Part shown: positions 1 through 64,000 of the stretch, piece by piece
Numbering within the stretch: position 1 is the first letter of the stretch
Layout: each line of letters starts with the position of its first letter
Origin: a virus
Length of the DNA: 64,000 nt
Direction: 5' to 3' (one strand)
Virus record (IMG/VR): IMGVR_UViG_3300045988_081423
Program-made: the position numbers and the translations under genes
The notes under the pieces: model-generated
What the model saw: the letters and a program-made list of their open reading frames with translations, nothing else
What the model was told of the DNA's origin: nothing
Databases searched by the model: none

Positions 1-108
1 AATAATAAGGGACTGGTAGATGAGTATGACATAAACATGAAAGCATTGGTTGTGGGGATTATTGAACATCGACTAACAAGTTTTGATATTATCGACATAC
101 TATTATGA
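1..108 (+). CDS. 3' end of an unidentified CDS (partial, start outside window)
   Basis: Frame 1 is open from the window edge to TGA at 106-108. It converges on the leftward operon and is followed by the shared hairpin 133-158. Confidence 0.25.
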   Translation, partial: NNKGLVDEYDINMKALVVGIIEHRLTSFDIIDILL

Positions 109-132
109 TATCACTTATTAAAACATAAAAAT

Positions 133-158
133 AAGACCGTAGTTAATTCTACGGTCTT
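133..158 (-). terminator. Rho-independent terminator of the leftward operon (possibly bidirectional)
   Basis: 10-bp stem AAGACCGTAG/CTACGGTCTT with a 6-nt loop. On the minus strand a T-rich run follows it, just downstream of the stop of CDS 183-596. Confidence 0.6.
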
Positions 159-182
159 TAATTGTACCTATGAGTTATTATA

Positions 183-596
183 TTATGATTCAATACTGTA
201 TGCAATTACTTCTTGACACATCAAAAAGACAAAAGCATCTCTAATAAATTTATTAATATTTAGAATAACTACTAGTTCCTGCATGAAATAACTAAAAGAA
301 TTTTTTGGTTCAGCAAGTGTCTTCGCATACCAAATACGCGGTGTGTATGGGAACCGTTCGCCTTCTATTTCTATGCAAACATATCCACCGTAATACGCAT
401 TGCCTTTATCTATGGCTTCTATATATTTATATTTACCGTTCGACTTATCACAAATTTCTTTTAGAATTTTAAAACATACTTGAACGTCTTTTTCAGATGG
501 GACATAAATATTGCACTTATGTTCGACTGCATATTCGCATAAGTCATAATCGCTACGCTCAGAACAGAACTTAATTAATTCTTTTGCATTCTCCAT
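183..596 (-). CDS. hypothetical protein
   Basis: 137-aa ORF, last gene of the leftward operon. It shares a short A-x-E-x-x-CNI-x-V segment with the 2687-3076 product; no family recognised. Confidence 0.6.
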   Translation of the reverse strand: MENAKELIKFCSERSDYDLCEYAVEHKCNIYVPSEKDVQVCFKILKEICDKSNGKYKYIEAIDKGNAYYGGYVCIEIEGERFPYTPRIWYAKTLAEPKNSFSYFMQELVVILNINKFIRDAFVFLMCQEVIAYSIES

Positions 597-605
597 AATT
601 ACTCC

Positions 606-1679
606 TTAATCATATCTGATAAAATCTTTACCCATTACTTCATTAACCATATCAAACATTTTACCCATTCCTAATCCTTTACTGTTAGGAACCCATATCT
701 TTTCAGGGTTCCAATAATCAGTACCAATTTTTGATACATCATATTCGGGATTATCAATCCATTGACCACCATTGATGCAATATTCATATTGTCTAAGATG
801 AGTTTTAGCTAACCTTTGGAATCTTGTTTCTCCTTTTTCAAGATGTGCTCCGTACCCGCAATACACGCACCCGGTTCTATCACAGCCTGTGCAACGATAT
901 TTATTGTTTTCATCAAGAACTATATCACCATATACACTAGGAATTTCAATATGATTATTAAAAATCAATCCTAGAATATCTTGCTCAGTGAAAATACTCA
1001 TAGGCTTTGATTTCGGGCGCTTTGCCCCGTTTGAAGAATAAGCATTACATCCTGTGCCAATCCAAGACCTAGCTCTAAGGATAGACTCTTCTGCCATTTC
1101 TGCTGTGATTGCATAATTGCCCGTTTCTTTCTCATATTGTTTAGCTGGTTTCTTTTTTAAATAGTTGCAACATTTATTGCTAAACATAATTGGCAATTCC
1201 ATAAGTGGCAAATATTTCTTATGGCTAAATTGAACTTTACCATTATGAGGGTTAATATATTCTCCGTGCATTCTAATATCTTGCGCTCCACCGGGACAGA
1301 CTCTTGCTTCACAGATACATTGAGATATTTCTTTTGAAATAATCGGGTATCCATATTTCAAAATACACTGAAAGAAATTTATTTCTGGTCTTCTAATGAT
1401 AATGTTATTATCAGATTTAACAAACTGTTTTACTTCTGGATATTCAAGACCAGTATCAAAATAGACAACTGGAATATTTAAAAGTTCTGGAAATAATTTT
1501 GCAGCCTTCGTATGAATAATCCATTTTAATACTGTGCTATCCTTCCCACCAGAATAACTTAAATAGCATTTCCCATTTTCGTTATGATAAAACTTGGCTA
1601 TCATATTTATACAATGCTGTAGTTTAAAATCAACAGATTGTGCTTGTAAATTTTGTAAATCTTCGTATGAATAATCCAT
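606..1679 (-). CDS. PAPS-reductase-like PP-loop ATP pyrophosphatase (DndC/IbrA-like) with C-terminal Cys cluster
   Basis: 357-aa ORF with the PP-loop motif SYSGGKDST near the N-terminus. The C-terminal cluster CTGCDRTGCVYCGYG suggests an Fe-S or Zn site. Confidence 0.7.
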   Translation of the reverse strand: MDYSYEDLQNLQAQSVDFKLQHCINMIAKFYHNENGKCYLSYSGGKDSTVLKWIIHTKAAKLFPELLNIPVVYFDTGLEYPEVKQFVKSDNNIIIRRPEINFFQCILKYGYPIISKEISQCICEARVCPGGAQDIRMHGEYINPHNGKVQFSHKKYLPLMELPIMFSNKCCNYLKKKPAKQYEKETGNYAITAEMAEESILRARSWIGTGCNAYSSNGAKRPKSKPMSIFTEQDILGLIFNNHIEIPSVYGDIVLDENNKYRCTGCDRTGCVYCGYGAHLEKGETRFQRLAKTHLRQYEYCINGGQWIDNPEYDVSKIGTDYWNPEKIWVPNSKGLGMGKMFDMVNEVMGKDFIRYD

Positions 1680-1808
1680 AACCGTCCATTAACCAAACTG
1701 ATTAGTGGACAGACTAGAAATCTTCCCATAGCACTTTCGTACCGCAATAACTCTAGCCTTTACGTTGTACTATCACATATTTACAACAACCCTGCTTACA
1801 GGGATTGG

Positions 1809-2462
1809 TTACTCCTTTCTAAAATCCTTATAAAATATATCACAAGCAATGTCTCTTAAATATTGCTTGTTAATCACTATATTAATTAGTTTCTCTGGTC
1901 TAATACACTCGCTATACACTAATTTCATATATTGATTGATAACAAAGTATCTTCGTCCTTTATAACTTGATTGATTTAACATAAATTCTTCTACATTATC
2001 AAAATGTATTTTGTGTTTTTGTATCTCTGGAAAAACTGCCTCTTGCAATTCTTTTGAGTTTAACAGAAATGCTTCTATGCTATCTAAATTATAAATATCA
2101 TTAGTAAAAGATTTCGGGTAAATTATATTATAATATGTCGTCAATTTATTCTTATCAACAAACCATCCGACGCTATTACGATACCCAGCTTTATATAATT
2201 CAAAACTAAACGTATTCAAATCTCTTGTTAAATATTTTATAGCCGCCTTTTCATCAACAAGATATTCTTTGTTATATCTATTTAATATAACATCAATACC
2301 AGAGATATCTTGTTCTTTTGTTGGTTGTTTAACAGAGAAACCATGCTCATCATAGAGCATGGTCATATATTGGTGAATTACATTTTCTTGTTTTAAATCA
2401 AGTTGTCTGTTAGAATAAATTATATCACTTTTTGACGAACCTTCCACAGTGACATTCACCAC
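1809..2462 (-). CDS. hypothetical protein (weak PD-(D/E)xK-like signature)
   Basis: 217-aa ORF. GIDVIL ... VDEKA resembles a D...(D/E)xK nuclease core, but the match is weak. Confidence 0.5.
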   Translation of the reverse strand: MVNVTVEGSSKSDIIYSNRQLDLKQENVIHQYMTMLYDEHGFSVKQPTKEQDISGIDVILNRYNKEYLVDEKAAIKYLTRDLNTFSFELYKAGYRNSVGWFVDKNKLTTYYNIIYPKSFTNDIYNLDSIEAFLLNSKELQEAVFPEIQKHKIHFDNVEEFMLNQSSYKGRRYFVINQYMKLVYSECIRPEKLINIVINKQYLRDIACDIFYKDFRKE

Positions 2463-2610
2463 TTTCTTGCTCTTTAAATTCCTTACACATACACTTCGTA
2501 TCTTCGTTCTTAATTAGAGAACAAGGACAATAACCATCGTTTGACTTAATAATATTAGCAAACTCAATATGTTCCTCATCTGTCCAAGTGGGGTTTTTAA
2601 TAACACTCAT
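2425..2610 (-). CDS. small CxC-rich protein resembling the ferredoxin:thioredoxin reductase catalytic subunit
   Basis: 61-aa ORF with CPC-x9-CMC-x10-CHC, close to the CPC/CPC/CHC pattern of FTR catalytic chains. It lies in the same leftward operon as nrdDG. Confidence 0.5.
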   Translation of the reverse strand: MSVIKNPTWTDEEHIEFANIIKSNDGYCPCSLIKNEDTKCMCKEFKEQESGECHCGRFVKK

Positions 2611-2686
2611 GAAATAACCTCCATTATAATAATTAAAATTATTACGGGTAAAAACAAGTTAAGAAATGCCACTATAAAACTCTTAT

Positions 2687-3076
2687 TCATTGACCTACTT
2701 CCATAGTAATACCTTTTAGTTTATAGGGTCTAAACAAATATTCTAACACTCTATCAGCGTCGTCAATTACTATATTTTCAGCGCCAGAAAGTTCTTTAAA
2801 TCTAATTGCATCACTAGCTGTATAAATCTTCACAGTATGCTGTTCAAGTTCAAATCTACGTCTAAAAATATAATAATAAGAATACCCATCGTCTGAGCCA
2901 TCTTGCTTATCAATCACATAACCATCAGACTTAAATACATCGTCAAGAATAGCCCTCATATATTTTACGCCATTATAATAAGCAACTAAAATATTACAAT
3001 TGTTTTCAATGGCATATCTTGCTATTTGATAACTACGTCCTGTGCCACGAGAAGAAAGAATTTTAATCATATTCAA
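2687..3076 (-). CDS. hypothetical protein
   Basis: 129-aa ORF with an N-terminal SSRGTGRS P-loop-like stretch; no firm family. Confidence 0.55.
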   Translation of the reverse strand: MNMIKILSSRGTGRSYQIARYAIENNCNILVAYYNGVKYMRAILDDVFKSDGYVIDKQDGSDDGYSYYYIFRRRFELEQHTVKIYTASDAIRFKELSGAENIVIDDADRVLEYLFRPYKLKGITMEVGQ

Positions 3077-3080
3077 CCTC

Positions 3081-3410
3081 TTAAAATTCTAAATATAAAT
3101 CGTCGCTCGATTTTTCTAGTAAATCACCAAGCCATTCCATTCTATCACAAACTAAGTCATTATATGCTATTGTGGCTTCTTGAATAGTATCGGCATACTT
3201 AAAAATATACGCAGGGGTGCTATCTGGTTCTGAACCGTCAAATTGATTATCGGGGTCAAAGCCATCTTTGTCAGAATAAAATTTATGGTTCTTTACAATA
3301 CCTTTCGTTGGAACTGCCGTAAACAATCTGTTAGTATCATGATTAAAAAATCTATATGCAAAACCATAAACGGTTGTATCTTCTGGAACTGTATCTATCG
3401 TATAAATCAC
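3081..3410 (-). CDS. hypothetical protein
   Basis: 109-aa ORF tightly packed in the operon. Confidence 0.55.
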   Translation of the reverse strand: MIYTIDTVPEDTTVYGFAYRFFNHDTNRLFTAVPTKGIVKNHKFYSDKDGFDPDNQFDGSEPDSTPAYIFKYADTIQEATIAYNDLVCDRMEWLGDLLEKSSDDLYLEF

Positions 3411-3425
3411 ATATCTTCACCTCAA

Positions 3426-4085
3426 TTAAATATATCCATTAAAGTAATCATCAACAAATTTCTGTAATGTATCATAGGCCGCACCATCTTGGTGTGAATA
3501 CAATTCATCAAGAGCATCAGTCAAATCCTGTCTATCATAAGAATTGTCCTTGCGTTGGTTGTACTTATCACTGGTATAATTATACCAAGCAGTAATCATC
3601 TTGTCCACGGCCATATTCTTTAGCTTGCTTTCACCAATATCTTCATAATTATAAACGGTGTGCATAATATATGTTATGTCGTCAATCTGTTCCTGTGTTA
3701 AATTAAAGGTGTATGGAACGCTACTGTCTTTATCTTCAATATAAAATTTAACAAAGATATACCAATCAGTCGTGTCTTCCTTCACGCAAAAATCTTTATC
3801 CCATTTCTGATTCAAAGCTTTTGTAAGATTTCTACGAACGCAATTTTCATATCCATTTTCTTCAACATTATCATAGAATTGTTTAATGATGTTCTTATAT
3901 CTTTCGACAGCTACATCAACACAGCTATTATCCCAAGCATCTCTTTCATCATGGTAACTATAACAACCACAACGATAATTATTTGTTCCTATTGGCGCAA
4001 CTTCCCAACGAAATTGGCAGTCTGACTCAAATTTAATATCAAGATAAAGTGTCTTCGTATCAAAAATCCTCCAATTCTTTCTCAT
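3426..4085 (-). CDS. hypothetical protein, tandem paralog A
   Basis: Shares the blocks LYLD.(K/E)F, W...P.GT, YK..I..F.DNV, KFYI(E/D) and T.EQ with the neighbouring gene. The start was moved to an internal ATG (MRKNW) to limit overlap. Confidence 0.55.
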   Translation of the reverse strand: MRKNWRIFDTKTLYLDIKFESDCQFRWEVAPIGTNNYRCGCYSYHDERDAWDNSCVDVAVERYKNIIKQFYDNVEENGYENCVRRNLTKALNQKWDKDFCVKEDTTDWYIFVKFYIEDKDSSVPYTFNLTQEQIDDITYIMHTVYNYEDIGESKLKNMAVDKMITAWYNYTSDKYNQRKDNSYDRQDLTDALDELYSHQDGAAYDTLQKFVDDYFNGYI

Positions 4086-4587
4086 ACTCATCATCAAAAT
4101 ACTTCTGACAAAGAGAAACAATGATATCAATTACACCTTCATTGATTTCTTCTTTGTTTTTGTTCTGATAATCTTCTACCTTGTACATCATAAGGTCAAG
4201 GATTCTCTTCTGTTCTGGTGTTACATAGAAAGTAACAGACTGTTTCTCAAGATGATTGTCAATATAAAATTTAATATGAATGTCACCATGACCGCTATAA
4301 TTTCTGATTTCAAAACTTTTATTCCAGTCACTATTTAAAACATCATTAAGTACATCTTGAACAATATTCGCCTCTACCCCTATTACATTATCCATAAACA
4401 ACTCAATAACTTTCTTGTACTTATCAATAATCCAAGAAGTGTCGTCTTTTAGTTTGCCGGTAGTATAAGTCTCTTCACAACCATGCCACTCAAACTTTTC
4501 GTATGAACATTTTGTTCCTGTTGGAACAAGACTCCAATCATAATGCTCATCCGTATTAAATTCGACATCAAGATAAAGCATCTTCAT
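4060..4587 (-). CDS. hypothetical protein, tandem paralog B
   Basis: Same conserved blocks as paralog A. The start at MKMLYLD abuts the stop of the upstream gene. Confidence 0.55.
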   Translation of the reverse strand: MKMLYLDVEFNTDEHYDWSLVPTGTKCSYEKFEWHGCEETYTTGKLKDDTSWIIDKYKKVIELFMDNVIGVEANIVQDVLNDVLNSDWNKSFEIRNYSGHGDIHIKFYIDNHLEKQSVTFYVTPEQKRILDLMMYKVEDYQNKNKEEINEGVIDIIVSLCQKYFDDEYEKELEDF

Positions 4588-4589
4588 AT

Positions 4590-5057
4590 TTAATCTCCAT
4601 AACGACAATAGTAATCTACGATTGATTTATGACTAATTTCATGGTCTATATTCCAAGTGCTATGATAAGCATTTTCCCAAGGGTCTTGTTTGATAACAAT
4701 TTGTACTAAAGCACTTGTGGAATATTTGGACATACAATCAAGCATATCATTCATAAGCTGTTCATCTTCCAGGTTATTAATCTTATTTTTGAATTTATCT
4801 GGTGGAATCACCCCACAGCCATAATAGAAATATTCGTGATAAACCTCTTTAACGACTGGGCCAAAATCCCAAGCAAGCAGCTTTTCATTATAGCATGGTT
4901 TTTTCTTGTTTGCAAGAAATGTCACCTGTAAAAAATACATTTGTTTTGCAAGACGAAGATTGTTGGTTAAACGTCCTTGGGTATTCTCGTACCAAATAAT
5001 ATATTCTGCGACATCAAGTGCTTTGTAAGCCATATTATTCTTTACTCCATAATGCAA
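4590..5057 (-). CDS. Panacea (DUF4065, SocA/GepA-like) domain protein
   Basis: 155-aa ORF. LRLAKQMYFLQ ... LLAWDFGPVVKEVY matches the L.KL.Y..Q ... AW..GPV...Y signature of Panacea domains. Confidence 0.7.
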   Translation of the reverse strand: MHYGVKNNMAYKALDVAEYIIWYENTQGRLTNNLRLAKQMYFLQVTFLANKKKPCYNEKLLAWDFGPVVKEVYHEYFYYGCGVIPPDKFKNKINNLEDEQLMNDMLDCMSKYSTSALVQIVIKQDPWENAYHSTWNIDHEISHKSIVDYYCRYGD

Positions 5058-5299
5058 CGATTACTTAGTTTCTTATAAACATCCTCGTATAGCTCCCCTT
5101 TATCTCCGTTAAATGTGTATTCTGCGAGAGTATTATCTACCTTATTACTAATAATACACTTCCAATTTTGGAGAGCTTTACAAGACCATACAACAAAAGT
5201 GTCGTTAAACGAAATCTTTGTATTGCCAAATTTATGATTCCAAAGAATATATTCTACACGGCACTTATCCTGAAACTCACTCATACTACTAATTTTCAT
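5042..5299 (-). CDS. hypothetical protein, overlaps the Panacea gene by 16 nt
   Basis: 85-aa ORF translationally coupled to 4590-5057. Confidence 0.5.
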   Translation of the reverse strand: MKISSMSEFQDKCRVEYILWNHKFGNTKISFNDTFVVWSCKALQNWKCIISNKVDNTLAEYTFNGDKGELYEDVYKKLSNRCIME

Positions 5300-5344
5300 A
5301 AATCACCATAATGCCAACCCACCCAATCCCTTACTTGAAATTAA

Positions 5345-5848
5345 TTATTCACAATATAACTTAACTAAACCGTCTCTTAGTGTCTCTTTTAAATCAATTA
5401 CTCTTTGATTTCTACTCCCACGCCATTTTAGAGTAATATCATGCTGAGATTTAATATATTCCCCATCTACTAAGACATCAATATATTTAACAATCTCTTG
5501 AGTATCACTTCTATTCATTACTTCCTCATACTCATATCCAGTCCAACACCAAATATCTTTTTGAGGGAACTTTTCTTTTACTAATTTGACAAGGCGTGTG
5601 AGTTCTGGAATATTCTCTTTCTTTAGTGGGTCTCCACCACTAAGAGTAAGACCAGAAATATAATCATGATTTAGAGAATTAAGAATCTCATTTACTGTGT
5701 CATTAGTAAACTTGCTCCCGTAATTGATGTCCCAAGTTTCAGGATTTTGACATTCATCACAACAATGGTCACAACCACTCACCCAGAGAACAACCCTTAC
5801 TCCCTCTCCATTTGCAATGTCGTATTTTGTTATCTTAGCATAATTCAT
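5345..5848 (-). CDS. nrdG: anaerobic ribonucleotide reductase activating protein (radical SAM)
   Basis: 167-aa ORF with the N-terminal Cys cluster GCDHCCDECQN and LSGGDP. Its start overlaps the nrdD stop. Confidence 0.85.
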   Translation of the reverse strand: MNYAKITKYDIANGEGVRVVLWVSGCDHCCDECQNPETWDINYGSKFTNDTVNEILNSLNHDYISGLTLSGGDPLKKENIPELTRLVKLVKEKFPQKDIWCWTGYEYEEVMNRSDTQEIVKYIDVLVDGEYIKSQHDITLKWRGSRNQRVIDLKETLRDGLVKLYCE

Positions 5849-8049
5849 TACTGGACTCCTAGATGAACAACTCGCTCTTTAATCTCTTGTGTGCGACCTT
5901 GATTCCAGTCATTAGTACCAAGATAACCACAAGTTCTACGCACGATGTTCATTTTTGATTTATCACGATTTTTACAATTTGGACATTCCCAAACTAGCTT
6001 ACCATCATCATCTTTTACGATTTGGATTTCTCCGTCATAACCACAGACCTGACAGTAATCACATTTGGTATTTAGTTCTGCATACATAATGTTGTCATAA
6101 ATAAACTTGATTACAGAGAGAACAGCCTCGACATTATTATTCAAGTTAGGTATTTCTATATAACTTATGGCACCACCCGGAGATAGTTTCTGAAATTCGC
6201 TTTCAAATTTCAGTTTTGTAAAGGCATCAATCTTTTCGGTTACAACAACATGATAAGAGTTTGTAATATAATTTCTATCTGTAATACCCGGAATAACACC
6301 AAAACGCCTCTTTAGGCACTTAGCAAACTTGTATGTAGTGGATTCGATTGGGGAGCCATACAAACTATAATCAATGTTTTCAGAGGCTTTCCATTCATTA
6401 CACTTATCATTCATGTGTTGCATGATTTCAAGTGCGAACGGTTTTGCTTCATCACTTGTATGACTCTTGCCAGTCATAGCAAGAACGCATTCGTAGAGAC
6501 CAGCATATCCTAGACTAATGGTTGAATAACCGTCATACAGGAGCTTATCAATCTTCTCTCCTTTCTTTAGACGAGCAAGACCTCCATGTTGCCAGTGAAT
6601 TGGAGATACATCTGATAGAGTACCAAGAAGTCTATTATGGCGAATCTGTAGCGCCCTGTGACACAACTCAAGACGTTCGTCAAAAATCTTCCAGAATTTA
6701 TTAAAATCTTTGTTTGCACTTAAACCGACATCTGAAAGATTAATAGTAACAACGCCTTGATTAAAACGTCCGTAATACTTCTTTCCCTTAACCCAGTTAT
6801 TAGCATTCGCTAAATTCTCTGTCGTGCGGTCAGGAGTTAGGAACGAGCGACACCCCATACAGGGGAAGCAATCACCCTTATATTCCAGCATTTTCTTTTC
6901 TGAAATATAATCTGGAACCATACGCTTTGCTGTACATTTAGCGGCAAGCTCTGTTAGATAATAATACTTATCTCCCTCATGGATATTATCTTCTTCTAGT
7001 ACATAAAGAATCTTTGGGAATGCAGGAGTAATCCATACACCCTGTTCATTTTTAGTTCCCTCAATTCTTTGCTTTAGAACCTCTTCAATGAGCATTGCGA
7101 AGTCGTCTTTTTCTCTACCATCCTTTACTTCATTTAAATAAAGGAAAATAGATACAAATGGTGTCTGCCCATTAGTCGTCATTAAAGTATTAATTTGATA
7201 CTGAATTGTCTGAACTCCGCGTTTAATTTCTTCTTTTAGACGACCCTCTGTAATCTCATTAATCTGTTCATCCGTAGCATTTGAATTTAACAGAGCAACC
7301 TCTTCCATTACTTGCTTTCTGATTTTCTTTCTGCTAACATCAATAAATGGAACAAGATGCGCTAACGATTCGCTCTGTCCCCCATATTGATTGCTTGCTA
7401 CTTGTGCCATCACCTGAGTCGCAATATTGCAAGCAGTTGCAAAACTATGAGGTTTTTCAATTAGAGTACCGTTAATCACAGTACCATTTTGAAGCATATC
7501 TTCCAGATTGATTAAACAGCAGTTGTGCATCCGCTGAATAGCATAGTCAGAGTCATGAAAATGAATCAAACCTTGCTCATGTGCTTCACGAATGTCCTTT
7601 GGAAGAATCAGACGATTTACAATATCACGGCTTACTTCACCAGCAATATAATCACGTTGCGTAGCTGCAATTTTAGGATTCTTATTACTATTTTCTTGAA
7701 TTACGTCTTCATTTACGCCATCAACAATAGACATGATTTTGCCATCAGTCGTATTTCCGTTTCTAGCAAGCTGGCGCTCATAACGATAACGAATATACGT
7801 TTTTGCGACATCATAATAACCGCGTTGCATCAGAAGTGACTCAATTGTATCTTGAATATTTTCGACAGATACGGCGCAATCTTGTGCTTTAAAATTATTA
7901 TATACTTCTGTGGCGATTGTCTGAATTGCAATCTGCGGCATTGCTTTCCCACCGCTTTTTTCTACTTCGTCGCTTGCTTTTTGAATTGCAAGCGTTATCT
8001 TTCCTTTTTGGAACTTGTCTTCACGACCATCACGCTTAATTACATTCAT
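5848..8049 (-). CDS. nrdD: anaerobic (class III) ribonucleoside-triphosphate reductase
   Basis: 733-aa ORF with an N-terminal ATP-cone (VIKRDGREDKF), a C-terminal Zn ribbon (CDYCQVCG ... CPNC) and the glycyl-radical motif RRTCGYLG. Confidence 0.92.
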   Translation of the reverse strand: MNVIKRDGREDKFQKGKITLAIQKASDEVEKSGGKAMPQIAIQTIATEVYNNFKAQDCAVSVENIQDTIESLLMQRGYYDVAKTYIRYRYERQLARNGNTTDGKIMSIVDGVNEDVIQENSNKNPKIAATQRDYIAGEVSRDIVNRLILPKDIREAHEQGLIHFHDSDYAIQRMHNCCLINLEDMLQNGTVINGTLIEKPHSFATACNIATQVMAQVASNQYGGQSESLAHLVPFIDVSRKKIRKQVMEEVALLNSNATDEQINEITEGRLKEEIKRGVQTIQYQINTLMTTNGQTPFVSIFLYLNEVKDGREKDDFAMLIEEVLKQRIEGTKNEQGVWITPAFPKILYVLEEDNIHEGDKYYYLTELAAKCTAKRMVPDYISEKKMLEYKGDCFPCMGCRSFLTPDRTTENLANANNWVKGKKYYGRFNQGVVTINLSDVGLSANKDFNKFWKIFDERLELCHRALQIRHNRLLGTLSDVSPIHWQHGGLARLKKGEKIDKLLYDGYSTISLGYAGLYECVLAMTGKSHTSDEAKPFALEIMQHMNDKCNEWKASENIDYSLYGSPIESTTYKFAKCLKRRFGVIPGITDRNYITNSYHVVVTEKIDAFTKLKFESEFQKLSPGGAISYIEIPNLNNNVEAVLSVIKFIYDNIMYAELNTKCDYCQVCGYDGEIQIVKDDDGKLVWECPNCKNRDKSKMNIVRRTCGYLGTNDWNQGRTQEIKERVVHLGVQ

Positions 8050-8080
8050 GCAACCAGCCTTTCTAAAATTTAACAGATAA

Positions 8081-8299
8081 TTAATCTTCTTTTAATTCTT
8101 GTTGAGCTAGTGCAACATTTGCCCACATAGTACATTCTTTGAGCTTTTCAAATGCAAGCTGCTTACTCTTACCCTTTGGAAGCTCACTTAGAATTTGACT
8201 TAGCTGATACGCTTCCTGAGAAATATCTTCATTCAGTTCACGGCTCTTATCTGAAAATTCTACTGAGTAAAATAAACTACTATCAAGCGACAATAGCAC
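8081..8299 (-). CDS. hypothetical protein, first gene of the leftward operon
   Basis: 72-aa ORF with an AAAGGAG RBS. The true start is probably the TTG at 8293. Confidence 0.5.
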   Translation of the reverse strand: MLLSLDSSLFYSVEFSDKSRELNEDISQEAYQLSQILSELPKGKSKQLAFEKLKECTMWANVALAQQELKED

Positions 8300-8381
8300 C
8301 AGCTCCTTTCAATTTAACAAGAAATAAATACTTGAAGAGAATCAGTCAGGCTCCCGACTTCCTTTCTGGCCCTCTACAAAT

Positions 8382-8442
8382 ATTATATCAAAACAGAATG
8401 ATTTTGTCAATATGCAAATTACACTTGTAACAGTTTTGTAAC
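8382..8442 (-). promoter_or_regulatory. leftward sigma-A-type promoter PL1 with upstream tandem heptamers
   Basis: Minus strand reads TTGACA (8410-8405), a 17-nt spacer, then TATAAT (8387-8382). A pair of GTTACAA heptamers 11 nt apart lies at 8425-8442, upstream of the -35. Confidence 0.7.
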
Positions 8443-8482
8443 TATTGTGCATACTTATCCATCATCTGTTATTCTATATAAT

Positions 8483-8542
8483 ATTATACTCAAGAAAAAA
8501 TATTTGTCAATAGGTTTTATGCAATTGTAATAATTTTGTAAT
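8483..8542 (-). promoter_or_regulatory. leftward sigma-A-type promoter PL2 with upstream tandem heptamers
   Basis: Minus strand reads TTGACA (8510-8505), a 16-nt spacer, then TATAAT (8488-8483). The heptamer pair is at 8525-8542. The unit repeats PL1 exactly 100 bp away. Confidence 0.65.
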
Positions 8543-8569
8543 CTTTATACGTTTCTATTAAATTTAAGA

Positions 8570-8800
8570 TGAATTATCTATTATATATTATTATTATATT
8601 ATATATATAATATAATAATTAAATATAAATATATATTATATAATTATTATTAAATATATTATTATTTATAATATATTTAATATAACTAATAAATATTATA
8701 ATAATTATTTAATATTATATACTAATAATATTAAATATATTCATATTTTAAGTTATAATATATTATATATACTAAGAATATTATATTTATATTATTTTCA
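8570..8800. repeat. near-pure A/T low-complexity tract (candidate DNA unwinding element)
   Basis: 8579-8685 contains no G or C at all, and the flanks carry only isolated C/G. The tract sits between divergent promoters. Confidence 0.8.
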
Positions 8801-8885
8801 TTATTAAGTTCAGTTGATTTAAGAATGAATCCGCCCATTCCATAGTATTATATCATAATTCTTGTTAAATTGCAAGACTATAATT

Positions 8886-8946
8886 GATTACAATTTGATT
8901 ACAAAGTAACAAAAACCTTGACTTTTTCTGTTAAATTTGATAAAAT
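8886..8946 (+). promoter_or_regulatory. rightward sigma-A-type promoter PR with upstream tandem heptamers
   Basis: TTGACT (8918-8923), a 17-nt spacer, TG-extended TAAAAT (8941-8946). GATTACAA heptamers at 8886-8893 and 8897-8904 have the same orientation relative to the promoter as at PL1 and PL2. Confidence 0.7.
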
Positions 8947-8970
8947 ACTTAAAAGAAAGGAGGTCTGCGA

Positions 8971-9162
8971 ATGGGTAAGTGTCATAGATGCGATGCTACT
9001 TGTAAGTATTTCCCAACAGAAGCCAGTAAGATTTTAGATGAATATTTTGATGCTTATGGTATCAAACATAGAGAGTCTATTTTTTCGTGTTGGTATGACG
9101 GACATCGTATTACGGAATATGAAGACTGCGTTAATTATAAATCAAGAAAGGGTAAGGTGTAA
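8971..9162 (+). CDS. small Cys-containing hypothetical protein
   Basis: 63-aa ORF with a strong RBS (AAAGGAGG). Confidence 0.6.
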   Translation: MGKCHRCDATCKYFPTEASKILDEYFDAYGIKHRESIFSCWYDGHRITEYEDCVNYKSRKGKV

Positions 9163-9164
9163 GC

Positions 9165-10841
9165 TTGTCAAAAATTGACCTATTCTATACTCTGAAATTA
9201 AACACGTCTGATATTTACGAACAAATTGCAAAAAATGGTTGTGTCGAAACCGATTTTAAAACAGCAAAGAATGCTGGTTGGGTAGTTGCTCTTGGTGATA
9301 ATCAACTACTAAGATTTATTCGTCAGATTAAGGACAAACCATTTGATAAAGAAAAGGTTCAAACTCTTTATGATAGGCGCAATATTCTAAAGCAAGACAA
9401 GAGTTCTAAGAAGAACGCAAGAGAAATTACAAAGATTCAGAACGAAATCAATGAACTGCTATTTGTTCCAGACCTTGTGACAGTTAGAACTGACACAACG
9501 CAGAAGGATTATAAGCAGCTATGCAAGACTGGATTCTCTGTTAAATTTAAAGTGAATGATGTAGAGTATGTAACAAAGTATAAGCGTTTATGTGCTGGCG
9601 CTGGTCAATTGAGAAAGAACTCTGCTAATTTTGTAAATGCAGAAATTTATGACCAGTTACTCAATATTATGCTTTGTGGTCTTGATGCAAAAAGCATAGG
9701 AAAGATTAATCTTGCTAAATTCGGAGCTTATCTTGCACTATCTACTTCTGCCACTAGAGTTGTTAAAACACCAAGAATTTGTGTTGTTGACGATTATGAA
9801 TATCCTTTGAAAGACCAAGTTGTTGATTGGATTTTCAAAAATGAAAAAGGCGAAGACGATATCAGAACCGAAAAAATTGATTTTACAATGAATGCTTTCG
9901 ACGGCGCTGGTATGGTCTGTCCTGAAATGGCTGAGAGATGGCAACAGGATTTAGAGCTTGACTATTTACCATCTAGTTTTATTGTGAGGGCAGCGTGGTT
10001 CAAAGGTCTCTGCTCAATTTTTGACTTTAGACGTTTTGCTCATGAGATAGCACATAAAGATACGATTACGGACATTTATGGGGTAACATATAATATTGAT
10101 GAAATTGACGTTATAGCTGGCTCATCAATGTTCAAACTTCATAAATGTTATCCTAATTTTCAAGTCTATCAGAGTTACTTTAAGCGTTACGGTCATGTCT
10201 TTGGGGTAGCAAGAGTATCTAAGAAAGCATCAAACCAACTTAGTACCCTCAATTATCAATATATTCAGAGCAATGATTTTACAGAAGAGTCAATTAAGAA
10301 CCTAGCAAATCCTACCATTGATTGGCTTCAAAAAGTAATGTCATGTGACCCGCTTTATGCTTCTCTTATGATGATTGGATGTCATGATAGAGATACACTA
10401 GAGCAGATAGAGAACAGCCTTGAGTCTCCAATCGCTAAATGTCTATTATATAATACGGATATATTAAATGATAGCTATGCCAAAAGTAAAGTAATGCGTC
10501 TAGTTCGTAAGAAGATAGACCAAGCAAAAATTGGTAAAATTTATGTTGAGGGTTCTTATGATTTTTTGATTCCAGATTTGTATGCTATGTGTGAACACGC
10601 ATTTGGCATGGAAGTACATGGGCTGCTACCTCCAAAATGTATGTACTCAAAACGCTGGGTAGATAAAGGAGCAAAGGTTGTAAGCACTCAACGTAGTCCT
10701 TTAGTTGCCCCTGCTGAAAATCAGCTGCTTAATGTTTATTCTGATGATAAATGTAAGGATTGGTTTGGGTATTTGGAGTGGGGAAACGTATATAGTATTT
10801 GGGATTTGACAATTATTAGTCAATCTGATGCAGATTTTGAT
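9165..10841 (+). CDS. single-subunit two-barrel RNA polymerase (YonO/RdRP-like), exon 1
   Basis: Ends ...TQRSPLVAPAENQLLNV...IISQSDADFD. Joined to exon 2 this gives DADFDGD, the Mg-binding motif of two-barrel RNAPs. The stop 9 nt later lies in intron sequence. Confidence 0.75.
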
Positions 10842-11789
10842 AAATATTAACTGTCCACAACTAAATTGTGAATTGTAGCGAACTAGCAAATGCTAGGTGT
10901 GTGATTGACGTTTAGGAATCGTAGGAAATGACGATTAGCAATCATACTAACAGGGAAACGCTAAGTCTTATGATATGCCAATCCTGTGCATTAAAGCGAA
11001 TTATAAATTTAAGAGAAAGGAGGTTTACTATGAAATATATAAATATTGATACAGAAGGTTTTTATGATATGAAAGACTTTGATGGAGAAGAGTGGAAAGA
11101 TTTAGCTGGATTTGAAGAATATTATAAAATTTCAAATTATAGCAGAATCAAAAGAAAGCCTAGGTCTTGGAGGTCTGGACGTAAGGGTGGCGCTTATAAA
11201 ACTCTTGGTTGGGGCATGGTTAAGCAACGTAGACTAAAAGGTGGATATGTAAAAGCCACTTTATGTAAGGATGGGGATAAAAGAAGCTATTCCGTCCATG
11301 TTCTTGAAGCGAAGACGTTCGTGCCAAATCCAAATAATTTACCTGTTGTAAACCATAAAGATTTAAACAAAGATAATAATTCCGCAGAAAATCTTGAATG
11401 GACGACATACTCTGAAAATACAAAACACTGGATTGAAAATACAGGTTACGACTTTAAGGGACATAAATTTGCAAAGAAATTAACGCAAGAACAAGAAATA
11501 CAAATTAAAGAATTTAAACAGAAAAACATGAGTATGACAACAAGACAGATTGCAAATGCGCTTGGTTTTACTTATAATCAGGTAAGAAGAGTTTTAAAAA
11601 TTTATAATTTGCTTTGATGTTAAACGACTATCCTTTAAGCTCGTCTGCTAAAATAAAGAGCAATAGGAGTAGGGCTGAGTGAAATTCTCAGTGGGTGAGA
11701 ACCCCTTAAATCGAAGTGCTACACATAGAAGATATAGTCTAATCCCCTTGGCATAGCCAGCAAATATCGGGAAACCGAGGGTATAAATG
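10842..11789 (+). mobile_element. group I intron (IA2-like core) carrying an HNH homing endonuclease
   Basis: It splits one codon-level motif, follows an exon U and ends in G. Conserved core blocks are AACGACTATCC (11623), CAATAGGAGTAGGGC (11661) and AAGATATAGTCT (11729), shared with the introns at 16951 and 51756. Confidence 0.75.
11030..11617 (+). CDS. intron-encoded HNH homing endonuclease
   Basis: Own RBS (AAAGGAGG). YKISNYSRIKRK and VNHKDLNKDNNSAENLEWTTYSENTKH form the HNH_3/NUMOD pattern, with a C-terminal HTH. Confidence 0.85.
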   Translation: MKYINIDTEGFYDMKDFDGEEWKDLAGFEEYYKISNYSRIKRKPRSWRSGRKGGAYKTLGWGMVKQRRLKGGYVKATLCKDGDKRSYSVHVLEAKTFVPNPNNLPVVNHKDLNKDNNSAENLEWTTYSENTKHWIENTGYDFKGHKFAKKLTQEQEIQIKEFKQKNMSMTTRQIANALGFTYNQVRRVLKIYNLL

Positions 11790-12935
11790 GGTGATATCAG
11801 CCTTACTTCTGATAATGAATATTTGGTAAACGCAATCAATCCAGATTTACCAATTATCACCTATGAAAAACAGAAAGTGAAGGCTCAAAAAATCAATTTT
11901 GATAATTTAGGTTCTTTTGATGTAAAGAGTTTCGACAGTCCTATTGGAGGTATTACGAATCTTGCAAGCAATCTTTATGCAATGAAAGATTTGTTTCCAA
12001 AAGATTCTAAAGAGCATCTTGAAATCGAAAAACGTATTCGTCTATTACGTCGGTGTCAGGGAGATGCTATCGACCACGCTAAAGGGGCTGTTTTTAAAAG
12101 CTACCCCAAGTATTGGTCACACCGGCAGAAGTATATCCCTATCACTGATGATATGACCGACGAACAGAAACAAGAAATTCAAAAACAAAATGAAGAAATT
12201 AAGTTCAATAATAGCATCTGCTGTGATAAGAAAACCTACTTTTTTGGTTATGTCTATCCAAAAGAAATGGCAAGACTCAAGCATTATAAGAAAAAACAAG
12301 GAGACCTCTGCCGTAAGAATTTTGGTTGTAAACTAAAAGACCTAAAGCAAAAACAAGATAAAACAGTAGAAGAAAAGCAATTCCTGCGTAATTATTACAA
12401 GTATATACCTCTGTTTAACTCTAACTGCACGATGAATAATCTGGCTAGATATGTAGAAGATTATGAATTTAAAGAGAATAAATCTAGTAAGTATTTTGAC
12501 TATTCTTACCTAATGTCTAACAAAGACAGAGAATTTAAGAAGAATATCTGCAAGCAGATTCAAGATGTCATTCATAAGTTCCAGCATAATTATCCTATTC
12601 TTCTAAAGAAGATTGGTCATGACCGTGATTGGGGTATTGAGGATGCTAATACCCTCGGTTCTGATAGAGAATCTTTCTTTGACGGTTTCTTTGATTATTA
12701 CAAGAACGAACTTATGAATATTCTATCCAATGAAGAAGAACTTGTTGATTATATCATTTATGTTTATTATGAACAATGTAAGTCTGCCGACAAATCTCTT
12801 CTTTGGGAACTGTATTCAGATGTCGTTCTAAATAATGTCAAAAATAATTCAGACCATTATTATAAGATTGTTGAGTCCGCAGATGGTCAAGAGTTCTTTG
12901 GCAAGAAGTTTGTTTTGCAGGAGGTAGCTAAATGA
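11790..12935 (+). CDS. single-subunit two-barrel RNA polymerase, exon 2
   Basis: In frame with exon 1 after splicing, starting GDISLTSDNEY. There is no RBS before the ATG at 11787, which lies in the intron 3' end. Confidence 0.75.
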   Translation, partial: GDISLTSDNEYLVNAINPDLPIITYEKQKVKAQKINFDNLGSFDVKSFDSPIGGITNLASNLYAMKDLFPKDSKEHLEIEKRIRLLRRCQGDAIDHAKGAVFKSYPKYWSHRQKYIPITDDMTDEQKQEIQKQNEEIKFNNSICCDKKTYFFGYVYPKEMARLKHYKKKQGDLCRKNFGCKLKDLKQKQDKTVEEKQFLRNYYKYIPLFNSNCTMNNLARYVEDYEFKENKSSKYFDYSYLMSNKDREFKKNICKQIQDVIHKFQHNYPILLKKIGHDRDWGIEDANTLGSDRESFFDGFFDYYKNELMNILSNEEELVDYIIYVYYEQCKSADKSLLWELYSDVVLNNVKNNSDHYYKIVESADGQEFFGKKFVLQEVAK

Positions 12936-13687
12936 TTTTTAATGAATACGAAAGAGCTGCCGAGATAGATGAGAAGCAAAAATTCTCAGCGGATATTATG
13001 ACAGATGGTATTCTTCTCGCTAGGTTCTATAAAACAAATGGTCTTAACAGAGAAGAGACGCAAGAAAAGATTAAAACGATTCTCTTTAAATTAGATGGTT
13101 GCTTTACCGATAAGTTCAAGGAAAAATCTTTAAGGGATATTATGTCTGGGTTTGATTCTTTTGAACTTATGGATAATGAGCCAGTATATTTTTATAAAGA
13201 AGAAATGGATATTATTAAACAGCTAAAGAATAAGACCGCAAGAAAAGTTTTGTTCGCTATGTTGTATATCCGTAAGGCTTCTGGTGAGAACGAGTTTGAA
13301 GCAGAAGCAAAAGACATCAATAGACTTTGCGTAAAGAGAATTTATCCGAACAGTCTTTATTTAGCATATCATGAGTTAAAAGAACTTGGATATGTTAAGT
13401 ATACGAACTTTAAAGGAGAGAATAAAACAGAGATTGTTTATCCCGCTCTAAATATTCAGTATACTTCTGAACCTGTTATTGTGATTCGTGATAAGCATAA
13501 TATAATGAATTATTATTGGAACTATGTCGGAGAAGGCAAATTTGCTATTTGCAAGAACTGCGGTAAATTAGTTCCGGTCACTTCATTTCATGTTGATTAT
13601 TGTGAAAAGTGTGCAAAAGAGAAGTACCTAGAGAAAAATATAAAATACAATAGGAAACGCAACAATTCCAAAACAACGACCGAGTAA
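12932..13687 (+). CDS. hypothetical protein with C-terminal zinc ribbon
   Basis: 251-aa ORF with CKNCG ... CEKC. Confidence 0.6.
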   Translation: MIFNEYERAAEIDEKQKFSADIMTDGILLARFYKTNGLNREETQEKIKTILFKLDGCFTDKFKEKSLRDIMSGFDSFELMDNEPVYFYKEEMDIIKQLKNKTARKVLFAMLYIRKASGENEFEAEAKDINRLCVKRIYPNSLYLAYHELKELGYVKYTNFKGENKTEIVYPALNIQYTSEPVIVIRDKHNIMNYYWNYVGEGKFAICKNCGKLVPVTSFHVDYCEKCAKEKYLEKNIKYNRKRNNSKTTTE

Positions 13688-13776
13688 TTTTCAAAAAACC
13701 TAGGTGTGAAGCCACTTTTCAGACTTCTTGCACATTTTCTCTAAATGAATAGGGAAATGTAGAAAATCTCTATTTT

Positions 13777-13809
13777 ACAGACCAGTATTTTGCTGGTCTG
13801 TTTTTTTTA
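13777..13809 (+). terminator. Rho-independent terminator
   Basis: Stem ACAGACCAG/CTGGTCTGT with a 7-nt loop, followed by a run of 8 T. Confidence 0.85.
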
Positions 13810-13812
13810 TTT

Positions 13813-13858
13813 ATGAGCAAGCGGAATTAAACAACCGCCCAAGTGAATTAAAAGGAAA
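13813..13858 (+). promoter_or_regulatory. conserved stem-loop motif, copy 1
   Basis: TGAGCAA-GCGG-loop-CCGC-CCAAGTGAATTAAAAGGAAAA. It matches copy 2 at 14680 with compensatory stem changes. Confidence 0.5.
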
Positions 13859-13861
13859 ATA

Positions 13862-14038
13862 ATGATTCAAGTATCACGAGCCGATATTGACGCACTACGC
13901 AAGGTTGGTCTTCTAAAAGAAGGTCGTGACCGTAATTATACGGTTATCAACCGTAAAAAGAAAAGTCGTCGTAAGAAGTATTGTGTCGTAGAGGAACCTA
14001 AGATTCTGGCATTTCTGAATCGCAAAAAGGAATACTAA
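13862..14038 (+). CDS. small basic hypothetical protein (58 aa)
   Basis: MIQVSRADIDALRKVGLL...KKKSRRKKY, with an AAGGAAA RBS. It falls below the 60-aa cut-off of the ORF track. Confidence 0.45.
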   Translation: MIQVSRADIDALRKVGLLKEGRDRNYTVINRKKKSRRKKYCVVEEPKILAFLNRKKEY

Positions 14039-14058
14039 TACGATTGGGGAATTGTAGA

Positions 14059-14682
14059 ATGAATTATAAAACTCCAATTCGTAATGATGGAGAAATGGTA
14101 GAGCAACAGATTCTACTGTCTGGCAATAACTCCATCAAGAAAAATCTAGCAATTTATCAACGTAAGATTTTGATTAATCAAGAAATTACGAATGAATCTG
14201 TCACAGAAGCTATATATTATCTATATACGCTTATGGACTTGGATAGAGAAGAGGGAGTAGAGAAGAGTCCAAAACCTATTGATATTCTTCTAAATACTCC
14301 GGGTGGTTCTGTATGGGACGGTCTCATTCTGGTTTCTCTGATTGAACAGATGAAAGACATGGGATACATTATCAATACAACTGCTATTGGTACTGCCGCT
14401 AGTATGGGTTTTATTATCTTTATTACTGGTTCCAATCGTTGCTCTTATCGTCATGCACAATTTATGTTACATGATATTTCTACAATGATGGGTGGCAAAG
14501 TAAAAGACCTAGAAGAATCTATGGAAGACCTAAAGAAGTGTCAAAAGCAAGTGTTTGACATTATTAAGAAATATACTCATATTCCAGATGAGCAACTAGA
14601 TGATTGGGTTAAGCACAAACGGGACGTTTTCTTTTACCCAGATGAAGCTGTTAAATGTGGTATTGCAGATAAGGTGCTTTGA
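14059..14682 (+). CDS. clpP: ClpP-family serine protease
   Basis: LNTPGGSVWDG, GTAASMGFII (Ser) and MLHD (His), plus a C-terminal Asp region, match ClpP/S14 motifs. It lies outside the head module. Confidence 0.8.
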   Translation: MNYKTPIRNDGEMVEQQILLSGNNSIKKNLAIYQRKILINQEITNESVTEAIYYLYTLMDLDREEGVEKSPKPIDILLNTPGGSVWDGLILVSLIEQMKDMGYIINTTAIGTAASMGFIIFITGSNRCSYRHAQFMLHDISTMMGGKVKDLEESMEDLKKCQKQVFDIIKKYTHIPDEQLDDWVKHKRDVFFYPDEAVKCGIADKVL

Positions 14683-15191
14683 GCAAGCGAGGACAAACTC
14701 TCGCCCAAGGGATTGAAAGGGATAAGTATTTGAATAATACTAAGAATACTCAAGATATTGAAAAAATTGAAACCATTGCTGTGGAAGATATGTCTAAGGA
14801 ACAACTAGTTCAGCTATTCTATAAGCTGGCTGACGAGGGCCGTTTTGATGATGAAGACATTGATGGTTGCTATTGTTGCGATGATGACGATGATGACATT
14901 GGTGATGTTGTAGACCCTGTTATCGGATTTAGCCTAGAGAACGTTATTGACTCTGAATTTGATGAAGAAGAATTTAACAAAGGTATTAAGTCGATGAGCT
15001 TTGTGGCTGGTCAACTGATGGCGCTACAAAACGCTGGTATCAAACCTCAGAATGCTCTTGAGTATCTACACGCTACTCATTCTCAGGACAGTGATTGCGA
15101 ATGTGCAAAGCGCGTCGCAGAACTACAAGCTGCTGTTAATGAAAAGGCTGAGAAGAAGAATTTAATTGAAAGTAAGAAAAATATAGCTTAA
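14679..15191 (+). CDS. acidic hypothetical protein (start uncertain)
   Basis: 170-aa ORF with a CCDDDDDD acidic run. The first ~45 nt coincide with conserved motif copy 2, so the real start may be the internal ATG (MSKEQL). Confidence 0.5.
   Translation: MSKRGQTLAQGIERDKYLNNTKNTQDIEKIETIAVEDMSKEQLVQLFYKLADEGRFDDEDIDGCYCCDDDDDDIGDVVDPVIGFSLENVIDSEFDEEEFNKGIKSMSFVAGQLMALQNAGIKPQNALEYLHATHSQDSDCECAKRVAELQAAVNEKAEKKNLIESKKNIA
14680..14725 (+). promoter_or_regulatory. conserved stem-loop motif, copy 2
   Basis: TGAGCAA-GCGAG-loop-CTCGC-CCAAGGGATTGAAAGGGATAA, starting at the clpP stop codon. Confidence 0.5.
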
Positions 15192-15256
15192 ATGCTATAT
15201 TAAATTTATATTATATAAGTGGCTATATGCCGCATGGATTAAAAGGAGTAAATATT

Positions 15257-15526
15257 ATGACTAGTTCTAGTATCGTAAAGATGATTGCTGACAACACTGA
15301 TTACACTCAGAAGGACATTAAGGCTTTTCTAGCTGCTGCCGAGCCTGTTCTACTAGAAGCACTAAAGGCTGGTGAGTCCTTTAAGATTATGGATGTCACT
15401 GTTTCTCTGGCTGATGTTGCAGAACGTACCGCTCGTAATCTACAGACTGGCGAAATGATGACTGTCCCTGCTCACAAGAAGGCTTCCTTTAAGCCCTCTA
15501 AGGCTCTCAAGGAAGCCGTAAAGTGA
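15257..15526 (+). CDS. HU/IHF-family DNA-binding protein
   Basis: 89 aa from the ATG with an AAAAGGAG RBS. The HU pattern includes the beta-arm ARNLQTGEMMTVPAHKKASFKPSKALKEAV. Confidence 0.85.
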   Translation: MTSSSIVKMIADNTDYTQKDIKAFLAAAEPVLLEALKAGESFKIMDVTVSLADVAERTARNLQTGEMMTVPAHKKASFKPSKALKEAVK

Positions 15527-15773
15527 TTTAACCAAAGATTGATATACTGGTGTTTCTCTACCATTAAGTGAGAGGCTGTAACATCAGGTGAGCCACTACC
15601 AATAAGTGTGGAATTAAAAAAGCGGTAATTCTGCCGTGTAAACTATTTCTTGAATTATTAGCGGGTGCAACGCTTAGAATATTGCACACTCGTTTGTATT
15701 CTACCGGATACTGCTGGACATGGTTTGCTAAAATGAATATCGCTGGCATACCGATTAAAGTATGCTTATATGT

Positions 15774-15850
15774 CGCAGAATAGCCCAATCAGGTACGGCG
15801 CTTGGTTCATACCCAAGAGATTCTTCGTTCAAATCGAAGTTCTGCACCCA
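15774..15850 (+). tRNA. tRNA with anticodon CAT (Met, initiator-like or Ile2), CCA encoded
   Basis: 77-nt cloverleaf. Acceptor GCAGAA/TTCTGC with a C1-A72 mismatch, U8, D-arm with GG loop. Anticodon stem CTTGG/CCAAG with loop TTCATAC, 5-nt variable loop, T-arm CTTCG-TTCAAAT-CGAAG, then C-CCA. Confidence 0.75.
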
Positions 15851-15909
15851 ATAACAGAGAAATAGGATTCTCTGTTAAATTTAAATAAAGAAAAAGAGGA
15901 TTTTCTATT

Positions 15910-16203
15910 ATGCGTTTTTATTCTGATGTATGTCACAAGCTATTTGAATCACAAGAAGAACTAGAAAAGGCTGAAAAAGCTCTGGCTCAAAAGAACAATG
16001 AAGAAGCTAAGAAAAAAGCTGAACGTAAGGCTGATGCCGATAAGGTTCAAAAAGCTCACGACGAAGTGTTTAAAAAGTATGACGAGTATTGCAAGCTAGT
16101 TGATGAGTTTGTAAAGAAGTACGGTTCTTATCATACTACGATTGACAAGCCAATTCATCTTAATGATGTACTACGGTCTTTTGCGGATGTATTTTGGTTT
16201 TAA
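15910..16203 (+). CDS. Lys/Glu-rich coiled-coil hypothetical protein
   Basis: 97-aa ORF with an AAAGAGGA RBS. Confidence 0.6.
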   Translation: MRFYSDVCHKLFESQEELEKAEKALAQKNNEEAKKKAERKADADKVQKAHDEVFKKYDEYCKLVDEFVKKYGSYHTTIDKPIHLNDVLRSFADVFWF

Positions 16204-16232
16204 TTATTAAAATTATAGAAGGAGGCTAAAGA

Positions 16233-16697
16233 ATGTCTGAAAAAGTCGAGATTTTTCACTTTGATGATATTGCTAATAGTTATCACGGTGAATCTCTATA
16301 TTGTGGGCTAAGTTCTTCACTAAGCCTCCAAGTTGATAAAGATTGCACAATTACTGTATATGGGCAAATCAATCCTCGTTCTGGCGAATATTTTCAATTG
16401 CAAGTTTTAAATGAAGAGACAATGAAAACTTCTCCAAATATTACTTCTGCTGGAAATTATTTTGTCCATATAGCTGGATGCTATCATGTTAAATTTCAAG
16501 TAGAAAACGCTACTGATGTAAAAGTCGCTGGTGTATTCGGGAAATATCATTATCCGTCTGCGGAAGTAGACTTGGACGACTATGCTTCTATCGAATATGT
16601 AGACAGCAAGTTGGGTTCTGCAACGGAAGAAGAATTTAGAGAAATGCTTGAAGAAGTTCTAAATGCCCTATCTACAAGTGCTGTATTTAAAGATTGA
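16233..16697 (+). CDS. hypothetical protein
   Basis: 154-aa ORF with a GAAGGAGG RBS. Confidence 0.65.
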   Translation: MSEKVEIFHFDDIANSYHGESLYCGLSSSLSLQVDKDCTITVYGQINPRSGEYFQLQVLNEETMKTSPNITSAGNYFVHIAGCYHVKFQVENATDVKVAGVFGKYHYPSAEVDLDDYASIEYVDSKLGSATEEEFREMLEEVLNALSTSAVFKD

Positions 16698-16896
16698 AAT
16701 TTAGTTATTAATGATTTTTCTTATGATGATAGCACAAAGAATTTTAATATTGAATAATTTAAAACAATACATTTAAACAAATGGCGGTTTTCCGAAAGGT
16801 TGTAATTAACGCCTATATTGCGTTCCCGCATTTTATATAAATTATAACATAATCTACATCTTCTAAGATATATCTTGGTTAATTGAAGGTGTTTTT

Positions 16897-16950
16897 ATGG
16901 AAATTGATGGTAAAAAGGTTGCTTCTACTGGGACTACTGCGCTTGGTATT
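16897..16950 (+). CDS. Gly/Cys-rich protein, mini exon 1 (17-18 codons)
   Basis: MEIDGKKVASTGTTALGI continues naturally into exon 2 (TVLGGTALAGVLGG). A splice after T16947 or T16950 keeps the frame in both cases. Confidence 0.55.
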
Positions 16951-17785
16951 GTGGGCTAACACCATATAACCCAAATAGCATTTTTCGTTTTGTCGAACGG
17001 ATGTAATTAGCTGAGTTTTTATTAAACTCGTAAGTAAAAAATACTAATTATGTTAACGGGGGAGTTTCTAAGACGCAATCCCGTGGGAAGGAAATTATAC
17101 GATGAAAGAATTTAGAAAAGTTCCTAGTTTAAAGTTTCTATACGAAATCAGTCAGGATGGTATTCTTCGTAATGTCAAGTCTAAAAAAGAGACTGCTTTT
17201 GAACCAGATAAGAATGGATATTACAGATGTACTATTCATAATAAAAGTATTGCTGATTCACCAAAACATTTTCTCAGGCATAGACTTGTTGCTGAATGTT
17301 GGTGTAATATTCCAGAAAGATTGGAAGATTACCCAATCAATAAACTACAAGTAAATCATATTGACGGAGATAAATCTAATAATAATTGCAAAAATCTTGA
17401 ATGGGTTCTCCCGTTTGAGAATGTTCGTCATGCTGTAAAAAATAATCTTTGGTATGAAAGTGAAAAATTTACAGAGCAGAAACATGAGAAGAAACCGATT
17501 ATGTGTATAGAAACTGGCGTTGTTTTTGAATCTTCTTACAAAGCAGCAGAATGGATTTGTGAAACTACTGGAAAATCTGCAAAGTATTTCAATATGTCAA
17601 ACCATATTCGTGAAGTTGCTAGAGGCAAGAAGTGGAAGAAAACAGCCTATGGATACCATTGGAAATTCGTATAAATTAAATCTGTACAGACTATCTCCTT
17701 AATAGGAGAGTAAGGGTTCTATTGACACGAATCTTGAAAAAGTGCTACCGCTTTTGCGGTAAGATATAGTCGATTAATTATAATG
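16951..17785 (+). mobile_element. group I intron carrying an HNH homing endonuclease
   Basis: Core blocks CAGACTATC (17687), AATAGGAGAGTAAGGG (17701) and AAGATATAGTC (17761) match the other introns. It ends in G before exon 2. Confidence 0.65.
17102..17674 (+). CDS. intron-encoded HNH homing endonuclease
   Basis: LYEISQDGILRNVKSKK and VNHIDGDKSNNNCKNLEWVLPFENVRH form the HNH_3/NUMOD pattern. Confidence 0.85.
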   Translation: MKEFRKVPSLKFLYEISQDGILRNVKSKKETAFEPDKNGYYRCTIHNKSIADSPKHFLRHRLVAECWCNIPERLEDYPINKLQVNHIDGDKSNNNCKNLEWVLPFENVRHAVKNNLWYESEKFTEQKHEKKPIMCIETGVVFESSYKAAEWICETTGKSAKYFNMSNHIREVARGKKWKKTAYGYHWKFV

Positions 17786-18388
17786 ACAGTCTTAGGTGGC
17801 ACCGCTCTTGCTGGCGTATTAGGCGGTAATGGTGGTGGCAGTGGCTCACCTAACGGTGGTGGACTACTAGGTGGTCTATTTGGCGGTGGCAATAACAATA
17901 CCTGTTATGTTACCGAAAAAGAGTTCTATCAGAACCAACTGGCTGATACCAATATTATGTATCAGAATCTAATGAATACAAATAGTGCTCTGTGTGAACT
18001 AAGCCAGCGTGTTGCAAGCGATGAAGTTTCTATCGCTAAGAACTTTGAAATTGCTGCACTAAATAGTGAATGGCAGCAGAAGATGAATGACAAGCAGTTT
18101 GCTTGTGTTGATGAAAAGATGCAGTGGATGGATAAGTTTATGAAGGCTTATGTTGATTCTACCACTTGCGACTTTATCAAGGCAAAGCATTATCTCTCTC
18201 CTTCTGACCTTGCTGACCCTTACACTAATACTTCTCAGGCAATTGTATCTGTTCCTACCTATCAGTTTACAACTACTGCTTGTGCAGCGAATTACTGCAA
18301 TCCTTATTTTGTAAGCGGCACTGCTTATGCAAATGGCCCTGCTTACACTAATACTGGTTGTGGTTGCAACGGTGGACTTACTTTCTGA
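17786..18388 (+). CDS. Gly/Cys-rich protein, exon 2
   Basis: Glycine-rich N-terminal run, several Cys, C-terminal GCGCNGG. There is no RBS before the ATG at 17783. Confidence 0.6.
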   Translation, partial: TVLGGTALAGVLGGNGGGSGSPNGGGLLGGLFGGGNNNTCYVTEKEFYQNQLADTNIMYQNLMNTNSALCELSQRVASDEVSIAKNFEIAALNSEWQQKMNDKQFACVDEKMQWMDKFMKAYVDSTTCDFIKAKHYLSPSDLADPYTNTSQAIVSVPTYQFTTTACAANYCNPYFVSGTAYANGPAYTNTGCGCNGGLTF

Positions 18389-18482
18389 TTAAGTTCTAAT
18401 TAATCTTTATTGTGGGACAAGTATTCCACAGAATAACATTATATACATTTTTACTTATTTTTTTACAAGCGGGTGAAGATTT

Positions 18483-19016
18483 ATGAACTTCACAAATCCA
18501 AGTCCTCTTATTGGAGGTATGCGTTCTCCACAGAATGTTATGCCAGTAGATGTGGGAGGAACACAAAATCAATATCAGAATCAATATCAAAGAAATATGT
18601 CGCCAGAACAGTGGGAGTATGTACAACAGGTTCGTAGAACTGGTTATGACCCAAGTATGATGCCTCAAGTACAGCAACCACAACAGCCAGAACAGTCTGA
18701 CCCTTATAATGATTTTATTACAGAGTTTAATCAGTGTTCTAATGTAGTTCAGGCGAGTATATTAGAAAATCCTGAATTTAAACAGTGCATGGCTGAATGC
18801 GACAAAAAGATTCAGGCAACTATGGAAGCCCTAGTACGTCCCCAAGTTATGCAGACACAAGATGGTCGTGTAGCTTTTGAGAGGCTGTTAGCGTCTTTCC
18901 GTGGTGTCAGAGACCAAGCAAAGCAGCAAGAAGCTCAGAATATGCAAAGAATACAAGCGCTAATGAATGATGATGTTGTTCGTAAGCGTATTGAAGAGTT
19001 AGAGAAGAATAAGTGA
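18483..19016 (+). CDS. Gln/Pro-rich hypothetical protein
   Basis: 177-aa ORF with QNQYQNQYQ and QVQQPQQPEQ low-complexity stretches. Confidence 0.6.
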   Translation: MNFTNPSPLIGGMRSPQNVMPVDVGGTQNQYQNQYQRNMSPEQWEYVQQVRRTGYDPSMMPQVQQPQQPEQSDPYNDFITEFNQCSNVVQASILENPEFKQCMAECDKKIQATMEALVRPQVMQTQDGRVAFERLLASFRGVRDQAKQQEAQNMQRIQALMNDDVVRKRIEELEKNK

Positions 19017-19026
19017 GGTGCTTGCT

Positions 19027-19326
19027 ATGATTTCTGATAAAGAACTTTTTAAACAGATGGCTGACCGTGATGTTGTAAATCTATATCGTTATCTTATTTA
19101 CCAGCTTGCTGGTGGTACAAGTATTGCCACTTATGCAAGTTTGTTTGAAGATAAGATTTTGGGATATGCTAATATTGGTGTGGATAAAGCCTGTGATTGG
19201 CTGTTTGGTAAAGATGTCGGTTGTGACATTGACGAGGCGGCTGATATCGCACAAGCTGTTGTTTCTGATAAAATTGAAGAATACCGCAAACGTGTTAAAG
19301 AACAACGTGCGGCTAAAAATGCGTAA
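19027..19326 (+). CDS. hypothetical protein
   Basis: ATG start after a GTGAGGTG RBS. Confidence 0.6.
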   Translation: MISDKELFKQMADRDVVNLYRYLIYQLAGGTSIATYASLFEDKILGYANIGVDKACDWLFGKDVGCDIDEAADIAQAVVSDKIEEYRKRVKEQRAAKNA

Positions 19327-19371
19327 TAACATTGTAACATAATTGATAGTCCTAATAAATAGGTGATTATT

Positions 19372-19740
19372 ATGAGATGGCCTATCGTGACCGTTACATC
19401 ACTTGATAGCTCTGGTGCTGGTGTGGACGTATTAAAGGCAAATCCTATATATACCATAGAAAGTTTGCCCTACCCGAGACGCTATTATTATTTTGCCTTG
19501 CTCATTAAGATTGGTTTTGAATTTAATGACAACAAATCTCTTTTACTGACAGATAATAATGAGGTCAACAAGTATCACCTTGTTGACCGTCTTGGCAATG
19601 CAGTTCTTGCTTCTCAGGCTATTGGATACTCTCAGAGCCAGAGATTAATGTACTGTATGTATGACGATGTAAAGAAAATTGTCCGCGTTTTAAGTCCTCT
19701 AGCTCCTACTGATTATTATATTGAGGGTTGGCTTACTTAA
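19372..19740 (+). CDS. hypothetical protein
   Basis: ATG start after an AGGTGA RBS. Confidence 0.6.
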   Translation: MRWPIVTVTSLDSSGAGVDVLKANPIYTIESLPYPRRYYYFALLIKIGFEFNDNKSLLLTDNNEVNKYHLVDRLGNAVLASQAIGYSQSQRLMYCMYDDVKKIVRVLSPLAPTDYYIEGWLT

Positions 19741-19763
19741 TAATATAATAAGGAGTGAAAGGA

Positions 19764-20300
19764 ATGGTATTAAATAACGGTATTGCCCCATGTGGTACGA
19801 TGTCAAGATGTTGCTGCTGTAATATGCGGCTTATTTGTGCTAAATCTCCTTACTGTGTTATAAATTCAGGAAGTTGTTCTTCTGATAAGAAACTGGAAGA
19901 AATTGAAAATCTTATCCAGCAACTAATTCAGTCACAAACACAAGCGCTTGCTGATTTTGAAGCAAAAGCTACTGCCGCTCAAACTAGTTTAAATACAATT
20001 GCTGCTAATATAGCAACATTGCAAACGACTAGTGATAATTTAACGACAACATTTGGTGAATTTTCACAAGATACAAAAACTAAGCTAGATGAAATCTATG
20101 CTAAAGTAGAAAACATACCAGCAACTAGTACAACTTCTATCAATGATTTAGATACGCCAATTGATGTAGATTCTTCTGATGTATCAGAGGATGATTCAAA
20201 ATCACTTGCTGTATTAAAACCAAAAGAAACAGAAGACACTATTTTGGTTGAAAAGAAAGGCTTATTTGGCAAGTCCAAATGGGTAGAACAAAAGAAGTAA
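19764..20300 (+). CDS. Cys-rich N-terminus plus coiled-coil hypothetical protein
   Basis: N-terminus CGTMSRCCCCNMRLICAKSPYCVINSGSCSS, followed by a heptad-like region. RBS AAGGAG. Confidence 0.6.
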   Translation: MVLNNGIAPCGTMSRCCCCNMRLICAKSPYCVINSGSCSSDKKLEEIENLIQQLIQSQTQALADFEAKATAAQTSLNTIAANIATLQTTSDNLTTTFGEFSQDTKTKLDEIYAKVENIPATSTTSINDLDTPIDVDSSDVSEDDSKSLAVLKPKETEDTILVEKKGLFGKSKWVEQKK

Positions 20301-20321
20301 TTTTAAGTTAAATTTTAGAAA

Positions 20322-20373
20322 TTATAGACTCTTTAGTAGGTATAAATTGTTATACTTAGTAAAGTGTCTATAA
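20322..20373. repeat. long imperfect inverted repeat (hairpin; terminator or operator)
   Basis: 24-nt arms TTATAGACTCTTTAGTAGGTATAA and TTATACTTAGTAAAGTGTCTATAA pair at 21 of 24 positions across a 4-nt spacer. A third TTATAGAC lies at 20381. Confidence 0.6.
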
Positions 20374-20507
20374 TATATTGTTATAGACATAATTTGAAAT
20401 TTAACTTACAGGTGTGCACCCGTATGTGCATGAAAGGAAAACATTATGACATTTGGTAAAAATGCGAAGAATAATCACCTTTATATCTGTAAAGAAGGTG
20501 ATGTAGT

Positions 20508-20693
20508 ATGAAGTATGAGAAGGAAAAATATTTCTCTTGCTATTCTCCTAATCTTAAAGAATATCTGGAAAGAAATGGTTTTAAGCCTATTACTTCGTTT
20601 GTACACATCAGAGAGAATAAGACTTGTTGGGTGTTTGAAAAAGTGCCTGAACTATCTATATATCTTGAGCAGTGGACTCGTAATCGCAAGTAA
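20508..20693 (+). CDS. small hypothetical protein
   Basis: 61-aa ORF with an AGAAGGTGA RBS. The alternative frame 20515-20700 is judged spurious. Confidence 0.5.
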   Translation: MKYEKEKYFSCYSPNLKEYLERNGFKPITSFVHIRENKTCWVFEKVPELSIYLEQWTRNRK

Positions 20694-20705
20694 AGGGTAA
20701 ATTAT

Positions 20706-21086
20706 ATGAAAAACATTGTAAGAAATTTTTCTGTTGCTATCGTAGTATTTGTGACTGCATTTATCACAGTTTATTATTCTGTTGTGTATGCAACAAAGAA
20801 ACAGATTATATTTGATGGCTCGGATATTCTAATAATTATTTTCTTTTGCTTATTATCTTTGATGGTCGTGTTTATGCTACTTTATATCAATTCTAAATTA
20901 AACTCATTCTCTAATGCTCTATCTGACATATCCAATAAAATTGATATATCAGAAGAAAACATGATAAATTTAGAAAAGAGTACACAGAGAATTATATTAA
21001 AGGAAGTAAAGGAAAATAGGGAATTTAAGGGAAAAATTTTAGAAAGGATTGAGCATGAAGAGAAATCCGAACAGCAATCGGAGTAA
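20706..21086 (+). CDS. membrane protein (two predicted TM helices plus coiled coil)
   Basis: 126-aa ORF with hydrophobic segments VAIVVFVTAFITVYYSVVY and ILIIIFFCLLSLMVVFMLLYI. It contains direct-repeat copy 1. Confidence 0.6.
   Translation: MKNIVRNFSVAIVVFVTAFITVYYSVVYATKKQIIFDGSDILIIIFFCLLSLMVVFMLLYINSKLNSFSNALSDISNKIDISEENMINLEKSTQRIILKEVKENREFKGKILERIEHEEKSEQQSE
20906..20976 (+). repeat. 71-bp perfect direct repeat, copy 1 (coding)
   Basis: ATTCTCTAATGCTCTATCTGACATATCCAATAAAATTGATATATCAGAAGAAAACATGATAAATTTAGAAA is identical to 21328-21398. Confidence 0.9.
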
Positions 21087-21336
21087 AAGATGGGCAGAAA
21101 GAAATTGTCTATCCTCTGATAGATGTGTGTCTTATGTAAAGGATTTATGTGAAGCTTATGGCCTTAAATATAAAATTTCTGGTGATAAGCTTTTTGTGGA
21201 TTCTGATGGGATTTCCTATCGGGTTTATCCTGACTATGAAAATATATGTATAATTGCAGTTAATAAAATAACTGGTGAGAAAAAATGGTATGATGGGGAT
21301 TCATGTTGGGTTGATTTTGTACTAGATATTCTCTAA
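21055..21336 (+). CDS. hypothetical protein bracketed by the 71-bp repeats
   Basis: 93 aa from the ATG at 21055. Its stop codon lies inside repeat copy 2. Confidence 0.55.
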   Translation: MKRNPNSNRSKRWAERNCLSSDRCVSYVKDLCEAYGLKYKISGDKLFVDSDGISYRVYPDYENICIIAVNKITGEKKWYDGDSCWVDFVLDIL

Positions 21337-21398
21337 TGCTCTATCTGACATATCCAATAAAATTGATATATCAGAAGAAAACATGATAAATTTAGAAA
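21328..21398 (+). repeat. 71-bp perfect direct repeat, copy 2 (mostly non-coding)
   Basis: Identical to 20906-20976, 422 bp downstream. Confidence 0.9.
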
Positions 21399-21404
21399 GA
21401 ACTC

Positions 21405-21433
21405 TTGACAATTTCTATATATTGTGCTATATT
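21405..21433 (+). promoter_or_regulatory. sigma-A-type promoter of the agr-like cassette
   Basis: TTGACA, a 17-nt spacer, then TG-extended TATATT, immediately after repeat copy 2. Confidence 0.65.
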
Positions 21434-21481
21434 AACAATGGAAGCAAATAATTCCATAAAATAACATAAGGAGATATTGTT

Positions 21482-21979
21482 ATGAATATTCCACTAAGTT
21501 TGTTAATTTATAATCCGATTGAAGCGTATACATTAATTTTATTGGGCGATATTATTACAGGCAATGATACGAAATTTAACAAGAAGAGCATTGTGGCTTT
21601 ATGGGTATTTGGAACTGTTAATTTTGTGATACAGTTTTTGCCAAATTTAGTATATGGTGAAAACTGCTTCCTTTTTGTTTCTTTTATTTCAAATTATTTA
21701 ATTATACCAGTATCAATGCTATTTTTCTATAATTTGGTTTCTTTTAAAATTAATTATTTTACTTGTTTAATGTGTCAAATAATAAATTGTTTGTTTATAT
21801 TAATTATAGTAAGTATATTTAATAGTATTGCATATTCTTATAATTTGTTTTGTCCTGCAAACAGATTTCATGAGTTTATTTCTAATTTTGTAATATTCTT
21901 CATGCAAATCATGTTATATACTATTATAAAACATAGGAGATTTTACTATGAAAAATGTTGTAAAAATCATCGCAAATAA
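21482..21979 (+). CDS. polytopic membrane protein (about 5 TM), no soluble domain
   Basis: 165-aa very hydrophobic ORF. Its 3' end overlaps the AgrD-like ORF. It could be an AgrC-sensor-like or immunity/export protein, but this is unproven. Confidence 0.6.
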   Translation: MNIPLSLLIYNPIEAYTLILLGDIITGNDTKFNKKSIVALWVFGTVNFVIQFLPNLVYGENCFLFVSFISNYLIIPVSMLFFYNLVSFKINYFTCLMCQIINCLFILIIVSIFNSIAYSYNLFCPANRFHEFISNFVIFFMQIMLYTIIKHRRFYYEKCCKNHRK

Positions 21980-22079
21980 TTCTGTTGAGAAGGCTTTTAC
22001 ATCTTTTAATTATTATCAGCCTAAAATGCCAAATTCTCTAATGGAAAAGGCTATTAACGAAAATAAGAAGGAGAACTAA
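21948..22079 (+). CDS. agrD: AgrD-like autoinducing peptide precursor (43 aa)
   Basis: AGGAG RBS with 8-nt spacing. MKNVVKIIANNSVEKAFTSFNYYQPKMPNSLMEKAINENKKEN has an amphipathic leader, a candidate 5-residue ring SFNYY, then QPKMPNSL, which resembles the clostridial QPEEPKSL recognition tail. Confidence 0.55.
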   Translation: MKNVVKIIANNSVEKAFTSFNYYQPKMPNSLMEKAINENKKEN

Positions 22080-22118
22080 TCCGACTTATATTATTATAGA
22101 CATTATAGAATAATATAG

Positions 22119-22153
22119 GGGAGTCGGCTTGTTAGCTGGCTCCCTATTTTTTT
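22119..22153 (+). terminator. Rho-independent terminator between the agrD-like and agrB genes
   Basis: Stem GGGAGTCGGC/GCTGGCTCCC (two G-U pairs) with a 6-nt loop, then TATTTTTTT. Confidence 0.75.
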
Positions 22154-22174
22154 GTAAATAAGGAATATTCTGTT

Positions 22175-22780
22175 ATGGATATTTTTAGATATATTGAAGA
22201 CATATCTTATAAACTCGGTTTAAAGGTTGCGAACTATTTCCATGAGGACAGTGATGGAATTGAAGAGACGCAATACGGTATGTTTGCTATTTTAAGCTTT
22301 TTGTTTGAATTTGGAACTGGGCTTATTATATCGCTTATTTTTGGATATGTCAAGTATTTTCTTGTATTTCAAATTACTTATTGTTTTCTACGTTCTGTTT
22401 GCGGTGGTGAACACTGTAAGACATTTGCTTCTTGTTGGGCAGTAACAAACATTATCTCATTTATTGGAAGTATGATGGCTATTTTATTATCCGTAAATAA
22501 TATGTTTGTAATGATTGGAGTTATTATTACATTTCTGTCATCTGTTGATATGTTTTATATTATTCCAAAGCCAAGCGAAAATTCTCCTAGTAGAGGAAGT
22601 AGAGATATTGAGTTTAAAAGACGTTATATTAAGGGAACTTGTGTGCTAATTTTCTTATCTTGTATTTTGGTGTTTTTTAATATGCAATTTGTTTCTGCTT
22701 CTATTTGCTCTGCCTATATTATGTGTTATATTATGCTTTCCAAATATGGAAAGAAATTTATGAATATGTTTAAGTTTTAA
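22175..22780 (+). CDS. agrB: AgrB-family membrane peptidase
   Basis: 201-aa polytopic ORF. LRSVCGGEHCKTFASCW matches the AgrB R-x3-G-x-H-x6-C catalytic His/Cys spacing (S. aureus RRHAHGAHAPSSFWC). The later PKPSENSP...KRRY loop also fits. Confidence 0.8.
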   Translation: MDIFRYIEDISYKLGLKVANYFHEDSDGIEETQYGMFAILSFLFEFGTGLIISLIFGYVKYFLVFQITYCFLRSVCGGEHCKTFASCWAVTNIISFIGSMMAILLSVNNMFVMIGVIITFLSSVDMFYIIPKPSENSPSRGSRDIEFKRRYIKGTCVLIFLSCILVFFNMQFVSASICSAYIMCYIMLSKYGKKFMNMFKF

Positions 22781-22877
22781 TTAATTAAAGACCAGAGGAT
22801 AGAAACATTAAGCTGCTATCACCCATTGTTAGGAGATACAGGTTCTTTGGCTTGCCTGTCTGGTCTTTATTATTTAT

Positions 22878-23225
22878 AATTGTAGTCGTACAATTGTGGG
22901 ACGCTATAGGCTCTTTGTGTTCTATGATTGTAGGTATCTACAAACTATAAGAGTTTGTAGTTTCCATTAAATAGCCTACCAGACTTAGTTACCAGAAATG
23001 ATAACTACGATATTTAGGTTATGACACCCTCGGTTGACGCAACAGACCGTCGCTCTGTCGTATATATTTAAGTTAGGTTGGAGTAATAGTAGCCTTGTGA
23101 TATATACGCTAAAGCCTTTATATCATTGTCGAGTTGAGGTCGGAAAAGCTATGTGGTAATAGTATAGCAATACGCACAACCATTACATAAGTAATGGAGT
23201 TATTTTTACGAAAGGGGTGTCTAGT
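22878..23225 (+). ncRNA. candidate IscB omega-RNA (guide plus scaffold)
   Basis: About 350 nt without a credible ORF, directly 5' of iscB on the same strand and dense in hairpins (22938-22960, 22986-23007, 23098-23125, 23181-23196). Its position matches known IscB omega-RNAs. Confidence 0.6.
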
Positions 23226-24482
23226 ATGGTATATGTATTGAATATTGATGGACAACCGCTTATGCCAACTACTAGGCACGGTAAAGTCAAACATCTTCTA
23301 AAAGATGGTAAGGCTAAAGTAGTTAAGCGTTGTCCATTCACAATTAAACTTCTATACGAGACTCCTAATTGCACACAAGATTTAACTCTTGGGATTGATA
23401 CAGGAAGTGGCGCAATAGGAACTGCCGTTTCTACCGATGATGGCGAAATAGTTTATATGTCGGAAGTAGTTGTTAGAAATGACATTACTGACAAAATGAC
23501 TCAAAGGGCCAAATACCGCAGAAATAGACGTAGCAGAAAAACTCGTTATAGAAAAGCAAGATGGCTAAATCGCAAAAATTCAATTAAGAAGGATAGATTT
23601 AGTCCCACGATGGTAAGTAAACTCCATAGCCACGTTAAAGAAATAGAATATATCAAATCTATTCTCCCTATAACTACTATGGTCTTTGAAACAGGAACAT
23701 TTGATACTTACCTTATGAAAAATCCAAGCCTTGTAAATGAAAATGTAAGACATTGGGGATACCAAAAAGGAACAAATTATGGGTTTGAAAATACCAAGGC
23801 TATGGTTTTAAATCGAGATAATTATACTTGTCAGTATTGCAAAGGTAAACATAAAGATAGTAAACTGGAAGTTCATCATATTGTGTTTCGCAGCAAACAT
23901 GGTTCAGACGAAGAAAGTAATTTGATTACACTTTGTCATACTTGCCATAAGGCGTTGCATAGTGGTAAAATTAGTCTTAAATTAGAAGGTAAGGTCAAAG
24001 GGAATCTAAAATATGCTACACAGATGAATAGTATTCGTAAACAATTATTTAGAATCTACTCGGAAGCAATTGAAACTTTTGGTTATATAACAAAGGCAAA
24101 TCGTCTAAAACTTGGAGTAGATAAAGAGCATTTTTATGACGCTTGTGTTATTGCAACACATGGAAATAAATTTAGCGTAAGATGCAATTTATACAAAAAG
24201 AAATGTGTTTCAGATGGGGATTTTCAACAGACTAAGGGAGTTCGTTCTGAGCAGCGCATTCCAACGTGTAAAATTCAGGGGTTCAGAAAGTTTGATAAGG
24301 TGAGATATTTTGGTAAAGAATATTTTATAAAAGGAAGGCTTTCTACTGGGTATGCAATACTTATGGATATAGATGGTAATAAATCCGATTTTTCTTATAT
24401 GCCGAAAGGTTTTAAAACGCCTAAAATTATAAATCTAAAAAGATTAGAAGCTCGTTCATCGTGGATAGTAATTTTTAAATGA
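23226..24482 (+). CDS. iscB: IscB RNA-guided endonuclease (PLMP, split RuvC, HNH)
   Basis: DGQPLMPT; LGIDTGSG; RAKYRRNRRSRKTRYRKARWLNR; MVFETGTFD; CQYC..EVHHIVFRSKHGSDEESNLITLCHTCHKALH; HFYDACVIA; C-terminal FDKVRYFGKEYFIKGR..GY. RBS AAAGGGG. Confidence 0.88.
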   Translation: MVYVLNIDGQPLMPTTRHGKVKHLLKDGKAKVVKRCPFTIKLLYETPNCTQDLTLGIDTGSGAIGTAVSTDDGEIVYMSEVVVRNDITDKMTQRAKYRRNRRSRKTRYRKARWLNRKNSIKKDRFSPTMVSKLHSHVKEIEYIKSILPITTMVFETGTFDTYLMKNPSLVNENVRHWGYQKGTNYGFENTKAMVLNRDNYTCQYCKGKHKDSKLEVHHIVFRSKHGSDEESNLITLCHTCHKALHSGKISLKLEGKVKGNLKYATQMNSIRKQLFRIYSEAIETFGYITKANRLKLGVDKEHFYDACVIATHGNKFSVRCNLYKKKCVSDGDFQQTKGVRSEQRIPTCKIQGFRKFDKVRYFGKEYFIKGRLSTGYAILMDIDGNKSDFSYMPKGFKTPKIINLKRLEARSSWIVIFK

Positions 24483-24522
24483 CATAAAAATAATTGTACG
24501 ACTATTTTTGTGAGGTGGTCGT

Positions 24523-24789
24523 ATGATTATAAATGATTTAGCAACAATAGCAAATTCTGATTTAATATCAGGAGCTGCAAACATTAGTCAATTTATAAAT
24601 GTCTATCAAGCGACTAAAGGTGCGACATCATCTCAGTTAAATACAGAGCTAATCAAGCAAAACCAGCATATTGAAAATAAACTTGACGAACAAACGAATA
24701 TGTTGCTTGAAAAATTATTGTCTGAATTAAAGATTATAGAAGAACAAAATATTGAAATAATTAAACTTCTGGATGGTGGCGTCAAATGA
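24523..24789 (+). CDS. hypothetical coiled-coil protein (paralog pair with the next gene)
   Basis: 88-aa ORF. Its C-terminal EEQNIEIIKLLDGG resembles NENEKTIISLLQGI of the next ORF. Confidence 0.55.
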   Translation: MIINDLATIANSDLISGAANISQFINVYQATKGATSSQLNTELIKQNQHIENKLDEQTNMLLEKLLSELKIIEEQNIEIIKLLDGGVK

Positions 24790-25010
24790 TTCTTAATACT
24801 AATGCAGAATTAGGTGGATTAGATGCTATTGGTGTTGCAGACACGATTATTGCTTCATTGTTATTGAATTATTCAGAGAAATCTTATAAGTTAAATCTTG
24901 ATAACACCTCGGAAAATAAAAAGGTTATTTCTCTATTAAACGAAATAAATGAAAATGAAAAAACTATTATTTCCTTATTACAAGGAATAATAGAAGATAA
25001 TAAGCATTAG
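24786..25010 (+). CDS. hypothetical protein
   Basis: 74-aa ORF with a 4-nt overlap on the previous gene. Confidence 0.55.
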   Translation: MILNTNAELGGLDAIGVADTIIASLLLNYSEKSYKLNLDNTSENKKVISLLNEINENEKTIISLLQGIIEDNKH

Positions 25011-25152
25011 TCTTGTCTTATCGGTAAAATAATCCAGACTGAAATAAACGAGTGACGGTTTTGACTCGTTGTAAAAATAAAAATTGACCGAGCGATGATT
25101 CACGATATGGAATAAAAGGGGTCAAAAATATTATAGAAAGTAGTGGGTATCA

Positions 25153-25623
25153 ATGGATGTATTGCAAATTATTATTAATATTTGCTCTACTTTTGGTGTG
25201 TCTGGACTTCTTTTGTTCTTTGTGAAAAGGCACTATGAAAAGGAAGACGGGGCTTTAAAAGAGGAAAAACAGGAGAGAAGAGAAATTAAGGATGCGATTG
25301 ATAAAATTGCTAAACAAAACGAAGAGCAGTATGCAATGATTGCATTTCAAAATGATAAGATAAGTTCTCTTTCTGATGACGTAAAGGCTTTAAGAGAACA
25401 AGGAAGTCAAAATTCTCAGGCAGACAGAGATATGCTTCGGGATGCTATGCTAAGAACATATCATAACTGTTATGAGGTAAAAGGATGGATTTCTGTTAAT
25501 GACTTAGAAAGTTTTCAACATATGTTTGAGAGCTACACGGCATTACATGGGAATGGTATGATTCCGAGTGTGCGTGAAAAAATTATGAGTTTACCAACTA
25601 TCCCTCCTGAGAACAAAACATAA
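25153..25623 (+). CDS. membrane-anchored coiled-coil protein
   Basis: 156-aa ORF with the N-terminal TM segment ICSTFGVSGLLLFFV. Confidence 0.6.
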   Translation: MDVLQIIINICSTFGVSGLLLFFVKRHYEKEDGALKEEKQERREIKDAIDKIAKQNEEQYAMIAFQNDKISSLSDDVKALREQGSQNSQADRDMLRDAMLRTYHNCYEVKGWISVNDLESFQHMFESYTALHGNGMIPSVREKIMSLPTIPPENKT

Positions 25624-25646
25624 TAAGAAATACTTAAATTTAAAGA

Positions 25647-28433
25647 ATGGAGGTATCCGATGTGATAGAACAAGAAATTACGTTGCTTACTAATGGTAGA
25701 ATTTCTTTCCAGAAATGCGGGAATGGTCTACAGTTTGGATATTCTAAAAATCGTGGTGTATACAGTATAAAAGTAAAAACTTCTGGTGAATGGAATGGTT
25801 TAACGATTCGCGCATTTTGGCATATCCCGGACATTAAAGAGCCAATCACCTCTTTATTAGTAGACAATGTTATTAGAGTTCCTGCATTGGTTACTAGTTA
25901 TAAAGGTGAGGGGAGGATTGTATTTGAGGGTTCCGATGGAGTCAAAACTGTAACGAGTGCAGACATTCGCTATTATGTAAACAAAAATAGCGGAACCTGT
26001 GACGGTACAATTCCAGAACCGGGAACGCCAGCTTGGCAAGAGCTTGTTGGCACTGTAAAGAAATATTCCGATACTGCTGTTGAAGCAAAGGAGTCTGCTA
26101 AAAAATCAGCGGATGAAGCAAAACAAGCTCTTGAAGATACAAAAGATGTAAAGAGTCAGGCTATTGAAGAAATTAATTCTTCAAAAACTGCGGTAATCGA
26201 AGAGATTGAGAACAAAAAAAATTTATCAATTGAAGAAATTAACAGTGTAAAAGAAGATGCAAAAGGAGAGCTAGAGACCCTTTGTGATTCTACCCGGGAT
26301 TTTGCAAATCAGGCAAAAGAAGCCGCAGACAGAGCAAAAGCAAGCGAACTTGCCGCAAAAGACTCTGAATTAAAATCTAAAGAAAGCGAAAGACTGGCAA
26401 GTGAATACAAAAATTCAGCTAATGAAAGTGCAAACGCTGCATTAAAATCAGAAGAGAACGCTTCAATAAGCGAATCTAATGCGACCGAGGCAGCCAATAG
26501 AGCATTGATATCTGAAAATAATGCAAAATTATCTGAGACAGCCAGTGATAATAGCTCTAAAAAAGCATTTGATAGCGAAACAAAAGCAAAAGCATCCGAA
26601 ATAAATTCTTCAAATAACGCTGTCAACGCAGAACACTCTGCAATAAATGCTGCGGCATCGGCTGATGCCGCAAAAGGCTCTGAGGACAAAGCAAAAACAA
26701 GTGAAATTATTAGCACAGCAAATACGGCAGAAGTAGCAAAAAATCTTGAAACAGTCAGGGATATTAAAGCCGAGATTGACATCTTAGACGCTAATGTGTC
26801 GGCTAATGCGGCAAGTTCAAATGAAAATGCGAACAATGCAAGAATCAGTGCGGAGGCAGCAAAACAATCTGAGACGAATGCTGCATTAAGCGAGGCGTCT
26901 GCTTTAGAGAGCAAAAATGCTTCTGCGGAAAATGCTGCAAAATCTCAAAATAACGCCTCTAACGCAAAAAATAGTGCAGATAGCGCAAAAGAAAGTGAAA
27001 CAAAGGCACAAGAATATTCTAATTTATCTCAGTCCAACGCTAATGCTTCGAGTGAGTCTGCAAGTAATGCAAAAGCAAGCGAAGGTGCTTCAAAAAAGAA
27101 CGCAGACGATTCTGCGGCTACCCTACAAGAACTGAAAGACGGAATTGCATCTGGAAACTTTAAAGGCGAGAAAGGTGACAAAGGCGACCCCGGCCCGGCA
27201 GGCAAAGATGCCCCGCAAATTGATGATACCACCGTGAACGACTCTGCCCCATGGAGCAGCAAGCACATCGTGGATGTGCTCTGCCCACCGATGGAGGAGA
27301 CCGGAAACCCCGTGACGTGCTACCCGGTGGAAAGTTATCCGCTGGGGGTGACTGCCAGCTGGGAACCGACGCAGGAAGGCAGCGGTGACCCATCGCCTGA
27401 CAATGTTCGCCCAATTAAGGGCAGGGACAGCGTGACAGTGGAGCGGTGCGGGAAGAATCTGCTAAAATTAAATGAACGAATTATCGACAAAGAAACAGTG
27501 ATACTCAAAGAAAACGACCTTGTTTTCCTGTCAAAATGTTTTCACGGCAAGGACGTGACGCTCACATTTGCCTGTGACACGAAAGATATTGTTTTCTCGG
27601 ACACAGCGGAAAAATGGAGAAAAAGAATCGGATATGAATGTCATGGTTTTTTGGACGATGGAACTGAGGTATGGTCTCTCCAATGCTGGCTGACTGATGG
27701 ACAAGACAACCTTACAAGAAATGGAAAGCATAAAAAAACTGTTACTTTGAAGATGCCGAACATTGTGAAAGGCACGATTAACTTTTATGCTCAAAATATA
27801 AAATCCGGCACCTTCACAGCGTATGATTTTGGAATCTACGCGGGCGGCACATTGCCAGATAATCTTGCACAATACAACGGTGTATCTGTGCCACTAGCCT
27901 TCCCCTCCACCATCTACGGCGGGACGGTGGATGCAGTGAGCGGTGAGAGCAGTAGAACATGGCGAACTATTACTTTGACAGGCGAAGAAAGCTCTCATAT
28001 TTATTCGACAATTTTCTATCTTGATTTCAATAAAGACAGTTCCTTTGTGGCAGAAGAACCTGTTGACTTAGCAACTGGCAAAAGCAGCCACTATCGCTAT
28101 ACGACATATGCGAATGATTCAGTAGGAGTCACATTAGATGGATATTCCGTGGTGTATTCCAGCAATGGCAAGTATCCTATATCTGATGAGGGTTTACGAG
28201 AATGGAAATCCTACCTCGCCGCCCAGTACGCGGCAGGAACACCTGTCCAAATCGCCTACAAGCTGGCAACTCCAACGCCTTTCACCGCAACCGGCGCACA
28301 GCCTATCTCTTCTCTGAGCGGCGTGAACACCCTAATGACCGACGCGAACAATGTAACCGTTACCGGCAGAGCAGACCCCATCAAGCGCATCACTGACCTT
28401 GAGGACGCTGTGGCATCAATGACCAACACATAA
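25647..28433 (+). CDS. tail fibre / receptor-binding protein with Ala/Ser-rich coiled repeats and a collagen-like stretch
   Basis: 928-aa ORF. About 350 aa of A/S/E/N/K heptad-like repeats, then GEKGDKGDPGPAGKD, then a GC-rich C-terminal domain. The likely true start is GTG 25662, 8 nt after GGAGG. Confidence 0.75.
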   Translation: MEVSDVIEQEITLLTNGRISFQKCGNGLQFGYSKNRGVYSIKVKTSGEWNGLTIRAFWHIPDIKEPITSLLVDNVIRVPALVTSYKGEGRIVFEGSDGVKTVTSADIRYYVNKNSGTCDGTIPEPGTPAWQELVGTVKKYSDTAVEAKESAKKSADEAKQALEDTKDVKSQAIEEINSSKTAVIEEIENKKNLSIEEINSVKEDAKGELETLCDSTRDFANQAKEAADRAKASELAAKDSELKSKESERLASEYKNSANESANAALKSEENASISESNATEAANRALISENNAKLSETASDNSSKKAFDSETKAKASEINSSNNAVNAEHSAINAAASADAAKGSEDKAKTSEIISTANTAEVAKNLETVRDIKAEIDILDANVSANAASSNENANNARISAEAAKQSETNAALSEASALESKNASAENAAKSQNNASNAKNSADSAKESETKAQEYSNLSQSNANASSESASNAKASEGASKKNADDSAATLQELKDGIASGNFKGEKGDKGDPGPAGKDAPQIDDTTVNDSAPWSSKHIVDVLCPPMEETGNPVTCYPVESYPLGVTASWEPTQEGSGDPSPDNVRPIKGRDSVTVERCGKNLLKLNERIIDKETVILKENDLVFLSKCFHGKDVTLTFACDTKDIVFSDTAEKWRKRIGYECHGFLDDGTEVWSLQCWLTDGQDNLTRNGKHKKTVTLKMPNIVKGTINFYAQNIKSGTFTAYDFGIYAGGTLPDNLAQYNGVSVPLAFPSTIYGGTVDAVSGESSRTWRTITLTGEESSHIYSTIFYLDFNKDSSFVAEEPVDLATGKSSHYRYTTYANDSVGVTLDGYSVVYSSNGKYPISDEGLREWKSYLAAQYAAGTPVQIAYKLATPTPFTATGAQPISSLSGVNTLMTDANNVTVTGRADPIKRITDLEDAVASMTNT

Positions 28434-28443
28434 GGAGGTACAT

Positions 28444-28674
28444 ATGGCAATTAAATCCAAAGCCCGCCATGACCTGACGCTGCGCAGCATCAAGCGGGAA
28501 ATTGCAGCAGGACGCGATGTTGCATACTGGTTGGATAAGGCGTACACCCATCTGGACAACGGCTTGTTGACCGAGGACGACATCGCAGAGGTGGAAGCCC
28601 TTGCGCAGGCGTACTACGATGCGCTAGACGCGGAGGACAAGGCGAACTCTGAACAGCAGCAGACTCAAAGGTAA
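28444..28674 (+). CDS. small protein of the GC-rich fibre module (possible fibre accessory)
   Basis: 76-aa ORF with an AAGGAGG RBS and the same high-GC composition as the fibre 3' end. Confidence 0.55.
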   Translation: MAIKSKARHDLTLRSIKREIAAGRDVAYWLDKAYTHLDNGLLTEDDIAEVEALAQAYYDALDAEDKANSEQQQTQR

Positions 28675-28887
28675 TAGGAGAAGCCATTAGGGAGCTAAAG
28701 TCTTCTTGCGTTACTGGAATTTTACAATCTAAATTTGGAAAGATAATGTTGACTTATGCTGACGGTTATACATCCGAGATAGTGATTTATGCCGTTCTTG
28801 CATAATTTATAAATAGTTGTTTTAATTAAACACATATTATACATTTTGTTAAATTATAGAATCACTTTTAACAAATAGGTGATTATT

Positions 28888-29217
28888 ATGACGGTAAATG
28901 AATCGAAATTTATTATTCAGAAATTAATCAAGTATTCTATGGAAGAACTTGAAATGGCAGAACATTATCAAAAAATGATGGCCCACATGGAGGATTCTTC
29001 TGCGTTCTCTAAATTTAAAGAATTTGCGAACCAAGAACTTGCTCACCATGAATACGATTTTTCAATGGCAATGTCTATGGCACAGAAACTAAAAGATGAA
29101 AATGAGATTGCAGATGTGGACGAGTTTATAAATGGTATTTATAAGCAGAATCAGACACATTGGAAGGAAAAGATTGTTTGGAAAATTGCAAACGCAAAGC
29201 CAAAAACCTCTCGTTAA
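28888..29217 (+). CDS. hypothetical protein
   Basis: ATG after an AGGTGA RBS; His/Met-rich helical protein. Confidence 0.55.
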   Translation: MTVNESKFIIQKLIKYSMEELEMAEHYQKMMAHMEDSSAFSKFKEFANQELAHHEYDFSMAMSMAQKLKDENEIADVDEFINGIYKQNQTHWKEKIVWKIANAKPKTSR

Positions 29218-29427
29218 ATGATGCTGGGCGAAGGGACTAGAGGTCGTTAAACAGCGACGATAAATGTTAAAGGTGTTGGAATAATACCACGGTATTATAC
29301 AGTATCTTTGATTTTAAATGTTTATTGCTATGGCAACTATCCATGAGTAGAAATGCTTGTGGATAGTAACGATGGCAATAAAGTCATCGTGGAATTAAAG
29401 GAGTCATTTGGAGTGAAAGGAGTACAC

Positions 29428-30603
29428 ATGGAAGATAGTCTACTTAAATGTAAAGACGAAACCGATAAGGAATATGGTTTGCGTTTAGCTATGAATAAAG
29501 ACATCTATGGTATTAGCTGGACTAAGATTTGTGACCTTATGTTTGAAGCAACTGGCGTAAGAAAAGACGAAAGTGCTTATCGTAAATATTATATGGCGTT
29601 CCTTGATGGAGTTGATTATCAAAAGAATAAAGACCCGTCTGAACAAATGGACGAGTTAATGAATAAAGAGCTAGATATTAAATTGAAAACTGTCAAAATG
29701 CGTGATTATAGAGCGGCTCTCAACCGTGATGTTAATAAGATTGCTCGTTTTGATATGCTTAAACAAGATATTTCAGACTATGTTATTAAAAACCATTTGG
29801 AGTTTAATGATAATAAAAGTAACTTTTCATCAACCGAGAAGAGCGCTATTTTATGCCTATCTGATTTCCATTATGGTATGGTAACTGATAATTATCTTAA
29901 TAAATATAATCCTGAAATCTTCCATAAGCGCATGACCAAACTTTTTGACGCAGTTGTTAAGAAGATTTATTCTGAAAAGATTGGTACTCTGTACGTTATT
30001 AATTTAAACGATGCTATTTCTGGATATATTCATAATACTGTTCGGATTGAGAATCGTAAAAATGTTATTGAACAGGTAATGGAAGTTTCTAATGCTTTGG
30101 CAGAGTTTCTAAATGGGCTTTCTCAACATTGCAATATTGAATACTATTCTGTTATTGATAATCATTCTCGTTGTATGGCTAATAAATATGATAGCTTGCA
30201 AAATGAAAATTTTTCTCTTCTTGTTGACTGGTATTTGAAAGCAGCTCTACGTTATGTCCATAATATTCATATTAATGATAATGAACTTGATAATGATATT
30301 CTAACGTTCAGTATTTATAACTGGAATTATTTAGGTTCCCATGGAGATAAAGATAGCATTCATGATATAGTTCAGAATATGACACTTCTAACCCATAAGT
30401 TCTATGATGCAATGTTTATCGCACATAAACACCATGTAGAGTCTAAAGAAGTTGATGGAACTATGGTTTTTATGAATGGTTCTCTTTGTGGTACAGATAA
30501 TTATGCTAAATCTTTGCGTATTACTTCTCACCCTTCCCAGACTATGTATATTGTCACTCCTGATAATCCTTATGAATCTATAAATATTATCCGTTTGGAC
30601 TAA
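29428..30603 (+). CDS. calcineurin-like metallophosphoesterase with N-terminal HTH-like region
   Basis: Motifs LSDFHYG (DxH), NLNDAISG, IDNHSR (GNH-like), GSHGDKD and AHKHH. RBS AAAGGAG. Confidence 0.65.
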   Translation: MEDSLLKCKDETDKEYGLRLAMNKDIYGISWTKICDLMFEATGVRKDESAYRKYYMAFLDGVDYQKNKDPSEQMDELMNKELDIKLKTVKMRDYRAALNRDVNKIARFDMLKQDISDYVIKNHLEFNDNKSNFSSTEKSAILCLSDFHYGMVTDNYLNKYNPEIFHKRMTKLFDAVVKKIYSEKIGTLYVINLNDAISGYIHNTVRIENRKNVIEQVMEVSNALAEFLNGLSQHCNIEYYSVIDNHSRCMANKYDSLQNENFSLLVDWYLKAALRYVHNIHINDNELDNDILTFSIYNWNYLGSHGDKDSIHDIVQNMTLLTHKFYDAMFIAHKHHVESKEVDGTMVFMNGSLCGTDNYAKSLRITSHPSQTMYIVTPDNPYESINIIRLD

Positions 30604-30615
30604 GGTGGTGGTTAC

Positions 30616-31671
30616 ATGGCTATTGCTAAAAAAGGAAAACAAATCGGAGAAGAGACGAAAAAGAAACTGATTTGCATTAGTTGTGGCTGTGGAGTTCAAA
30701 ATAATTTCAATGCCACAAAAGATGAATATCATAAGTTCTTTAATAAGATACCATATTGTAAGGATTGTGTCAAGTCTATTTATAAAGGATACTTGGTAAA
30801 ATACAACGGCAATACAAACCTCGCTATTTATTTTACTTGTAGGAAAATTGATATTCCGTACATTCATCAAGCGTATTTGGCGGCTATGAAAGAATCTCAG
30901 AATGAAAACTCTGTGTTAAATGGAGAAGAAAACCTATTGCCAATTTATCTAAAGAATCTTGCATTCGCAGATAAAAATGGTTGGGGTTCGAGCTTTGACG
31001 ATTCTCAAGGCGAAAATAATATCGAAGGTCTTAGTAACTATGATGTTTATACAAAGATTAAACGTCCCAAGAAAGTTACTGGCGAGCTTGACGATGACGA
31101 TAATTATGAAGATATTGAATTTAGTACAGCATATTTGCAAAGTGTATGGGGAAGGTTTGATAATGATGACCTAGCATATCTTCAAAATGAATATATGGAT
31201 TGGGAATCTAAACTGGGTCAAATTGATACTAAAGATATTGATGTTATTGTAAAGCAAATCTGTCATACGACTCTTCAAATTAATAAAGCTCGTGAAAATG
31301 GGCAAGATGTTACAAAAATGATAAACTCTCTAACATCACTTATGAATAATGGCGGCTTGCTTGAAAAGCAGAACAAGGCTGTTCAAAATTCTAAGGTTGT
31401 TGGTCAGCGCATTGAGGATATTGAGACCTTTAGACCTGTTAAGAAGGTTGACCCTGAATTAGCTGATGTTGATAGCAACCAAATGCTATTCGATGCGTTT
31501 GTTGGTTGTACAGCAAGAGCTTTGGGTAAGAATAATAAATATGTTGAAAGATTTGAAAAAGAGTTTGAACCTTATAGTATTGATATAATTGAAAACGGTA
31601 AGGCTCAACTTCTTGGAACGGAGGGTGATGAAGAATGTCAGAATCAGACAAAATCGTCATCCGAAGATTGA
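30616..31671 (+). CDS. hypothetical protein, possible small terminase subunit by position
   Basis: 351-aa ORF directly upstream of terL and overlapping it. N-terminal Cys4 (CISCGC...CKDC). No family recognised. Confidence 0.35.
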   Translation: MAIAKKGKQIGEETKKKLICISCGCGVQNNFNATKDEYHKFFNKIPYCKDCVKSIYKGYLVKYNGNTNLAIYFTCRKIDIPYIHQAYLAAMKESQNENSVLNGEENLLPIYLKNLAFADKNGWGSSFDDSQGENNIEGLSNYDVYTKIKRPKKVTGELDDDDNYEDIEFSTAYLQSVWGRFDNDDLAYLQNEYMDWESKLGQIDTKDIDVIVKQICHTTLQINKARENGQDVTKMINSLTSLMNNGGLLEKQNKAVQNSKVVGQRIEDIETFRPVKKVDPELADVDSNQMLFDAFVGCTARALGKNNKYVERFEKEFEPYSIDIIENGKAQLLGTEGDEECQNQTKSSSED

Positions 31672-32878
31672 AAAAGAAACGTGTTACGCTCCAAGAACAA
31701 TACAATGAAAACTTTGAAGCATGGGTGGGATATTGGAGGGCAAACCCTCAAAGATTTATAACTGAATACCTAGGCTTACCACTGTATGATTTCCAAAAGG
31801 TTTTAATTTGGGAAATGAATAATACTGCGAACTATATATTTATAGGTAGTCGCGGAATTGCGAAGTCTTCTCTTACGCTAGACTTTTGTTGTCAAATGGC
31901 AATTCTTTATCCCGGTCTCAAAATCCTTGTAGTTTGTCCTGTTAAATCCCAAAGTAAACAATTTGTCAAAAAGATTTATGAATATATGCGTATGAGCAAA
32001 AATCTTGAGCAAGAAATCAAGATTGATGAAATAAAAATTGGTGTTAATGAATGCCAAATCCCATTCAAAAATGGTTCTACAATTTTTACTGCAACTTACG
32101 GTGAAAATGCTTTGGGCATTCGCGCCCACATACTAATCGTTGACGAATTTGTTCGTACAGAAAAAGAAGTTATCACTCGTGTCTTTGACCCAATGCTTTC
32201 AGACTCAAGAAAACCAAGATATCTCGATTTAACTCCTGCGCAAAGAGCAGAAGAATATAAACATGAAGAGTTAAGAAAGGTTTATCTATCTTCTATCAGA
32301 CGAGCAGATGAATGGTCTTATAAAACTTTTGAAGACTATGTTGATTGGATGACGGATGGGAACAGAGATTACTGTGCGACTGTCATTAGTTATGTATTGG
32401 GCGTAAAGAATGGATTTATTAGTAAAAAGAAAGTAGAAGATACTTTTAAATCCAATCTTGAAAATATGAATATTTTACAGGCTGAATACAATGGTATCCC
32501 TGAACGTGGTACTGGTAACTCTTATTTTACATATAAAATGATGGATAGAGTCAGAACTAACTCTAAAGCATTCTGCTGTATGTCTGATGAAGAATATATT
32601 CAGTATAAAGATTGTAGAGAAAAGTATCCATACTATCAAGAAAAACTACCTAATGAAATTAGGTTACTATGTATGGACGTTGCTGTTATTGAATCTAGCA
32701 AGAACGACAATACTGCATTTTTTATTATTAGGTTAATTCCTGATAGTGGAAGATATACAATTATTGTGCCATACGCAGATAGTATGCACGGTCTAAACTC
32801 AATTGCTCAAACTAAGAGAATGAAACAATTATTTTATGAGTTTGAATGCGATTACATGATACTTGATACACAAGGCGT
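31635..32878 (+). CDS. terL: terminase large subunit, exon 1
   Basis: Walker A-like GSRGIAKSS, Walker B ILIVDEF, nuclease Asp CMDVAV. The reading frame breaks after ...YMILDTQGV. Confidence 0.8.
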
Positions 32879-33141
32879 GAAATGCTTGCGCCAATTATAT
32901 AGTAATATATAATTAAGTATTGCGGAAAAAACTGGAAGGCTGAAACGCTAATCAGAGTGGAAGTTATATAATAATATATATAACACACGCAACGCATAGA
33001 GATTGAAACTATTTATAGAATATAACATCTCCAAGAGTCCGCAACTCCTATTTAAATTTAGGATGAAAAGATATGCTGAACTAATACGAATGGTAAGTGT
33101 TAGAATTTAGAGATAAAAAGCTCTAAAGATAACAAATGAGG
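32879..33141 (+). mobile_element. ORF-less self-splicing (group I-like) intron in terL; boundaries within a few nt
   Basis: About 263 nt with stops in the terL frame. GAAACGCTAA and AAGATATGCTGAAC resemble the core blocks of the other introns. Hairpins CTAA/TTAG and TTTAGAG/CTCTAAA lie near the 3' end, which ends in G. Confidence 0.55.
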
Positions 33142-33670
33142 TATTTCTATTTTTGACTACGCTACCACGGAAACCTATGATGAAAACCGTGGCGTTACTT
33201 ACCCTGCATGGACGGTAGTTAACCCAGAAGATATTAAGATGGTTAACCGTACAATTGATAGAAATGCAGTCCCCGTAATTTATTCTGTTAAAACTCCAAT
33301 CCAGTTGAAGTCTGCTATGTTCAGTAATATGCGTGATTTGATTACTGATGGACGAGTTAATTTACTTGTTGATAGTCAAGAGGGTCTTGATTATATGATA
33401 AAAAACTATCAGTATTATAAGATTGAAGATGAGGATTTAAAGAAACGTCTTATGAATCCTTATGTACAAACTAATCGGCTTGTTGATGAGGCAATTAGTT
33501 TGGAACAGGTGGTTACTCAGGGCTATATTAACCTAAAGGAAAAAGCTGGGAATCGTAAAGACCGTGTTATGTCTTTGGCTTATGGTCTTTGGTATGCCAA
33601 GTTATTAGAAGACCAATACATTAATAAACAAGAAACCAACAGTTTATTAGACTGGACATTCTTTGGTTAA
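33142..33670 (+). CDS. terL: terminase large subunit, exon 2
   Basis: The in-frame sequence upstream of the annotated ATG (ISIFDYATTETYDENRGVTYPAWTVVNPEDIK) continues exon 1. No RBS precedes the ATG at 33239. Confidence 0.7.
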
Positions 33671-33688
33671 ACTATAATAGAAAGGTAG

Positions 33689-35371
33689 GTGAGATGTTTG
33701 CCAAGAAAAAAGAAAGTTGAACAAGAAACATTATCTGAAAAACAAGTTAATGATGTTCTAAATGCGTATGATTATTTTATGAATTTCTCTGATTCTTATA
33801 ATCGTAGCTATTATAGTGGCGGCGCTGATTATAATACGCCAGATACTATTAATAGAAGGCTAAAAGACATTAACTTAACACAAGTTGATACTACCGTAGC
33901 GGATATTGAAAAGGCTTTAAAGAACGCGAAGGATTCAGAGGAAATTCTTTCTAATTATGCACAGACGCTTGAGATTACAAATATGTCCTTTAAGCGTCTA
34001 ACGCAATATTTGCCAAATCTGGCGGCATTTAACTTAACTTTTGACCCAATCAATGTCACAAAAGAATCTGAGCTAAAATCTAAAGAATTTAAGAAAGATT
34101 TAGCTAAAGTAGATGAGTTTTGTAACAAGTTCGATTATCGCACAGAATTTGCGACTGCTATGCGTCAGTGTTTTAGACAAGGTGCAATGTTTAGTGTTCT
34201 CCGTGATGAAGGAGACAAATATACTCTTCAAGAGCTTCCAAAACAATTTTGCAAGATTACTGGGCGTTTTGACTATGGTTATTTGTACGACTTTGATATG
34301 ACATGGTTTCTAAATATGGATGGTGTAGATATTGATATGTACCCCACTATCTTCAAACGTATGCTAAATCGGATTCAAAAAAGCCATAACAAACCTTATG
34401 ACCCTGCAAGGCGTTTGCAATCAAGAAATACTGGTTTTAATTATTGGCAACAGACTTCTCCTGAAAATGGGTTTTGGTGTTTTAAGCTCGACCCAGAACT
34501 AGCAACTATTTTACCTTATTATTCTGGTATTCTTGGTAATGCTAGTTTCCAGCCTGTTGTTAGAGGTCTACAACAGGATAAATACTTTATTGATGCTTCC
34601 AAGATTCTAGTTGGTATCCTTGGATTCAATAAAGAACAGAAGAGTGGTCAGGTTGCCAACTCTATCAATATGACACCTGAGATGATTGGTAAATTCTTAG
34701 GCGTTGCTCGTAAAGGGCTGAATAGCCAGATTGGCCTAGCTGTGCTGCCCACTGACGATGTTAAAGCTGTAGATTTTAGTATTTCAAATACCAATTCCGA
34801 TGTTGACTATGCAAGCTCTGTTGTTAAGCAGAGTGTTGCGTCTAGTGAAGCACTGTTTGGAACTGAGAAGCTAAATAGTCACCAGTCTAAACTTGCGTCT
34901 GCTATTGATAATAATGTCATTGAAGCCCTGTATCCTGCTTTTGCTAATTTCATGGAGTTTTTCATTAACCAGCGAACCGAGAAATATAAATTCAAGATTC
35001 GTTTCCATGATGAAAATGTTCCAGACCAAAAAGCAGAACGAAAGGCACTATTCAATGATTTTTCTAAAATTGGATTTGTAGATATGCAGCTTGCTGCAAG
35101 ATGTAATGATATGAACGTCTTTGAGTATGCAAGACATCTACAAATTTCTAAGAGTTGTTTTGATGTTAAGGGAATGGTTATTCCTCTAAATCAATATCTA
35201 ACTCCCCCTGTTCAAACTAGAACTGGCACTAGCACAACAACAAAGCCACCAGAGAATCCTCTTACTAAAGGTAGCGTTGGTAGACCACCAAAACCGGAGA
35301 GTGATTCTGAGTCTACGGAAGCAAGTTGGGCTAGGGGTTCTAATGAACTCAAACAAGAATTTAACGAATAA
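33689..35371 (+). CDS. portal protein (by position and size)
   Basis: 560-aa ORF immediately after terL. The start codon is uncertain (GTG 33689 or TTG 33698). Confidence 0.55.
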   Translation: MRCLPRKKKVEQETLSEKQVNDVLNAYDYFMNFSDSYNRSYYSGGADYNTPDTINRRLKDINLTQVDTTVADIEKALKNAKDSEEILSNYAQTLEITNMSFKRLTQYLPNLAAFNLTFDPINVTKESELKSKEFKKDLAKVDEFCNKFDYRTEFATAMRQCFRQGAMFSVLRDEGDKYTLQELPKQFCKITGRFDYGYLYDFDMTWFLNMDGVDIDMYPTIFKRMLNRIQKSHNKPYDPARRLQSRNTGFNYWQQTSPENGFWCFKLDPELATILPYYSGILGNASFQPVVRGLQQDKYFIDASKILVGILGFNKEQKSGQVANSINMTPEMIGKFLGVARKGLNSQIGLAVLPTDDVKAVDFSISNTNSDVDYASSVVKQSVASSEALFGTEKLNSHQSKLASAIDNNVIEALYPAFANFMEFFINQRTEKYKFKIRFHDENVPDQKAERKALFNDFSKIGFVDMQLAARCNDMNVFEYARHLQISKSCFDVKGMVIPLNQYLTPPVQTRTGTSTTTKPPENPLTKGSVGRPPKPESDSESTEASWARGSNELKQEFNE

Positions 35372-35385
35372 CCGAGGTGATATAA

Positions 35386-35646
35386 TTGGCACTATCTAAA
35401 GAAGTAATTAAGGCTCTAAATAGCTCTAATGGTCTAACTCAGTCTCTAAATGTAGGTCAAGCTATTTCTGACGCTATTGATGAATGTGGCGGTTCTACTA
35501 CCAATGTGCAGAACGTCACTAATGTAATTGATGCGCCTAAGATTGCGCACCACGATAAGCTAGATGGTAATGTTACAATTGCTACTCTAAAGAGCGCTTA
35601 CAATTCTCTGGTGGACGACCTGATTAAGGCTGGCCTAATGGAGTAA
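35386..35646 (+). CDS. hypothetical small structural-module protein
   Basis: 86-aa ORF with a TTG start after GAGGTGA. Confidence 0.5.
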   Translation: MALSKEVIKALNSSNGLTQSLNVGQAISDAIDECGGSTTNVQNVTNVIDAPKIAHHDKLDGNVTIATLKSAYNSLVDDLIKAGLME

Positions 35647-35681
35647 TAATATATGTTAAATTTTAATTGAATGGGGGTGAC

Positions 35682-37319
35682 ATGAGATTGGAGAATAAAA
35701 GTTTATATTTCACATTTGGTATTGACGACGTAAATGTTATTGAAGATGATGATAGGTTTGCTATCACTAAGATTCGTGCATTTGCAGAAAAAGAGAATAG
35801 TCATACTCAGCCAATTTCTTTTGATTCTCTTAAAATGACTGCTAATACTATTTATAATGTTCCTGTTGTGGTTGAGTTCACTGATTGGAATGATGATGGT
35901 ATTGGCACTCACTCTAAGGCAGAAATCCCGGTTGGGTTTGTTTACTCTGAAAACAACCCTGTCACCTTTGAATATGATGAAGAGCGAGACAAGAATTTCT
36001 TGACTATTAAAGCTCTTATTTGGAAAAACTATTCTAAAAATATTGTTGATATTATTCATAGTTCCAATGACAGAAAGAAAGTATCTGTTGAAATGACTAC
36101 TACTGATTATCAAGATAATGGCCCATTTGATAAACCAGATGTTTATAGCTGGAAATATCAAGCTATTACTATTTTGTCAGACCAAGTTGCAGAGGCTTGT
36201 AAAGGAAGTAATGTTCAGCTTATGAAATTCTCTGAGGATAAAGAAAATTATATTAAAGAAAACTTTGCTGACAAAATTTCTATTGATAATTCTAAAGAAG
36301 CAGCTACAAGTGGCGAGTGGTCTAATCCCGGTCAGAAGCTATTCAAACCAATTACAGAAGCGTCTAACGCAAAGTCTTTGCTAAAAGAAGCGTATTTAAT
36401 TGGTGATTTCTCCGACAATGAGTACGAAATTACGAAATTCAAGTATCCACATCACATTGTTCGTGATGGTAAACTTATTGTTCATAAAGATGGCTTGCAG
36501 TCCGCATTTTCTAGGGCTGCACAGCAGGGAATTGTTAAAGGAGACGTGAAGTCCCACTTGCTGAAACACTATCATGAGCTTGGTTTGGATACACAAAATT
36601 TTGCAGAATTTGGTTTCTCGCAAGATGAGTTCAATCAGTATTTTGCAGAAGATTATAAACAGGACGAGGGTGAAAACGTGGAAGAAGAGAAGAAAGTAAC
36701 AGAAGCCGAAGTTACTGAAACCAAGAAGGAAGAGGAAACTAAGGTGGAGGAAGCGGAAGCAGCCAAAGAAAAGACCGAGGAAAAGGTTGAAGAGGCTTGC
36801 GAAACCGAAATGGGTCGTGACAAGAAAATGGCTGACGATGAAGACGATAAAGATGATGATTCCGATGAGCGTCATGATGAGTCTGACAAGGACGATGAGT
36901 CTGATAAGGAAAATATGTCTCTTGAAGAAGCTATGTCTGAAATTTCTAATCTGACTACTGAAAATGAAAAGCTAAAAAAGGATAATGAAGCATATATGGC
37001 TAAATTTGAAGCCATGTCTGATTATGATGAACTAAAGGCTTTTAAGTTTGCAGCAGAAGAAAAAGAAAAGCAAGAAGCTAATATGGTTAAAATGTGTGAA
37101 GTCCTAGACGAAATCTCTGAAAAGGGCGTTGAAATGTCTGAGGATGAACGTAATGCTTATATCGCTAAATTTAGCGAATATGATAGTGTAGCCGCATGGA
37201 GTAACATGGTAAAAGCCGCAGAGTTTGACCGAGTTGGTGCTCCCTCTGGCAACATTCACAAGATTGGTCTACCTTATGGAGAGAAGAAGAAATCTACTGG
37301 TTCCATTTGGGATAATTAA
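35682..37319 (+). CDS. putative prohead protease-like N-domain fused to an acidic coiled-coil scaffold-like region
   Basis: GTHSKAEIPVGFV ... KKVSVEMT resembles HK97-type protease His/Ser blocks. The C-terminal half is Glu/Asp/Lys-rich coiled coil. Confidence 0.4.
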   Translation: MRLENKSLYFTFGIDDVNVIEDDDRFAITKIRAFAEKENSHTQPISFDSLKMTANTIYNVPVVVEFTDWNDDGIGTHSKAEIPVGFVYSENNPVTFEYDEERDKNFLTIKALIWKNYSKNIVDIIHSSNDRKKVSVEMTTTDYQDNGPFDKPDVYSWKYQAITILSDQVAEACKGSNVQLMKFSEDKENYIKENFADKISIDNSKEAATSGEWSNPGQKLFKPITEASNAKSLLKEAYLIGDFSDNEYEITKFKYPHHIVRDGKLIVHKDGLQSAFSRAAQQGIVKGDVKSHLLKHYHELGLDTQNFAEFGFSQDEFNQYFAEDYKQDEGENVEEEKKVTEAEVTETKKEEETKVEEAEAAKEKTEEKVEEACETEMGRDKKMADDEDDKDDDSDERHDESDKDDESDKENMSLEEAMSEISNLTTENEKLKKDNEAYMAKFEAMSDYDELKAFKFAAEEKEKQEANMVKMCEVLDEISEKGVEMSEDERNAYIAKFSEYDSVAAWSNMVKAAEFDRVGAPSGNIHKIGLPYGEKKKSTGSIWDN

Positions 37320-37349
37320 AAATTATTAATTTTAGGAGGAAATTTTACT

Positions 37350-37892
37350 ATGTATGATGTTCTAATTAAGAGCGGCTACGCGGCTCTAAATGTTGATAAC
37401 TGGAACCGTACTGTCGTATGCGAAGAGGACGTACCCAACGGTGCAGTTTTTGCTCTAAGTGAGTATTCTACCGATGCTGATAGCAAGATTGTTTGGAAGG
37501 CTGGCAAGCCTGCCGCAGAAGCAAAGAATCTATGGATGGCATCTAGCCCAGAAGTCGTTATTACTACTCTACCCGATGGCACTGAGCTAAAGGGTATTGA
37601 CAATAATATCCGCGACTTCGTAAATATCAAGGGTCATCCTATTGATGCTTTCAAGCTAATTGAAGACGATGTTCTTACTATTGTTCCTAGCACAGCTAAT
37701 GCAACTGCAATGGCTACTGCAAAGTTCCTAATTCCTGATACTACTAAGTTCGCCCTAAAGGCAAGCACTAAGACTGCTCCTACTGCTGGTATGTATCTAA
37801 AGGCACTGGGTGCTACTACAGCTCACATTGGCGATGGCAACCTAGTCAAGAAGGCAGTTACCGCTTACAAGTTTGTTGTCTGCGTAGCTTGA
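37350..37892 (+). CDS. head-module protein (decoration or scaffold candidate)
   Basis: 180-aa ORF with a TAGGAGGA RBS, just upstream of the capsid gene. Confidence 0.4.
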   Translation: MYDVLIKSGYAALNVDNWNRTVVCEEDVPNGAVFALSEYSTDADSKIVWKAGKPAAEAKNLWMASSPEVVITTLPDGTELKGIDNNIRDFVNIKGHPIDAFKLIEDDVLTIVPSTANATAMATAKFLIPDTTKFALKASTKTAPTAGMYLKALGATTAHIGDGNLVKKAVTAYKFVVCVA

Positions 37893-37921
37893 TGATATTT
37901 TAAGAAAAGGAGAATAATACT

Positions 37922-39013
37922 ATGAATGAGAAGACTCTAGCTTTCTCCGGCGATATGACTGCCGAAGTAAAGATTAAGGATTATTTTAATGACTATGCAA
38001 AGCAGCGTGGTCAGTATGATGGCTATGTTGATACCTCTATCTCTTTTGCAGAGAAGGAGAAGAAGATTAACGACCTACTGATGGCAGAAGTTAAAAAGCT
38101 ATCTGGTCTGGATTTTAACAATTCTTTTGCTTCCATTGAGATGATGGCTAAGAATCCCACTTTCCAGTGGGCTTACATGGCTGTAGTTAATGCGGCTATT
38201 GACATGGTTCTACCTGACTTTGTAGACCGTACCACCAGTGTTTACACTGAAATGCGTAATGGTGCTATTGGTGATAGCTTCAAGTTTGATGTTGAATCTA
38301 ACGATTTGTTCGTTGTATCTAAAGCTGGTCGGAATCAGCGTAATACTGAGTTCCAGCGCGAAGATATTGGTCAGCGCTCTATCATTCCCTTCAATCACAA
38401 TATCTCTGTTTCTTCCAATAAGTATAAGGCTCTGTGTGGTAAGGAATCCATCGCTCGTTTCCTGATGAAGGCAGTTCTATCTATGGAAGCAGAACTAACC
38501 AAGGAAATTGCTCTAGCATTTGCTACCGCCATGGATGATGTTAAGGATAATGGCGCAGAGGCTCTACACGTTGCTGGTCTAGCGGATAAGAGCGTTATTA
38601 AGCTAATTCAGACTGTCTCTGCTTATAACCGTGCCCCCGCTATTCTAATGGGTACTATGAGTGCTGTTCATGACCTACTGCCTCAGTCTGCTAATCTGCG
38701 CATGATGGTTGATTCCGATTACGTTCGCGTTGGCTATATTTCCAACATTTATGGTACTGACGTAATGGTTATGCCTCAGTATGCCGATTATGCCGCTGCT
38801 GACCAGTACAAGCTGGCTCTACCTGATGATAAGATTTATGTCATCAGCCCCTCTGCCCAGAAGCCTGTTAAGCTGTGCCTAGAGGGTGCTACCACCTCTA
38901 ACACTGTTGATAGCAATGCAGATGCAGACCTAACCACCAATACTACCATTAACAAGAGCTGGGGTATTGGTGTCATCACCAATGCTATTGCTGGTGTCAT
39001 CACTGTCGGCTAA
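37922..39013 (+). CDS. major capsid protein (by position and expression signals)
   Basis: 363-aa ORF with an AAAAGGAGA RBS and a terminator hairpin downstream. Its position after the protease/scaffold genes fits. Confidence 0.6.
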   Translation: MNEKTLAFSGDMTAEVKIKDYFNDYAKQRGQYDGYVDTSISFAEKEKKINDLLMAEVKKLSGLDFNNSFASIEMMAKNPTFQWAYMAVVNAAIDMVLPDFVDRTTSVYTEMRNGAIGDSFKFDVESNDLFVVSKAGRNQRNTEFQREDIGQRSIIPFNHNISVSSNKYKALCGKESIARFLMKAVLSMEAELTKEIALAFATAMDDVKDNGAEALHVAGLADKSVIKLIQTVSAYNRAPAILMGTMSAVHDLLPQSANLRMMVDSDYVRVGYISNIYGTDVMVMPQYADYAAADQYKLALPDDKIYVISPSAQKPVKLCLEGATTSNTVDSNADADLTTNTTINKSWGIGVITNAIAGVITVG

Positions 39014-39036
39014 TTGCTTGTTAAATTTTGAATAAT

Positions 39037-39062
39037 TACCCTACTCTTTTGGGAGTAGGGTA
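39037..39062 (+). terminator. hairpin terminator/attenuator after the capsid gene
   Basis: Stem TACCCTACTC/GAGTAGGGTA with a short T-rich loop; the trailing T-run is weak. Confidence 0.5.
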
Positions 39063-39095
39063 TATATTATTCATAAGGATTGAAAGGGGTATGAA

Positions 39096-39725
39096 ATGGC
39101 AACCAACACAGAGAGAATTGAAAACCTTGAAAAAGGTATGTCAGAAATGCAGGGTACGCTTGGTGAGATTCTTGCTACACTACGCGGTTTTTCTACTTCC
39201 TCTGCTCAAAATGAATCTGTTACAGTTGTACACGAGGATAGCCCATCCGAAGAAGATTATACAGAACCAGAGGACGGAAAGAGCATTCGTGTTCGCAGTC
39301 TGTTTAATGGGACTCTTAATCTTACTTATGGGGACAGACGCTTTGTTACTTTTAATAAGTACGGTGACGAAAATCGTGTGCTATATCGTGACTTGATTCA
39401 AATTGTGAATATGAATCATAAGTTCGCAGAAGAAGGATACTTTGAAATTGAGGATGCAAGTGCTGTTTATTTTCTTGGTATGACTTATGCTTATAATAAT
39501 ATTATTAAGTATAAGGATATCGAAAATATTTGCAGTTATTCCGATGATAAAGTGAAAACTCTAATTGAGAACGCAAGTGATTATCAGAAAAGCCTAGTAG
39601 CAAATCGCGTTGCTCATCAAATTGTTGATGGCAAGAACGTAGACTACAATAAGGTCAATTTGATTAACAAGTTGTGTTCCGTAGATATTAGTAAGCGTGC
39701 AGAGTCTATTCGCTCACTTGCTTAA
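39096..39725 (+). CDS. hypothetical structural-module protein
   Basis: 209-aa ORF. The overlapping ORF 39028-39396 is judged spurious. Confidence 0.55.
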   Translation: MATNTERIENLEKGMSEMQGTLGEILATLRGFSTSSAQNESVTVVHEDSPSEEDYTEPEDGKSIRVRSLFNGTLNLTYGDRRFVTFNKYGDENRVLYRDLIQIVNMNHKFAEEGYFEIEDASAVYFLGMTYAYNNIIKYKDIENICSYSDDKVKTLIENASDYQKSLVANRVAHQIVDGKNVDYNKVNLINKLCSVDISKRAESIRSLA

Positions 39726-39751
39726 ATTATTTTAAATAAGAAAGGCGGTGA

Positions 39752-40303
39752 ATGGGATTGAACAATATTAGTTTATTTAATAATGAAATAGAAAATAAAC
39801 CTGTTGAAGAACCAGACGCTCCACCAGAGCAAACACAACCTTCTGGAACTAACTTTAATGAGATTTATAAACTATTTTTAATTTCATTACAAGATTATGA
39901 GCTAAAACGACTATTTAATGATAATCCAGAAGCAGCCGATGATTTGCTTATGTGCTTCTTACTAAGAGCCATTCCTCTTTTTATAAATTGTCAAAAAGAT
40001 ATTGAACAATATCATCAAAATGAATTAGGAGAATATGAATTTAACGACACATTGACATTAACAGAAAAGACTATTCTTTCAGATTTAATGGTTCAATGTT
40101 GGCTTGATTTTATAATTTCTGATACTACTCAACTTGGTGGTTTGCAAGATACTGACTTCAAGCGTGAATCCGCTTCTAATAATTTAAAAGAAAAAGCAAA
40201 TTATGCTGACAGATGGCGTGAGAAAACAAATCAAAAAATTATTAATTACGGCCTGAAAAATACCCCATTTGCTGAGTGGGCGGTGGGAAATTATGGACTT
40301 TAA
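39752..40303 (+). CDS. head-tail connector candidate
   Basis: 183-aa ORF in the neck-gene position. Confidence 0.35.
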   Translation: MGLNNISLFNNEIENKPVEEPDAPPEQTQPSGTNFNEIYKLFLISLQDYELKRLFNDNPEAADDLLMCFLLRAIPLFINCQKDIEQYHQNELGEYEFNDTLTLTEKTILSDLMVQCWLDFIISDTTQLGGLQDTDFKRESASNNLKEKANYADRWREKTNQKIINYGLKNTPFAEWAVGNYGL

Positions 40304-40595
40304 TGGAATTAATTTTTCTGACAAAGAAATTCAAGAGTATAAACAATCTGTAATCAATAAATTATTTGCAATTCTTGGAATTTTTGAGGATTGCGAAGCT
40401 ATAGATGATTATTCCGGGTATACTGCTTACATCAAGAGGTTAACAAGGGAATTTAACGGGTTGTACAATATGTTCGGTATTGTAAATTTCCTTTCTATTG
40501 TTAGTATTCTTGAGGGTTCGCAAGTACCCATTGAACATTCAGAGGTTAAACAGCTAGTGTTCCATTGTATCTCTCTGGTCAAAAAGGCTAGGTGA
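40293..40595 (+). CDS. neck-module hypothetical protein
   Basis: ATG at 40293 after GGTGGGAAA. Confidence 0.4.
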   Translation: MDFNGINFSDKEIQEYKQSVINKLFAILGIFEDCEAIDDYSGYTAYIKRLTREFNGLYNMFGIVNFLSIVSILEGSQVPIEHSEVKQLVFHCISLVKKAR

Positions 40596-40600
40596 TATAT

Positions 40601-41593
40601 ATGTCATACTATGATACTTTTATGAATGTTAATAAGCACCCTGCTCAAAGATGGAGAAATCAGCTTCAAGATACGGTTGATAAGGTCTTTGAGAATGCGT
40701 CTACTTGGTGGGACGACGTATGGGAAGAAAAAAAATTTGGTTCTAATGGTCTTGAAACAATTACAACAGACGAAGAAAAAAGAGATGAGCTATTTAATAA
40801 AATAGATATCAGAATTACATCACTTGTTGATGCCAAAACCGGGCAGCGTGTAAACGATGACTATAAGAAATTAATTTACAAAGATTTAGATTATAGGCCA
40901 AAGCTAGGACAGAGATATTTCTTTGATGATAATATCTGGATAATTTACTCAAGGGATAATATTCGCAAGAGTTCATCTAGTGCTTATGTTAGACGTTGTA
41001 ATAATACAATCAATACTCTAGCAGAGGACGAGAAAACAATCCATCGTGAGCCATGCTATATTGAGTATAAAATTATTGAAGACCAAATTTCCACATCGGA
41101 AGTTATTGACGTAGCTAAAGATAAAATTGAAGTTGTTTGCCAGTATAACGATTGGACAAGTCAGTACAGAATTAATACTCGTTTTATGTTAAATGGTGTA
41201 ACATATAAGATTAGACAGTTTGTCAATTTCTTAAATATGAATACGTTCCAAGATAATCCGGGCTTGCTAAAATTCTATGCAGACTTTGAAAATTACAATG
41301 TCGCAGACAATCCCGAGAATGACTTGGCTAATGACGATAAAGAACCAAAAGAGCCGGAAGAATTTACTATTCTTTTAAATGGCTCGAAAACGTTTGTTCT
41401 TGATGGCGATAACTATACGTTTGAGTGCAACAAGGATGAAACAGTGTCTAAAGATTATTATTCTTTCACATTCACAAATAACAGTTTCAAAATCAAAAAC
41501 CATCATCAAAGTACCAATCCGCTTATTGTGAATTGTTACCAAGACGGCGTACTAATAAAAACGTTTAATATTAAATTAGGAGGTGTTATATAG
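40601..41593 (+). CDS. neck/tail-module hypothetical protein
   Basis: ATG after AGGTGA. Confidence 0.45.
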   Translation: MSYYDTFMNVNKHPAQRWRNQLQDTVDKVFENASTWWDDVWEEKKFGSNGLETITTDEEKRDELFNKIDIRITSLVDAKTGQRVNDDYKKLIYKDLDYRPKLGQRYFFDDNIWIIYSRDNIRKSSSSAYVRRCNNTINTLAEDEKTIHREPCYIEYKIIEDQISTSEVIDVAKDKIEVVCQYNDWTSQYRINTRFMLNGVTYKIRQFVNFLNMNTFQDNPGLLKFYADFENYNVADNPENDLANDDKEPKEPEEFTILLNGSKTFVLDGDNYTFECNKDETVSKDYYSFTFTNNSFKIKNHHQSTNPLIVNCYQDGVLIKTFNIKLGGVI

Positions 41594-42208
41594 TTGTATT
41601 ACGAAGAGCTTAGTCCTATCGTTTTCGCAGTTATTTATAACAGACTTCTAAGAAGTGAACGTTTGGTTAGGTTGTTGACTTGTTACAAGCGAAATACTTC
41701 TCCTTATCTTGATAAATCTTTTGACAAAGAGATTGATAGAATTGGTGGCGTAAATAATCTCGTTTATATGGGGCAAGACCTAGATAAATGCACAGACGTC
41801 CATATTTATCCACTAGAGCATATTCCTGACGCAAAATTAGACCAAAAGACATATTTAACTGTAACACTTAATGGTGGGTACACCACAGAGGTCGCACAGT
41901 ATAAAAAAGTTGTTGTGTGTGTTGATGTGGTAGTTCACGATGAGCAAAGCGTTATTCTGTCTGATAATCCCGACTATCCGATAGCTTATCGTCTTTACGA
42001 TATCGTGCATGAAATTGATGCAATCATTAATGACAAAAGGCTGGAAGACTTTTCTCCCGGACGTATGAGCCTAATAGGATTTCAACGTCGTTATTATAAT
42101 GGTTATTTTAATGGTTTGCAGCTTCAATATCAACTAACACTAAACAGCACAATTGGTTGTGATGGTGGTTCTACAAATCTACTACCTAAATTTATTCTAA
42201 AAAATTGA
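41594..42208 (+). CDS. neck/tail-module hypothetical protein
   Basis: 204-aa ORF with a TTG start after AGGAGGTG. Confidence 0.45.
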   Translation: MYYEELSPIVFAVIYNRLLRSERLVRLLTCYKRNTSPYLDKSFDKEIDRIGGVNNLVYMGQDLDKCTDVHIYPLEHIPDAKLDQKTYLTVTLNGGYTTEVAQYKKVVVCVDVVVHDEQSVILSDNPDYPIAYRLYDIVHEIDAIINDKRLEDFSPGRMSLIGFQRRYYNGYFNGLQLQYQLTLNSTIGCDGGSTNLLPKFILKN

Positions 42209-43089
42209 ACGCTTTACAGTTGTATAGCGGGAGACCGCTAAAATTAGCAGAAAACGTATATGTAGAACACCCAAAAGTTAATAAATTATTTAGCGACGAT
42301 GTGGGAAAAGATGTCTATAGTGAATATATGAAAAATCTGACTCTTATTATTACGCAGTCGAAAGACATTGCTGATATTTTATGGGTTGAAAATAAGATAT
42401 GGTATGAAGATATCAAAAGCGAATACGAGTTTTTCATTCAAGAATGTCTAGCGGATAGCACATCAAATAATGTTTTTATTAGAGATGGTGAACTTGTCTC
42501 AGAAAAGGACGAAGAGTGTATCGTTATCAATAATGATATGTCTAATGCGCTTAATTACTTTTTAAATTTGGATGGTAAGTGGATTGTACTAGGCAGAACC
42601 ATTGGAGGAAACACACAAATATTCCTTTTGAGCGTTAAATGTGAAAATGATAAGTTATATATAGAGTCTGATTCTGTTAAATTTAACGAACAGACTTATC
42701 ATATATTGGTAGAATATTTAAAAGATGTAAATTGGATTCATCCTAAATATGAATTTCTTAAAGGTGCCACCAAAAAAGCGAAAAAAATAATCTTACAAAG
42801 GAACTATGAAGAAAGAGAGTACGAGGCAAGAAAAAATAAAAGCAGAGATAAAGAACAAGAAGATTTTCAATGTATATTATCTTGTCTCGTAACTTTTAAA
42901 ATATTTTCATACGAAGAACTTTTCAGCAAACCAATATATGTGATTTACGATTCGTATTTTAGATATATTCAAGCTGACAATTATAGAAATACAATGGATG
43001 CTTTACACTCCGGGTGTATTGATACAAAGAAAACCCCGATTGATATAAATAAAATTCATTGGTCTTCTATTATAAATAATGAAAGTTAA
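42205..43089 (+). CDS. hypothetical protein
   Basis: 294-aa ORF with a 4-nt overlap on the previous gene. Confidence 0.45.
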   Translation: MNALQLYSGRPLKLAENVYVEHPKVNKLFSDDVGKDVYSEYMKNLTLIITQSKDIADILWVENKIWYEDIKSEYEFFIQECLADSTSNNVFIRDGELVSEKDEECIVINNDMSNALNYFLNLDGKWIVLGRTIGGNTQIFLLSVKCENDKLYIESDSVKFNEQTYHILVEYLKDVNWIHPKYEFLKGATKKAKKIILQRNYEEREYEARKNKSRDKEQEDFQCILSCLVTFKIFSYEELFSKPIYVIYDSYFRYIQADNYRNTMDALHSGCIDTKKTPIDINKIHWSSIINNES

Positions 43090-43110
43090 TTATTTAAGGA
43101 GGAAATAGTT

Positions 43111-43965
43111 ATGGCAAAAGGAACACCTAAGAACTTTGTTATTCAACAGGTGTATGAAATTCTAATGCAGAAGCCATCTGATGAAAGCATCATTGGATAC
43201 TTAAAGCATTGCAAGACTTCTAGCATTGAGAATACACAAGAGATGGTGTACCCTAGTGGCGGCAAGGGTAACTCCTATATCGGTCGTGGCTTTGGGCACT
43301 CAAAGCACGCTACCTTTAATATTGAAAGTGCAACTTGGAATACTGATGTGCTTGCAGCACAGAATGGTACTGACGTTGTTATGGGCGAGACCACTTATAC
43401 TAAGTATGTTCAGATTGACCTAAAGGAAGGTACTACTGAGTATGAACTGGAACTGCCAGCAGTAAAAAAGACCGGCGCAACTCTGTATATCGGCACTATT
43501 TATGGTACTCAAAAAGATGGTGACTATATAAAGGTTTTAACCGAGGATAGCGCAGCCTCTACTGGCAAGTTTAGTTATACCGCAGAGGTTACTACTAGTC
43601 CCGCTAAAAAGGCTAAGATTACTCTTGACGATAGCGATGTAACTGCAATGATTGGAACTCTTGGCTGTACTAAGATATCTATGGCTTATACCATTAAGTC
43701 TAAGGCAACAGCACAGCGTATTAATATCAAGACTAATACAATGCCCGATACCGCACTAGTAACTGCCTATGGTCTAGTTGCAGATATTTGTGATGGTAGC
43801 TTGTATCCCTGTATCGTTCATGGCATGGCTCAGATTGATGGTAACTGGACTTGGGATTTAACTGCTGACGGAGGCCCAGCCGTGCATAATATCTCTATGG
43901 AGTTTGTTGCTGGTTGTGAATCTGACGACCTGTATTCTATTATTATTGATACTGACGAAGAGTAA
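43111..43965 (+). CDS. major tail (tube) protein candidate
   Basis: 284-aa ORF with an AAGGAGGA RBS and a strong terminator downstream. No sheath gene is seen. Confidence 0.5.
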   Translation: MAKGTPKNFVIQQVYEILMQKPSDESIIGYLKHCKTSSIENTQEMVYPSGGKGNSYIGRGFGHSKHATFNIESATWNTDVLAAQNGTDVVMGETTYTKYVQIDLKEGTTEYELELPAVKKTGATLYIGTIYGTQKDGDYIKVLTEDSAASTGKFSYTAEVTTSPAKKAKITLDDSDVTAMIGTLGCTKISMAYTIKSKATAQRINIKTNTMPDTALVTAYGLVADICDGSLYPCIVHGMAQIDGNWTWDLTADGGPAVHNISMEFVAGCESDDLYSIIIDTDEE

Positions 43966-43979
43966 TTCTTTACAATTAA

Positions 43980-44016
43980 ATGTAGGTAACGTATTAACGT
44001 TACCTACATTTTCTAT
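43980..44016 (+). terminator. Rho-independent terminator
   Basis: 13-bp perfect stem ATGTAGGTAACGT/ACGTTACCTACAT with loop ATTA, then TTTCTATATTT. Confidence 0.8.
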
Positions 44017-44044
44017 ATTTAAAATTTTATGAAAGGAGGATTTT

Positions 44045-45667
44045 ATGGCTTATGATGTAAGTAAGAAAATAAACGTAGGTTTGGCAAAAATATATGTTCA
44101 TCTTACCGATTCTCTATACCTCCGAAAAATTGATGCACAAAAAGAGTATCTTTCCTTATCTGGTGGTACTCTGACAGGTGATACAACATTAGATAATAGC
44201 TCATTGTATCTCAAGAAAAATTCCAATGTATCTAAATTTAGTCAAAACTCAAATAATAACCTAGATATTTATAGTGATAAAAATATACAGTTCAGTACAA
44301 ATGGTTCTACCTATTTCGTTGCAAATCCAAGCTATATATCTTTAGAAAATAAGCACAATAATGTGTCTGTCGAACTTGTAAACGAAGACGGCTCTGGTTC
44401 TCCTTATGGTGGGCTTACAATTTACAGTACCAAAAACGGAGTCCCTGAGATGACAAGTGCCATTAGCTCTGGCTATATAAATGAAACTCCGTACCAAGAT
44501 TTTACAGTTGAAGATGGTGGTCTTTTTTCTTGGAATGTCGTTGACGGAGATAATATAAACGGCGTTGCAAAGATTGACAAGGGTGGATTGACGTTATCAA
44601 ACCCAGACTCAACTTCTGGTAAGTTTTCTATGCTTAAATTTGAGAGTGGAAACAATGGATTTGTATCTATATTTAGCCCAGAAGAGAATACGCTGACACT
44701 ATCTGCTTCGGATTGTATTATGCTAAATAATAATCTGGGCATTTCCGATACGGCTGTTATGTTATATCAAGAAAACAAAATTCATTTTGATGGAGGTCAC
44801 GATAATGGTGTGGTTATGTACAGTAAAACAGGGTCACACGAACTAAGTATCGACTTAGAAGATAAGCATTTTGTGATTAACAAAGATGGGTTTAGCGGAA
44901 ACGCAAATACAGCAACATCGGCATTGAAATTGTCCCAAGAAAGAACTGTAAATGGTGGCACGGACATCATGTTAAATTACAAATATGATGGGAGTAATGA
45001 TTCTGAGGCAGAAGTAGGTTTTTACGCTTGTAATGCAAAAGTTGGCAATCAAAATAACTATCCATATCATCGTATTGCAAGAATTGACCTGACATCGGAG
45101 AATTATAAAGATTGGTCAACAACCCTATACATTTCTCAGGGATATCTCGGTGGAGGCTTTGGCATTTGTAGAATTGCGATGAGAACTAATGGTACTGGCG
45201 CTAGGTCTGGCGTTGAAGTAAAATGGCTTGCAAGAAACAATCTCTCTACAGACTTCGTTCAAATTGCGGTTGATGATACTATTAATGCGACATACGCAGA
45301 TGTGTTTGTAAAGATTGAATCTTCTTATGCATCTACTACAATCAGAGCTTTTGCGTCTGAATCTCGTGGGTTTATCAAGAGAACATGGGTTCTCGTTGAA
45401 TCTGAGGAAGTGGACAACACTACAGAAGATTCTAAAAATGGCTCTGTTGAATGTTATAAATCAATTTCCGATGCTGGAAATGAAATTCATAATGCACAAT
45501 ATACAGCTATTATAACCGGAAGTGATACGATGGCTGAGAGGGCAAATCGTGACTCTAACGGGCAACATATAGCGTCTACTTATATTACAAAGATTGAATT
45601 GTCTGGCGAAAATACGCTTAAAATTACTTATGGAGACGGTCACCATGATACGGTGGTCGTACAATAA
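44045..45667 (+). CDS. tail fibre-like protein
   Basis: 540-aa ORF with the fibre-type N-terminal motif LSLSGGTLTGD and a beta-rich repetitive body. Confidence 0.55.
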   Translation: MAYDVSKKINVGLAKIYVHLTDSLYLRKIDAQKEYLSLSGGTLTGDTTLDNSSLYLKKNSNVSKFSQNSNNNLDIYSDKNIQFSTNGSTYFVANPSYISLENKHNNVSVELVNEDGSGSPYGGLTIYSTKNGVPEMTSAISSGYINETPYQDFTVEDGGLFSWNVVDGDNINGVAKIDKGGLTLSNPDSTSGKFSMLKFESGNNGFVSIFSPEENTLTLSASDCIMLNNNLGISDTAVMLYQENKIHFDGGHDNGVVMYSKTGSHELSIDLEDKHFVINKDGFSGNANTATSALKLSQERTVNGGTDIMLNYKYDGSNDSEAEVGFYACNAKVGNQNNYPYHRIARIDLTSENYKDWSTTLYISQGYLGGGFGICRIAMRTNGTGARSGVEVKWLARNNLSTDFVQIAVDDTINATYADVFVKIESSYASTTIRAFASESRGFIKRTWVLVESEEVDNTTEDSKNGSVECYKSISDAGNEIHNAQYTAIITGSDTMAERANRDSNGQHIASTYITKIELSGENTLKITYGDGHHDTVVVQ

Positions 45668-45693
45668 ATGGAATATAGGAAGGGGAATTTATT

Positions 45694-46023
45694 ATGATGG
45701 AAGCTATGACTCCTGTTATCGTTAATCTGGTTCGTATTGTTATTGCGGGCGGTTTCGCACTGCTTTGCAAATCTATTATCCCTGCTGTAACCCCTTGGTT
45801 GAAGCAGGTCGGCCTATATCAGGTTATCCGTTACTTTGTAAATGCGGCTGAAAAGATGGCTGCTACCAACCAGATTCCAAAGGAAGCAAAGAAACAATGG
45901 GTAAAAGATATCCTCGCAAAGGTCGGTATTGAAGACAACGAGATTGTAGATGCTCTTATTGAGGGCGCTGTCGAAGAGCTAGACAATCAGAAAGGTAAAG
46001 TTGGGGACGCTTTTAATAAGTAA
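45694..46023 (+). CDS. holin (LL-H-like family)
   Basis: 109-aa ORF. N-terminal TM segment VRIVIAGGFALLCKSIIPAV, then the charged tail ...KQWVKDILAKVGIEDNEIVDALIEGAVEEL, typical of Holin_LLH. Confidence 0.6.
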   Translation: MMEAMTPVIVNLVRIVIAGGFALLCKSIIPAVTPWLKQVGLYQVIRYFVNAAEKMAATNQIPKEAKKQWVKDILAKVGIEDNEIVDALIEGAVEELDNQKGKVGDAFNK

Positions 46024-46049
46024 TTCCTTGTTAAATTTAAGGGACAAAA

Positions 46050-46484
46050 ATGAAACATAATAGAATTTGCGCTTATTGTGGACGCTCTTATTATGTTTGT
46101 CTGTCTTGCGTTTCTGTTGGTTCATATAAGAACTCCTATTGTTCTGAGGATTGCTTTCGCAGAAGCGTAATGGACAATAAGGGCTTTCAACCAATAATTA
46201 TAGAAGGAGAAGAAATGAAGACTTTATTAAGAGGCAAACTCGCCAACTCTGATATCTTTGTTGATATTGTAGGCTACGACTTAGAGCTTGGTAAATTTGA
46301 TTGCCATGATGGGATTACTCGTACTCCTGGCGATTTTAGATATTTCGTTGTTCCTTGTGATGAAATGAAAAACATCAACAAGTATGTGTCTGAATTAAAC
46401 GAGAAAAAGGCTAAGACTTCTGGTCGTACTTCTACCCAGAAGAAGACTGAAACAGAAAAGCCGAAGCATGAGATTAAGCCTTAA
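46050..46484 (+). CDS. zinc-ribbon hypothetical protein
   Basis: CAYCG...CLSC...CSEDC at the N-terminus and a basic C-terminal tail. Confidence 0.55.
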   Translation: MKHNRICAYCGRSYYVCLSCVSVGSYKNSYCSEDCFRRSVMDNKGFQPIIIEGEEMKTLLRGKLANSDIFVDIVGYDLELGKFDCHDGITRTPGDFRYFVVPCDEMKNINKYVSELNEKKAKTSGRTSTQKKTETEKPKHEIKP

Positions 46485-46499
46485 ATTGTAGAATACTCG

Positions 46500-46545
46500 A
46501 AAATGAGCTATTTATCCGTATATTTATGGATTTTTAGCTCATTTT
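46500..46545 (+). terminator. Rho-independent terminator
   Basis: 11-bp stem AAAATGAGCTA/TAGCTCATTTT with a long loop, then CATTTTT. Confidence 0.6.
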
Positions 46546-46667
46546 CATTTTTAGATGTATGACAATGAAAGTGAAATTTTATTGCTAAATAAAGTTCTGT
46601 AAACATGGGGATTTTTAAGGGTGGGTTGTGGTTGTTTACAGGATTTCGGATTGAAAGGGATAAAAAT

Positions 46668-47090
46668 ATGGATAAATGTTTCAAAATGTATATCAAAGAT
46701 GTTACACACGAACAGCTAATTGGTGTATATGACTCTAAAAATTTAAACGTGAAGAGTTTATATACATCTGTAACAAATGATGAAAATAGTTTTACTCTAA
46801 CTTTTTCAGACGACCAACTTGTTGAATATCTACAATTTAACAAGAATATTATGCTACGGTTTATTATCATTTATGAACAGTATTGTTTTAATCTGCCCGA
46901 CCCGATGTATCGTCTTGAAAAGTATAGCACAATCAATTATTATCTGTCAAGAGATGATAACCCAGCAGATGAAAAATATTGGGAATTGATGCTAAATAAT
47001 GTCGTAAAAAGTAATCGCAACGAATATTTCTTTACTGAAAATGGCAGGAAGCCGGAGATTAACATTGATGAATGTTGGAAAGATTTTTGA
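46668..47090 (+). CDS. hypothetical protein
   Basis: ATG at 46668 after GAAAGGGA. Confidence 0.5.
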   Translation: MDKCFKMYIKDVTHEQLIGVYDSKNLNVKSLYTSVTNDENSFTLTFSDDQLVEYLQFNKNIMLRFIIIYEQYCFNLPDPMYRLEKYSTINYYLSRDDNPADEKYWELMLNNVVKSNRNEYFFTENGRKPEINIDECWKDF

Positions 47091-47610
47091 ACAAAAGTTC
47101 AAAGAGAGTATTCCTAAAGATGTGGCAGTAATTAGACTGCATGATAGCGCAAGTGGTTTTGGACAAGATAGTAGGTCAACAAGATTTTCTATGAAATCTC
47201 CGTTTGACTTTATCTTGTTCAAAACTCCTTGTATGTATTGTTTAGAACTAAAATCAACAGACAAGAAAAGTTTTTCTTTTGAACGTGAGAAACCAACGAA
47301 AGAAAATCCTACTAAACGAGAAATTCATTGGCATCAAATTCAAGCTCTTACTGAGTATAATAAATATTGTAATTGTATATGTGGTTTTGTGTTAGACTTT
47401 AGAAATGATGGAACTTATTTCTTGAGTATCAAAGATTTTAATAAATTTAAAGAAGAATCAACTAAGGTTTCAATAAATATTCAGGACTGTATTGCGCATG
47501 GTGCTGTTCAAATAGATAAAAAATTAAAAAAGAAATATTATAGCTACGATGTGGCAAAGTTATTAGATAAGATTGGAAGTGACGAAATTGGGAAGAAGAA
47601 CCGTATATAA
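47041..47610 (+). CDS. RecU-like Holliday junction resolvase (PD-(D/E)xK)
   Basis: FEQKFKESIPK..., SPFDFILF ... CLELKST gives a D...E-x-K core typical of RecU. Confidence 0.6.
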   Translation: MAGSRRLTLMNVGKIFEQKFKESIPKDVAVIRLHDSASGFGQDSRSTRFSMKSPFDFILFKTPCMYCLELKSTDKKSFSFEREKPTKENPTKREIHWHQIQALTEYNKYCNCICGFVLDFRNDGTYFLSIKDFNKFKEESTKVSINIQDCIAHGAVQIDKKLKKKYYSYDVAKLLDKIGSDEIGKKNRI

Positions 47611-48631
47611 TAGGATTTATACAGAAGAAATTTGGGCAAAGGTTAACGAAGACAATAAAAACTTGTTGAAAGATTATCTTGCATATAAGACTACTGGCGG
47701 TCGTTCTCCACAGACGATTTATCAATATGAACAAATGATTCGTCTGTTTTTCTGTTGGAATTATTTGCATAATAAAGACACGTTCTTTGTAGATTTGAAG
47801 AAGCGGCAACTCGTTAGTTTCTTTAATTACGCAATCACAGAAATGGGATGGTCTAGTAATAGAATCTCTACTATTAAATCATCTCTATCTTCTATGTCAG
47901 ATTATATTGAAAATGTTCTTGATGATGAGTTTCCTGATTTTAGAAATATTGTTGTCAAACTGGAAACTCCTGTAAAGCAGACTGTTCGTGAAAAGACTGT
48001 TATGAGCGAAGAGCAGATTCAAGATTGTCTTGACAAACTAGTTGCTGCTAAACGATATCAGGCTGCTTGCTATCTTGCACTTGCCGTTAGTTGCGGTGCG
48101 AGAAAAGCAGAGCTTATTCAGTTTAAGACAAACTGGTTTACTGATGAAAATATTGTTTATGGCTGTATGTGGAAAACACCTGAACAGATTCGTACTAAAG
48201 GGCATGGTAAACAGGGCAAGTTGCTCTATAAGTTTACCTTTATTAAGTCATTTAAACCATATTATGAGATGTGGATGAAATATCGTAAAGAAAATAATAT
48301 CGAAAGCGAATGGTTGTTTATTGTGAAAAATGATGATGACACTTATCGTCAAGCAAGTATTTCAACAGCAGATAGTATTTGCAGAACAATCTCAGCCTTT
48401 ATGAATACGGATTTCTATAGTCACTGCTGTAGGCATCGTTACGTTACTATGATGAAAGAATCTAAACTGCCAGACGATGTTATTATTGCTCTTGTGGGCT
48501 GGGAAGCTGGGTCAGGAGGGGCTATGTGCGCAACTTATTGCGATTTAGACACCGCCGACACACTTGGTGATTATTTTGATGAGAACGGTATTAAGCAAGA
48601 TATTAAAACTGGTACTCTGAATGATATTTAA
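47573..48631 (+). CDS. tyrosine recombinase (phage integrase / XerC-D-like)
   Basis: SAM-like N-domain (SPQTIYQYEQMIRLFF), box I GARKAELIQF, HCCRHRYVT (HxxR) and LVGW...ATYCD (catalytic Tyr). The start is non-ATG. Confidence 0.8.
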   Translation: MEVTKLGRRTVYNRIYTEEIWAKVNEDNKNLLKDYLAYKTTGGRSPQTIYQYEQMIRLFFCWNYLHNKDTFFVDLKKRQLVSFFNYAITEMGWSSNRISTIKSSLSSMSDYIENVLDDEFPDFRNIVVKLETPVKQTVREKTVMSEEQIQDCLDKLVAAKRYQAACYLALAVSCGARKAELIQFKTNWFTDENIVYGCMWKTPEQIRTKGHGKQGKLLYKFTFIKSFKPYYEMWMKYRKENNIESEWLFIVKNDDDTYRQASISTADSICRTISAFMNTDFYSHCCRHRYVTMMKESKLPDDVIIALVGWEAGSGGAMCATYCDLDTADTLGDYFDENGIKQDIKTGTLNDI

Positions 48632-48652
48632 GGATTAAAAGGAGTTGAAATT

Positions 48653-49321
48653 ATGACACTAAAGACTGTTATTGATAAACTAAACCAATACAAAAACAAG
48701 CTGATTAATAAAGAATCTCTTGACGGTTGGCTATTTGAGAATATCAATATTACTAATTATATTTCTATTGGTAATAAGTACGCTTATATCCACAAGATTA
48801 ATGAAATTTTCTCAGAAGAGATTGCTGAGATTCTAAGCAATAAACTAGATATTGAACTTGTATTTATGCGTTATGATATGCACGTCTTGTTTGATATTCT
48901 TCTTAAATATACCGATATTGAAGTAGCAAAGGAGGATAAGTCTCCTGAGTATTATGATATTATGGTAGAAGCTGAATTTGACCGTTATCTAAAACTATCC
49001 ATTGGTAATGATTGCATTAAATTTATGGATGCTTTTGAGAAGGCTTCTGGCATTAACGAAATTAATACTATGAATATTATTAAGGGTGCTATTGACAATA
49101 ATATTACTCAGGATAAGATTGACGCTCTTGATAAGGTATTTAAGAAGCTAAATACTAAGAAGAATAAAGACTTCATAGAAGATGTAATGGCATACTCAAA
49201 CCCTGCCGTTAAGGAACTAATGGACGGTATGCGTAAGTCCGCTATGGAAGATGCTAATAAGAAAATGAAGGAGAAATATTCTAAGCCGGACGGTGATTCA
49301 AATGGCAAAACAAACAGTTGA
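48653..49321 (+). CDS. tail assembly chaperone candidate (by position)
   Basis: 222-aa ORF, the first of two genes preceding tmp. Confidence 0.4.
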   Translation: MTLKTVIDKLNQYKNKLINKESLDGWLFENINITNYISIGNKYAYIHKINEIFSEEIAEILSNKLDIELVFMRYDMHVLFDILLKYTDIEVAKEDKSPEYYDIMVEAEFDRYLKLSIGNDCIKFMDAFEKASGINEINTMNIIKGAIDNNITQDKIDALDKVFKKLNTKKNKDFIEDVMAYSNPAVKELMDGMRKSAMEDANKKMKEKYSKPDGDSNGKTNS

Positions 49322-49922
49322 TAATAGGAAACTGCAAGATGCGATTGGCGTAAAAATAAAAAGAATCCAAAATGGTTTTTATGAATCCTACGAAAGAGAG
49401 GCTAGAAATATTTTAATGGCTATCGCTCAAGAAGGGGTCAAAAAAATTAAGGAATATATAAAAAAGTATTTTTACGATGATACTTCTGAATCTCCTTATT
49501 ATGAAAGATTAGCAGAACAAGGCGGTTTTTTAGCAACTATTAGTTATACTATTATTGACAAACATGGTATGCCAAATCAAATTAGAATTTACTGTGATTG
49601 GGACAAGCTCAAACGTGTCATTCGTCCGTATAGCCCCGGTCAAACTCCACAATTTGACGCTCACAACGGTTTCGATAATAAGAAATTTACAGAAGGATTG
49701 TACGACTACATAATGGATGGCACTTGGAACTCACCATACGGCAACCCTAGAACAAACGGAATTGGAGAGGGTGTCAACGATGAACTTTCTAATCTTCTTA
49801 CTGGTAGAGCAAGACAAGAAATTGCAGCTTATATGAAGAAATATTTCAAAGATACTACCATTAAACACCGTGTTGCTGGCGGTCTTTCTGTTAGCAGAGA
49901 TACAAAGAGACATAAGAAATAA
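49302..49922 (+). CDS. hypothetical tail-module protein
   Basis: ATG at 49302, directly upstream of tmp. Confidence 0.4.
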   Translation: MAKQTVDNRKLQDAIGVKIKRIQNGFYESYEREARNILMAIAQEGVKKIKEYIKKYFYDDTSESPYYERLAEQGGFLATISYTIIDKHGMPNQIRIYCDWDKLKRVIRPYSPGQTPQFDAHNGFDNKKFTEGLYDYIMDGTWNSPYGNPRTNGIGEGVNDELSNLLTGRARQEIAAYMKKYFKDTTIKHRVAGGLSVSRDTKRHKK

Positions 49923-49934
49923 GGAGGTGGGTAA

Positions 49935-51755
49935 ATGGCACAAGCACAAAGCGATTTATTTAGTTTTCTAATTACACCAGAATTTGATACAAAAGATGTT
50001 ACAGATAGCGCACAAATACTACAAAAAGAGCTTGAAAAAGTTGCAGAAAAAATATCAATACAAATAAGTAAAGCAATGGGAAAGGGTTTTTCGTTCCCAT
50101 CTGGTTTTCAACCAAAAGATATTAATGAAGTAACAAAATATATCGAAACCCTTGGGGGCAGCGTCAAACGTGTTGGAACTGTCATAACTTCTTCTTTCAA
50201 AGATGCAAGCGGAACAGTAACAACCCTAAAACAAAACATCAACGACGCTATAAATTCTGCTCAGTTGGCAAGCCTACAATCTATGAGTGGAAATCCTAAG
50301 AATATAGATATTATAAATAAACAGTATGCTCAACTAAGAAGTTCTAGTGCTACATACACTGGAACGGAACAGGTTAAGCAACAAAACGAATTAGAACAAC
50401 AGATTATTAAATCTTTGCAAGAGCGATATAGCTTAGAGGGTAAAATATCAGACGCAAAAGCAAGCGGAAACAAGATTACAGAAACTTATTATACGCAACT
50501 AAGAGATATTGCTGTTGCAGAAGAACAACAATTAGAATCACAATATAAAGGTTCTCAAACACGAATAAATTCCGTGAAACAGCAGTTGTCTCTTGAACAA
50601 CAATTGCGACAACAAAAGGCACAATCTACTGCGGAAGAAAATAAAGCTGTTGAGGCCATAAAACAATACGCAAAACAATATCAGACTGTCAAGCAATTAG
50701 AGAGCAAAGGTCAACAAAACACTCAGGCTTATACTGATGCTAAAAATGCTTTACAGCAGTTAACAAATACTTTAACAACGTATGGTGTTAAAGTTGTAAC
50801 AAGCTCCGACGGCACAACAAAACTTGTAGCACAACAAAATTCAATGGCTGACAGCTCCAATAAGGTTAAAACAGCGTTGGACAATGCCAATGGCAGTTTA
50901 GTAAAAACTGATACTGCACAAAATTCCCTATCGCAATCTATTCAGTCTAGTGTAGAGAACTTTATTAAATATCAGGTGGCTATGGAAGCCATCAACAAAA
51001 TCACTAGCGAATTCACATCTGCAATTTATGATATGAACGAAGCCATGACACAGGTTCGTATGGTTACAATGGGTAGCTATGAAGATACTGTGGCATTGGC
51101 TGATAGTTATACTAAATTGGCAAAGCAACTTGGTACTACTACGACCACAGTTGCAGAAGGTGCAGATGCTTGGTTAAGACAGGGTTATAATGCTCAAGAA
51201 GCAATGGAGATGCTAAAACAGTCAACTACGTTGGCTGTTGTTGGTCAATTGGACGCAAGCGAGGCGACTGACCAACTCACTGCAATCACAAAATCCTATA
51301 ATGTAGCTGTAGACGATACAAGCAAAATCGTAGATAAACTTGTGCAAGTAGACCTTTCCTACGCGGCCAGCACAGGTGAAATTTCTACAGCATTACAGAA
51401 AGTCGCTAGTTCTGCTGGACAGGCGGGGTTAGGACTTGATAAACTAATCGGTCTAATTACTATTTCTGAGGAAAAGACTCGACAAGCGCCAGAAGTTATT
51501 GGGTCTGCTTGGCAGAGTATCATCTCGCGTATATCAAAAATCACGGCAAAAGTAGATTTGGATGACCTCGTTGATGAGCAAGGTATAACCCACACAATCA
51601 ATGATGCAGATAAAGTTCTATCCAAATACGGAATTACACTAGTTGATACAAACGGTAAAATGCGCGAAATTGGTACTGTTCTTGATGAAATCGGTGCAAA
51701 ATGGAACAGCATGAGCACTCTTGAACAGAACCAGTTGGCTTATGTTGTCGCCGGT
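49935..51755 (+). CDS. tape measure protein, exon 1 (3' end within about 5 nt)
   Basis: Gln/Ala-rich coiled coil followed by the conserved TMP core (...LGTTTTTVAEGADAWLRQGY...EQNQLAYVVAG). Exon end GCCGGT can pair with GCTGGC at 51765-51770 (P1 with a U-G pair). Confidence 0.7.
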
Positions 51756-53138
51756 TCGATAAGTGCTGGCGTAAAACGTACTTAATTGACGGGAAACCCC
51801 TTTAGAGTCTTGACAACTAAGTTATTATAGTGATATAATAATGGTTGGAAGTAATCAATCCAAGTATAGTAAAATAGTCAAGAATTGGGCAACCCGCAAC
51901 CAAGCAACTATGAAAATAGTTGAAGGCTCAACGACTATCCAGTTAGCGTTAAATTAACGCAATAGGAGTAGGGCGCAATTCGCTACTGCGTGGGTGAAAA
52001 CCCCTTAAATCGAAATGGTACGGCATATCATAGATATGCAAGATATAGTCTATTCTCATGCAAAAGCATGAGCATTTTTATGTTATATTGAGGTTATAAA
52101 TGGGAAAAGTAATCAGATGGACAGACGAAGAAATTCAATTATTAAAAGAGCATTATCCTAATGATTCATGGGATAATATTTTATCTTTTATTCATAGAGA
52201 AAAAGGAAATATTATTACCAAAGCAAGTAAACTTGGAATCGTAAGGAATAGTCCAAATAAAAAGATTGAATGGTCTGACGAAGAGGTTGAAATTCTTAGA
52301 GGTGTTTATCTAACAACAAGGCTAGAAGACATTCCGAGACTGCATTTACCAAATAAATCCAAAGATGCCATTATTAGAAAAATGGGAGAACTAAGGTTGC
52401 TAAAATCAAAACCTTGGACACAAGGAGAAATAGAAAAATTTATCAAATTATATCCAAACACAGACAATAAAGAACTTTGTAAAATATTTGGAAGAACAAA
52501 GAATGCCATAATCAACGAATCTCAAAAACTTAATTTATATAAAAGCAATAGATTCACAGAGGAAGATATTGCTTTTATAAGAAACAACTATCTTAAAATG
52601 TCAGATTTTGAAATCGGAGAAATTCTCGGCCATCATTGGAGAGTCGTAAAGGATAAGCGTTTGTCTTACGGATGGAAACATTCTGAACCAATCTTAGGAC
52701 AAGGATATAAAAGTATTGTTGAATTTTGTCGTAAAAGCACACCCGGTTGGAGAAATGAGAGTATTGCATATTGTAATCATAAATGTGTAATCACAGGAGA
52801 AGAATTTGACGACGTTCATCATCTTTATTCTGCGAATCTCATTATAAAAGAAGTCGCAGACATTATTCCTCTTGAACCAAACGCTTCTCCCGAAATGTAT
52901 GACGAGGAATATCTTGGAGAGATTCTTGACTTATTTGATAAGAAACAGCGAGAGTATGGACACGGAGTTTGTTTGACAAAAGAAATTCATACGATGTTTC
53001 ATAAAGAATATGGATTCGGGAATAATACAAAAGGACAGTTTCTTGATTTCGTAGATAAACATAGTTTTAAATTATTAGTCGATATAACATAATATACAAA
53101 GATAGCAACTTTGTGAAATAAATAACAAAACAAGACAG
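51756..53138 (+). mobile_element. group I intron in tmp carrying an HNH-type endonuclease in its 3' part
   Basis: Core blocks AACGACTATCC (51930), CAATAGGAGTAGGGC (51960), GTGGGTGAAAACCCCTTAAATCGAA and AAGATATAGTCT (52040) are nearly identical to the rnap intron. Confidence 0.7.
52100..53092 (+). CDS. intron-encoded endonuclease: three W(T/S)DEE Myb/SANT-like repeats plus C-terminal HNH-like motif
   Basis: WTDEEIQLL, WSDEEVEIL and WTQGEIEKF repeats. C-terminal CVITGEEFDDVHHLYS ... CLTKEIHTMFHKEYG. Confidence 0.65.
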   Translation: MGKVIRWTDEEIQLLKEHYPNDSWDNILSFIHREKGNIITKASKLGIVRNSPNKKIEWSDEEVEILRGVYLTTRLEDIPRLHLPNKSKDAIIRKMGELRLLKSKPWTQGEIEKFIKLYPNTDNKELCKIFGRTKNAIINESQKLNLYKSNRFTEEDIAFIRNNYLKMSDFEIGEILGHHWRVVKDKRLSYGWKHSEPILGQGYKSIVEFCRKSTPGWRNESIAYCNHKCVITGEEFDDVHHLYSANLIIKEVADIIPLEPNASPEMYDEEYLGEILDLFDKKQREYGHGVCLTKEIHTMFHKEYGFGNNTKGQFLDFVDKHSFKLLVDIT

Positions 53139-56100
53139 CGCAACGTCTTTATTGCTGCTATGGAGGATTATAACCGTGTATTAGAAGCAACTGAAGTTGC
53201 AGAAAATGCAAACGGTGTTGCCGCTGAAAAGATGACGGTTTATAACGAGTCTCTTGAAGCTGCACAAAATAGATTAACCGCAAGTGTTCAACAATTTGCA
53301 CAGGATTCTAACCTTGATAGAACCCTTGCATTAGCCTACGACGGTCTGTCCAAAATCGTAGAAATTCTAAATATTTTACTAAATAAAATTCCAGTTTTAA
53401 GTCCACTAATTAAAGCCCTTGGTGTTGCTCTAGCAACAGCTTTCGCAGGCAATATACTTAAAAATATATGGGAGACATCCAATTTAATCGGGCAACTTCC
53501 AAGTCTTGCGATGACTGCCACAAGTGCGATTGGGGCGCTAAATACAACATTATTTACAATAGGTTCTGTTGCAGTACCAATATGGGGTGTAGTAGCAGCC
53601 ATTACCGCCATTGGAGCTGTTGCGAAAGTTGCATGGAACGCTTGGAAAGATGCTCAACCAGAGGCACAAATCAAAAAAGCAAACGAAGCCTTGCAAGAGA
53701 GCCAACAGAGTCTTGATGAGACAAATAATAAAATAACTGAAATTAACAAACAAATCTCAGAAATCAACTCTAAAGGTACTTTAACTTTAGCAGATGAGCA
53801 ACAAAAAGAGAACCTTCAAGAGCAACTTGATTTGCTCGAAGAAATTAAAACAACACAAGAAGCTATAAATAAAGAAAAATCTGCACAGGCATTATCTGCC
53901 GAACAAGCAAAAGCTAAAAAAATGACACCATATAGTTCAGAAGATGTGTCTCAGTATCAAGCAGGGCTTCAATCTACACAAAATTATGCGACCGCAATAT
54001 CTACTGAAAATATAAACGAATTGATTGCGGCATATCAACAACTTGAGAAAGAAAAGAAAAATCTGAACTCAGCAGACGAAGATTATGCAGAACAATTAAA
54101 AACCAACGAACAACTAACATCTTCTTTTACCACAAAGTTGTTAGAGCAAAAACAGTCTTACCTAGATGAGATGAAGGCTCTTTCAAATTTAGGAGATACA
54201 AGTTCAGAAACATATAAGGCGTTACAGCAAGCTGTTGACATGATAAATGTCACACTTGACCCGTCTAATTTTGAAACACTTAAAGTCCAAAATCTAATTG
54301 ACACATCTGGAATTGAAGACAAAATTAAAGAGGCTGTTCAGGCTGGCGATAAAGCCGGTGGCGAAATGGCTACGGCATACGCTAAGAGTTTCGCAGAAAA
54401 AATATTAAAAGATACTAGCATGAAACAATCGTTTGCTGAGGCAATGGGTGTCAACGTAAACGAGTTAAATATAGACAATTTAACACAAGAAATCCTCAGC
54501 AAATTCCAACAGATGTATAATAATATTTCTGATGGATACAATGATGTTGTACAGAATGTTTTTAGTAAAACAGATGTTGTTAGTGCTTATGCTAGTATTC
54601 TTGAAAAAGTAAACGAAAAGACAAAGGTTTTGTCAAAAGCATACAAAGAATTGACGAAACAGGGTAGCTTAACGACTGACACAACTCAAAAACTTATCGA
54701 ACTATACCCAGACCTTGCAAAACAACTTGATTTTACAAGTGGTAAAATTACTCTCAATGTAAACGTTCTTAAAGACCTCTATAATGCAGAATACAAGTCC
54801 GCAGAAGCAACGGTTAAGGCAGAAATTCAAAAAACAAAAGCTACTATTGCTGGCGTAGAAGCAAGAATTGCGGCACTAGAAGCAGAGAAACAAAAACTTC
54901 TGCAAACTTTAGATGCGGGTGTTTTAAGCGGTCGAGATGAGGCGTTTGCCGAAAAGCAAATGTTGCTTCTTGAGCAATCTGGTTCTAAAGCTAATGCGAA
55001 TTTGGAAAAAGCGGAAGAGCATTTAAAAGATTTAAATAGTTTACTTGGTCTTGTTCAAAACACTGCAAAATCTGGGCTAGGCTCCGGTACAAAGGATAGC
55101 TCTTCTGGGAAATCTGGTAAATCTGCCGCTGATAAAGCTGCAAAAGAATTTGAGAATGAAATCAAAGAAAAGGTTCAAAACCTAAAGAGTATTGTACAGT
55201 TGTATTCTGAGAATGCTAACTGGGATGACCCAACTGTCATCAAAGAGTTCCAAGACAGATACGACAAAATCTTAAATGAAGTCATAAACGACCCAAAAGC
55301 CAGAAAAGTTCTAGCTGATGCGTTTAATCTTGATATAAGCAATATGCCAGTTGAACAACAAATTCAAGAACTAACAACGCTATGGCAAAAACAAGCTGGT
55401 ACAATTCAAGAATCGTATCAAAAACTTCTAAAGAATCTAGCTAAAGAAGATTTGAGTTCTGCCAAGGCTGTTATAGAAAAATATAAAAATGGTATTTATG
55501 GCGCTTGGAGTTCTGACGAAGCACTGAATGCAGCAAAAGCTGATTATCAGAAGTTTATTGACAAAATCACCAATGACGCAGATTACAGAGCTGCTATGGC
55601 AGAAGCGTTAAACCTTGGGGATATTAGTGGAGAACCAGTAGAGAAACAAGTAGAAGCTGTTATAAACGCCTTACTAAAGTCTACTGGTACACTTGATAAC
55701 ACCCAGCAAGACCTATATGATGACGCTTCTAAGAATATCAAAGCATTACAAGATGAAATCGAGGACATGATTGATACAGCAATCGGTTTGCTTGAAAAGG
55801 CTGGCGATTTTCTGTTTGATATGTTGGATAAGATTTCTGACAGATATGATGCTCAGATTGACAATCTTGATAAGATTTCTGACGAACTTGATGACCAAAA
55901 AGATGCCTTTGAAGATAAGATTGACCAGCAAAAAGAACTCCTGAAACTTCAAAAAGAAGAGATGGATAACGCTGACGAGCTTGCTGAAAAGAATAAATCT
56001 ATTGCAGATATTGATGCCCAATTGATGGAATTGCAATATGACAATTCAGCGGAAGCACAGGCTAAACGTCTTAAACTTCTCGATGAAAGAGCACAAAAAG

Positions 56101-57470
56101 AAAAAGACCTTGCTGATTGGCAAAAAGATAACGATTATAATACCAAGATTGACGCCCTTGATAAAGAAAAATCAGAATATGAAAAGACAATTGAAGCAGA
56201 AAAGAAAGCAATAGAAGCACAAAAACAAACTTTGCAAGATGCTCAGAAACAATTTGAAACTACTCTGGGGAATATCCAAAATGGTTTCAATACATTTATT
56301 AAAATTCTTAGTAGTGATTTTGTCAAGAACCTAATTAGCAAAGCACTAATTGGCACTGGTCAAGATACAGTGACACAATTGCTTACTGGTTATAATAAAT
56401 TATTTGGTACTGGTATTGATTCTGACGTAACTGGGATAATCAAAGAAGGATATAAAAGTCTAGCAGATATTGGTAGTGACACGCTAAATAATGTTTCAAA
56501 TTATAATAACAGAATTGTCAAGAGTGCGACAAAAGGTATAAAAAGTATTATCAGCAATACGACAAATGGCGTTAAGTCTATTTTTGATTCCAGTAATGGA
56601 TTTATGAAAAGATTAACATCTAATGGTATATCTTCGCTAAATACGATTGGGACAAATGGCAAGGGAATTATTTCCAGTCTAGCTGGAACGGCAAATAGTT
56701 TACTGAGCAATTTGAATAGATTTGCCAGTGGGATAGGGCAGATTGCAACCAAAGGCATATCTGGTATATTCTCTGGTATTGGAGGAATGACTAGTGGAGT
56801 TGCAGGCGGTATGGGAGGCATTGGTTTAGCTGGTGCTGGCCTATCTAGCGCACTTCCAATCGCTGCAATAGGAGCGGGTGTTTTGTCTGGTGCTTTGGCA
56901 AATGTTAGTACATGGTACAATAACATCAAGCTCTGGAAAGACAAAGACAAATCTACTGGTAAAAAAATACTTGGAACAATCGGAAATCTGATACTCCCTT
57001 TCTTGCCCGGTGGTATGCTGATATCAGCCGGGAAAGCCCTATCTAGTCTATTTAAAAAACACCATACTGGTGCTGATTATGTAAAAAAACAGAATCCTAT
57101 GTTGGACAAAATGTTAGGACTCGGAAGTGACGAGACTGTATCCATTCTAAAAGTTGGAGAGGCTATTGTGCCCACATGGGCAAATGGAGCAAATAGTTCC
57201 GGCAGCAGTAATAGATTTACGGGAAGTCCATTTGGAAGTGCTGTAGACTCTGCCGTTAAAACCGCAAGAGTAAATACCAGAACGTACTCTAGTTCCAACA
57301 GCTCTTCTATTAATATCTCTATGCCTATTAATATTCAGGGAGACGCAGATGCTTCTACTGTAAACTCTTTGAGGAAAGAGGCAGACAACATTGTGAATAA
57401 AGTTCTAAAAACTATCAATAACCAAACTAGAATTGGTGGCTATAGAAATATAAAAGCAGCAACGATTTAA
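53139..57470 (+). CDS. tape measure protein, exon 2 (5' end within about 5 nt)
   Basis: The frame is open upstream of ATG 53160 (..RQRNVFIAAMEDY) and continues the TMP core. No RBS precedes the ATG. Long coiled coils, TM-like segments and Gly-rich regions are typical of TMPs. Confidence 0.75.
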   Translation, partial: RNVFIAAMEDYNRVLEATEVAENANGVAAEKMTVYNESLEAAQNRLTASVQQFAQDSNLDRTLALAYDGLSKIVEILNILLNKIPVLSPLIKALGVALATAFAGNILKNIWETSNLIGQLPSLAMTATSAIGALNTTLFTIGSVAVPIWGVVAAITAIGAVAKVAWNAWKDAQPEAQIKKANEALQESQQSLDETNNKITEINKQISEINSKGTLTLADEQQKENLQEQLDLLEEIKTTQEAINKEKSAQALSAEQAKAKKMTPYSSEDVSQYQAGLQSTQNYATAISTENINELIAAYQQLEKEKKNLNSADEDYAEQLKTNEQLTSSFTTKLLEQKQSYLDEMKALSNLGDTSSETYKALQQAVDMINVTLDPSNFETLKVQNLIDTSGIEDKIKEAVQAGDKAGGEMATAYAKSFAEKILKDTSMKQSFAEAMGVNVNELNIDNLTQEILSKFQQMYNNISDGYNDVVQNVFSKTDVVSAYASILEKVNEKTKVLSKAYKELTKQGSLTTDTTQKLIELYPDLAKQLDFTSGKITLNVNVLKDLYNAEYKSAEATVKAEIQKTKATIAGVEARIAALEAEKQKLLQTLDAGVLSGRDEAFAEKQMLLLEQSGSKANANLEKAEEHLKDLNSLLGLVQNTAKSGLGSGTKDSSSGKSGKSAADKAAKEFENEIKEKVQNLKSIVQLYSENANWDDPTVIKEFQDRYDKILNEVINDPKARKVLADAFNLDISNMPVEQQIQELTTLWQKQAGTIQESYQKLLKNLAKEDLSSAKAVIEKYKNGIYGAWSSDEALNAAKADYQKFIDKITNDADYRAAMAEALNLGDISGEPVEKQVEAVINALLKSTGTLDNTQQDLYDDASKNIKALQDEIEDMIDTAIGLLEKAGDFLFDMLDKISDRYDAQIDNLDKISDELDDQKDAFEDKIDQQKELLKLQKEEMDNADELAEKNKSIADIDAQLMELQYDNSAEAQAKRLKLLDERAQKEKDLADWQKDNDYNTKIDALDKEKSEYEKTIEAEKKAIEAQKQTLQDAQKQFETTLGNIQNGFNTFIKILSSDFVKNLISKALIGTGQDTVTQLLTGYNKLFGTGIDSDVTGIIKEGYKSLADIGSDTLNNVSNYNNRIVKSATKGIKSIISNTTNGVKSIFDSSNGFMKRLTSNGISSLNTIGTNGKGIISSLAGTANSLLSNLNRFASGIGQIATKGISGIFSGIGGMTSGVAGGMGGIGLAGAGLSSALPIAAIGAGVLSGALANVSTWYNNIKLWKDKDKSTGKKILGTIGNLILPFLPGGMLISAGKALSSLFKKHHTGADYVKKQNPMLDKMLGLGSDETVSILKVGEAIVPTWANGANSSGSSNRFTGSPFGSAVDSAVKTARVNTRTYSSSNSSSINISMPINIQGDADASTVNSLRKEADNIVNKVLKTINNQTRIGGYRNIKAATI

Positions 57471-57538
57471 TTGTTAAATTGCCGATACTATTGAGCGTGC
57501 TTAATAAGTCGGCTTTATTTATAAAGAGGTGATATTTA

Positions 57539-58468
57539 ATGCCGATGGGATATCCTTTTGTTTTCAATGGCATTCAAAGTGAGTTGCGAAATGTCTCTTT
57601 GGTATTTATTGACAACTCTTATACAAATCGAACTTCTGGTGGAGACAAAAGTCTTGTTACAGCCTCTATTAGAAGAAATCCAAATAAACAATATCTTGAC
57701 ACAGAATATGACAGCGTGTTGCAGTTTCCTGTCGAAATTGTTTATGACCAAGCAGTTGATATTTATGAGTTAACCGACTTAAAGAACTGGTTAACTTCTC
57801 CTGTTGGGTATGAACAGCTTCAAATCTGTGCAGAAAACTTTGACCGGTTCTATTATAACTGCATTATCCATTTAAATGAAGATTTAATTTATGCTGACGG
57901 ATATCGTGGAGTATCTGCCACAGTAGAATGTGATGCTCCATATGCACATGAGTTTGACAGAATCCAAAAGTATACTCTAAATTCAGATGTAACAAAAGTT
58001 GACACATTTCAATTTGTGAATTATTCAGACGATTTTGAGCTTATGAAGCCAGTTCTTAAATTTCATATGGCAAAAGACGGCAATTTCAGCATTAACGTAA
58101 AACATTATAGTGAAGGTAAATACATGGTTGAGAAAGATGGAAGTATTCTGTTAAATAATTCAACATATAATGAATGCAGCTGTTATTGCAGAATGAATAA
58201 TCTTCCTATTTCTTGCATTACAAAGGCTTTGGATTATAACGTTACAACCAATTTCTCTAATTTATCTGCAAATGACACTGTTTATCTTGATAATAAGAAC
58301 TGTATCATGATGCTAAATGATTCATACTCAGAAGATTTATTCTCTAAATTTAACAAGAATTTTCTTAAAATTCCTAGAGGGTTAAGTGTGCTATCTGTAT
58401 ATGGGGTTGCAGACAGTATGTATATAGTCTATCAAAATGCTAAACGGTTAGGGGGGAGTTACTATTAA
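57539..58468 (+). CDS. distal tail protein (Dit) candidate
   Basis: 309-aa ORF immediately after tmp. The N-terminus PFVFNGIQS resembles siphovirus tail-family proteins. Confidence 0.5.
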   Translation: MPMGYPFVFNGIQSELRNVSLVFIDNSYTNRTSGGDKSLVTASIRRNPNKQYLDTEYDSVLQFPVEIVYDQAVDIYELTDLKNWLTSPVGYEQLQICAENFDRFYYNCIIHLNEDLIYADGYRGVSATVECDAPYAHEFDRIQKYTLNSDVTKVDTFQFVNYSDDFELMKPVLKFHMAKDGNFSINVKHYSEGKYMVEKDGSILLNNSTYNECSCYCRMNNLPISCITKALDYNVTTNFSNLSANDTVYLDNKNCIMMLNDSYSEDLFSKFNKNFLKIPRGLSVLSVYGVADSMYIVYQNAKRLGGSYY

Positions 58469-61400
58469 TTTTACTTTTGATTTAAATAAAAGGTATGAAT
58501 ACCCATTTATTGAATTATGTAACCCAAATAAAAAAACAATTGGAATTGTTTCTGGTATTTCCGAGCTAGTAATCTCTCCTAAATGGGGTTCTTGTTCAGA
58601 AGTTACCTTTACAATGTATCGCAAGACAAACAATAAAGTTAACCCCTGTTACAAAAGACTAAAGAAGAATAAGCTCATTCATATTGATGGGTTTGGCTAC
58701 TTCACTATTGTTAGTGATGATGAAGAATTTGAAGACAAAGTTCCTCATAAATCAATTGTTGCTTATTCTGCTGAATATCTTTTAAATAATAAAGGAATCA
58801 ATCTAACCTTTATAACAACTGCTGGCGATATCAACGATACATCAAGCACTACAATTGTCACAAGTAATTATTTCTTTTATCGAGAATCTCAACCCGAAAA
58901 ATCTTTGCTTCATCAGCTAATCGAAGTAGCGCCTCAATGGTCTATTGGTTATATTAGTCCTTCCCTAAAAAGCAAATCTCGCTCTTTTAGCGAAACAGAC
59001 AAAGGCTTATATGGTTTTTTGACGAATGAAGTATCTCAGTCCTACGAGGCTTTGTTTGTATTTGATAACGAAAATTATGTCGTAAACGCATATGATACTT
59101 CTGAGGTTATCAAAAATACAAGTATTGTGTTGTCTTTCGATAACCTTCTAAAAAGCGCCACCGTTAGTGAGCTATCAGATGACATCTTCACCGTTTTAAA
59201 CGTGTCTGGCGCAGAAGACCTAAGTATTGCGAAAGTAAACCCGAACGGCACGAAGAAGATTTTCTGTCTTGATTATTATACTGGCGTTCTTGATAAAACC
59301 GCAAGTAATTATTACGAGAATTACAATGAGTGGATTACAAATAACGCCCTAAAGAAAAAGGTTCTTGAGTGGGAGAAAGCAAATAAAGAGGCTATTTATG
59401 ATAAATCCACTGGCTCTTATGGTTATTGGACTTCCTTGCAAAAGAAATTTAACCTACTACTCTTGACCCAGAAAGCTATGCTAACACAAATGCAGACCTA
59501 TTATGATTCTGCTCAACAAAATATGTCTCTATATACTGACTATTCTGATGTTGATAATCTACAGGTCTACGCTAAATGGTCTAGTTTTCTAAGTTCTAAA
59601 GAAGGATATGTCACTTTTGGAGAAGCTAAAAAGAATAACTACACTATCATAGACTACTATCAAGTTGCGGAATATACAACAGATAGCAACCATAATATTA
59701 CTCTGTACGCTTATTGGAAGAATTATTCACAGGCTTGCGAAGCTAATATGAATATTCTAAAAAATGGTGGTAAGCTATATACAGTCAAAAAAGAAGACTT
59801 TACTGATATCGGAGATACAGAAACTCCGTCAAGAAACCAAGACTATAACGTTCCCGCAAATTCTGCTCTTGTGGCAAATGGAGATTCTATTTCTGATAAT
59901 GTTGTAGACCATAGTATAACTCCGGAAACAGGATATGCTAAATATTCTATCGAAGCTCTAACGAGGGAAATTGAAAATATTCAGAATGAACGAGACAAAC
60001 TTGTAAAACAGTATTCTTACGAGACTAATTTTACTGACGAAGAAAAGCTAGAACTTGACCCGTTTATTATTGAAGGTAGTTTTTCAGACGATTCTTTTAT
60101 TGTAACTGACAGTATGCAGACAAAGGATTATTCTAATACTTCAACAAAAGTAGAGGTTGTCCAAGCAAATGGCGATATGGTTATCAAAACAATTGAAGAA
60201 CTAAGCCAAGATGACGTTATTATGGATGATATCTATGTTGCCAATCAGCTTGTAGACGCTGGTTATGAAAAACTAAAGGTAGTAAGTCAGCCTAGTTTTA
60301 GCTTTAAACTGGATAGTACAAATTTCCTGTTCATAGAAAAATTTAAGCCATTCATCGACCAGCTACTCTCTATCGAAAAAAATAAAGGAAGTTTATTTGG
60401 TTCTATTTTAAATGTACAACTAGAAGACGACAACTGGGTTTATCCATACCTTCAAGAAATGGAAATTCAATATGATGACCCAGATAGTTTTTCTATGACG
60501 TTTGGTAACAGATTTAGACTATCTGATGAAACGTATACCTTTAATGAACTTCACAATGAAACAACAAGCGCAGTTTCTAGCGTTGGTTCTTTGTTATCTG
60601 CCGTCTCTCAACCAGTTACTAATGGTACAATTGATGCGGTCACAAAATACACTAAGACTGCTCTAGTTGCCGCTAACCAAGCTATTAAGTCCACAGAAGA
60701 TAACGAATTTACATTTGGTAGTTATGGCATTAAAGGACGTAAAAAATCGTCAGAAGATGACAATATCAACGGGTTCGACCCTGAACAACTCTGGATATCC
60801 AACAATAAGATTTGTTTTACGACTGACGGCTGGGCTACTACGAAAGCAGTATTCGGCAAGACTATTGTTGATGGAGTTGAATCTTATGGTTTGATTGCAG
60901 ATAGTATTGTTGGTAAGCTAATTATGGGTAATAACCTCATCATTTCTAATTCTTCTAATACTTTTGAAGTAAATGAAAACGGCATGTCAATCAGTAATGA
61001 CAATATGAGTATTCGGATGAGTCCTGACATTGGTCTTGATATTGCCCGTAAAACAGCTGGTGATGATTTGAGCGTATTTAAAGTTGACGAAAATGGTAAT
61101 TTAACAATCACTGGCGGTAAGATTATTGTTGGTGATGGAGCTAATAGTGGTTATATCATTGATGGCAACAATGGTTCTATTACGTCCATAATGAAAGACG
61201 CAAATGGCGACCCGCTATTCTCACTTACTAGAGATGGGCACATGAATACTTCTGGCGTTAGAATTGATGGCAACGAAGTACCAAAACCAAGTGGAGAAAT
61301 TACGCCAATTAAAGGCAATGACGGTGTTGTAGAGGACTCTGGTAATGGGCTTACTGGCGGCATTTGGGATTGCATCAAAACTCTTGTTACGTTTTTCTTC

Positions 61401-61787
61401 GCTGGCCCATATATCGCTATTCTAAATCTTGTAGGGCGAAAAGACTCTGATGGATGGCGTAACATTTGGAATTACTATTCAAGAAGAACCATAGACCAGA
61501 TGATGACAGATATTAGAGAAATCGGGCATTACGAACTAGCGGATAAAACCATTGTTTCTGATATGATTTCTAAGAACAACGACACACTATACCAGTCTTT
61601 CGTAAGTATAAATACGAGCAACCTTACTTATTACAAAACTTGGACTGATACATTGCAGTATTTACAAGATAATTACTATACAAAGGGCGATATTAACATA
61701 AAATTTAACATAGACGCTTCTACTTCTCTAAGCTGGAAAACAATTACAGTTAATGGAGAGAGTATGAATGTTCTTGTTAAATCATAA
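58464..61787 (+). CDS. tail-associated (Tal-like) baseplate hub / minor structural protein; start unresolved
   Basis: The frame is open from 58452, and conserved-looking N-terminal sequence (INFTFDLNKRYEYPFIELCNPNKKTIG...) precedes the first ATG at 58614. AGGGGGGAG lies 5 nt before ATT 58464. Confidence 0.55.
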   Translation: MNFTFDLNKRYEYPFIELCNPNKKTIGIVSGISELVISPKWGSCSEVTFTMYRKTNNKVNPCYKRLKKNKLIHIDGFGYFTIVSDDEEFEDKVPHKSIVAYSAEYLLNNKGINLTFITTAGDINDTSSTTIVTSNYFFYRESQPEKSLLHQLIEVAPQWSIGYISPSLKSKSRSFSETDKGLYGFLTNEVSQSYEALFVFDNENYVVNAYDTSEVIKNTSIVLSFDNLLKSATVSELSDDIFTVLNVSGAEDLSIAKVNPNGTKKIFCLDYYTGVLDKTASNYYENYNEWITNNALKKKVLEWEKANKEAIYDKSTGSYGYWTSLQKKFNLLLLTQKAMLTQMQTYYDSAQQNMSLYTDYSDVDNLQVYAKWSSFLSSKEGYVTFGEAKKNNYTIIDYYQVAEYTTDSNHNITLYAYWKNYSQACEANMNILKNGGKLYTVKKEDFTDIGDTETPSRNQDYNVPANSALVANGDSISDNVVDHSITPETGYAKYSIEALTREIENIQNERDKLVKQYSYETNFTDEEKLELDPFIIEGSFSDDSFIVTDSMQTKDYSNTSTKVEVVQANGDMVIKTIEELSQDDVIMDDIYVANQLVDAGYEKLKVVSQPSFSFKLDSTNFLFIEKFKPFIDQLLSIEKNKGSLFGSILNVQLEDDNWVYPYLQEMEIQYDDPDSFSMTFGNRFRLSDETYTFNELHNETTSAVSSVGSLLSAVSQPVTNGTIDAVTKYTKTALVAANQAIKSTEDNEFTFGSYGIKGRKKSSEDDNINGFDPEQLWISNNKICFTTDGWATTKAVFGKTIVDGVESYGLIADSIVGKLIMGNNLIISNSSNTFEVNENGMSISNDNMSIRMSPDIGLDIARKTAGDDLSVFKVDENGNLTITGGKIIVGDGANSGYIIDGNNGSITSIMKDANGDPLFSLTRDGHMNTSGVRIDGNEVPKPSGEITPIKGNDGVVEDSGNGLTGGIWDCIKTLVTFFFAGPYIAILNLVGRKDSDGWRNIWNYYSRRTIDQMMTDIREIGHYELADKTIVSDMISKNNDTLYQSFVSINTSNLTYYKTWTDTLQYLQDNYYTKGDINIKFNIDASTSLSWKTITVNGESMNVLVKS

Positions 61788-61805
61788 GGAATAAAAGGAG
61801 TAAAT

Positions 61806-62108
61806 ATGAATACACAAGATTTAATTTCTCAGGCTGAAAAAATCAAGCAGGCACTAAATGTTATTTCTGTTTCTGGTTATGGCAATATTAAAACACTCGG
61901 CAATTGTCTCGATGCTATGACGCAGCTTGAAAATGACATTGCATCCTACGAAAAAAACGTACAGGAAGCTATGCAAAAGCAAATTCAGGATATGGTAGAG
62001 TCTATCAAGGAAGAAGTAAAAAGTAACCAAGAAATTATTCCGGTTGACTCTTCTAAGCCTAAACCTAAACGTGTAAGAAAAGAGGGCGATGATATTGCAG
62101 AGAATTGA
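61806..62108 (+). CDS. hypothetical protein
   Basis: 100-aa ORF with an AAAGGAG RBS. Confidence 0.55.
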   Translation: MNTQDLISQAEKIKQALNVISVSGYGNIKTLGNCLDAMTQLENDIASYEKNVQEAMQKQIQDMVESIKEEVKSNQEIIPVDSSKPKPKRVRKEGDDIAEN

Positions 62109-62529
62109 TTCAAGTCAATTTAAAGTATTCGTTCAACAGATTGACGATATTGAATTTTTTCAAGGGGACACTGTAACAATCCCAATCCAATTTATTGATT
62201 ACAATGAACATGAAATTCCTCTCGTTAAATCTGATACTGATACGACCACTGTTGAGTGGCGTCTATGTCCATATGGACAGCCACAGAACCCCTTGCTTCA
62301 ACTAGAGTCTACTCAAGATAACGCCAAAACGGATGATGTATATATCGACCCTGACACAAACGTTGTCTATGTAAATTTAAGTGACGAAAATACAAAATCT
62401 CTTATTTACGGCAAATATATGCAACAGATTATCCTGCATTATGACTTTGGCGATGGAAGCCCCAGAAAAGACTTCCTCCGTGCGCAAGGGTTCGTATTAT
62501 TTAAAGAAAAAATTCAAGATTACTTCTGA
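62089..62529 (+). CDS. hypothetical baseplate-module protein
   Basis: 146-aa ORF overlapping the previous gene by 20 nt. Confidence 0.5.
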   Translation: MILQRIDSSQFKVFVQQIDDIEFFQGDTVTIPIQFIDYNEHEIPLVKSDTDTTTVEWRLCPYGQPQNPLLQLESTQDNAKTDDVYIDPDTNVVYVNLSDENTKSLIYGKYMQQIILHYDFGDGSPRKDFLRAQGFVLFKEKIQDYF

Positions 62530-62544
62530 TAAGGAGGATTATAT

Positions 62545-62973
62545 ATGATTTCTAAAGACTTTGCGAATAAGATTAACGCTGAAATTTTTGGTGGGCAGAA
62601 CTACATTCCACCCTCTAACTGGTATTTTGGTCTATCTACTCAGCCCATCTCTGATGGTGTAATCCCTTCCGGTGCAGAGCCTACTAATCCCGGTTATTCT
62701 CGTGCACAGATTGCAAACAACCAGACCAATTTTACTACCCCAAACTATAATAGCACTTATACTTTGAGCTTTGTCTCTAACCGTAATGCTATTGCTATGA
62801 GCGAGATTACAGGCGGCAACCAGATTACCGTCCCTTATTTCTTTCTATCTAGTTCTGCCAGCGGTAATACTTGTGAGATTTGGGGAACTTTTGCCAATGC
62901 AAGAATCCTGACTCCCGACTCTCAGCTTATTGTTAAATCTGGCGGTGCGATTTTCTCTCTTGAGAACGTTTGA
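62545..62973 (+). CDS. hypothetical baseplate-module protein
   Basis: 142-aa ORF with an AAGGAGGA RBS. Confidence 0.55.
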   Translation: MISKDFANKINAEIFGGQNYIPPSNWYFGLSTQPISDGVIPSGAEPTNPGYSRAQIANNQTNFTTPNYNSTYTLSFVSNRNAIAMSEITGGNQITVPYFFLSSSASGNTCEIWGTFANARILTPDSQLIVKSGGAIFSLENV

Positions 62974-62999
62974 TTATTTAAAGAAAATGAGGTGACATA

Positions 63000-63668
63000 A
63001 TGATTTCACCTATTAAAATAAAAATCTGTGATAGAGATTATCACATGAATACTTCTTACGGAGAAAGAGAAGCAAGAGTAGAAACCGTAGACGGGGTTGT
63101 CGTAATAAAAAAGAAGGAAGACATCCTGCCAACAGATAGAATTATTTCTTACATTTCTAACGACTTTATTCAGCCTATTAAAATAAAGATAGTAGATTTA
63201 AATATTGTCTATACATTTTTGCTTGGAGCTGTTGCTAGAGTTGCGTTTTATTGCGGTGTACAAAAAACGTATTTGTTTATCCTAAGTTACGGGAAATTTG
63301 TTTCTAAATTGGCTTTCTTCTCAGAAACCGACAGAGCATTTTTTAAGTATTACATGCAGTCTGAAATTCCACTTTATAGCAAAATAGAATCTTACGACTC
63401 TTTTAGTAGATATACTGCTTCGATGAAGTCATCTAAAATAAAGGTAAGATTCTTGTCTAAAATGACAACTAGAGTTTCAGAGGGATATCTGCCATTAGAA
63501 AAAGTTGGTATCGGTATTCAAAAAATTGCTAACGTCATTATTACAAAGATTACTTATAAAAAGATAAAAGATATTACACAAAACACGCTCGAAGAAGATT
63601 TCTTCGGAGATAAAACCATAGACAATTTAATTGAAATAAGACAAGACACGAGAAGTGTAAAAGAATAA
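63000..63668 (+). CDS. hypothetical protein
   Basis: 222-aa ORF with a GAGGTGA RBS. Confidence 0.5.
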   Translation: MISPIKIKICDRDYHMNTSYGEREARVETVDGVVVIKKKEDILPTDRIISYISNDFIQPIKIKIVDLNIVYTFLLGAVARVAFYCGVQKTYLFILSYGKFVSKLAFFSETDRAFFKYYMQSEIPLYSKIESYDSFSRYTASMKSSKIKVRFLSKMTTRVSEGYLPLEKVGIGIQKIANVIITKITYKKIKDITQNTLEEDFFGDKTIDNLIEIRQDTRSVKE

Positions 63669-63687
63669 TTTAAATAGAGGTGATAAA

Positions 63688-64000
63688 ATGCCTAAATCTA
63701 CGACAAATTTAAGTCTTTCTACATATGATTCTACTATAGACAAAGACAATCTGTCTAAGATGTGGTTTGATGAAACGTTTGGCTATAGTAATAGCAACAT
63801 GACTAAAATTGATGACGCATATGGAGAGCTAAAGGAGTCTGCTCCTACCAAGACAGGCGAGGGCGCTTCTGGTGATTGGAATATCAACATTACCGGTACT
63901 GCTCAAACAGCTATTCATGATGGTGTCGGTAACGACATTAATTCTACTTATGTAAAAGATATCGAAGCAAAAGACGGAACGCTTACAGTTAGAAAGGGTA
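63688..64000 (+). CDS. tail fibre-like protein, 5' part (runs off the window)
   Basis: ATG after AGAGGTGA. MPKSTTNLSLSTYDSTIDKDN ... GASGDWNINITGTAQTA resembles fibre N-termini. The frame is open to the window end. Confidence 0.5.
   Translation, partial: MPKSTTNLSLSTYDSTIDKDNLSKMWFDETFGYSNSNMTKIDDAYGELKESAPTKTGEGASGDWNINITGTAQTAIHDGVGNDINSTYVKDIEAKDGTLTVRKG

Follow-up and report, generated by a model that had tools for sequence, protein, structure and literature searches.

A group I intron within the catalytic-loop codons of a probable YonO-type phage RNA polymerase gene

Two halves of one gene

Two open reading frames in the window (the whole 64-kb stretch of viral DNA analysed here) flank a predicted endonuclease gene. 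The upstream frame (9165-10850, + strand) has a TTG start, encodes 561 residues, and ends in ...IISQSDADFDKY before its stop codon; the downstream frame (11787-12935) encodes 382 residues with the N-terminus MGDISL. Both lie where the initial annotation had placed them, and public records carry them as two entries, an "RNA dependent RNA polymerase" (561 aa) and an "uncharacterized protein" (382 aa). The DNA reads GAT TTT GAT|AAA TAT TAA on the 5′ side of the insert and AAATG|GGT GAT ATC on the 3′ side, and given these frames a join of T10841 to G11790 therefore yields SDADFD|GD, within the continuous sequence ...S-D-A-D-F-D-G-D-I-S-L... of a 940-aa product. T10841 is at once the final base of the D559 codon and the 5′ splice-site U, exon 2 starts with G560-D561 and so completes DFDGD, and the predicted ligated junction is GCAGATTTTGAT|GGTGATATCAGCC. 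The features of the gene are as follows.

9165-10841, + strand: exon 1, RNA polymerase residues 1-559 (open reading frame, uninterrupted homologs, invariant columns)
10692-10700, + strand: codons R510-S511-P512, the R-x-P element before the catalytic loop (invariant in 40 homologs)
10824-10841, + strand: codons S554 D555 A556 D557 F558 D559, the 5′ part of the DxDGD loop (read in the sequence)
10842-11789, + strand: group I intron of 948 nt
11790-12935, + strand: exon 2, residues 560-940 followed by the stop codon (open reading frame, uninterrupted homologs, L008 gap)

The join, which the initial annotation had proposed from the DADFDGD motif and an expected length of about 940 residues, agrees with natural sequences that lack the insert: i) uninterrupted 940-aa homologs (P0001-P0007), 96-98% identical to the joined protein, read SDADFDGDISL without a break at the predicted junction; ii) when the DNA of an intron-less contig, L008, is aligned with the window, a clean gap of 948 nt opens at precisely 10842-11789; and iii) no alternative placement of the boundaries restores the uninterrupted sequence. 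Because intron-less relatives read exactly across the junction, the insert is 10842-11789 (948 nt), with boundaries at 10841|10842 and 11789|11790. We conclude that the two open reading frames are halves of a single gene, and that restoration of DFDGD by the join is far more than chance would produce.

Kinship of the joined protein with YonO

YonO is a single-chain DNA-dependent RNA polymerase of the Bacillus prophage SPbeta (Forrest et al. 2017, PMC5467207), in which mutation of the Asp triad abolishes activity. The joined 940-aa protein matches neither Pfam families nor PDB sequences, and no Pfam family is matched by either open reading frame singly; assignment to the YonO family rests on homology to YonO, the homologs, and the predicted fold. 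SPbeta yonO is matched by tblastn in a single piece (E 1e-29; query residues 138-622, 27% identity) that includes the junction, and PHROG 8308 gives one continuous match over residues 7-917, again across the junction. The Pfam RdRP family PF05183 matches 14 of 40 aligned homologs (best E 3.7e-20). An AlphaFold model of the joined protein (pLDDT 87.9, pTM 0.82) finds the eukaryotic cellular RNA-dependent RNA polymerases RDR2 (E 1e-19) and QDE-1 (E 1e-15) as its best Foldseek matches (PDB 2J7N, 7W82, and 7ROZ; E 1.3e-19 to 3e-13 overall), with the phage two-barrel RNA polymerases P74 gp62, P32 gp64, and crAss gp66 matched more weakly (E 7.5e-6 to 2e-4). RDR2 and QDE-1 share with the model a two-barrel core bearing DxDGD, although sequence identity is merely 12-14%. 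The two-barrel RNA polymerase deduced in the initial annotation is thus supported by homology to YonO and by the predicted fold, and the three proteins it had named for comparison (YonO, crAss gp66, and QDE-1) were all matched, crAss gp66 less strongly. The joined protein is a member of the YonO/RdRP fold family.

No variation was seen among 40 homologs at R510, S511, P512, S554, D555, D557, D559, G560, or D561, and the Mg-binding loop D557-F-D559-G-D561 (DxDGD) is complete only after the join. The upstream R-x-P segment noted earlier is R510-S-P512, located 45 residues before the motif; its Arg and Pro are counterparts of Rpb1 R446 and P448 (PMC2919709), and RSP and DADFDGD align with RSP and DNDGD of YonO. 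Exon 1 also encodes two conserved N-terminal blocks, YKRLCAGAGQLRKN (139-152) and NAFDGAGM (243-250), in which C143, G145, G147, R150, and N152, and N243, D246, G247, and G249, respectively, are likewise invariant in the 40 homologs; these blocks are candidates for the second, beta-like barrel, where Rpb2 has K979, K987, and D837.

The resemblance to YonO extends beyond the R-S-P and DxDGD elements to the gene neighborhood, where an HU-like DNA-binding protein gene lies downstream, and to the Firmicute-type phages among the relatives. The SPbeta gene differs in being uninterrupted, and the regions beyond residue ~620 cannot be aligned. The last 44 residues of YonO, which contain paired Cys-x2-Cys motifs, are similar to the end of a separate open reading frame downstream in the window (12932-13687). 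Since YonO uses a DNA template, the "RNA-dependent" label given to the exon 1 product in databases is probably misleading. By analogy with YonO, the late-gene polymerase of SPbeta (PMC5467207), the predicted enzyme is probably responsible for transcribing part of the phage gene set.

The intron, its endonuclease, and its relatives

The insert is a group I intron with a conserved, covarying secondary structure. It carries P7.1/P7.2 extensions and two additional hairpins between P3 and P4, and its parts are arranged as follows (the intron as a whole being supported by the L008 gap, Rfam fragments, homologous introns, and covariation).

10852-10855, + strand: internal guide UGUC of P1 (read directly in the sequence)
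10856-10870, + strand: P2 hairpin CACAA/UUGUG (read in the sequence; outside the counted alignment)
10874-10880, + strand: P3 5′ strand UGUAGCG, partner of 11717-11723 (RNAalifold)
10883-10947, + strand: peripheral P3-P4 hairpins, CUAGC/GCUAG at 10883-10896, a 9-bp helix 10899-10907/10939-10947, and an inner hairpin 10917-10936 (covariation)
10950-10987, + strand: P4 (ACAGGG/UCCUGU) around P5 (Rfam fragment 10950-11025, covarying helices)
10989-11619, + strand: P6/P6a, a 22-bp stem of 10989-11010 with 11598-11619 closing a 587-nt loop (inverted-repeat search)
11030-11617, + strand: HNH homing endonuclease of 195 aa with NUMOD4, HNH_3, and a C-terminal helix-turn-helix (Pfam, PHROG 59, PDB 1U3E)
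11626-11630, + strand: P7 5′ strand GACUA, inside the J6/7-P7 element AAACGACUA (alignment, covariation)
11631-11716, + strand: P7.1/P7.2 extension, CAAUAGGAGUAGGGC...CUUAAAUCGAAG (covarying helices)
11717-11723, + strand: P3 3′ strand UGCUACA (RNAalifold, covariation)
11724-11728, + strand: CAUAG, five bases in place of P8 (alignment)
11729-11739, + strand: J8/7 and the P7 3′ strand, AAGAUA UAGUC (Rfam consensus AAGAUAUAGUC)
11740-11789, + strand: P9 domain, CCC/GGG around hairpins UUGGC/GCCAG and CGG-GAAA-CCG, with 3′ end AUAAAUG and terminal G11789 (covarying helices)

Among five homologous introns, from whose alignment the structure was itself taken, 97.4% of cells in the 72 proposed pairs are paired and 37 of the 72 pairs show compensatory changes; none of 500 shuffles did as well, and slid controls were 36-44% paired. 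Three of the seven P3 pairs are changed on both sides, 15 of 20 pairs in the peripheral P3-P4 helices show compensatory changes, and one relative (L039) has the compensated P7 GACCA/UGGUC. The conserved J6/7-P7 sequence AACGACUA is present at 11622-11630 in agreement with the Rfam consensus, and the P7.1/P7.2 extension is common to a second intron of the window (51930-52021, 73% identity) and to an Enterocloster phage intron. The P6 stem is 91% complementary over 22 nt with G.U pairs for the rest, and encloses the endonuclease gene in its loop.

Both ends bear the hallmarks of group I boundaries, a U at the 5′ splice site (U10841) and a terminal G (G11789). In P1, G10853 faces the splice-site U10841 in a U.G wobble, U10854 and C10855 pair with exon bases A10840 and G10839, and U10852 pairs with intron base A10842, making three exon bases and one intron base in all; a P10 of ACU 10850-10852 with GGU of exon 2 is possible. 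The "GAU | ... GUC" element is kept in 5/5 introns at the alpha site, as we call the insertion site of the window, and at the position of P2 the relatives have a hairpin of different sequence (5′ ends read by eye).

Rfam Intron_gpI detects the window copy as weak fragments (10950-11025 and 11560-11760; 18.4 and 14.2 bits), short of the RF00028 gathering score of 50 bits; the match is fragmentary because the 621-nt open reading frame insert splits it. Scores for introns at the identical site are 39 bits in Enterocloster phage CB473P3 and 25 bits in Clostridium phage c-st, and the closest relative intron without an open reading frame, also at this site (L040), is at the gathering score with 50.3 bits. 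The group I assignment of the initial annotation is thus supported by covariation, homologous introns, and U/G boundaries, but must accommodate a sub-threshold Rfam score and the lack of a P8 helix.

The P6 loop encodes an I-HmuI-like HNH endonuclease, with Pfam matches to NUMOD4 (8.4e-10), HNH_3 (1.1e-6), and, weakly, a helix-turn-helix, a match to PHROG 59 at 7e-40, and a nearly full-length match to the I-HmuI structure PDB 1U3E (E 1.2e-12). Its ATG follows an AGGAGG 8 nt upstream, its stop codon falls within the P6 3′ strand, and the frame is intact in six copies that differ mostly by synonymous changes. Some close relatives carry the intron and others lack it, and it is better conserved than its flanking exons: intron copies are 97.9-99.7% identical when exon 2 of the same phages is 90-96% identical, and phage PMBT24, whose exon 1 is 99% identical to that of CB473P3, has an uninterrupted gene. 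The presence and absence of the intron among relatives and its higher conservation support mobility by homing, in keeping with the earlier description of the insertion point as a typical homing site.

Relatives of the window have five distinct insertion sites within 18 nt of the codons of the DxDGD motif. Their polymerase genes hold up to four introns (the gene in the window has one), with two or more kinds of endonuclease among them; in some, introns in tandem leave micro-exons of 6, 12, or 15 nt.

Elements of this type are familiar. In Bacillus phage SPO1, I-HmuI is encoded by a group I intron of the DNA polymerase gene. The endonuclease, the phage group I intron, and the polymerase host gene are all comparable, although the gene and the insertion site differ; nicking by the window enzyme is putative. 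Several group I introns interrupt a single gene, orf142, of Staphylococcus phage Twort. Multi-intron phage genes are also found in the Bastillevirinae (PMC11878797); as in relatives of the window, several structurally related introns share one gene, but the relatives have their five sites within 18 nt and their 6/12/15-nt micro-exons. Closest in host gene are Pseudomonas phage PhiPA3, with a group I intron encoding the HNH endonuclease gp210 in a virion RNA polymerase beta-like subunit gene (PMC11620839), where a competitive effect of gp210 has been demonstrated, and the mobile intron of 201phi2-1 gp273/274 (PMC2919709). There too an HNH-bearing mobile intron lies directly 3′ of the catalytic-center aspartates of a phage RNA polymerase gene, but in the beta-like subunit of a multisubunit jumbo phage enzyme; here the interrupted enzyme is of the single-chain YonO type, with the insertion in the Mg-binding DxDGD loop of its beta-prime-like barrel. 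We found no earlier report of a group I intron in a YonO-type RNA polymerase gene, nor any for phages of clustered insertion sites with tandem-intron micro-exons.

The missing P8, alternative readings, and wider meaning

P8 belongs to the universal core of group I introns. In the alignment, the window copy has no P8 hairpin between P3 and J8/7 where all relatives have one of 7-10 bp, and the folding energy of this stretch is -0.4 kcal/mol here as against -7 to -9 in four relatives. The identical deletion is found in 6/6 of the 948-nt copies, and is confined to this intron type. We nonetheless favor, on balance, a naturally occurring group I ribozyme able to splice in the absence of P8, which we judge likelier than a divided enzyme made without splicing. 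Splicing, as deduced from the sequence, would begin with folding of the primary transcript and pairing of guide UGUC with exon GAU to form the U.G wobble; exogenous guanosine bound in P7 would attack after U10841, the freed exon 1 would then attack after G11789, and translation of the ligated mRNA would give the full polymerase. The endonuclease, made from its own AGGAGG-ATG, would nick or cut intron-less alleles of co-infecting phages at a conserved target (TCTGACGCGGATTTTGACGGCGATATC in L008-type alleles), and repair would copy the intron in.

If the P8-less ribozyme had instead decayed, residues 1-559 plus KY, and M plus 560-940, might assemble non-covalently, the second chain being translated from the GAGGG...AUG in the last bases of the intron so that DFD and GD, on separate chains, meet in the Mg-binding loop. 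Such a division is favored by the loss of P8 in this intron type only; by an intron 3′ end, GAGGGUAUAAAUG, that offers a Shine-Dalgarno-like sequence 5 nt ahead of an in-frame AUG (11787-11789) where the remaining alpha-site introns end AAAAG, AAAG, or AACG; and by the two proteins already annotated by gene callers and in public records. We consider it unlikely. It would place the break between residues D559 and G560 of the metal-binding loop, where no polymerase is known to us to be divided; apart from P8, the ribozyme core, like the U/G boundaries and the guide, is intact and identical in six copies; and pair 10879/11718 is C-G, U.G, or U-A among near-identical copies, a compensatory change that arose within the P8-less lineage. 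A terminal AUG, moreover, can arise by chance, because two beta-site introns also end in AUG where it is unusable as a start.

Somewhat more improbable is that the intron no longer splices and the polymerase has been lost from this lineage, host RNA polymerase being used instead, a view that the missing P8 and our failure to find a second polymerase copy in the 64-kb window would favor. It is hard to reconcile with six of six diverged carriers that keep both exons open and full length, with retention of every catalytic residue in the family, with the abundance of carriers (common, since the exon 1 product cluster has 674 member sequences), and with the late-gene role of the SPbeta homolog (PMC5467207). 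That two unrelated genes happen to surround a free-standing endonuclease gene, DFDGD being coincidental, is suggested by their separate public annotation and by the want of a Pfam match for each frame alone, but is refuted by uninterrupted 940-aa homologs of 42-98% identity and the exact 948-nt gap relative to L008, and the YonO and PHROG 8308 alignments cross the junction; we give it practically no weight. We conclude that the locus of this gut phage is probably a 940-aa single-chain two-barrel RNA polymerase gene of the YonO/cellular-RdRP type, with a mobile 948-nt group I intron between the codons for D559 and G560.

Group I splicing without P8, if true, would be unusual in itself, and a P8-less intron that is spreading raises the testable question of how small a group I core can be. 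Many metagenomic entries of ~560 aa represent the same split-gene annotation artefact, and recognizing the intron restores the complete polymerase and puts right the number of YonO family members counted in gut phages. YonO-type single-chain two-barrel enzymes occur widely among phages of human gut samples and of gut clostridia, and the catalytic-loop codons of their genes are a favored target of selfish introns. The relatives offer a natural system for intron competition over one target, and their micro-exons of 6-15 nt allow study of P1/P10 formation on very short exons.

One polymerase gene in two reading frames

The reading frames and boundaries that the initial annotation had proposed for the polymerase locus, including the DADFDGD motif created by the join and the R-x-P segment upstream of it, were confirmed in the sequence:

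9165-10850, plus strand: upstream ORF, TTG start, 561 aa, ending ...IISQSDADFDKY and a stop codon
11787-12935, plus strand: downstream ORF, 382 aa, starting MGDISL

The upstream boundary reads GCA GAT TTT GAT/AAA TAT TAA and the downstream boundary ATAAATG/GGT GAT ATC (slashes here and below mark the splice or insertion point); joining T10841 to G11790 gives the ligated junction GATGCAGATTTTGAT followed by GGTGATATCAGCC and a 940-aa protein containing S554-D-A-D-F-D/G-D561, with R510-S-P512 located 45 residues upstream of DFDGD. Comparison with relatives indicates that the two ORFs are halves of one gene, as had been suggested. Specifically, i) a search of 5.8 billion proteins found uninterrupted 940-aa relatives (P0001-P0007) that are 96-98% identical to the joined protein, and many further full-length relatives with identity down to 42%; ii) P0001 contains the ligated junction as predicted, ...IISQSDADFDGDISLTSDN..., and is encoded on an ENA gut metagenome contig (L008) that shares with the window the gene order nrdD, nrdG, polymerase, ClpP, HU; iii) the alignment of the L008 and window polymerase genes is continuous at every base apart from one gap of exactly 948 nt (10842-11789), the intron-less target in L008 being TCTGACGCGGATTTTGAC followed by GGCGATATC, and no shift of the boundaries at 10842/11789 yields the sequence of the uninterrupted relative; and iv) one continuous match to PHROG 8308 covers residues 7-917 of the joined protein (E 4e-102), and two other PHROGs cover the exon-1 part or the exon-2 part only, suggesting that other phage records are split likewise. 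UniProt names the window-type halves "RNA dependent RNA polymerase" and "uncharacterized protein", and in the record of Clostridium phage c-st the two parts are labelled "YonO-homolog (N-ter only)" and "(C-ter only)". Searching IMG/VR for identical copies of the ligated junction as DNA gave no match, so that this database records no intron-less allele with identical flanks.

Sequence comparison and a structure model support assignment of the predicted protein to the YonO-type two-barrel RNA polymerases, enzymes that have already been characterised: YonO transcribes the late genes of SPbeta and requires its aspartate triad for activity (PMC5467207). A tblastn search of phage genomes found yonO of SPbeta (E 1e-29) in a single piece spanning residues 138-622, and the alignment therefore crosses the junction. 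When four of the proteins are aligned, R-S-P and DADFDGD fall opposite R-S-P and DNDGD of YonO, with DFDYD in phage BUCT082 and DFDGD in Enterocloster phage PMBT24; R510, S511, P512, S554, D555, D557, D559, G560, and D561 are invariant in 40 full-length homologs, as are the N-terminal blocks CAGAGQLR.N and NAFDG.G. Searched directly, the joined protein gave nothing useful against PDB sequences and no match in Pfam; 14 of the 40 homologs match PF05183 RdRP (best E 3.7e-20). An AlphaFold2 model built on the 40-homolog alignment, with P0001 (98% identical to the joined protein) as its first row, had a mean pLDDT of 87.9 and a pTM of 0.82, and gave the following matches.

Foldseek matches of the AlphaFold2 model in the PDB
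Plant RDR2: E 1e-19 to 1e-14
Neurospora QDE-1: E about 1e-15
Thermus phage P74 gp62: E 7.5e-6
Thermus phage P32 gp64: E 5e-5
crAss-like phi14:2 gp66: E 2e-4
Multisubunit beta-prime: E above 0.1

Structure prediction and remote-homology search are thus in keeping with the double-psi beta-barrel polymerase originally envisaged, yielding both homology to yonO and fold matches to RDR2, QDE-1, and gp66.

Directly downstream, the start codon of ORF 12932-13687 overlaps the polymerase stop codon (ATGA), and the last 44 residues of this ORF, which include paired Cys-x2-Cys motifs, are similar to the C-terminal end of YonO (43% identical, pairwise E 1e-4). In SPbeta this tail belongs to the polymerase chain itself; its counterpart in the window is on a separate ORF, whose product may be a separate partner subunit of the polymerase. 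Elsewhere in the neighborhood, a tRNA gene (15774-15847, Rfam 53.1 bits) has counterparts in relatives, where the equivalent position is occupied by one tRNA or several; and a minus-strand gene (8081-8299, 72 aa) is syntenic with a 70-aa gene of L008 (8715-8927) whose weak precomputed match to the Acb2/Tad1 hairpin family PF24729 hints, by analogy, at an anti-defence nucleotide sponge.

Structure and probable splicing of the insert

At the gathering threshold Rfam calls no intron at the polymerase locus, its only call within the window being 51731-52072, and a permissive scan finds Intron_gpI only as fragments (10950-11025, 18.4 bits; 11560-11760, 14.2 bits), because the match is split by a 621-nt ORF insert. 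A stem of 22 bp (10989-11010 with 11598-11619), corresponding to P6/P6a, encloses this insert. ORF-less relatives were accordingly scored in place of the window's ORF-carrying copy, and the DxD/GD site proved to hold homologous introns in very distant hosts.

Rfam scores of introns in relatives
Enterocloster phage CB473P3 (L001 2345-2777): 433 nt, 39 bits, E 4e-8
Clostridium phage c-st (L003 3576-3892): 317 nt, 25 bits, E 1e-4
IMG/VR contig L040 5968-6313: 346 nt, 50.3 bits, at gathering
IMG/VR contig L039 5669-6601: 933 nt, only a 27.4-bit fragment, E 0.005

The exon-1 sequences of PMBT24 and CB473P3 share 99% identity, and the PMBT24 gene is uninterrupted.

Exon 1 ends in U and the insert in G, and the intron contains the conserved elements AAACGACUA (11622-11630) and AAGAUAUAGUC (11729-11739), with ACAGGGAAA...AAUCCUGU as P4. 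We aligned five introns from the window's insertion site (DFD/G, the alpha site) with their ORF loops swapped for GAAA; MAFFT-based trimming of these loops was unreliable for alpha introns, and hand trimming at the P6 stems was used. RNAalifold then gave a long-range 7-bp P3 (10874-10880 with 11717-11723), P4, P5, P7.1, P7.2, P9, and three peripheral hairpins, to which the P7 pseudoknot (11626-11630 with 11735-11739) was added before counting. This covarying P3 replaced our manual candidates, UAGCA/UGCUA and then GUGU/ACAC. Standard pairs account for 97.4% of 345 cells in the five-intron alignment, and 37 of 72 pairs change on both sides, the structure having been derived from the same alignment; none of 500 shuffles attains any of the pairing measures, and sliding the partners by 1-3 columns leaves 36-44% pairing and 2-5 compensatory pairs. 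Even among near-identical copies, P3 pair 10879/11718 occurs as C-G, U.G, and U-A. P1 is short: it is formed by the guide UGUC (10852-10855) with A10842 and the exon bases GAU, which places a U.G wobble at the splice site, and the pattern GAU/...GUC recurs in all five alpha-site introns; just upstream of the guide, ACU (10850-10852) could form P10 with exon-2 GGU.

The Rfam fragments, the homologous scored introns, the covarying helices, and the U/G boundaries together uphold the group I intron first proposed from the sequence. An intein was rejected because the frame runs into stop codons two codons past the junction; a group II intron was also rejected, since the ORF-less relatives are only 284-346 nt long and neither a reverse transcriptase gene nor a domain V was seen. 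It is also unlikely that a split enzyme is produced without splicing. Exon 2 does look like an independent ORF because the intron ends in an in-frame AUG: its 3′ end (11774-11789, GAGGGTATAAATG) combines a Shine-Dalgarno-like sequence with an ATG that shares the reading frame of exon 2, the last bases GAGGGUAUAAAUG forming a ribosome-binding-site-like sequence, and other alpha-site introns terminate AAAAG, AAAG, or AACG. This 3′ end may be due to chance or may offer a route to exon-2 translation without splicing, but the break in such an enzyme would fall inside the metal-binding loop.

The group I intron of the window type lacks P8, with only CAUAG (11724-11728) between the P3 3′ strand and J8/7, whereas L039, L040, L041, and CB473P3 have a 7-10 bp hairpin at this position, different in sequence in each (CACCCCCUGUUGAGGGUG in L040); the folding energy there is -0.4 kcal/mol in the window, compared with -7 to -9 in the four relatives. 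Since the deletion is common to all six near-identical copies, the P8-less form has diversified by about 2%, in diverged exon backgrounds, with endonuclease gene and exons open; carriers are also common, given the 674 member sequences in the cluster of the exon-1 product. We infer that the P8-less intron still splices, perhaps with the aid of a protein or of its numerous peripheral helices. For some phage introns, splicing occurs in vivo only (PMC11878797).

A second group I intron passes Rfam gathering at 51731-52072 (54.8 bits). The region 51731-53159 splits a tape-measure gene (flanking ORFs 49935-51785, which has a PhageMin_Tail domain, and 53160-57470) and contains a 330-aa ORF (52100-53092) without a Pfam match; the P7-P7.2 regions of this intron and of the polymerase intron share 73% identity.

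Endonuclease and mobility

The intron-encoded endonuclease (11030-11617, 195 aa, with AGGAGG 8 nt upstream) has NUMOD4 and HNH_3 domains and weak C-terminal helix-turn-helix matches in Pfam, also matches PHROG 59, and aligns over nearly its full length with the I-HmuI structure 1U3E (E 1.2e-12). The ORF is intact in all six 948-nt copies compared (window, MT835481/L007, L013, L018, L019, and L032), with mostly synonymous differences; the L019 copy differs by 17 nt but only 3 aa. Intron identity among the six is 97.9-99.7%, and the same pairs are 95-99% identical in exon 1 and 90-99% in exon 2 (95.1-97.1% and 89.8-96.5%, respectively, in comparisons with the window only). Taken with the intron-less relatives, this is, at the level of sequence, the pattern expected from homing or recent lateral spread, and agrees with the homing site initially suspected, the intron being more conserved than the exons in the compared pairs. 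The D559 codon is GAT in all alpha-site carriers and GAC in the nearest intron-less alleles, where the splice-site U is therefore unavailable. The window also has a second, apparently free-standing HNH-like coding region (17210-17512), which aligns with the intron endonuclease at 28% identity across 102 residues (E 6e-6).

An insertion hot spot in relatives

Exon mapping in 40 IMG/VR loci and three further contigs revealed five distinct insertion sites within the 18 nt encoding S-D/A/D/F-D/G/D; T precedes every hot-spot intron and G ends each.

Insertion sites and carriers
epsilon, SD/A: L053
gamma, SDA/D: L033, L034, L048
beta, DAD/F: L014-17, L020-22, L030, L040-42, L051, L052
alpha, DFD/G: window type, L039, L040, L041, CB473P3, c-st
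delta, DFDG/D: L033, L034, L048, L053

Tandem introns in some loci leave micro-exons inside the catalytic motif.

Micro-exons
L040 5666-6313 and L041 5666-6316: 6 nt, TACGAT (YD), flanking introns Rfam 39.5 and 50.3 bits
L033 5648-6217: 12 nt, GACTTTGACGGT (DFDG), flanking introns Rfam 44.7 and 58.5 bits
L053 4642-5195: 15 nt, GCAGATTTTGACGGT (ADFDG)

Beta-site introns carry a different ORF, located in the P5 loop, which has no match in Pfam; by eye, our guess would be a GIY-YIG enzyme. More insertion sites lie near residues 603/604 and 651-653 (L022, L029, L033-35, L039-43, L048, L052, L053), several of these inserts passing Rfam gathering (for example L033 6517-6780, 68.4 bits); the window gene has no inserts there. 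L039 shows four exon-mapping gaps, three of them Rfam-supported as group I, one of these only by a fragment. In the SPbeta-like Bacillus phage Goe11 (L002 5459-6748), an insert of 1290 nt after residue 625 divides yonO into the annotated yonO_1 and yonO_2; the insert encodes a GIY-YIG/NUMOD3 protein, and Rfam at gathering calls no intron there. Upstream, two separate nrdD fragments are called in L051 (1-1625), with a GIY-YIG ORF between them, and in L052 (1-1480), with no ORF called in the 253-nt gap; in the window, nrdD (5848-8049) is intact as a single ORF of 733 aa.

It is well known that conserved motifs of essential phage genes can harbour mobile group I introns encoding HNH endonucleases. 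A close polymerase-gene precedent is the gp210 intron of PhiPA3, located in the gene for a virion RNA polymerase beta-like subunit (PMC11620839), and another is that in 201phi2-1 gp273/274 (PMC2919709). In the open-access literature we found no study that connects YonO-type genes with introns, and no report of the polymerase-gene intron described here. The unusual features are the P8-less ribozyme of the window and, in its relatives, a hot spot of five insertion sites with micro-exons.

Follow-up and report, generated by a model that had tools for sequence, protein, structure and literature searches.

Four genes of an uncultured gut phage interrupted by inserts that are very probably group I introns of phage IA type

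Group I introns with homing endonuclease genes are already well known in phages, and their occurrence at high density, gut phages included, has already been published. The features of the IA subgroup are reportedly those given by Michel and Westhof in 1990. The IA2-type phage introns used here for comparison comprise those of T4 td, nrdB and sunY, those of the lysin and ORF142 genes of the Staphylococcus phages Twort and K, and those of Bacillus phage SPO1 and of the DNA polymerase and terL genes of the Bastille group. NUMOD4-HNH endonucleases of the phrog_59 family, which is also represented in two introns of our locus, are known in Bastillevirinae (PMC11878797). Among human-gut phages, Jug jumbo phages (PMC12880540) and crAss-like phages (PMC7886860) contain many group I introns, with terL split two to three times, abundant HNH endonucleases and part of the introns shown by metatranscriptomes to be spliced. 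Intron densities comparable to ours have been published for other phages (PMC11878797, PMC12880540).

The DNA analyzed here, referred to as the window, is the whole 64,000-nt stretch taken from IMG/VR record IMGVR_UViG_3300045988_081423, an uncultured gut phage. Its host is probably a member of the Firmicutes, because its YonO-like RNA polymerase finds relatives by tblastn in SPbeta yonO, phage c-st and Enterocloster phage PMBT24. Inserts interrupt four of its genes: rnap, a Gly-rich gene, terL and the tape measure gene (tmp). A preliminary description had reported four interrupted genes with flanking open reading frames (ORFs) in frame, which is borne out by spliced translations, continuous in all four, and by intron-less alleles. 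The latter, proposed there as a check, were found among IMG/VR relatives for every gene: rnap (L002-L004, L011), the Gly-rich gene (L018/L019), terL (L041) and tmp (L056-L058). Excision yields junctions that match L002, L018 and L041 exactly in length, and a tmp product three codons shorter than L056. The boundaries originally given hold for rnap and tmp, but the Gly-rich 5′ end was 6 nt off and the terL 3′ end 3 nt off; with these corrected, the terminal intron nucleotide is G in all four cases (G11789, G17785, G33138 and G53138).

The four inserts are very probably group I introns of phage IA type with extra P7.1/P7.2 helices, derived from a clade-wide pool. Their resemblance to td-type introns, also put forward in the preliminary description, stands at the level of group I and IA type: hairpins lie between P7 and P3′, at the P7.1/P7.2 position, in rnap (11632-11710), the Gly-rich gene (17695-17733), terL (32999-33031, one compound hairpin) and tmp (51939-52010). 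The IA assignment is made from these predicted helices and applies to IA as a whole (IA1, IA2 or IA3). Like IA2-type phage introns, those of the window present a P1-P9 core, P7.1/P7.2 between P7 and P3′, a J8/7-P7′ segment reading AAGAUAUAGUC and ORFs in P6 or after P9, and their insertion sites lie in essential genes, at the codons that are best conserved. The window introns differ in their host genes, which include a Gly-rich gene and those for a YonO-like RNA polymerase and the tape measure protein; in the rnap and Gly-rich introns P3 and P4 are separated by two hairpins, P8 is missing from the rnap intron, and the Rfam model RF00028 overlooks three of the four introns. The phage differs from Jug and crAss-like phages in genome size (~75 kb), in its probable Firmicutes host, in its fewer introns per genome and in the intron families involved.

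The shortest insert, in terL, comprises the following features.

31635..32878, + strand: terL exon 1, with weak Terminase_6N/6C matches and terminase PHROGs
32879..33138, + strand: probable group I intron, 260 nt, without ORF, terminal G 33138
Predicted terL helices: P1, exon GGCGU 32874-78 with guide GCGCC 32888-92; P2 32893-32914; P3 32920-25/33039-44; P4 32932-35/32952-55; P6a 32963-84; P7 32994-98/33072-76; P7.1 32999-33031; P8 33046-63; P9 33081-33103; P9.1 33106-27
33139..33670, + strand: terL exon 2, starting A GGT ATT...; protein ...DTQGVGISIFDY...

The 3′ end initially placed at 33141 is corrected to G33138, so that splicing yields GGCGT|AGGTATT, the same sequence as in intron-less L041, which reads GGCGTAGGTATT. 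The insert folds into a 12-helix group I topology with a P3/P7 pseudoknot. In an alignment of 12 terL intron copies from two terL sites, 98.3% of positions assigned to helices are paired, versus 28-49% when the helices are slid; 40 of 70 pairs are changed on both sides, and none of 500 shuffles scored as high. Covariation reaches the exon-guide pairing, GGCGU/GCGCC here corresponding to exon GGGGT with guide GCCCC in five relatives. Relatives bear an HNH ORF in the P8 loop of this intron; the window copy is ORF-less.

The Gly-rich gene is organized as follows.

16897..16956, + strand: Gly-rich gene exon 1, MEIDGKKVASTGTTALGIVG
16957..17785, + strand: probable group I intron, 829 nt, terminal G 17785
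Predicted Gly-rich helices: P1, exon UGGGC 16952-56 with guide ACCCA 16969-73 and a C.A pair at the splice site; P3 16976-81/17742-47; extra hairpins 16986-99 and 17013-29; P4 17056-60/17080-84; P6 17095-17102/17667-74; P7 17689-94/17766-71; P7.1 17695-98/17705-08; P7.2 17715-19/17729-33; P8 17748-51/17756-59
17786..18388, + strand: Gly-rich gene exon 2, starting TVLGGTALAG...

The 5′ splice site is located after GGC 16956 because of P1 covariation and the length of the intron-less protein (the L018 allele reads ...TALGIIGTVLGG); a site at 16950 is rejected by the same P1 covariation. Among 11 variants of this intron, 98.8% of helix cells are paired (29-41% when slid) and seven pairs are changed on both sides; position −4 of P1 covaries as G-C, A-U and U-A. 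The core is complete (P3/P7 pseudoknot, P4-P6, P8) apart from a poorly defined P5. The replacement of U.G by C.A at the splice site of the window copy counts against a group I reading; across the variants, the pair switches between U.G (five variants) and C.A (six, including the window) along with the exon codon, GGT or GGC.

The longest insert lies in the tape measure gene.

49935..51755, + strand: tmp exon 1, ending ...LAYVVAG
51756..53138, + strand: probable group I intron, 1383 nt, terminal G 53138
Predicted tmp helices: P1 51749-55/51765-71; P3 51777-82/52017-22; P4 51788-93/51893-97; P7 51933-38/52045-50; P7.1/P7.2 51939-52010; P8 52024-38; P9 52057-70; a stem 52080-88/53082-90 brackets the ORF
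53139..57470, + strand: tmp exon 2, beginning RNVFIAAMEDY...

Matches to tape-measure PHROGs and to Pfam PhageMin_Tail stop at the junction. The boundaries fit a P1 of CGCCGGU/GCUGGCG, with U.G at the splice site, and the terminal G. Against the group I reading, the spliced product lacks three codons (VKQ) of the intron-less alleles. Two alternative junctions were rejected by the U.G and terminal-G rules: G51754/G53134, giving AGQRNVF, and a 5′ splice site after GGCGTAAAAC, which restores VKQ at the expense of an intron without P1 and with C at both ends. Phage records of Staphylococcus, Bacillus, Vibrio N4-like and crAss-like types contain introns that share 68-73% identity with the tmp intron over 150-240 nt.

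Scanning of the whole window at the RF00028 gathering threshold (50 bits), as the preliminary description had suggested, recovers the tmp intron (54.8 bits, E=3.6e-11, over 51731-52072), with an alignment showing the conserved core, but the other three inserts fall below threshold, which counts against a group I reading of them, and no group I match at E<=10 was obtained in 10500-18200 (rnap, Gly-rich) or 32000-34000 (terL). Near-identical copies in MT835481, divided into five short pieces at ORF borders and scanned in truncated mode, produced a single weak partial match, to P4-P6 of the rnap copy (RF00028, 15.6 bits, E=0.34). The model picked up 14 other introns at the same loci in relatives, and was silent on the ORF-less rnap-intron relatives L012 and L017 and the terL-type copies L036 and L054. 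Since ORF-less relatives are missed too, its failure on three inserts points to model sensitivity, and the group I case for rnap, the Gly-rich gene and terL, where RF00028 stays below threshold, rests on covariation and intron-less alleles. Surveys relying on the standard Rfam model would undercount phage introns, because it misses three of the four present here. The silence of the model would also suit a situation in which nothing is spliced and the genes have really been split, or turned into pseudogenes, by inserted mobile DNA such as free-standing endonuclease genes, but we regard this as extremely improbable given that structural covariation extends to the exon-guide pairing, that excision at U/G boundaries restores every reading frame exactly, that all four genes are essential, for the virion or for transcription, and stay open in dozens of genomes, and that the terL insert is entirely devoid of ORFs.

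The fourth insert interrupts rnap, the gene for a YonO-like single-subunit RNA polymerase.

9165..10841, + strand: rnap exon 1 (spliced translation), ending ...SDADFD
10842..11789, + strand: probable group I intron (type A), 948 nt; U10841 ends exon 1 and G11789 ends the intron
Predicted rnap helices: guide GUCCA 10853-57; P2 10856-60/10866-70; P3 10874-79/11718-23; extra hairpins 10883-96 and 10902-44; P4 10950-54/10983-87; P6 and P6a 10988-11010/11598-11620; P7 11626-31/11734-39; P7.1/P7.2 11632-11710; P9 11748-60; P9.1 11767-78
11790..12935, + strand: rnap exon 2, beginning GDISL...; phrog_35857 is an exon-2-only family

In PHROGs, phrog_8308 covers the full-length product and phrog_25339 stops at the end of exon 1. 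The boundaries are exact: the intron-less allele reads GATTTTGAT|GGTGAT, and excision joins DADFD|GD into the conserved DFDGD motif, uninterrupted in L002 (GATTTTGATGGTGAT). The 3′ half of the intron is homologous to RF00028-positive introns, with 73% identity to the tmp intron in that part. P3, P4, P6 and P7 are present. Against the group I reading, the P8 hairpin is absent, and P1 is weak (GAU/GUC plus a U-A across a U.C mismatch) and overlaps P2. P3 covaries (C-G, U.G, U-A) among the window, L014 and L010. In sister phages a second rnap intron type (B) sits 6 nt upstream; the two types, compared helix by helix, differ in ORF position and several helices, and P3 covariation is seen within each.

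These features could denote a decayed group I intron unable to self-splice, either dependent on a protein helper or leaving the polymerase to be made as two polypeptides (exon 1, and a product initiated at ATG 11787). The homologous tmp and type B introns do possess P8, P1 is down to 3-4 pairs, annotation of the phage c-st homologue shows an N-terminal and a C-terminal protein as separate entries, and the claim that downstream parts have no ribosome-binding site (RBS) is not quite accurate for rnap, where GAGGG lies 5 nt before ATG 11787. However, the interruption falls inside DFDGD, a metal-binding motif; nothing has been lost at U-1, at the terminal G or in the guide, where ACU|GUC matches GAU|GGU (P1 and P10); both exons remain open in six near-identical copies although the exons diverge; P3 covaries; and a type B intron 6 nt upstream, together with a related c-st insert at the same site, suggests homing elements at a conserved target. 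We therefore consider decay unlikely, and favor an intact group I intron.

The Clostridium phage c-st homologue (CST179/CST178), 27% identical in protein, contains at the same D|GD position an ORF-less insert of ~315 nt without intron annotation. This insert starts AAAUGAUUUGUCC, and its core, CAACGACUAC...GGUAUAGUC, is like that of the window rnap intron; Rfam returned no match on it. Searches for introns in YonO-type polymerases found none. A distinct structural branch of phage group IA might be formed by the rnap inserts of both types (A and B) together with those of the Gly-rich gene and c-st. It would have two hairpins between P3 and J3/4, be invisible to RF00028 and be tied to the catalytic DxDGD motif that Firmicutes phages have in their YonO-like RNA polymerases, and within it type A would splice despite the loss of P8. 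This is a speculative proposal, to which we assign a small but appreciable chance; if true, the type A intron would make P8 dispensable in a natural group I ribozyme. The position of the two hairpins between P3 and P4 in the rnap and Gly-rich introns is non-standard and speaks against a group I reading; a literature search gave nothing useful on helices named P3.1/P3.2 between P3 and P4.

Three of the introns contain ORFs.

11030..11617, + strand: HNH homing endonuclease of the rnap intron, 195 aa, in the P6a loop, with RBS AAAGGAGG
17102..17674, + strand: HNH homing endonuclease of the Gly-rich intron, 190 aa, in the P6 loop
52100..53092, + strand: ORF of the tmp intron, 330 aa, after P9, with repeated N-terminal DNA-binding-like modules

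The view that all three belong to the HNH family is clearly correct for the first two. The rnap-intron product matches Pfam NUMOD4 (8.4e-10) and HNH_3 (1.1e-6), both above Pfam cut-offs, and phrog_59 (7.4e-40); the Gly-rich-intron product matches HNH_3 (4.4e-6, 26.7 bits for a cut-off of 24.8) and phrog_59 (2.2e-30). For tmp, an HNH-type homing endonuclease is only probable, as judged from PHROG labels (phrog_1891 'HNH endonuclease', 1.4e-14; phrog_323, 4.9e-25) and a C-terminal HH...H..H motif that weakly matches (E=0.003) the HNH motif of the L051 terL-intron ORF; Pfam and NCBIfam gave no match. The ORFs do lie at different places in their introns, P6 loops for rnap and the Gly-rich gene and after P9 for tmp, bracketed by stems of 23, 8 and 9 bp, respectively. 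The rnap- and Gly-rich-intron endonucleases are 28% identical. Apart from an IscB HNH domain, tblastn with every intron-encoded ORF as query brought up no additional homing endonuclease. ORF-free gaps in the window revealed no convincing further intron (the gap 22781-23216 was rejected as part of the IscB element), and nhmmer profiles of the terL and Gly-rich types detected no further copies there.

Shared sequence blocks had been taken as a sign of recent intragenomic spread, in which one intron lineage reached three genes and its homing endonuclease genes were exchanged. The blocks are real in part: the window has exactly three copies of AAGATATAGTC, all of them within the rnap, Gly-rich and tmp introns, but ACGACTATCC and AATAGGAGTAGGG, exact in rnap and tmp, have only approximate counterparts (CAGACTATC and AATAGGAGAGTAAGGG) in the Gly-rich intron. 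The element GTGGGTGA(G/A)AACCCCTTAAATCGAA was found in both rnap and tmp, as described. Long identical runs in the P7-P7.2-P3′ region of these two introns, and the same IA-type layout and HNH-type ORFs in all three, would agree with such spread. Nevertheless, the RF00028 alignment of tmp identifies AAGATATAGTC and (A)ACGACTA as family consensus (J8/7-P7′ and J6/7-P7), so their sharing is uninformative on recent common origin. The third block, a P7.1/P7.2 module (AATAGGAGTAGGG...GGGTGARAACCCCTTAAATCGAA), is exact in 33 IMG/VR stretches, including unrelated phage contigs of 110-265 kb, and falls within an RF00028 match in 6 of 17 stretches scanned. The rnap and tmp introns have just ~100 nt in common, at 73% identity, with no detectable similarity between their 5′ halves, the Gly-rich intron shares only short, consensus-length motifs with them, and the endonuclease genes are 28% identical or unrelated. 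Moreover, each intron holds its own site in many relatives with exons 88-99% identical, and the insertions thus predate the divergence of these genomes. Recent intragenomic spread is hence quite improbable, and the pattern is that of a clade-wide intron pool with modular exchange.

We infer splicing, autocatalysis and ORF-driven homing from these sequence features. Each intron would be transcribed together with its host gene, and P1 would form between its internal guide sequence and the end of exon 1. The 5′ splice site would be attacked by a guanosine bound at P7, after which exon 1, now free, would attack behind the terminal G, joining the exons precisely and restoring the reading frame, which in rnap rebuilds the catalytic DFDGD motif. 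The endonuclease presumably cuts intron-less alleles during co-infection, with repair copying the intron in. The introns would be drawn from a pool circulating in this gut-phage clade and beyond, and not from recent copying within the genome.

The four-intron finding leaves the understanding of group I introns unchanged. Without intron recognition, annotation would break these four essential genes into seven or eight fragments and add some "hypothetical" pieces, and the exon-only PHROGs phrog_25339 and phrog_35857 already exist for rnap. Presence/absence and ORF-plus/ORF-less polymorphism in near-identical phages is as expected of mobile introns, and the clade offers a compact natural allele series for studying homing and intron turnover: besides alleles without an intron there are introns with and without an ORF, a single catalytic motif is interrupted by two intron types at sites 6 nt apart, and terL has at least four intron sites and the tape measure gene several.

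Four genes of the window are interrupted by inserts: rnap, whose product is a YonO-like single-subunit RNA polymerase, a Gly-rich gene, terL and the tape measure gene tmp. Joining the flanking ORFs yields continuous proteins in all four cases, and relatives retrieved with junction-spanning peptides (loci with L numbers) include uninterrupted versions of every gene.

Intron-less alleles in retrieved loci
rnap: L002-L004 and L011 (70% aa identity), reading GCT GAT TTT GAT GGT GAT (DADFDGD)
Gly-rich gene: L018 and L019
terL: L041 (97% identity)
tmp: L056-L058

The window shares 92-95% identity with MT835481.1, a 74.7-kb "Bacteriophage sp." that comes from human faeces and carries no annotation, and about 25 IMG/VR contigs (60-83 kb) are also close to the window. 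More distant rnap relatives occur in SPbeta-group Bacillus phages, Clostridium phage c-st, and Enterocloster and Thomasclavelia phages, which makes a Firmicutes host likely.

The preliminary description of four introns is sound, although it misplaces two boundaries and reads too much into the shared motifs. It placed the rnap insert correctly at 10842-11789, with the split point inside the catalytic DFDGD motif (DADFD|GD). The terL insert is real, but it ends at G33138 and not at 33141, as intron-less terL reads GGCGTAGGTATT; spliced at G33138, the gene is identical to L041 and its protein reads DTQGVGISIFDY. The Gly-rich insert is likewise real, but P1 covariation places its 5' splice site after the Gly codon at 16956 (intron-less protein, GIIGTVLGG; window, GGT ATT GTG GGC|TAA). 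The tmp junction, AG|RNVF, follows from P1 (CGCCGGU/GCUGGCG, with U51755.G51765) and the terminal G53138, and leaves the spliced gene three codons (VKQ) shorter than intron-less alleles. An alternative junction, G51754/G53134, is in frame too but breaks the U.G rule, and was rejected. The codons missing from the window's spliced tmp are exactly GTA AAA CAG, which follow GGC in intron-less alleles, and the tmp guide region GCTGGCGTAAAAC (window 51766-51778) shares 12/13 positions with the exon sequence GCAGGCGTAAAAC of those alleles.

When the inserts were scanned with the Rfam group I intron covariance model (RF00028; gathering score 50), as the preliminary description had proposed, tmp reached the threshold with 54.8 bits, but rnap, the Gly-rich gene and terL gave no match at E<=10. 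A truncated-mode search of pieces of the near-identical MT835481 copy recovered only 15.6 bits, in rnap P4-P6. The silence of RF00028 on these three inserts is not evidence of absence, because the model also misses the ORF-less relatives of the rnap intron and every copy of the terL-type element, while detecting 14 other introns in the loci of those same relatives.

For terL, the structure (P1, P2, P3, P4, P5, P6, P6a, the P7 pseudoknot, P7.1, P8, P9 and P9.1) was tested on an alignment of 12 distinct ORF-less copies, comprising eight from the window site, three that relatives carry at a second terL site (codon 161/162) and one divergent copy. Pairing is maintained in 98.3% of cells, against 28-49% for slid partners, with both sides changed in 40 of the 70 pairs; none of 500 shuffled controls reached any observed measure. 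Exon and guide covary as well, GGCGU/GCGCC becoming GGGGU/GCCCC in five genomes, and the window-type intron found at codon 161/162 has its guide sequence retargeted. An HNH ORF (Pfam HNH, DUF7487) occupies the P8 loop of the terL-type intron in three relatives (L001, L051, L055).

The Gly-rich intron was analyzed on an alignment of 11 variants with the ORF deleted, in which pairing holds at 98.8% (slid, 29-41%) and both sides changed in seven pairs (P1, P3, an extra hairpin, P6, P7.1 and P8). Its exon end covaries with an intron segment 13 nt downstream, which identifies the two as P1 and, because they change together, sets the 5' splice site. Five variants have U.G at this site and six, including the window, have C.A; a C.A wobble pair is isosteric with U.G.

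P1 variants of the Gly-rich intron (exon end, guide)
UGGGC, ACCCA
UAGGU, GCCUA
UUGGU, GCCAA
UUGGC, ACCAA

Three of the introns harbor homing endonuclease candidates.

Intron ORFs
11030-11617, rnap intron, P6a loop: NUMOD4 + HNH_3, phrog_59
17102-17674, Gly-rich intron, P6 loop: HNH_3, phrog_59
52100-53092, tmp intron, downstream of P9: PHROG labels only and a weak HNH-motif match

Though both belong to phrog_59, the rnap and Gly-rich ORFs are only 28% identical. The ORFs are bracketed by stems of 23 bp (rnap), 8 bp with covariation (Gly-rich) and 9 bp (tmp).

Copies of the rnap intron (type A) vary little, but its core is supported by several features. In P3, C-G, U.G and U-A alternate among the window, L014 and L010, and the P7-P7.1-P7.2-P3' segment can be aligned with that of tmp. 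Sister phages (L005-L009, L012, L013, L017) have a second rnap intron (type B), located 6 nt farther upstream than the window's intron, at DAD|FDGD. Some copies are ORF-less (284-292 nt); others have an ORF in P5, in which a GIY-YIG-like motif was seen by eye only and no Pfam match was found. RF00028 is silent on type B, its ORF-less form included. Its P3 reads UGUGGU/GCCACA, or UGUUGU/GCAACA in L017, and compensating changes separate the two types in P4, one extra hairpin and P9.1. Type A shows no P8 hairpin, with only CAUAG between P3' and J8/7, whereas tmp and type B have P8. Its P1 is limited to GAU/GUC plus one pair past a mismatch and overlaps P2; the guide ACU|GUC matches both exon ends (GAU|GGU). 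Both rnap types and the Gly-rich intron carry two hairpins between the P3 5' strand, which is supported by covariation, and J3/4-P4. A literature search found no named helix between P3 and P4, and to our knowledge this position has no standard helix name. Since P8 is missing, P1 is weak and the two hairpins are unusual, self-splicing is less certain for rnap than for the other three introns; removal in vivo is nonetheless strongly implied, since six genomes keep both exons open and excision rebuilds the motif precisely. The last nucleotides of the intron (window 11772-11789) include GAGGG, 5 nt upstream of ATG 11787, which might serve exon 2 as a ribosome binding site when the RNA is not spliced.

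An ORF-less insert of ~315 nt occupies the same D|GD position in the YonO homologue of phage c-st (NC_007581, CST179/CST178; L080 1881-2196), where the two gene pieces are recorded as separate proteins. This insert is related to the rnap insert and has a group I-like core; an Rfam scan gave no match. Our literature search turned up no published intron in a YonO-type polymerase.

From shared sequence blocks, the preliminary description had proposed recent intragenomic spread of one intron lineage. We think not. The blocks AAGAUAUAGUC and (A)ACGACUA represent the RF00028 consensus itself, at J8/7-P7' and J6/7-P7 respectively, and may turn up in any IA intron. Nor is the block AATAGGAGTAGGG...GGGTGARAACCCCTTAAATCGAA confined to this genome: its exact pattern occurs in 33 IMG/VR stretches, many on unrelated 110-265 kb contigs, and falls inside an RF00028 match (53-98 bits) in 6 of the 17 stretches scanned. 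The rnap and tmp introns are 73% identical over 100 nt, but their 5' halves have nothing in common, and the similarity of the Gly-rich intron to the others is limited to short motifs. Each intron is found at its own site in many genomes, with exon divergence of 1-12%. The 5' part and 3' tail of type A are similar to type B, its middle to tmp-type introns, a pattern that suggests modular exchange.

Intron density is high across the clade. terL has at least four intron sites (codons 76/77, 161/162, ~282 and 415/416), all of them filled in L054 (1000-4100), where RF00028 registers two inserts (64.7 bits; 30.7 bits, E=5.7e-4); further loci with terL sites are L001 (21527-21788), L036, L043, L046 and L049. 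In the tape measure gene, codons 148-150 host three or more distinct introns, and the stretch around them gives three or four RF00028 matches in L073 and L074; rnap has its two types. At 68-73% identity, the tmp intron matches introns recorded for Staphylococcus (lysin genes), Bacillus, Vibrio N4-like and crAss-like phages. Bastillevirinae likewise carry multiple introns per phage: terL is interrupted two or three times, phrog_59 endonucleases occur, and covariance models give no match on one side of an ORF loop (PMC11878797). Gut jumbo phages average 18.5 introns per genome (PMC12880540). The four window introns are of a known kind, with a few structural curiosities.

Other features of the window were also noted. 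A ~1.6-kb insertion (~22885-24490), absent from MT835481, contains a 421-aa IscB RNA-guided endonuclease (23217-24482; NCBIfam guided_IscB, 334.9 bits, cut-off 175; Pfam RRXRR + HNH). The ORF-free stretch of ~330-430 nt upstream, visibly higher in G+C, is probably its omega-RNA; as a whole, 22781-24490 would be a phage-borne OMEGA/IS200-605-type element. Extremely AT-rich repeats lie just upstream of the rnap operon (8431-9164), probably at assembly ends or genome termini, since MT835481 and several IMG/VR contigs start at about window 8758. A tRNA-Met (CAT) gene is located at 15774-15850, between the rnap and Gly-rich regions.

Follow-up and report, generated by a model that had tools for sequence, protein, structure and literature searches.

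A predicted AgrB and AgrD cassette with a new five-helix membrane protein in a human-gut phage

Within the literature we searched, phage agr genes are described for one C. difficile phage only, i.e., phiCDHM1, whose agr genes were reported by Hargreaves et al. 2014 (PMC3901668) and are of unknown function. In described AgrD peptides, the ring nucleophile is a Cys and rarely a Ser. A second membrane protease is required for making AIPs, with a specificity that is group-limited in S. aureus, and how the AIP is exported is not known. There, the CPBP/Abi membrane protease MroQ removes the AgrD leader (PMC9388083). The original prediction that we follow up here, namely of a phage-encoded Agr-type cassette, had pointed to agr homologues reported in a C. 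difficile phage, and phiCDHM1 is the only such precedent we found.

In fsrB-fsrD (Enterococcus faecalis) and comQ-comX (Bacillus subtilis), the propeptide is translated from an internal start of its own, and its gene overlaps the end of the preceding gene or continues that gene's reading frame. In both systems, the upstream partner is a processing enzyme, and comQ of the comQXP locus is polymorphic along with the pheromone.

The locus studied here is that of a phage. In the window, i.e., the whole stretch of about 64 kb that was analysed out of a roughly 75-80 kb genome, we find genes for portal, tape measure and tail proteins as well as for NrdD and ClpP. Genes of the SPbeta type (YonJ_N and YonG_N domains) also occur in these phages, and the nearest cultured relatives (30% portal identity) infect Lachnospiraceae (Enterocloster). 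The window is part of a common human-gut phage lineage: the 90%-identity cluster of its AgrB comprises 416 member sequences, and the exact sequence of the 165-aa protein discussed below was found on 54 contigs.

The cassette consists of three ORFs on the + strand (21482-21979, 165 aa; 21948-22079, 43 aa; 22175-22780, 201 aa), for which sequence comparison and AlphaFold2 indicate a new five-helix membrane protein (TM for short), an AgrD-type precursor and an AgrB peptidase. These ORFs and the other originally listed sequence features were found where they had been placed, with the exception of the ring register of the peptide. The features are as follows.

21405..21433, + strand: sigma-A-type promoter TTGACA-17-TATATT with upstream TG, near-consensus
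21482..21979, + strand: membrane protein of 165 aa with five predicted helices, assigned to a new family (AlphaFold2, 53 close homologues, 78 representatives)
21568..22030, + strand: hypervariable (pherotype-like) island, i.e., residues ~30-165 of the 165-aa protein, AgrD leader and AgrD core (22 loci)
21935..21939, + strand: Shine-Dalgarno sequence AGGAG of agrD, inside the 165-aa coding sequence and 8 nt before the ATG
21948..22079, + strand: agrD-type precursor, 43 aa (TIGR04223, 52 distinct homologous peptides)
21999..22013, + strand: predicted five-residue macrocycle Thr18-Tyr22 (TSFNY) (peptide comparison)
22087..22117, + strand: AT-rich inverted repeat together with TATTATAGACATTATAGA, a conserved motif, directly before the terminator (locus conservation)
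22118..22153, + strand: intrinsic terminator/attenuator in the agrD-agrB gap, G+C-rich stem (11-12 bp) and a T-run behind it
22175..22780, + strand: agrB, 201 aa, predicted membrane cysteine peptidase/cyclase (PF04647, catalytic-residue alignment)
22412-22414 and 22433-22435: codons of the AgrB catalytic residues His80 and Cys87, respectively

The 43-aa ORF, read in the +1 frame, shares 32 nt with the 165-aa gene and lies 95 nt upstream of agrB, which reverses the canonical gene order. Coordinates and hairpin agree with the original prediction of a peptide gene that overlaps the 3' end of its upstream neighbour and is separated from the following agrB by a terminator. The names AgrB and AgrD are already used for these phage assemblies in public records. 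No earlier description seems to exist of the membrane partner, of the Thr-based peptide chemistry or of the polymorphism of the alleles.

With regard to AgrB, an HMM search that had been proposed as a check yielded Pfam PF04647 with 91 bits (cut-off 23, E = 8e-26), covering model positions 3-181 of 185. The NCBIfam equivalog PRK01100 is matched with 48 bits, which is under its cut-off of 282, and we therefore place the protein in the family but not among the orthologues of the PRK01100 subgroup. The predicted catalytic signature with its 7-residue His-Cys spacing was recovered, i.e., H80 and C87 align with H77 and C84 of S. aureus AgrB, in an alignment that also includes the phiCDHM1 AgrB. Both residues as well as G77, G78, P131 and K132 are invariant among phage AgrBs down to 22-38% identity (7 proteins for H80/C87). 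The database search for relatives returned a phage clade only and no close bacterial AgrB. By profile and alignment, the 22175-22780 product is a true AgrB, with predicted AgrD-processing and cyclising activity.

The AgrD organisation proposed for the 43-codon ORF was likewise recovered: its product scores 23.3 bits against TIGR04223 (cut-off 19, E = 5.2e-5), with its residues 1-32 aligned to positions 7-37 of the 38 in the model. It is laid out in three parts, i.e., a leader MKNVVKIIANNSVEKAF, a predicted core T18-S-F-N-Y22 (TSFNY) and a follower Y23-QPKMPNSLMEKAINENKKEN. In the layout used for testing membership, the follower is YQPKMPNSLMEKAINENKKEN, which is charged and has a PxxP motif. 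A near relative with 74% identity is recorded in NCBI nr as 'MAG TPA: AgrD [Caudoviricetes sp.]', and the relative search returned a phage clade only, without any bacterial AgrD carrying an F-T-xxxx-Y motif. The supposed likeness of the QPKMPNSL tail to clostridial followers holds for phiCDHM1, the AgrD of which has QPKMPKSL and thus differs only at the x of QPKMPxSL.

The ring is the part of the original prediction that had to be revised. A Ser-lactone ring SFNYY had been suggested, and this ring is rejected after comparing the 52 distinct homologous peptides. They share F-T, four variable residues and Y-QPKMP, with the invariant parts, including Thr18 and Tyr23, present in 51/51, while the Ser19 position is occupied by S/I/A/F/T/N/M. 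At least 29 core variants are observed, e.g., the SFNY allele here and an NFAH allele in MT835481. This pattern, i.e., an invariant F-T and Y around a variable middle, argues for Thr18 and not Ser19 as the nucleophile. When counting Thr as position 0, prolines are found at +7 and +10. In clostridial and Listeria AgrD, prolines are at +7 and +10 from the ring Cys, and based on the spacing to the PxxP motif Thr18 is at the canonical Cys position. We thus infer that the Thr18 hydroxyl may serve as ring nucleophile and that AgrB would cleave after Tyr22. The residue five positions before the AgrB cleavage site is therefore a Thr instead of the Cys (or rarely Ser) expected of an AgrD; since a hydroxyl is still present at the nucleophile position, we keep the peptide as a variant AgrD and not as a non-member. 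A Ser is found at the Thr18 position in the phiCDHM1 AgrD and some distant family members. No AgrB-made Thr-lactone was found in the literature searched, such that an invariant Thr replacing Cys/Ser would extend the known AgrB cyclase chemistry.

The AGGAG expected 8 nt upstream of the small ORF is present (21935-21939). A purine-rich, Shine-Dalgarno-like stretch is located 6-13 nt before the agrD ATG in nearly all of 28 unique cassettes, and in-frame 'fused' versions keep GGGG at this position. Furthermore, the agrD ATG is always within the 3' end of the 165-aa gene. Because ORF, Shine-Dalgarno sequence and motif recur in these 28 cassettes and in 52 distinct peptides, the small ORF is not a chance ORF. 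The triad of 165-aa protein, AgrD and AgrB is kept down to 34% AgrB identity and in the same phage gene order.

Some related phages carry a truncated 165-aa gene (L003, L015) or are without both the 165-aa gene and agrD (L005, L016, L019, L075). The cassette is therefore dispensable, which would also fit a captured agrB next to which the small ORF and the 165-aa gene are remnants without function or arose by chance. However, the conservation of ORF, Shine-Dalgarno sequence, motif and overlap as well as of the diverged triad, the match to a curated AgrD model, and purifying selection on the 165-aa gene (dN/dS of 0.07-0.49 within an allele class) speak against this. We consider the remnant explanation effectively refuted by the conservation data, with a negligible probability left.

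The promoter at 21405 matches 11/12 consensus positions, has an extended -10 and is host-type; both hexamers are conserved in 21/21 aligned loci. It presumably drives the 165-aa gene and agrD. The strong terminator that had been noted at 22119-22153 is confirmed as a hairpin (22118-22145; RNA folding z = -3.3) plus T-run, and 12/12 stem pairs are kept in 10 diverged loci. Two divergent loci (L053, L054) have non-homologous hairpins with T-runs at the same site, from which the terminator is judged to be independently re-created in divergent phages. The inverted repeat directly before it (22087..22117) folds as a hairpin in RNA and is conserved across loci, and a second copy of the 17-nt motif is found at 20374-20390. 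We rejected TATATTNTTATAGACAT as a repeated phage promoter, given its 2 copies in the window and that 6% of shuffles reach 2.

Next, we turn to the 165-aa protein, for which a roughly 5-TM architecture had been expected. AlphaFold2 indeed predicts five helices (pLDDT 82), and the predicted topology places the N-terminus outside and the C-terminus inside. There is almost no cytoplasmic mass: the cytoplasmic loops are 5-7 residues long, and the C-tail is the out-of-frame reading of the agrD leader. None of 53 close homologues has a Pfam domain. An exhaustive profile search of 1.84 billion proteins provided 78 family representatives, all of at most 206 aa, i.e., with no kinase fusion and no long protein containing the family's domain. 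In at least 9 of them, the 165-aa protein and AgrD are in one reading frame. Conserved polar residues of the family are N11, P12, E14, N47, Q51, E131, N135 and Q142. The intramembrane ones among them (N11, E14, Q51, E131, N135) are kept family-wide, even below 30% identity, while helices 3 and 4 are variable and no His is invariant. The broad family alignment (A2) was too diverse as a query in locus searches. Two scans with exact peptide patterns found no prophage or bacterial copies in 185,579 GTDB species genomes. The protein is not an incidental orphan but a member of a new family of five-helix proteins that occurs only next to agrD.

We also compared this family with known proteins. A possible relation to AgrC sensors, part of the original prediction's checks, was not found: hhalign against the phiCDHM1 AgrC sensor gives a probability of 0.2%, and with no kinase fusion either the sensor remnant was rejected. 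A diverged AgrB paralogue was rejected at the same hhalign probability of 0.2%. Also discarded were CPBP/MroQ, holin, SpoIIGA-like and other Pfam assignments, for which 27 members gave scattered sub-threshold matches only. For CPBP, membership was judged by a PF02517 match with EExxxR, FxxxH and HxxxN motifs, and PF02517 was not matched at E <= 10 in the 27 members. A functional analogy to MroQ would be compatible with this absence of a family match. There is no PDB match in a profile search, and Foldseek of the AlphaFold2 model against PDB has a best E of 1.0 with TM < 0.35. Against BFVD, Foldseek retrieves the identical, uncharacterised protein A0A8S5PKY4 and an uncharacterised phage protein (A0A8S5S981; probability 0.94, TM 0.61, 15% identity); the remaining matches are weak, e.g., a 429-aa viral protein named 'AgrB' (A0A8S5R960) at E = 1.4. 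Within an AlphaFold2 model of a natural fusion of 165-aa protein and AgrD, the core is undocked, with a core pLDDT of about 50 that is too low to be informative on docking.

The variability of the locus is concentrated in one island. Among 22 loci, its mean pairwise nucleotide identity is 0.51-0.71 vs. 0.85-0.93 in both flanks. The identity of the 165-aa protein is 0.94 for loci with the same peptide core and 0.44 (at most 0.70) for different cores; a single-residue core change goes along with 30-40% divergence of the membrane protein. AgrB stays conserved while the 165-aa protein and the peptide core vary, and the former is the only other hypervariable gene of the locus besides the peptide. 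That is, 165-aa protein and core form one hypervariable, co-inherited module, so the phage encodes a partner that is matched to the allele of the peptide. The alleles apparently move as a cassette between gut phages that are otherwise ~90% identical, yielding pherotype-like groups. Such extreme, cassette-swapped polymorphism implies frequency-dependent selection on a phage-borne signal; a pherotype-like polymorphism swapped between near-identical phages is a new feature. The co-variation of protein and core is partly a trivial outcome of physical overlap and linkage.

These statistics bear on the question whether the 165-aa protein could be a kinase-less receptor of the mature peptide, forming a complete, kin-specific phage-phage system that is functionally arbitrium-like. 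Here, peptide binding would change a process at the membrane, e.g., when lysis occurs, whether superinfection is excluded, or how active a host kinase or some other phage protein is. By analogy, the hypervariability points to a receptor, since S. aureus AgrC varies by agr group and MroQ does not; the divergence that accompanies a single-residue core change is more than substrate tracking alone could account for. One island with conserved DNA flanks, discrete alleles under purifying selection within each class, and the restriction of variability to this gene and the peptide follow the pattern of the staphylococcal agrD/agrC-sensor region. The gene's position upstream of the attenuator would set its expression at precursor level and not at enzyme level, and neither AgrB nor the 165-aa protein has close bacterial relatives in the databases searched, which argues against simple host-signal mimicry. 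However, the protein is without an output domain, given its short loops and a C-tail that merely reads the agrD leader out of frame, and is dissimilar to the AgrC sensor. The window encodes no kinase or LytTR regulator. Moreover, those polar residues that are invariant across the family lie in the non-varying helices, which is the reverse of a ligand-specific pocket, and an in-frame fusion of a receptor with its own ligand precursor would be odd. We thus rate the receptor as somewhat unlikely. Less probable still, and doubtful, is the wider claim of a new kinase-less receptor for a Thr-lactone or homodetic peptide in a widespread, Agr-based and kin-specific communication of gut phages with dozens of pherotypes. 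If the receptor reading were true, arbitrium-like signalling would have been independently invented from AgrB/AgrD parts.

The lack of an AgrC or AgrA noted originally is reproduced in the window, where scans of roughly 50 ORFs identified no histidine kinase (HATPase_c_5), LytTR or Response_reg domain; neither an AgrC-type kinase nor an AgrA-type regulator of a complete agrBDCA system was found. The precomputed Pfam annotation of neighbouring genes at 12 related loci contains no kinase either. A sensor-less B/D pair that emits or jams a host signal had been envisaged. In this case, the peptide would activate or jam AgrC-type receptors of the host, its polymorphism would track host pherotypes, and the 165-aa protein would be an accessory that, e.g., protects or insulates the producer. 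Besides the absence of a phage kinase or regulator, the host-type promoter and the QPKMPxSL follower shared with clostridial-type AgrD such as that of phiCDHM1 are in line with a host target. So is the infection of Lachnospiraceae by the nearest cultured relatives, as Lachnospiraceae are rich in agr loci. However, we find neither a bacterial F-T-xxxx-Y AgrD nor a close bacterial AgrB, and a phage-specific membrane protein tied to and co-varying with agrD is left unexplained. The sensor-less part of the earlier view therefore stands, but the pair has a co-varying membrane partner, and emission or jamming is not the sole reading; as the full explanation of the locus it is improbable.

A small polytopic membrane protein is co-transcribed with a peptide precursor here, and the pair co-diversifies and is exchanged as a cassette, which is also the case in toxin-immunity loci. 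Accordingly, the peptide might be a toxin or bacteriocin-like cyclic peptide and the 165-aa protein its co-varying immunity protein. This is very improbable, since the peptide fits the AgrD signalling model and its predicted 5-residue ring is of the kind usual in AIPs, neither a leader nor a transporter of the bacteriocin type is present, and the 165-aa protein is unmatched to immunity families such as CPBP.

We favour a role of the 165-aa protein in peptide maturation and/or export. At the system level, i.e., that a phage carries an AgrB, a Thr-type AgrD and a dedicated membrane partner of matching allele, our confidence is high. The promoter at 21405 would transcribe the 165-aa gene and the translationally coupled 43-aa precursor. 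The terminator would pass only part of the transcription to agrB, such that much precursor and 165-aa protein but little enzyme is made; agrB would thus be under read-through control. AgrB (His80/Cys87) would remove the follower YQPKMPNSL... and close the five-residue ring Thr18-Tyr22. Cyclisation through Thr would result in a Thr-lactone or, given leader cleavage immediately N-terminal to Thr and a subsequent O-to-N acyl shift, in a homodetic ring. The 165-aa protein would act directly on the peptide at the membrane, its allele matched to that of the peptide. Most likely, this is a second maturation step, i.e., leader removal and/or export, which would make the protein a phage-borne functional analogue of MroQ. 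At the population level, discrete alleles of 165-aa protein and core (at least 29 cores) swapped as a cassette would form pherotype-like groups.

The gene overlap, the in-frame fusion and the conserved intramembrane polar residues count in favour of maturation or export. Counted against it are the missing likeness to MroQ/CPBP, i.e., no similarity to any known peptidase or transporter was found, and that the protein has no recognised catalytic motif. The hypervariability, the strong divergence that accompanies small core changes, the partly linkage-driven co-variation, the undocked core and the missing precedent for a Thr-lactone also weigh against the full proposal. The full proposal including this role is tentative, and we give it slightly less than an even chance. 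In either case, an agrD-bound membrane-protein family is a candidate for the missing AIP maturation/export step or for a new type of receptor.

Finally, we relate the cassette to the known systems. Like the locus studied here, phiCDHM1 agr3 is phage-borne with AgrB and AgrD but no AgrA, and its AgrD has a QPKMPxSL follower, no Cys, and a hydroxyl residue (Ser) aligned with Thr18. In contrast, phiCDHM1 encodes a full-length 453-aa AgrC kinase, whereas no kinase was found here. Its genes are ordered agrC-agrB-agrD on one strand and adjoin lysis genes, while here agrD precedes agrB with a terminator in between. The agrD-coupled 165-aa five-helix protein, unrelated to AgrC, is found here and not in phiCDHM1, and the two AgrBs are too distant for tblastn at E = 1e-3.

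The staphylococcal agrBDCA groups share with our locus the 7-residue distance of the catalytic His and Cys of AgrB as well as discrete alleles of the cyclic-peptide core that co-vary with an adjoining polytopic membrane protein in conserved surroundings. Their hypervariable region is, however, agrB-agrD-agrC, while here AgrB is conserved and the membrane protein that varies is no kinase sensor. S. aureus has 4 core variants compared to at least 29 here, the staphylococcal ring residue is Cys instead of Thr, and our phage-borne locus has neither an AgrA nor an autoinduction circuit.

MroQ is an integral membrane protein that is needed after AgrB and depends on the sequence of the AgrD intermediate, and the same role is proposed for the 165-aa protein. 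The two show no sequence or profile similarity. Furthermore, mroQ is not part of the agrBDCA operon but lies upstream of the agr locus, and it is invariant between groups, whereas the 165-aa gene is agrD-coupled and hypervariable.

The fsrB-fsrD and comQ-comX pairs resemble our locus in the overlap or shared frame of the propeptide gene and the gene upstream. FsrB is an AgrB homologue and ComQ an isoprenyl transferase; the 165-aa protein is neither, and a separate AgrB is encoded downstream. Arbitrium (AimP/AimR) of SPbeta-like Bacillus phages likewise has a peptide encoded by the phage, many allelic variants of which occur among related phages. There is no homology; arbitrium combines a linear, Sec-exported peptide with a cytoplasmic TPR receptor, whereas the peptide predicted here is of the Agr type.

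The cassette consists of three ORFs, each located exactly where the original prediction had placed it:

21482-21979 (+), TM, a 165-aa membrane protein
21948-22079 (+), agrD, a 43-codon ORF for a peptide precursor
22175-22780 (+), agrB, a 201-aa peptidase

The presence and conservation of AgrB and an AgrD-type precursor are firm. The 201-aa product matches nearly the full Pfam AgrB model (91 bits, cut-off 23). The proposed catalytic signature was recovered as well, i.e., His80 and Cys87 align with H77 and C84 of S. aureus AgrB, and both residues are invariant among phage AgrBs of just 22-38% identity. The 43-codon ORF scores 23.3 bits against TIGR04223 (curated cut-off 19) and does carry AGGAG 8 nt upstream.

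Next, we compared AgrD peptides from 28 unique complete cassettes, 24 further database peptides and six peptides from partial cassettes or fusion proteins (52 distinct sequences). All 51 motif-fitting AgrD-like sequences show F-T, four variable residues, Y and (Q/S/T)-P-K-x-P. The original prediction had proposed SFNYY as a candidate ring, with Ser19 as nucleophile. However, position 19 is the first variable position (S in 14 of 29 cores, otherwise I, A, F, T, N or M) and thus cannot be a conserved nucleophile. The invariant residue is Thr18, at which T and S alternate in distant family members. Relative to Thr18, prolines are found at +7 and +10, the same spacing as between ring Cys and prolines in the AgrDs of C. 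perfringens (CLWFT-HQPEEP) and Listeria (CFMFV-YEPKSP). In the AgrD of the Clostridioides difficile phage phiCDHM1, a Ser is aligned with Thr18 (...TT-SVWYI-N-QPKMPKSL, read from its record). Our best prediction from these alignments is therefore a five-residue ring, T18-S-F-N-Y22, which AgrB would release by cutting between Y22 and the invariant Y23; a less likely alternative is a six-residue ring that extends to Y23. Since the literature consulted names Cys, rarely Ser and no other residue as ring nucleophile, the invariant Thr would be a chemical variant.

A near-perfect sigma-A promoter with extended -10 begins at 21405 and is kept in every related locus. The terminator proposed between agrD and agrB is genuine: the hairpin (22118-22145, followed by a T-run) retains 12/12 base pairs across ten diverged loci, and in two distant phages unrelated hairpins with T-runs occupy the same position. 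No promoter-like site is found in the 30 nt between terminator and agrB. The layout promoter, TM-agrD, terminator, agrB would thus provide abundant precursor and TM, with the enzyme limited via read-through. A 17-nt motif, TATATTNTTATAGACAT, occurs in exactly two copies, at 22087-22103 (before the agrB-proximal terminator) and at 20374-20390 (upstream of a 61-aa gene). Related loci retain the 22087 copy, and the motif could be an operator or RNA element; two matches are reached by 6% of shuffles. The noted absence of AgrC and AgrA was borne out, i.e., neither a kinase nor a LytTR regulator is found among the ~50 ORFs scanned, covering ~64 kb of genome.

The TM product was anticipated to be a multi-helix membrane protein, and AlphaFold2 accordingly models five helices (pLDDT 82); the positive-inside rule predicts an outside N-terminus and an inside C-terminus. 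A word-indexed search identified 53 homologues of 94-192 aa, all lacking Pfam domains. Exhaustive profile searching across 1.84 billion representatives yielded 78 family members, all of at most 206 aa and none with a kinase domain. Residues conserved family-wide are polar and intramembrane (N11, E14, Q51, E131, N135). Neither PDB sequences nor PDB folds showed a relationship, and BFVD matches of any strength were restricted to the identical protein and one uncharacterised phage protein. No relationship was detected to CPBP/MroQ or any other Pfam family, nor to AgrB. The suggested search of 21482-21979 for AgrC-sensor homology revealed no relationship to the phiCDHM1 AgrC sensor.

Wherever the context is readable, the TM gene lies directly 5' of an AgrD-like ORF and AgrB, with constant gene order in phages, and this arrangement is retained down to 34% AgrB identity. 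agrD, in the +1 frame relative to TM, always starts 17-44 nt before the TM gene ends; an SD-like purine-rich stretch precedes this start in nearly all cassettes. The conserved-looking TM C-tail 'YEKxCKxNRK' is the AgrD leader 'MKN..K..' read out of frame. In at least nine family representatives, TM and AgrD form one in-frame ORF with the internal Met kept, and GGGG is retained at both fusion junctions read at the DNA level. TM is firmly a functional protein that is physically and evolutionarily linked to the peptide.

We also compared nucleotide identities among 22 aligned loci. The mean pairwise identity is 0.51-0.71 within 21568-22030, which covers TM residues ~30-165 plus AgrD leader and core, compared to 0.85-0.93 in both flanks. 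On the protein level, mean pairwise identity is 0.47 for TM and 0.87 for AgrB. TM identity averages 0.94 (minimum 0.79) when the peptide core is the same and 0.44 (maximum 0.70) when it differs. Respective Mantel tests against the core give rho 0.48 (p = 0.0005) for TM and rho -0.07 for AgrB, where part of the TM-core co-variation is unavoidable since the two genes overlap. Inside allele classes, dN/dS is 0.07-0.49 for TM and 0.13-0.19 for AgrB. Synonymous divergence of TM is there often below that of the adjacent agrB (0 vs. 0.25 for one pair), such that TM and agrD are exchanged together, as a cassette, among phage backbones. At the population level, such a pattern characterises staphylococcal agr groups or toxin-immunity pairs; that the genes are themselves a toxin/immunity pair seems very improbable to us. 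Decayed cassettes are observed in some related phage loci (L numbers): TM is cut to 70-83 aa beside intact agrD and agrB (L003, L015), TM and agrD are missing beside a remaining agrB (L005), AgrB is N-terminally truncated (L016, L075), or no intact cassette ORF is detected (L019).

What does TM do? In fsrB-fsrD and comQ-comX, the propeptide is translationally coupled or fused in frame to an upstream processing-enzyme gene. We tentatively favour a role in maturation or export, i.e., TM would remove the leader and/or translocate the AgrB product. This is because the upstream partner of such coupled or fused propeptides is known as a processing enzyme, because the invariant TM residues are polar, intramembrane and in non-variable helices, because TM is without cytoplasmic output, and because AIP biosynthesis requires a second, substrate-selective membrane protease plus an exporter not yet identified. 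The main rival, a kinase-less receptor, is possible but rather unlikely. It is favoured by the hypervariability of TM, since it is the receptor that varies between S. aureus groups and not the leader protease MroQ (PMC9388083). Also on its side, no close bacterial counterpart of the system was found by GTDB genome scans with exact peptide patterns or by searches for AgrD/AgrB relatives. A host-directed peptide signal with TM as accessory is considered improbable.

The cassette is surrounded by the following features:

20508-21336, three small genes, always 5' of the cassette, even at 34% AgrB identity
20906-20976 and 21328-21398, a perfect 71-nt direct repeat
22788-22867, skipping-rope RNA (RF02924; 47.7 bits, gathering score 36.7), beginning 8 nt past the agrB stop
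22930-23144, RNA of an IscB-type element directly 3' of the cassette
23217-24482, ORF of this element

The small genes encode a DUF5659 protein (61 aa), a coiled-coil protein with a membrane anchor (126 aa) and a 95-aa protein whose N-terminus is basic. A functional link to the cassette is conceivable, e.g., as cytoplasmic output. The second repeat copy, just 5' of the cassette promoter, duplicates an internal stretch of the 126-aa gene, and the repeats bracket the 3' end of this gene and the 95-aa ORF (21049-21336). L011 and L051 lack the segment in between, as recombination across the repeats would produce, and dispense with the 95-aa gene. The skipping-rope RNA is also found 3' of agrB in L041 and L044, and one gene farther downstream in L048; it could be part of either the phage backbone or the cassette's 3' end. 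Several related phages have a 6A RNA motif (RF02925, 52-65 bits) ~1.5-2 kb 3' of the cassette (L041 8364-8415; L044 5977-6028; L049 5790-5841).

The IscB-type ORF encodes a 421-aa RRXRR + HNH protein (Pfam 173 and 46 bits). Upstream of it, HEARO/omega-RNA (RF02033) is matched over its full length at 76.3 bits (E = 4e-15), slightly below the gathering score, which is 83. The element is missing in the close relative MT835481 and present 3' of agrB in L045. In the distant relative L024 (6647-7759), an IS605-type TnpB (OrfB_IS605 + Cas12f1-like TNB domain) is inserted exactly between agrD and agrB, and a DUF6273 gene is found 3' of agrB in L022 and L048. The cassette surroundings are therefore an insertion hot spot.

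The window is a tailed-phage genome, which also encodes tail proteins, a terminase-like protein and several HNH endonucleases beside the following:

183-8049 (-), 14044-14682 and 15774-15847, auxiliary genes: NrdD anaerobic ribonucleotide reductase (685 bits), a PAPS-reductase-like protein, ClpP protease and one tRNA
33689-35371, portal protein
47573-48631, tyrosine recombinase (Phage_integrase, 43.9 bits) amid structural genes
49935-51785 and 53160-57470, tape measure protein in two parts
51731-52072, group I intron (RF00028, 54.8 bits) interrupting the tape measure gene
52100-53092, HNH/D5-like endonuclease ORF 3' of this intron

The recombinase would fit a temperate phage, but exact peptide patterns, which distant relatives can escape, detected no prophage copy of the cassette in 185,579 GTDB species genomes. 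The sole close GenBank relative is MT835481.1, a 'Bacteriophage sp.' record of 74.7 kb from human faeces that carries no annotation (88.7% nucleotide identity in the left half of the queried stretch). The identical 165-aa TM has a record under 'Siphoviridae sp. ctOSJ35', where it is uncharacterised. Nearest cultured relatives are Enterocloster bolteae phages (portal identity 30%), and SPbeta-type YonJ_N and YonG_N domains occur in genes next to the cassette on related contigs.

Public annotation of these gut-phage assemblies already names AgrB (IMG) and 'AgrD' (NCBI TPA DAE49274.1), so the mere presence of agrBD is not new. Full-text literature searches returned no description of the TM family and its agrD coupling or fusion, of the invariant AgrD Thr, of a conserved attenuator between agrD and agrB, or of at least 29 allelic cores swapped as cassettes. 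The closest known phage case is the agr3 locus of phiCDHM1 (PMC3901668), which differs in its order agrC-agrB-agrD and its full 453-aa kinase, while its AgrD likewise carries a QPKMPxSL follower and, in the ring position, a residue with a hydroxyl group.
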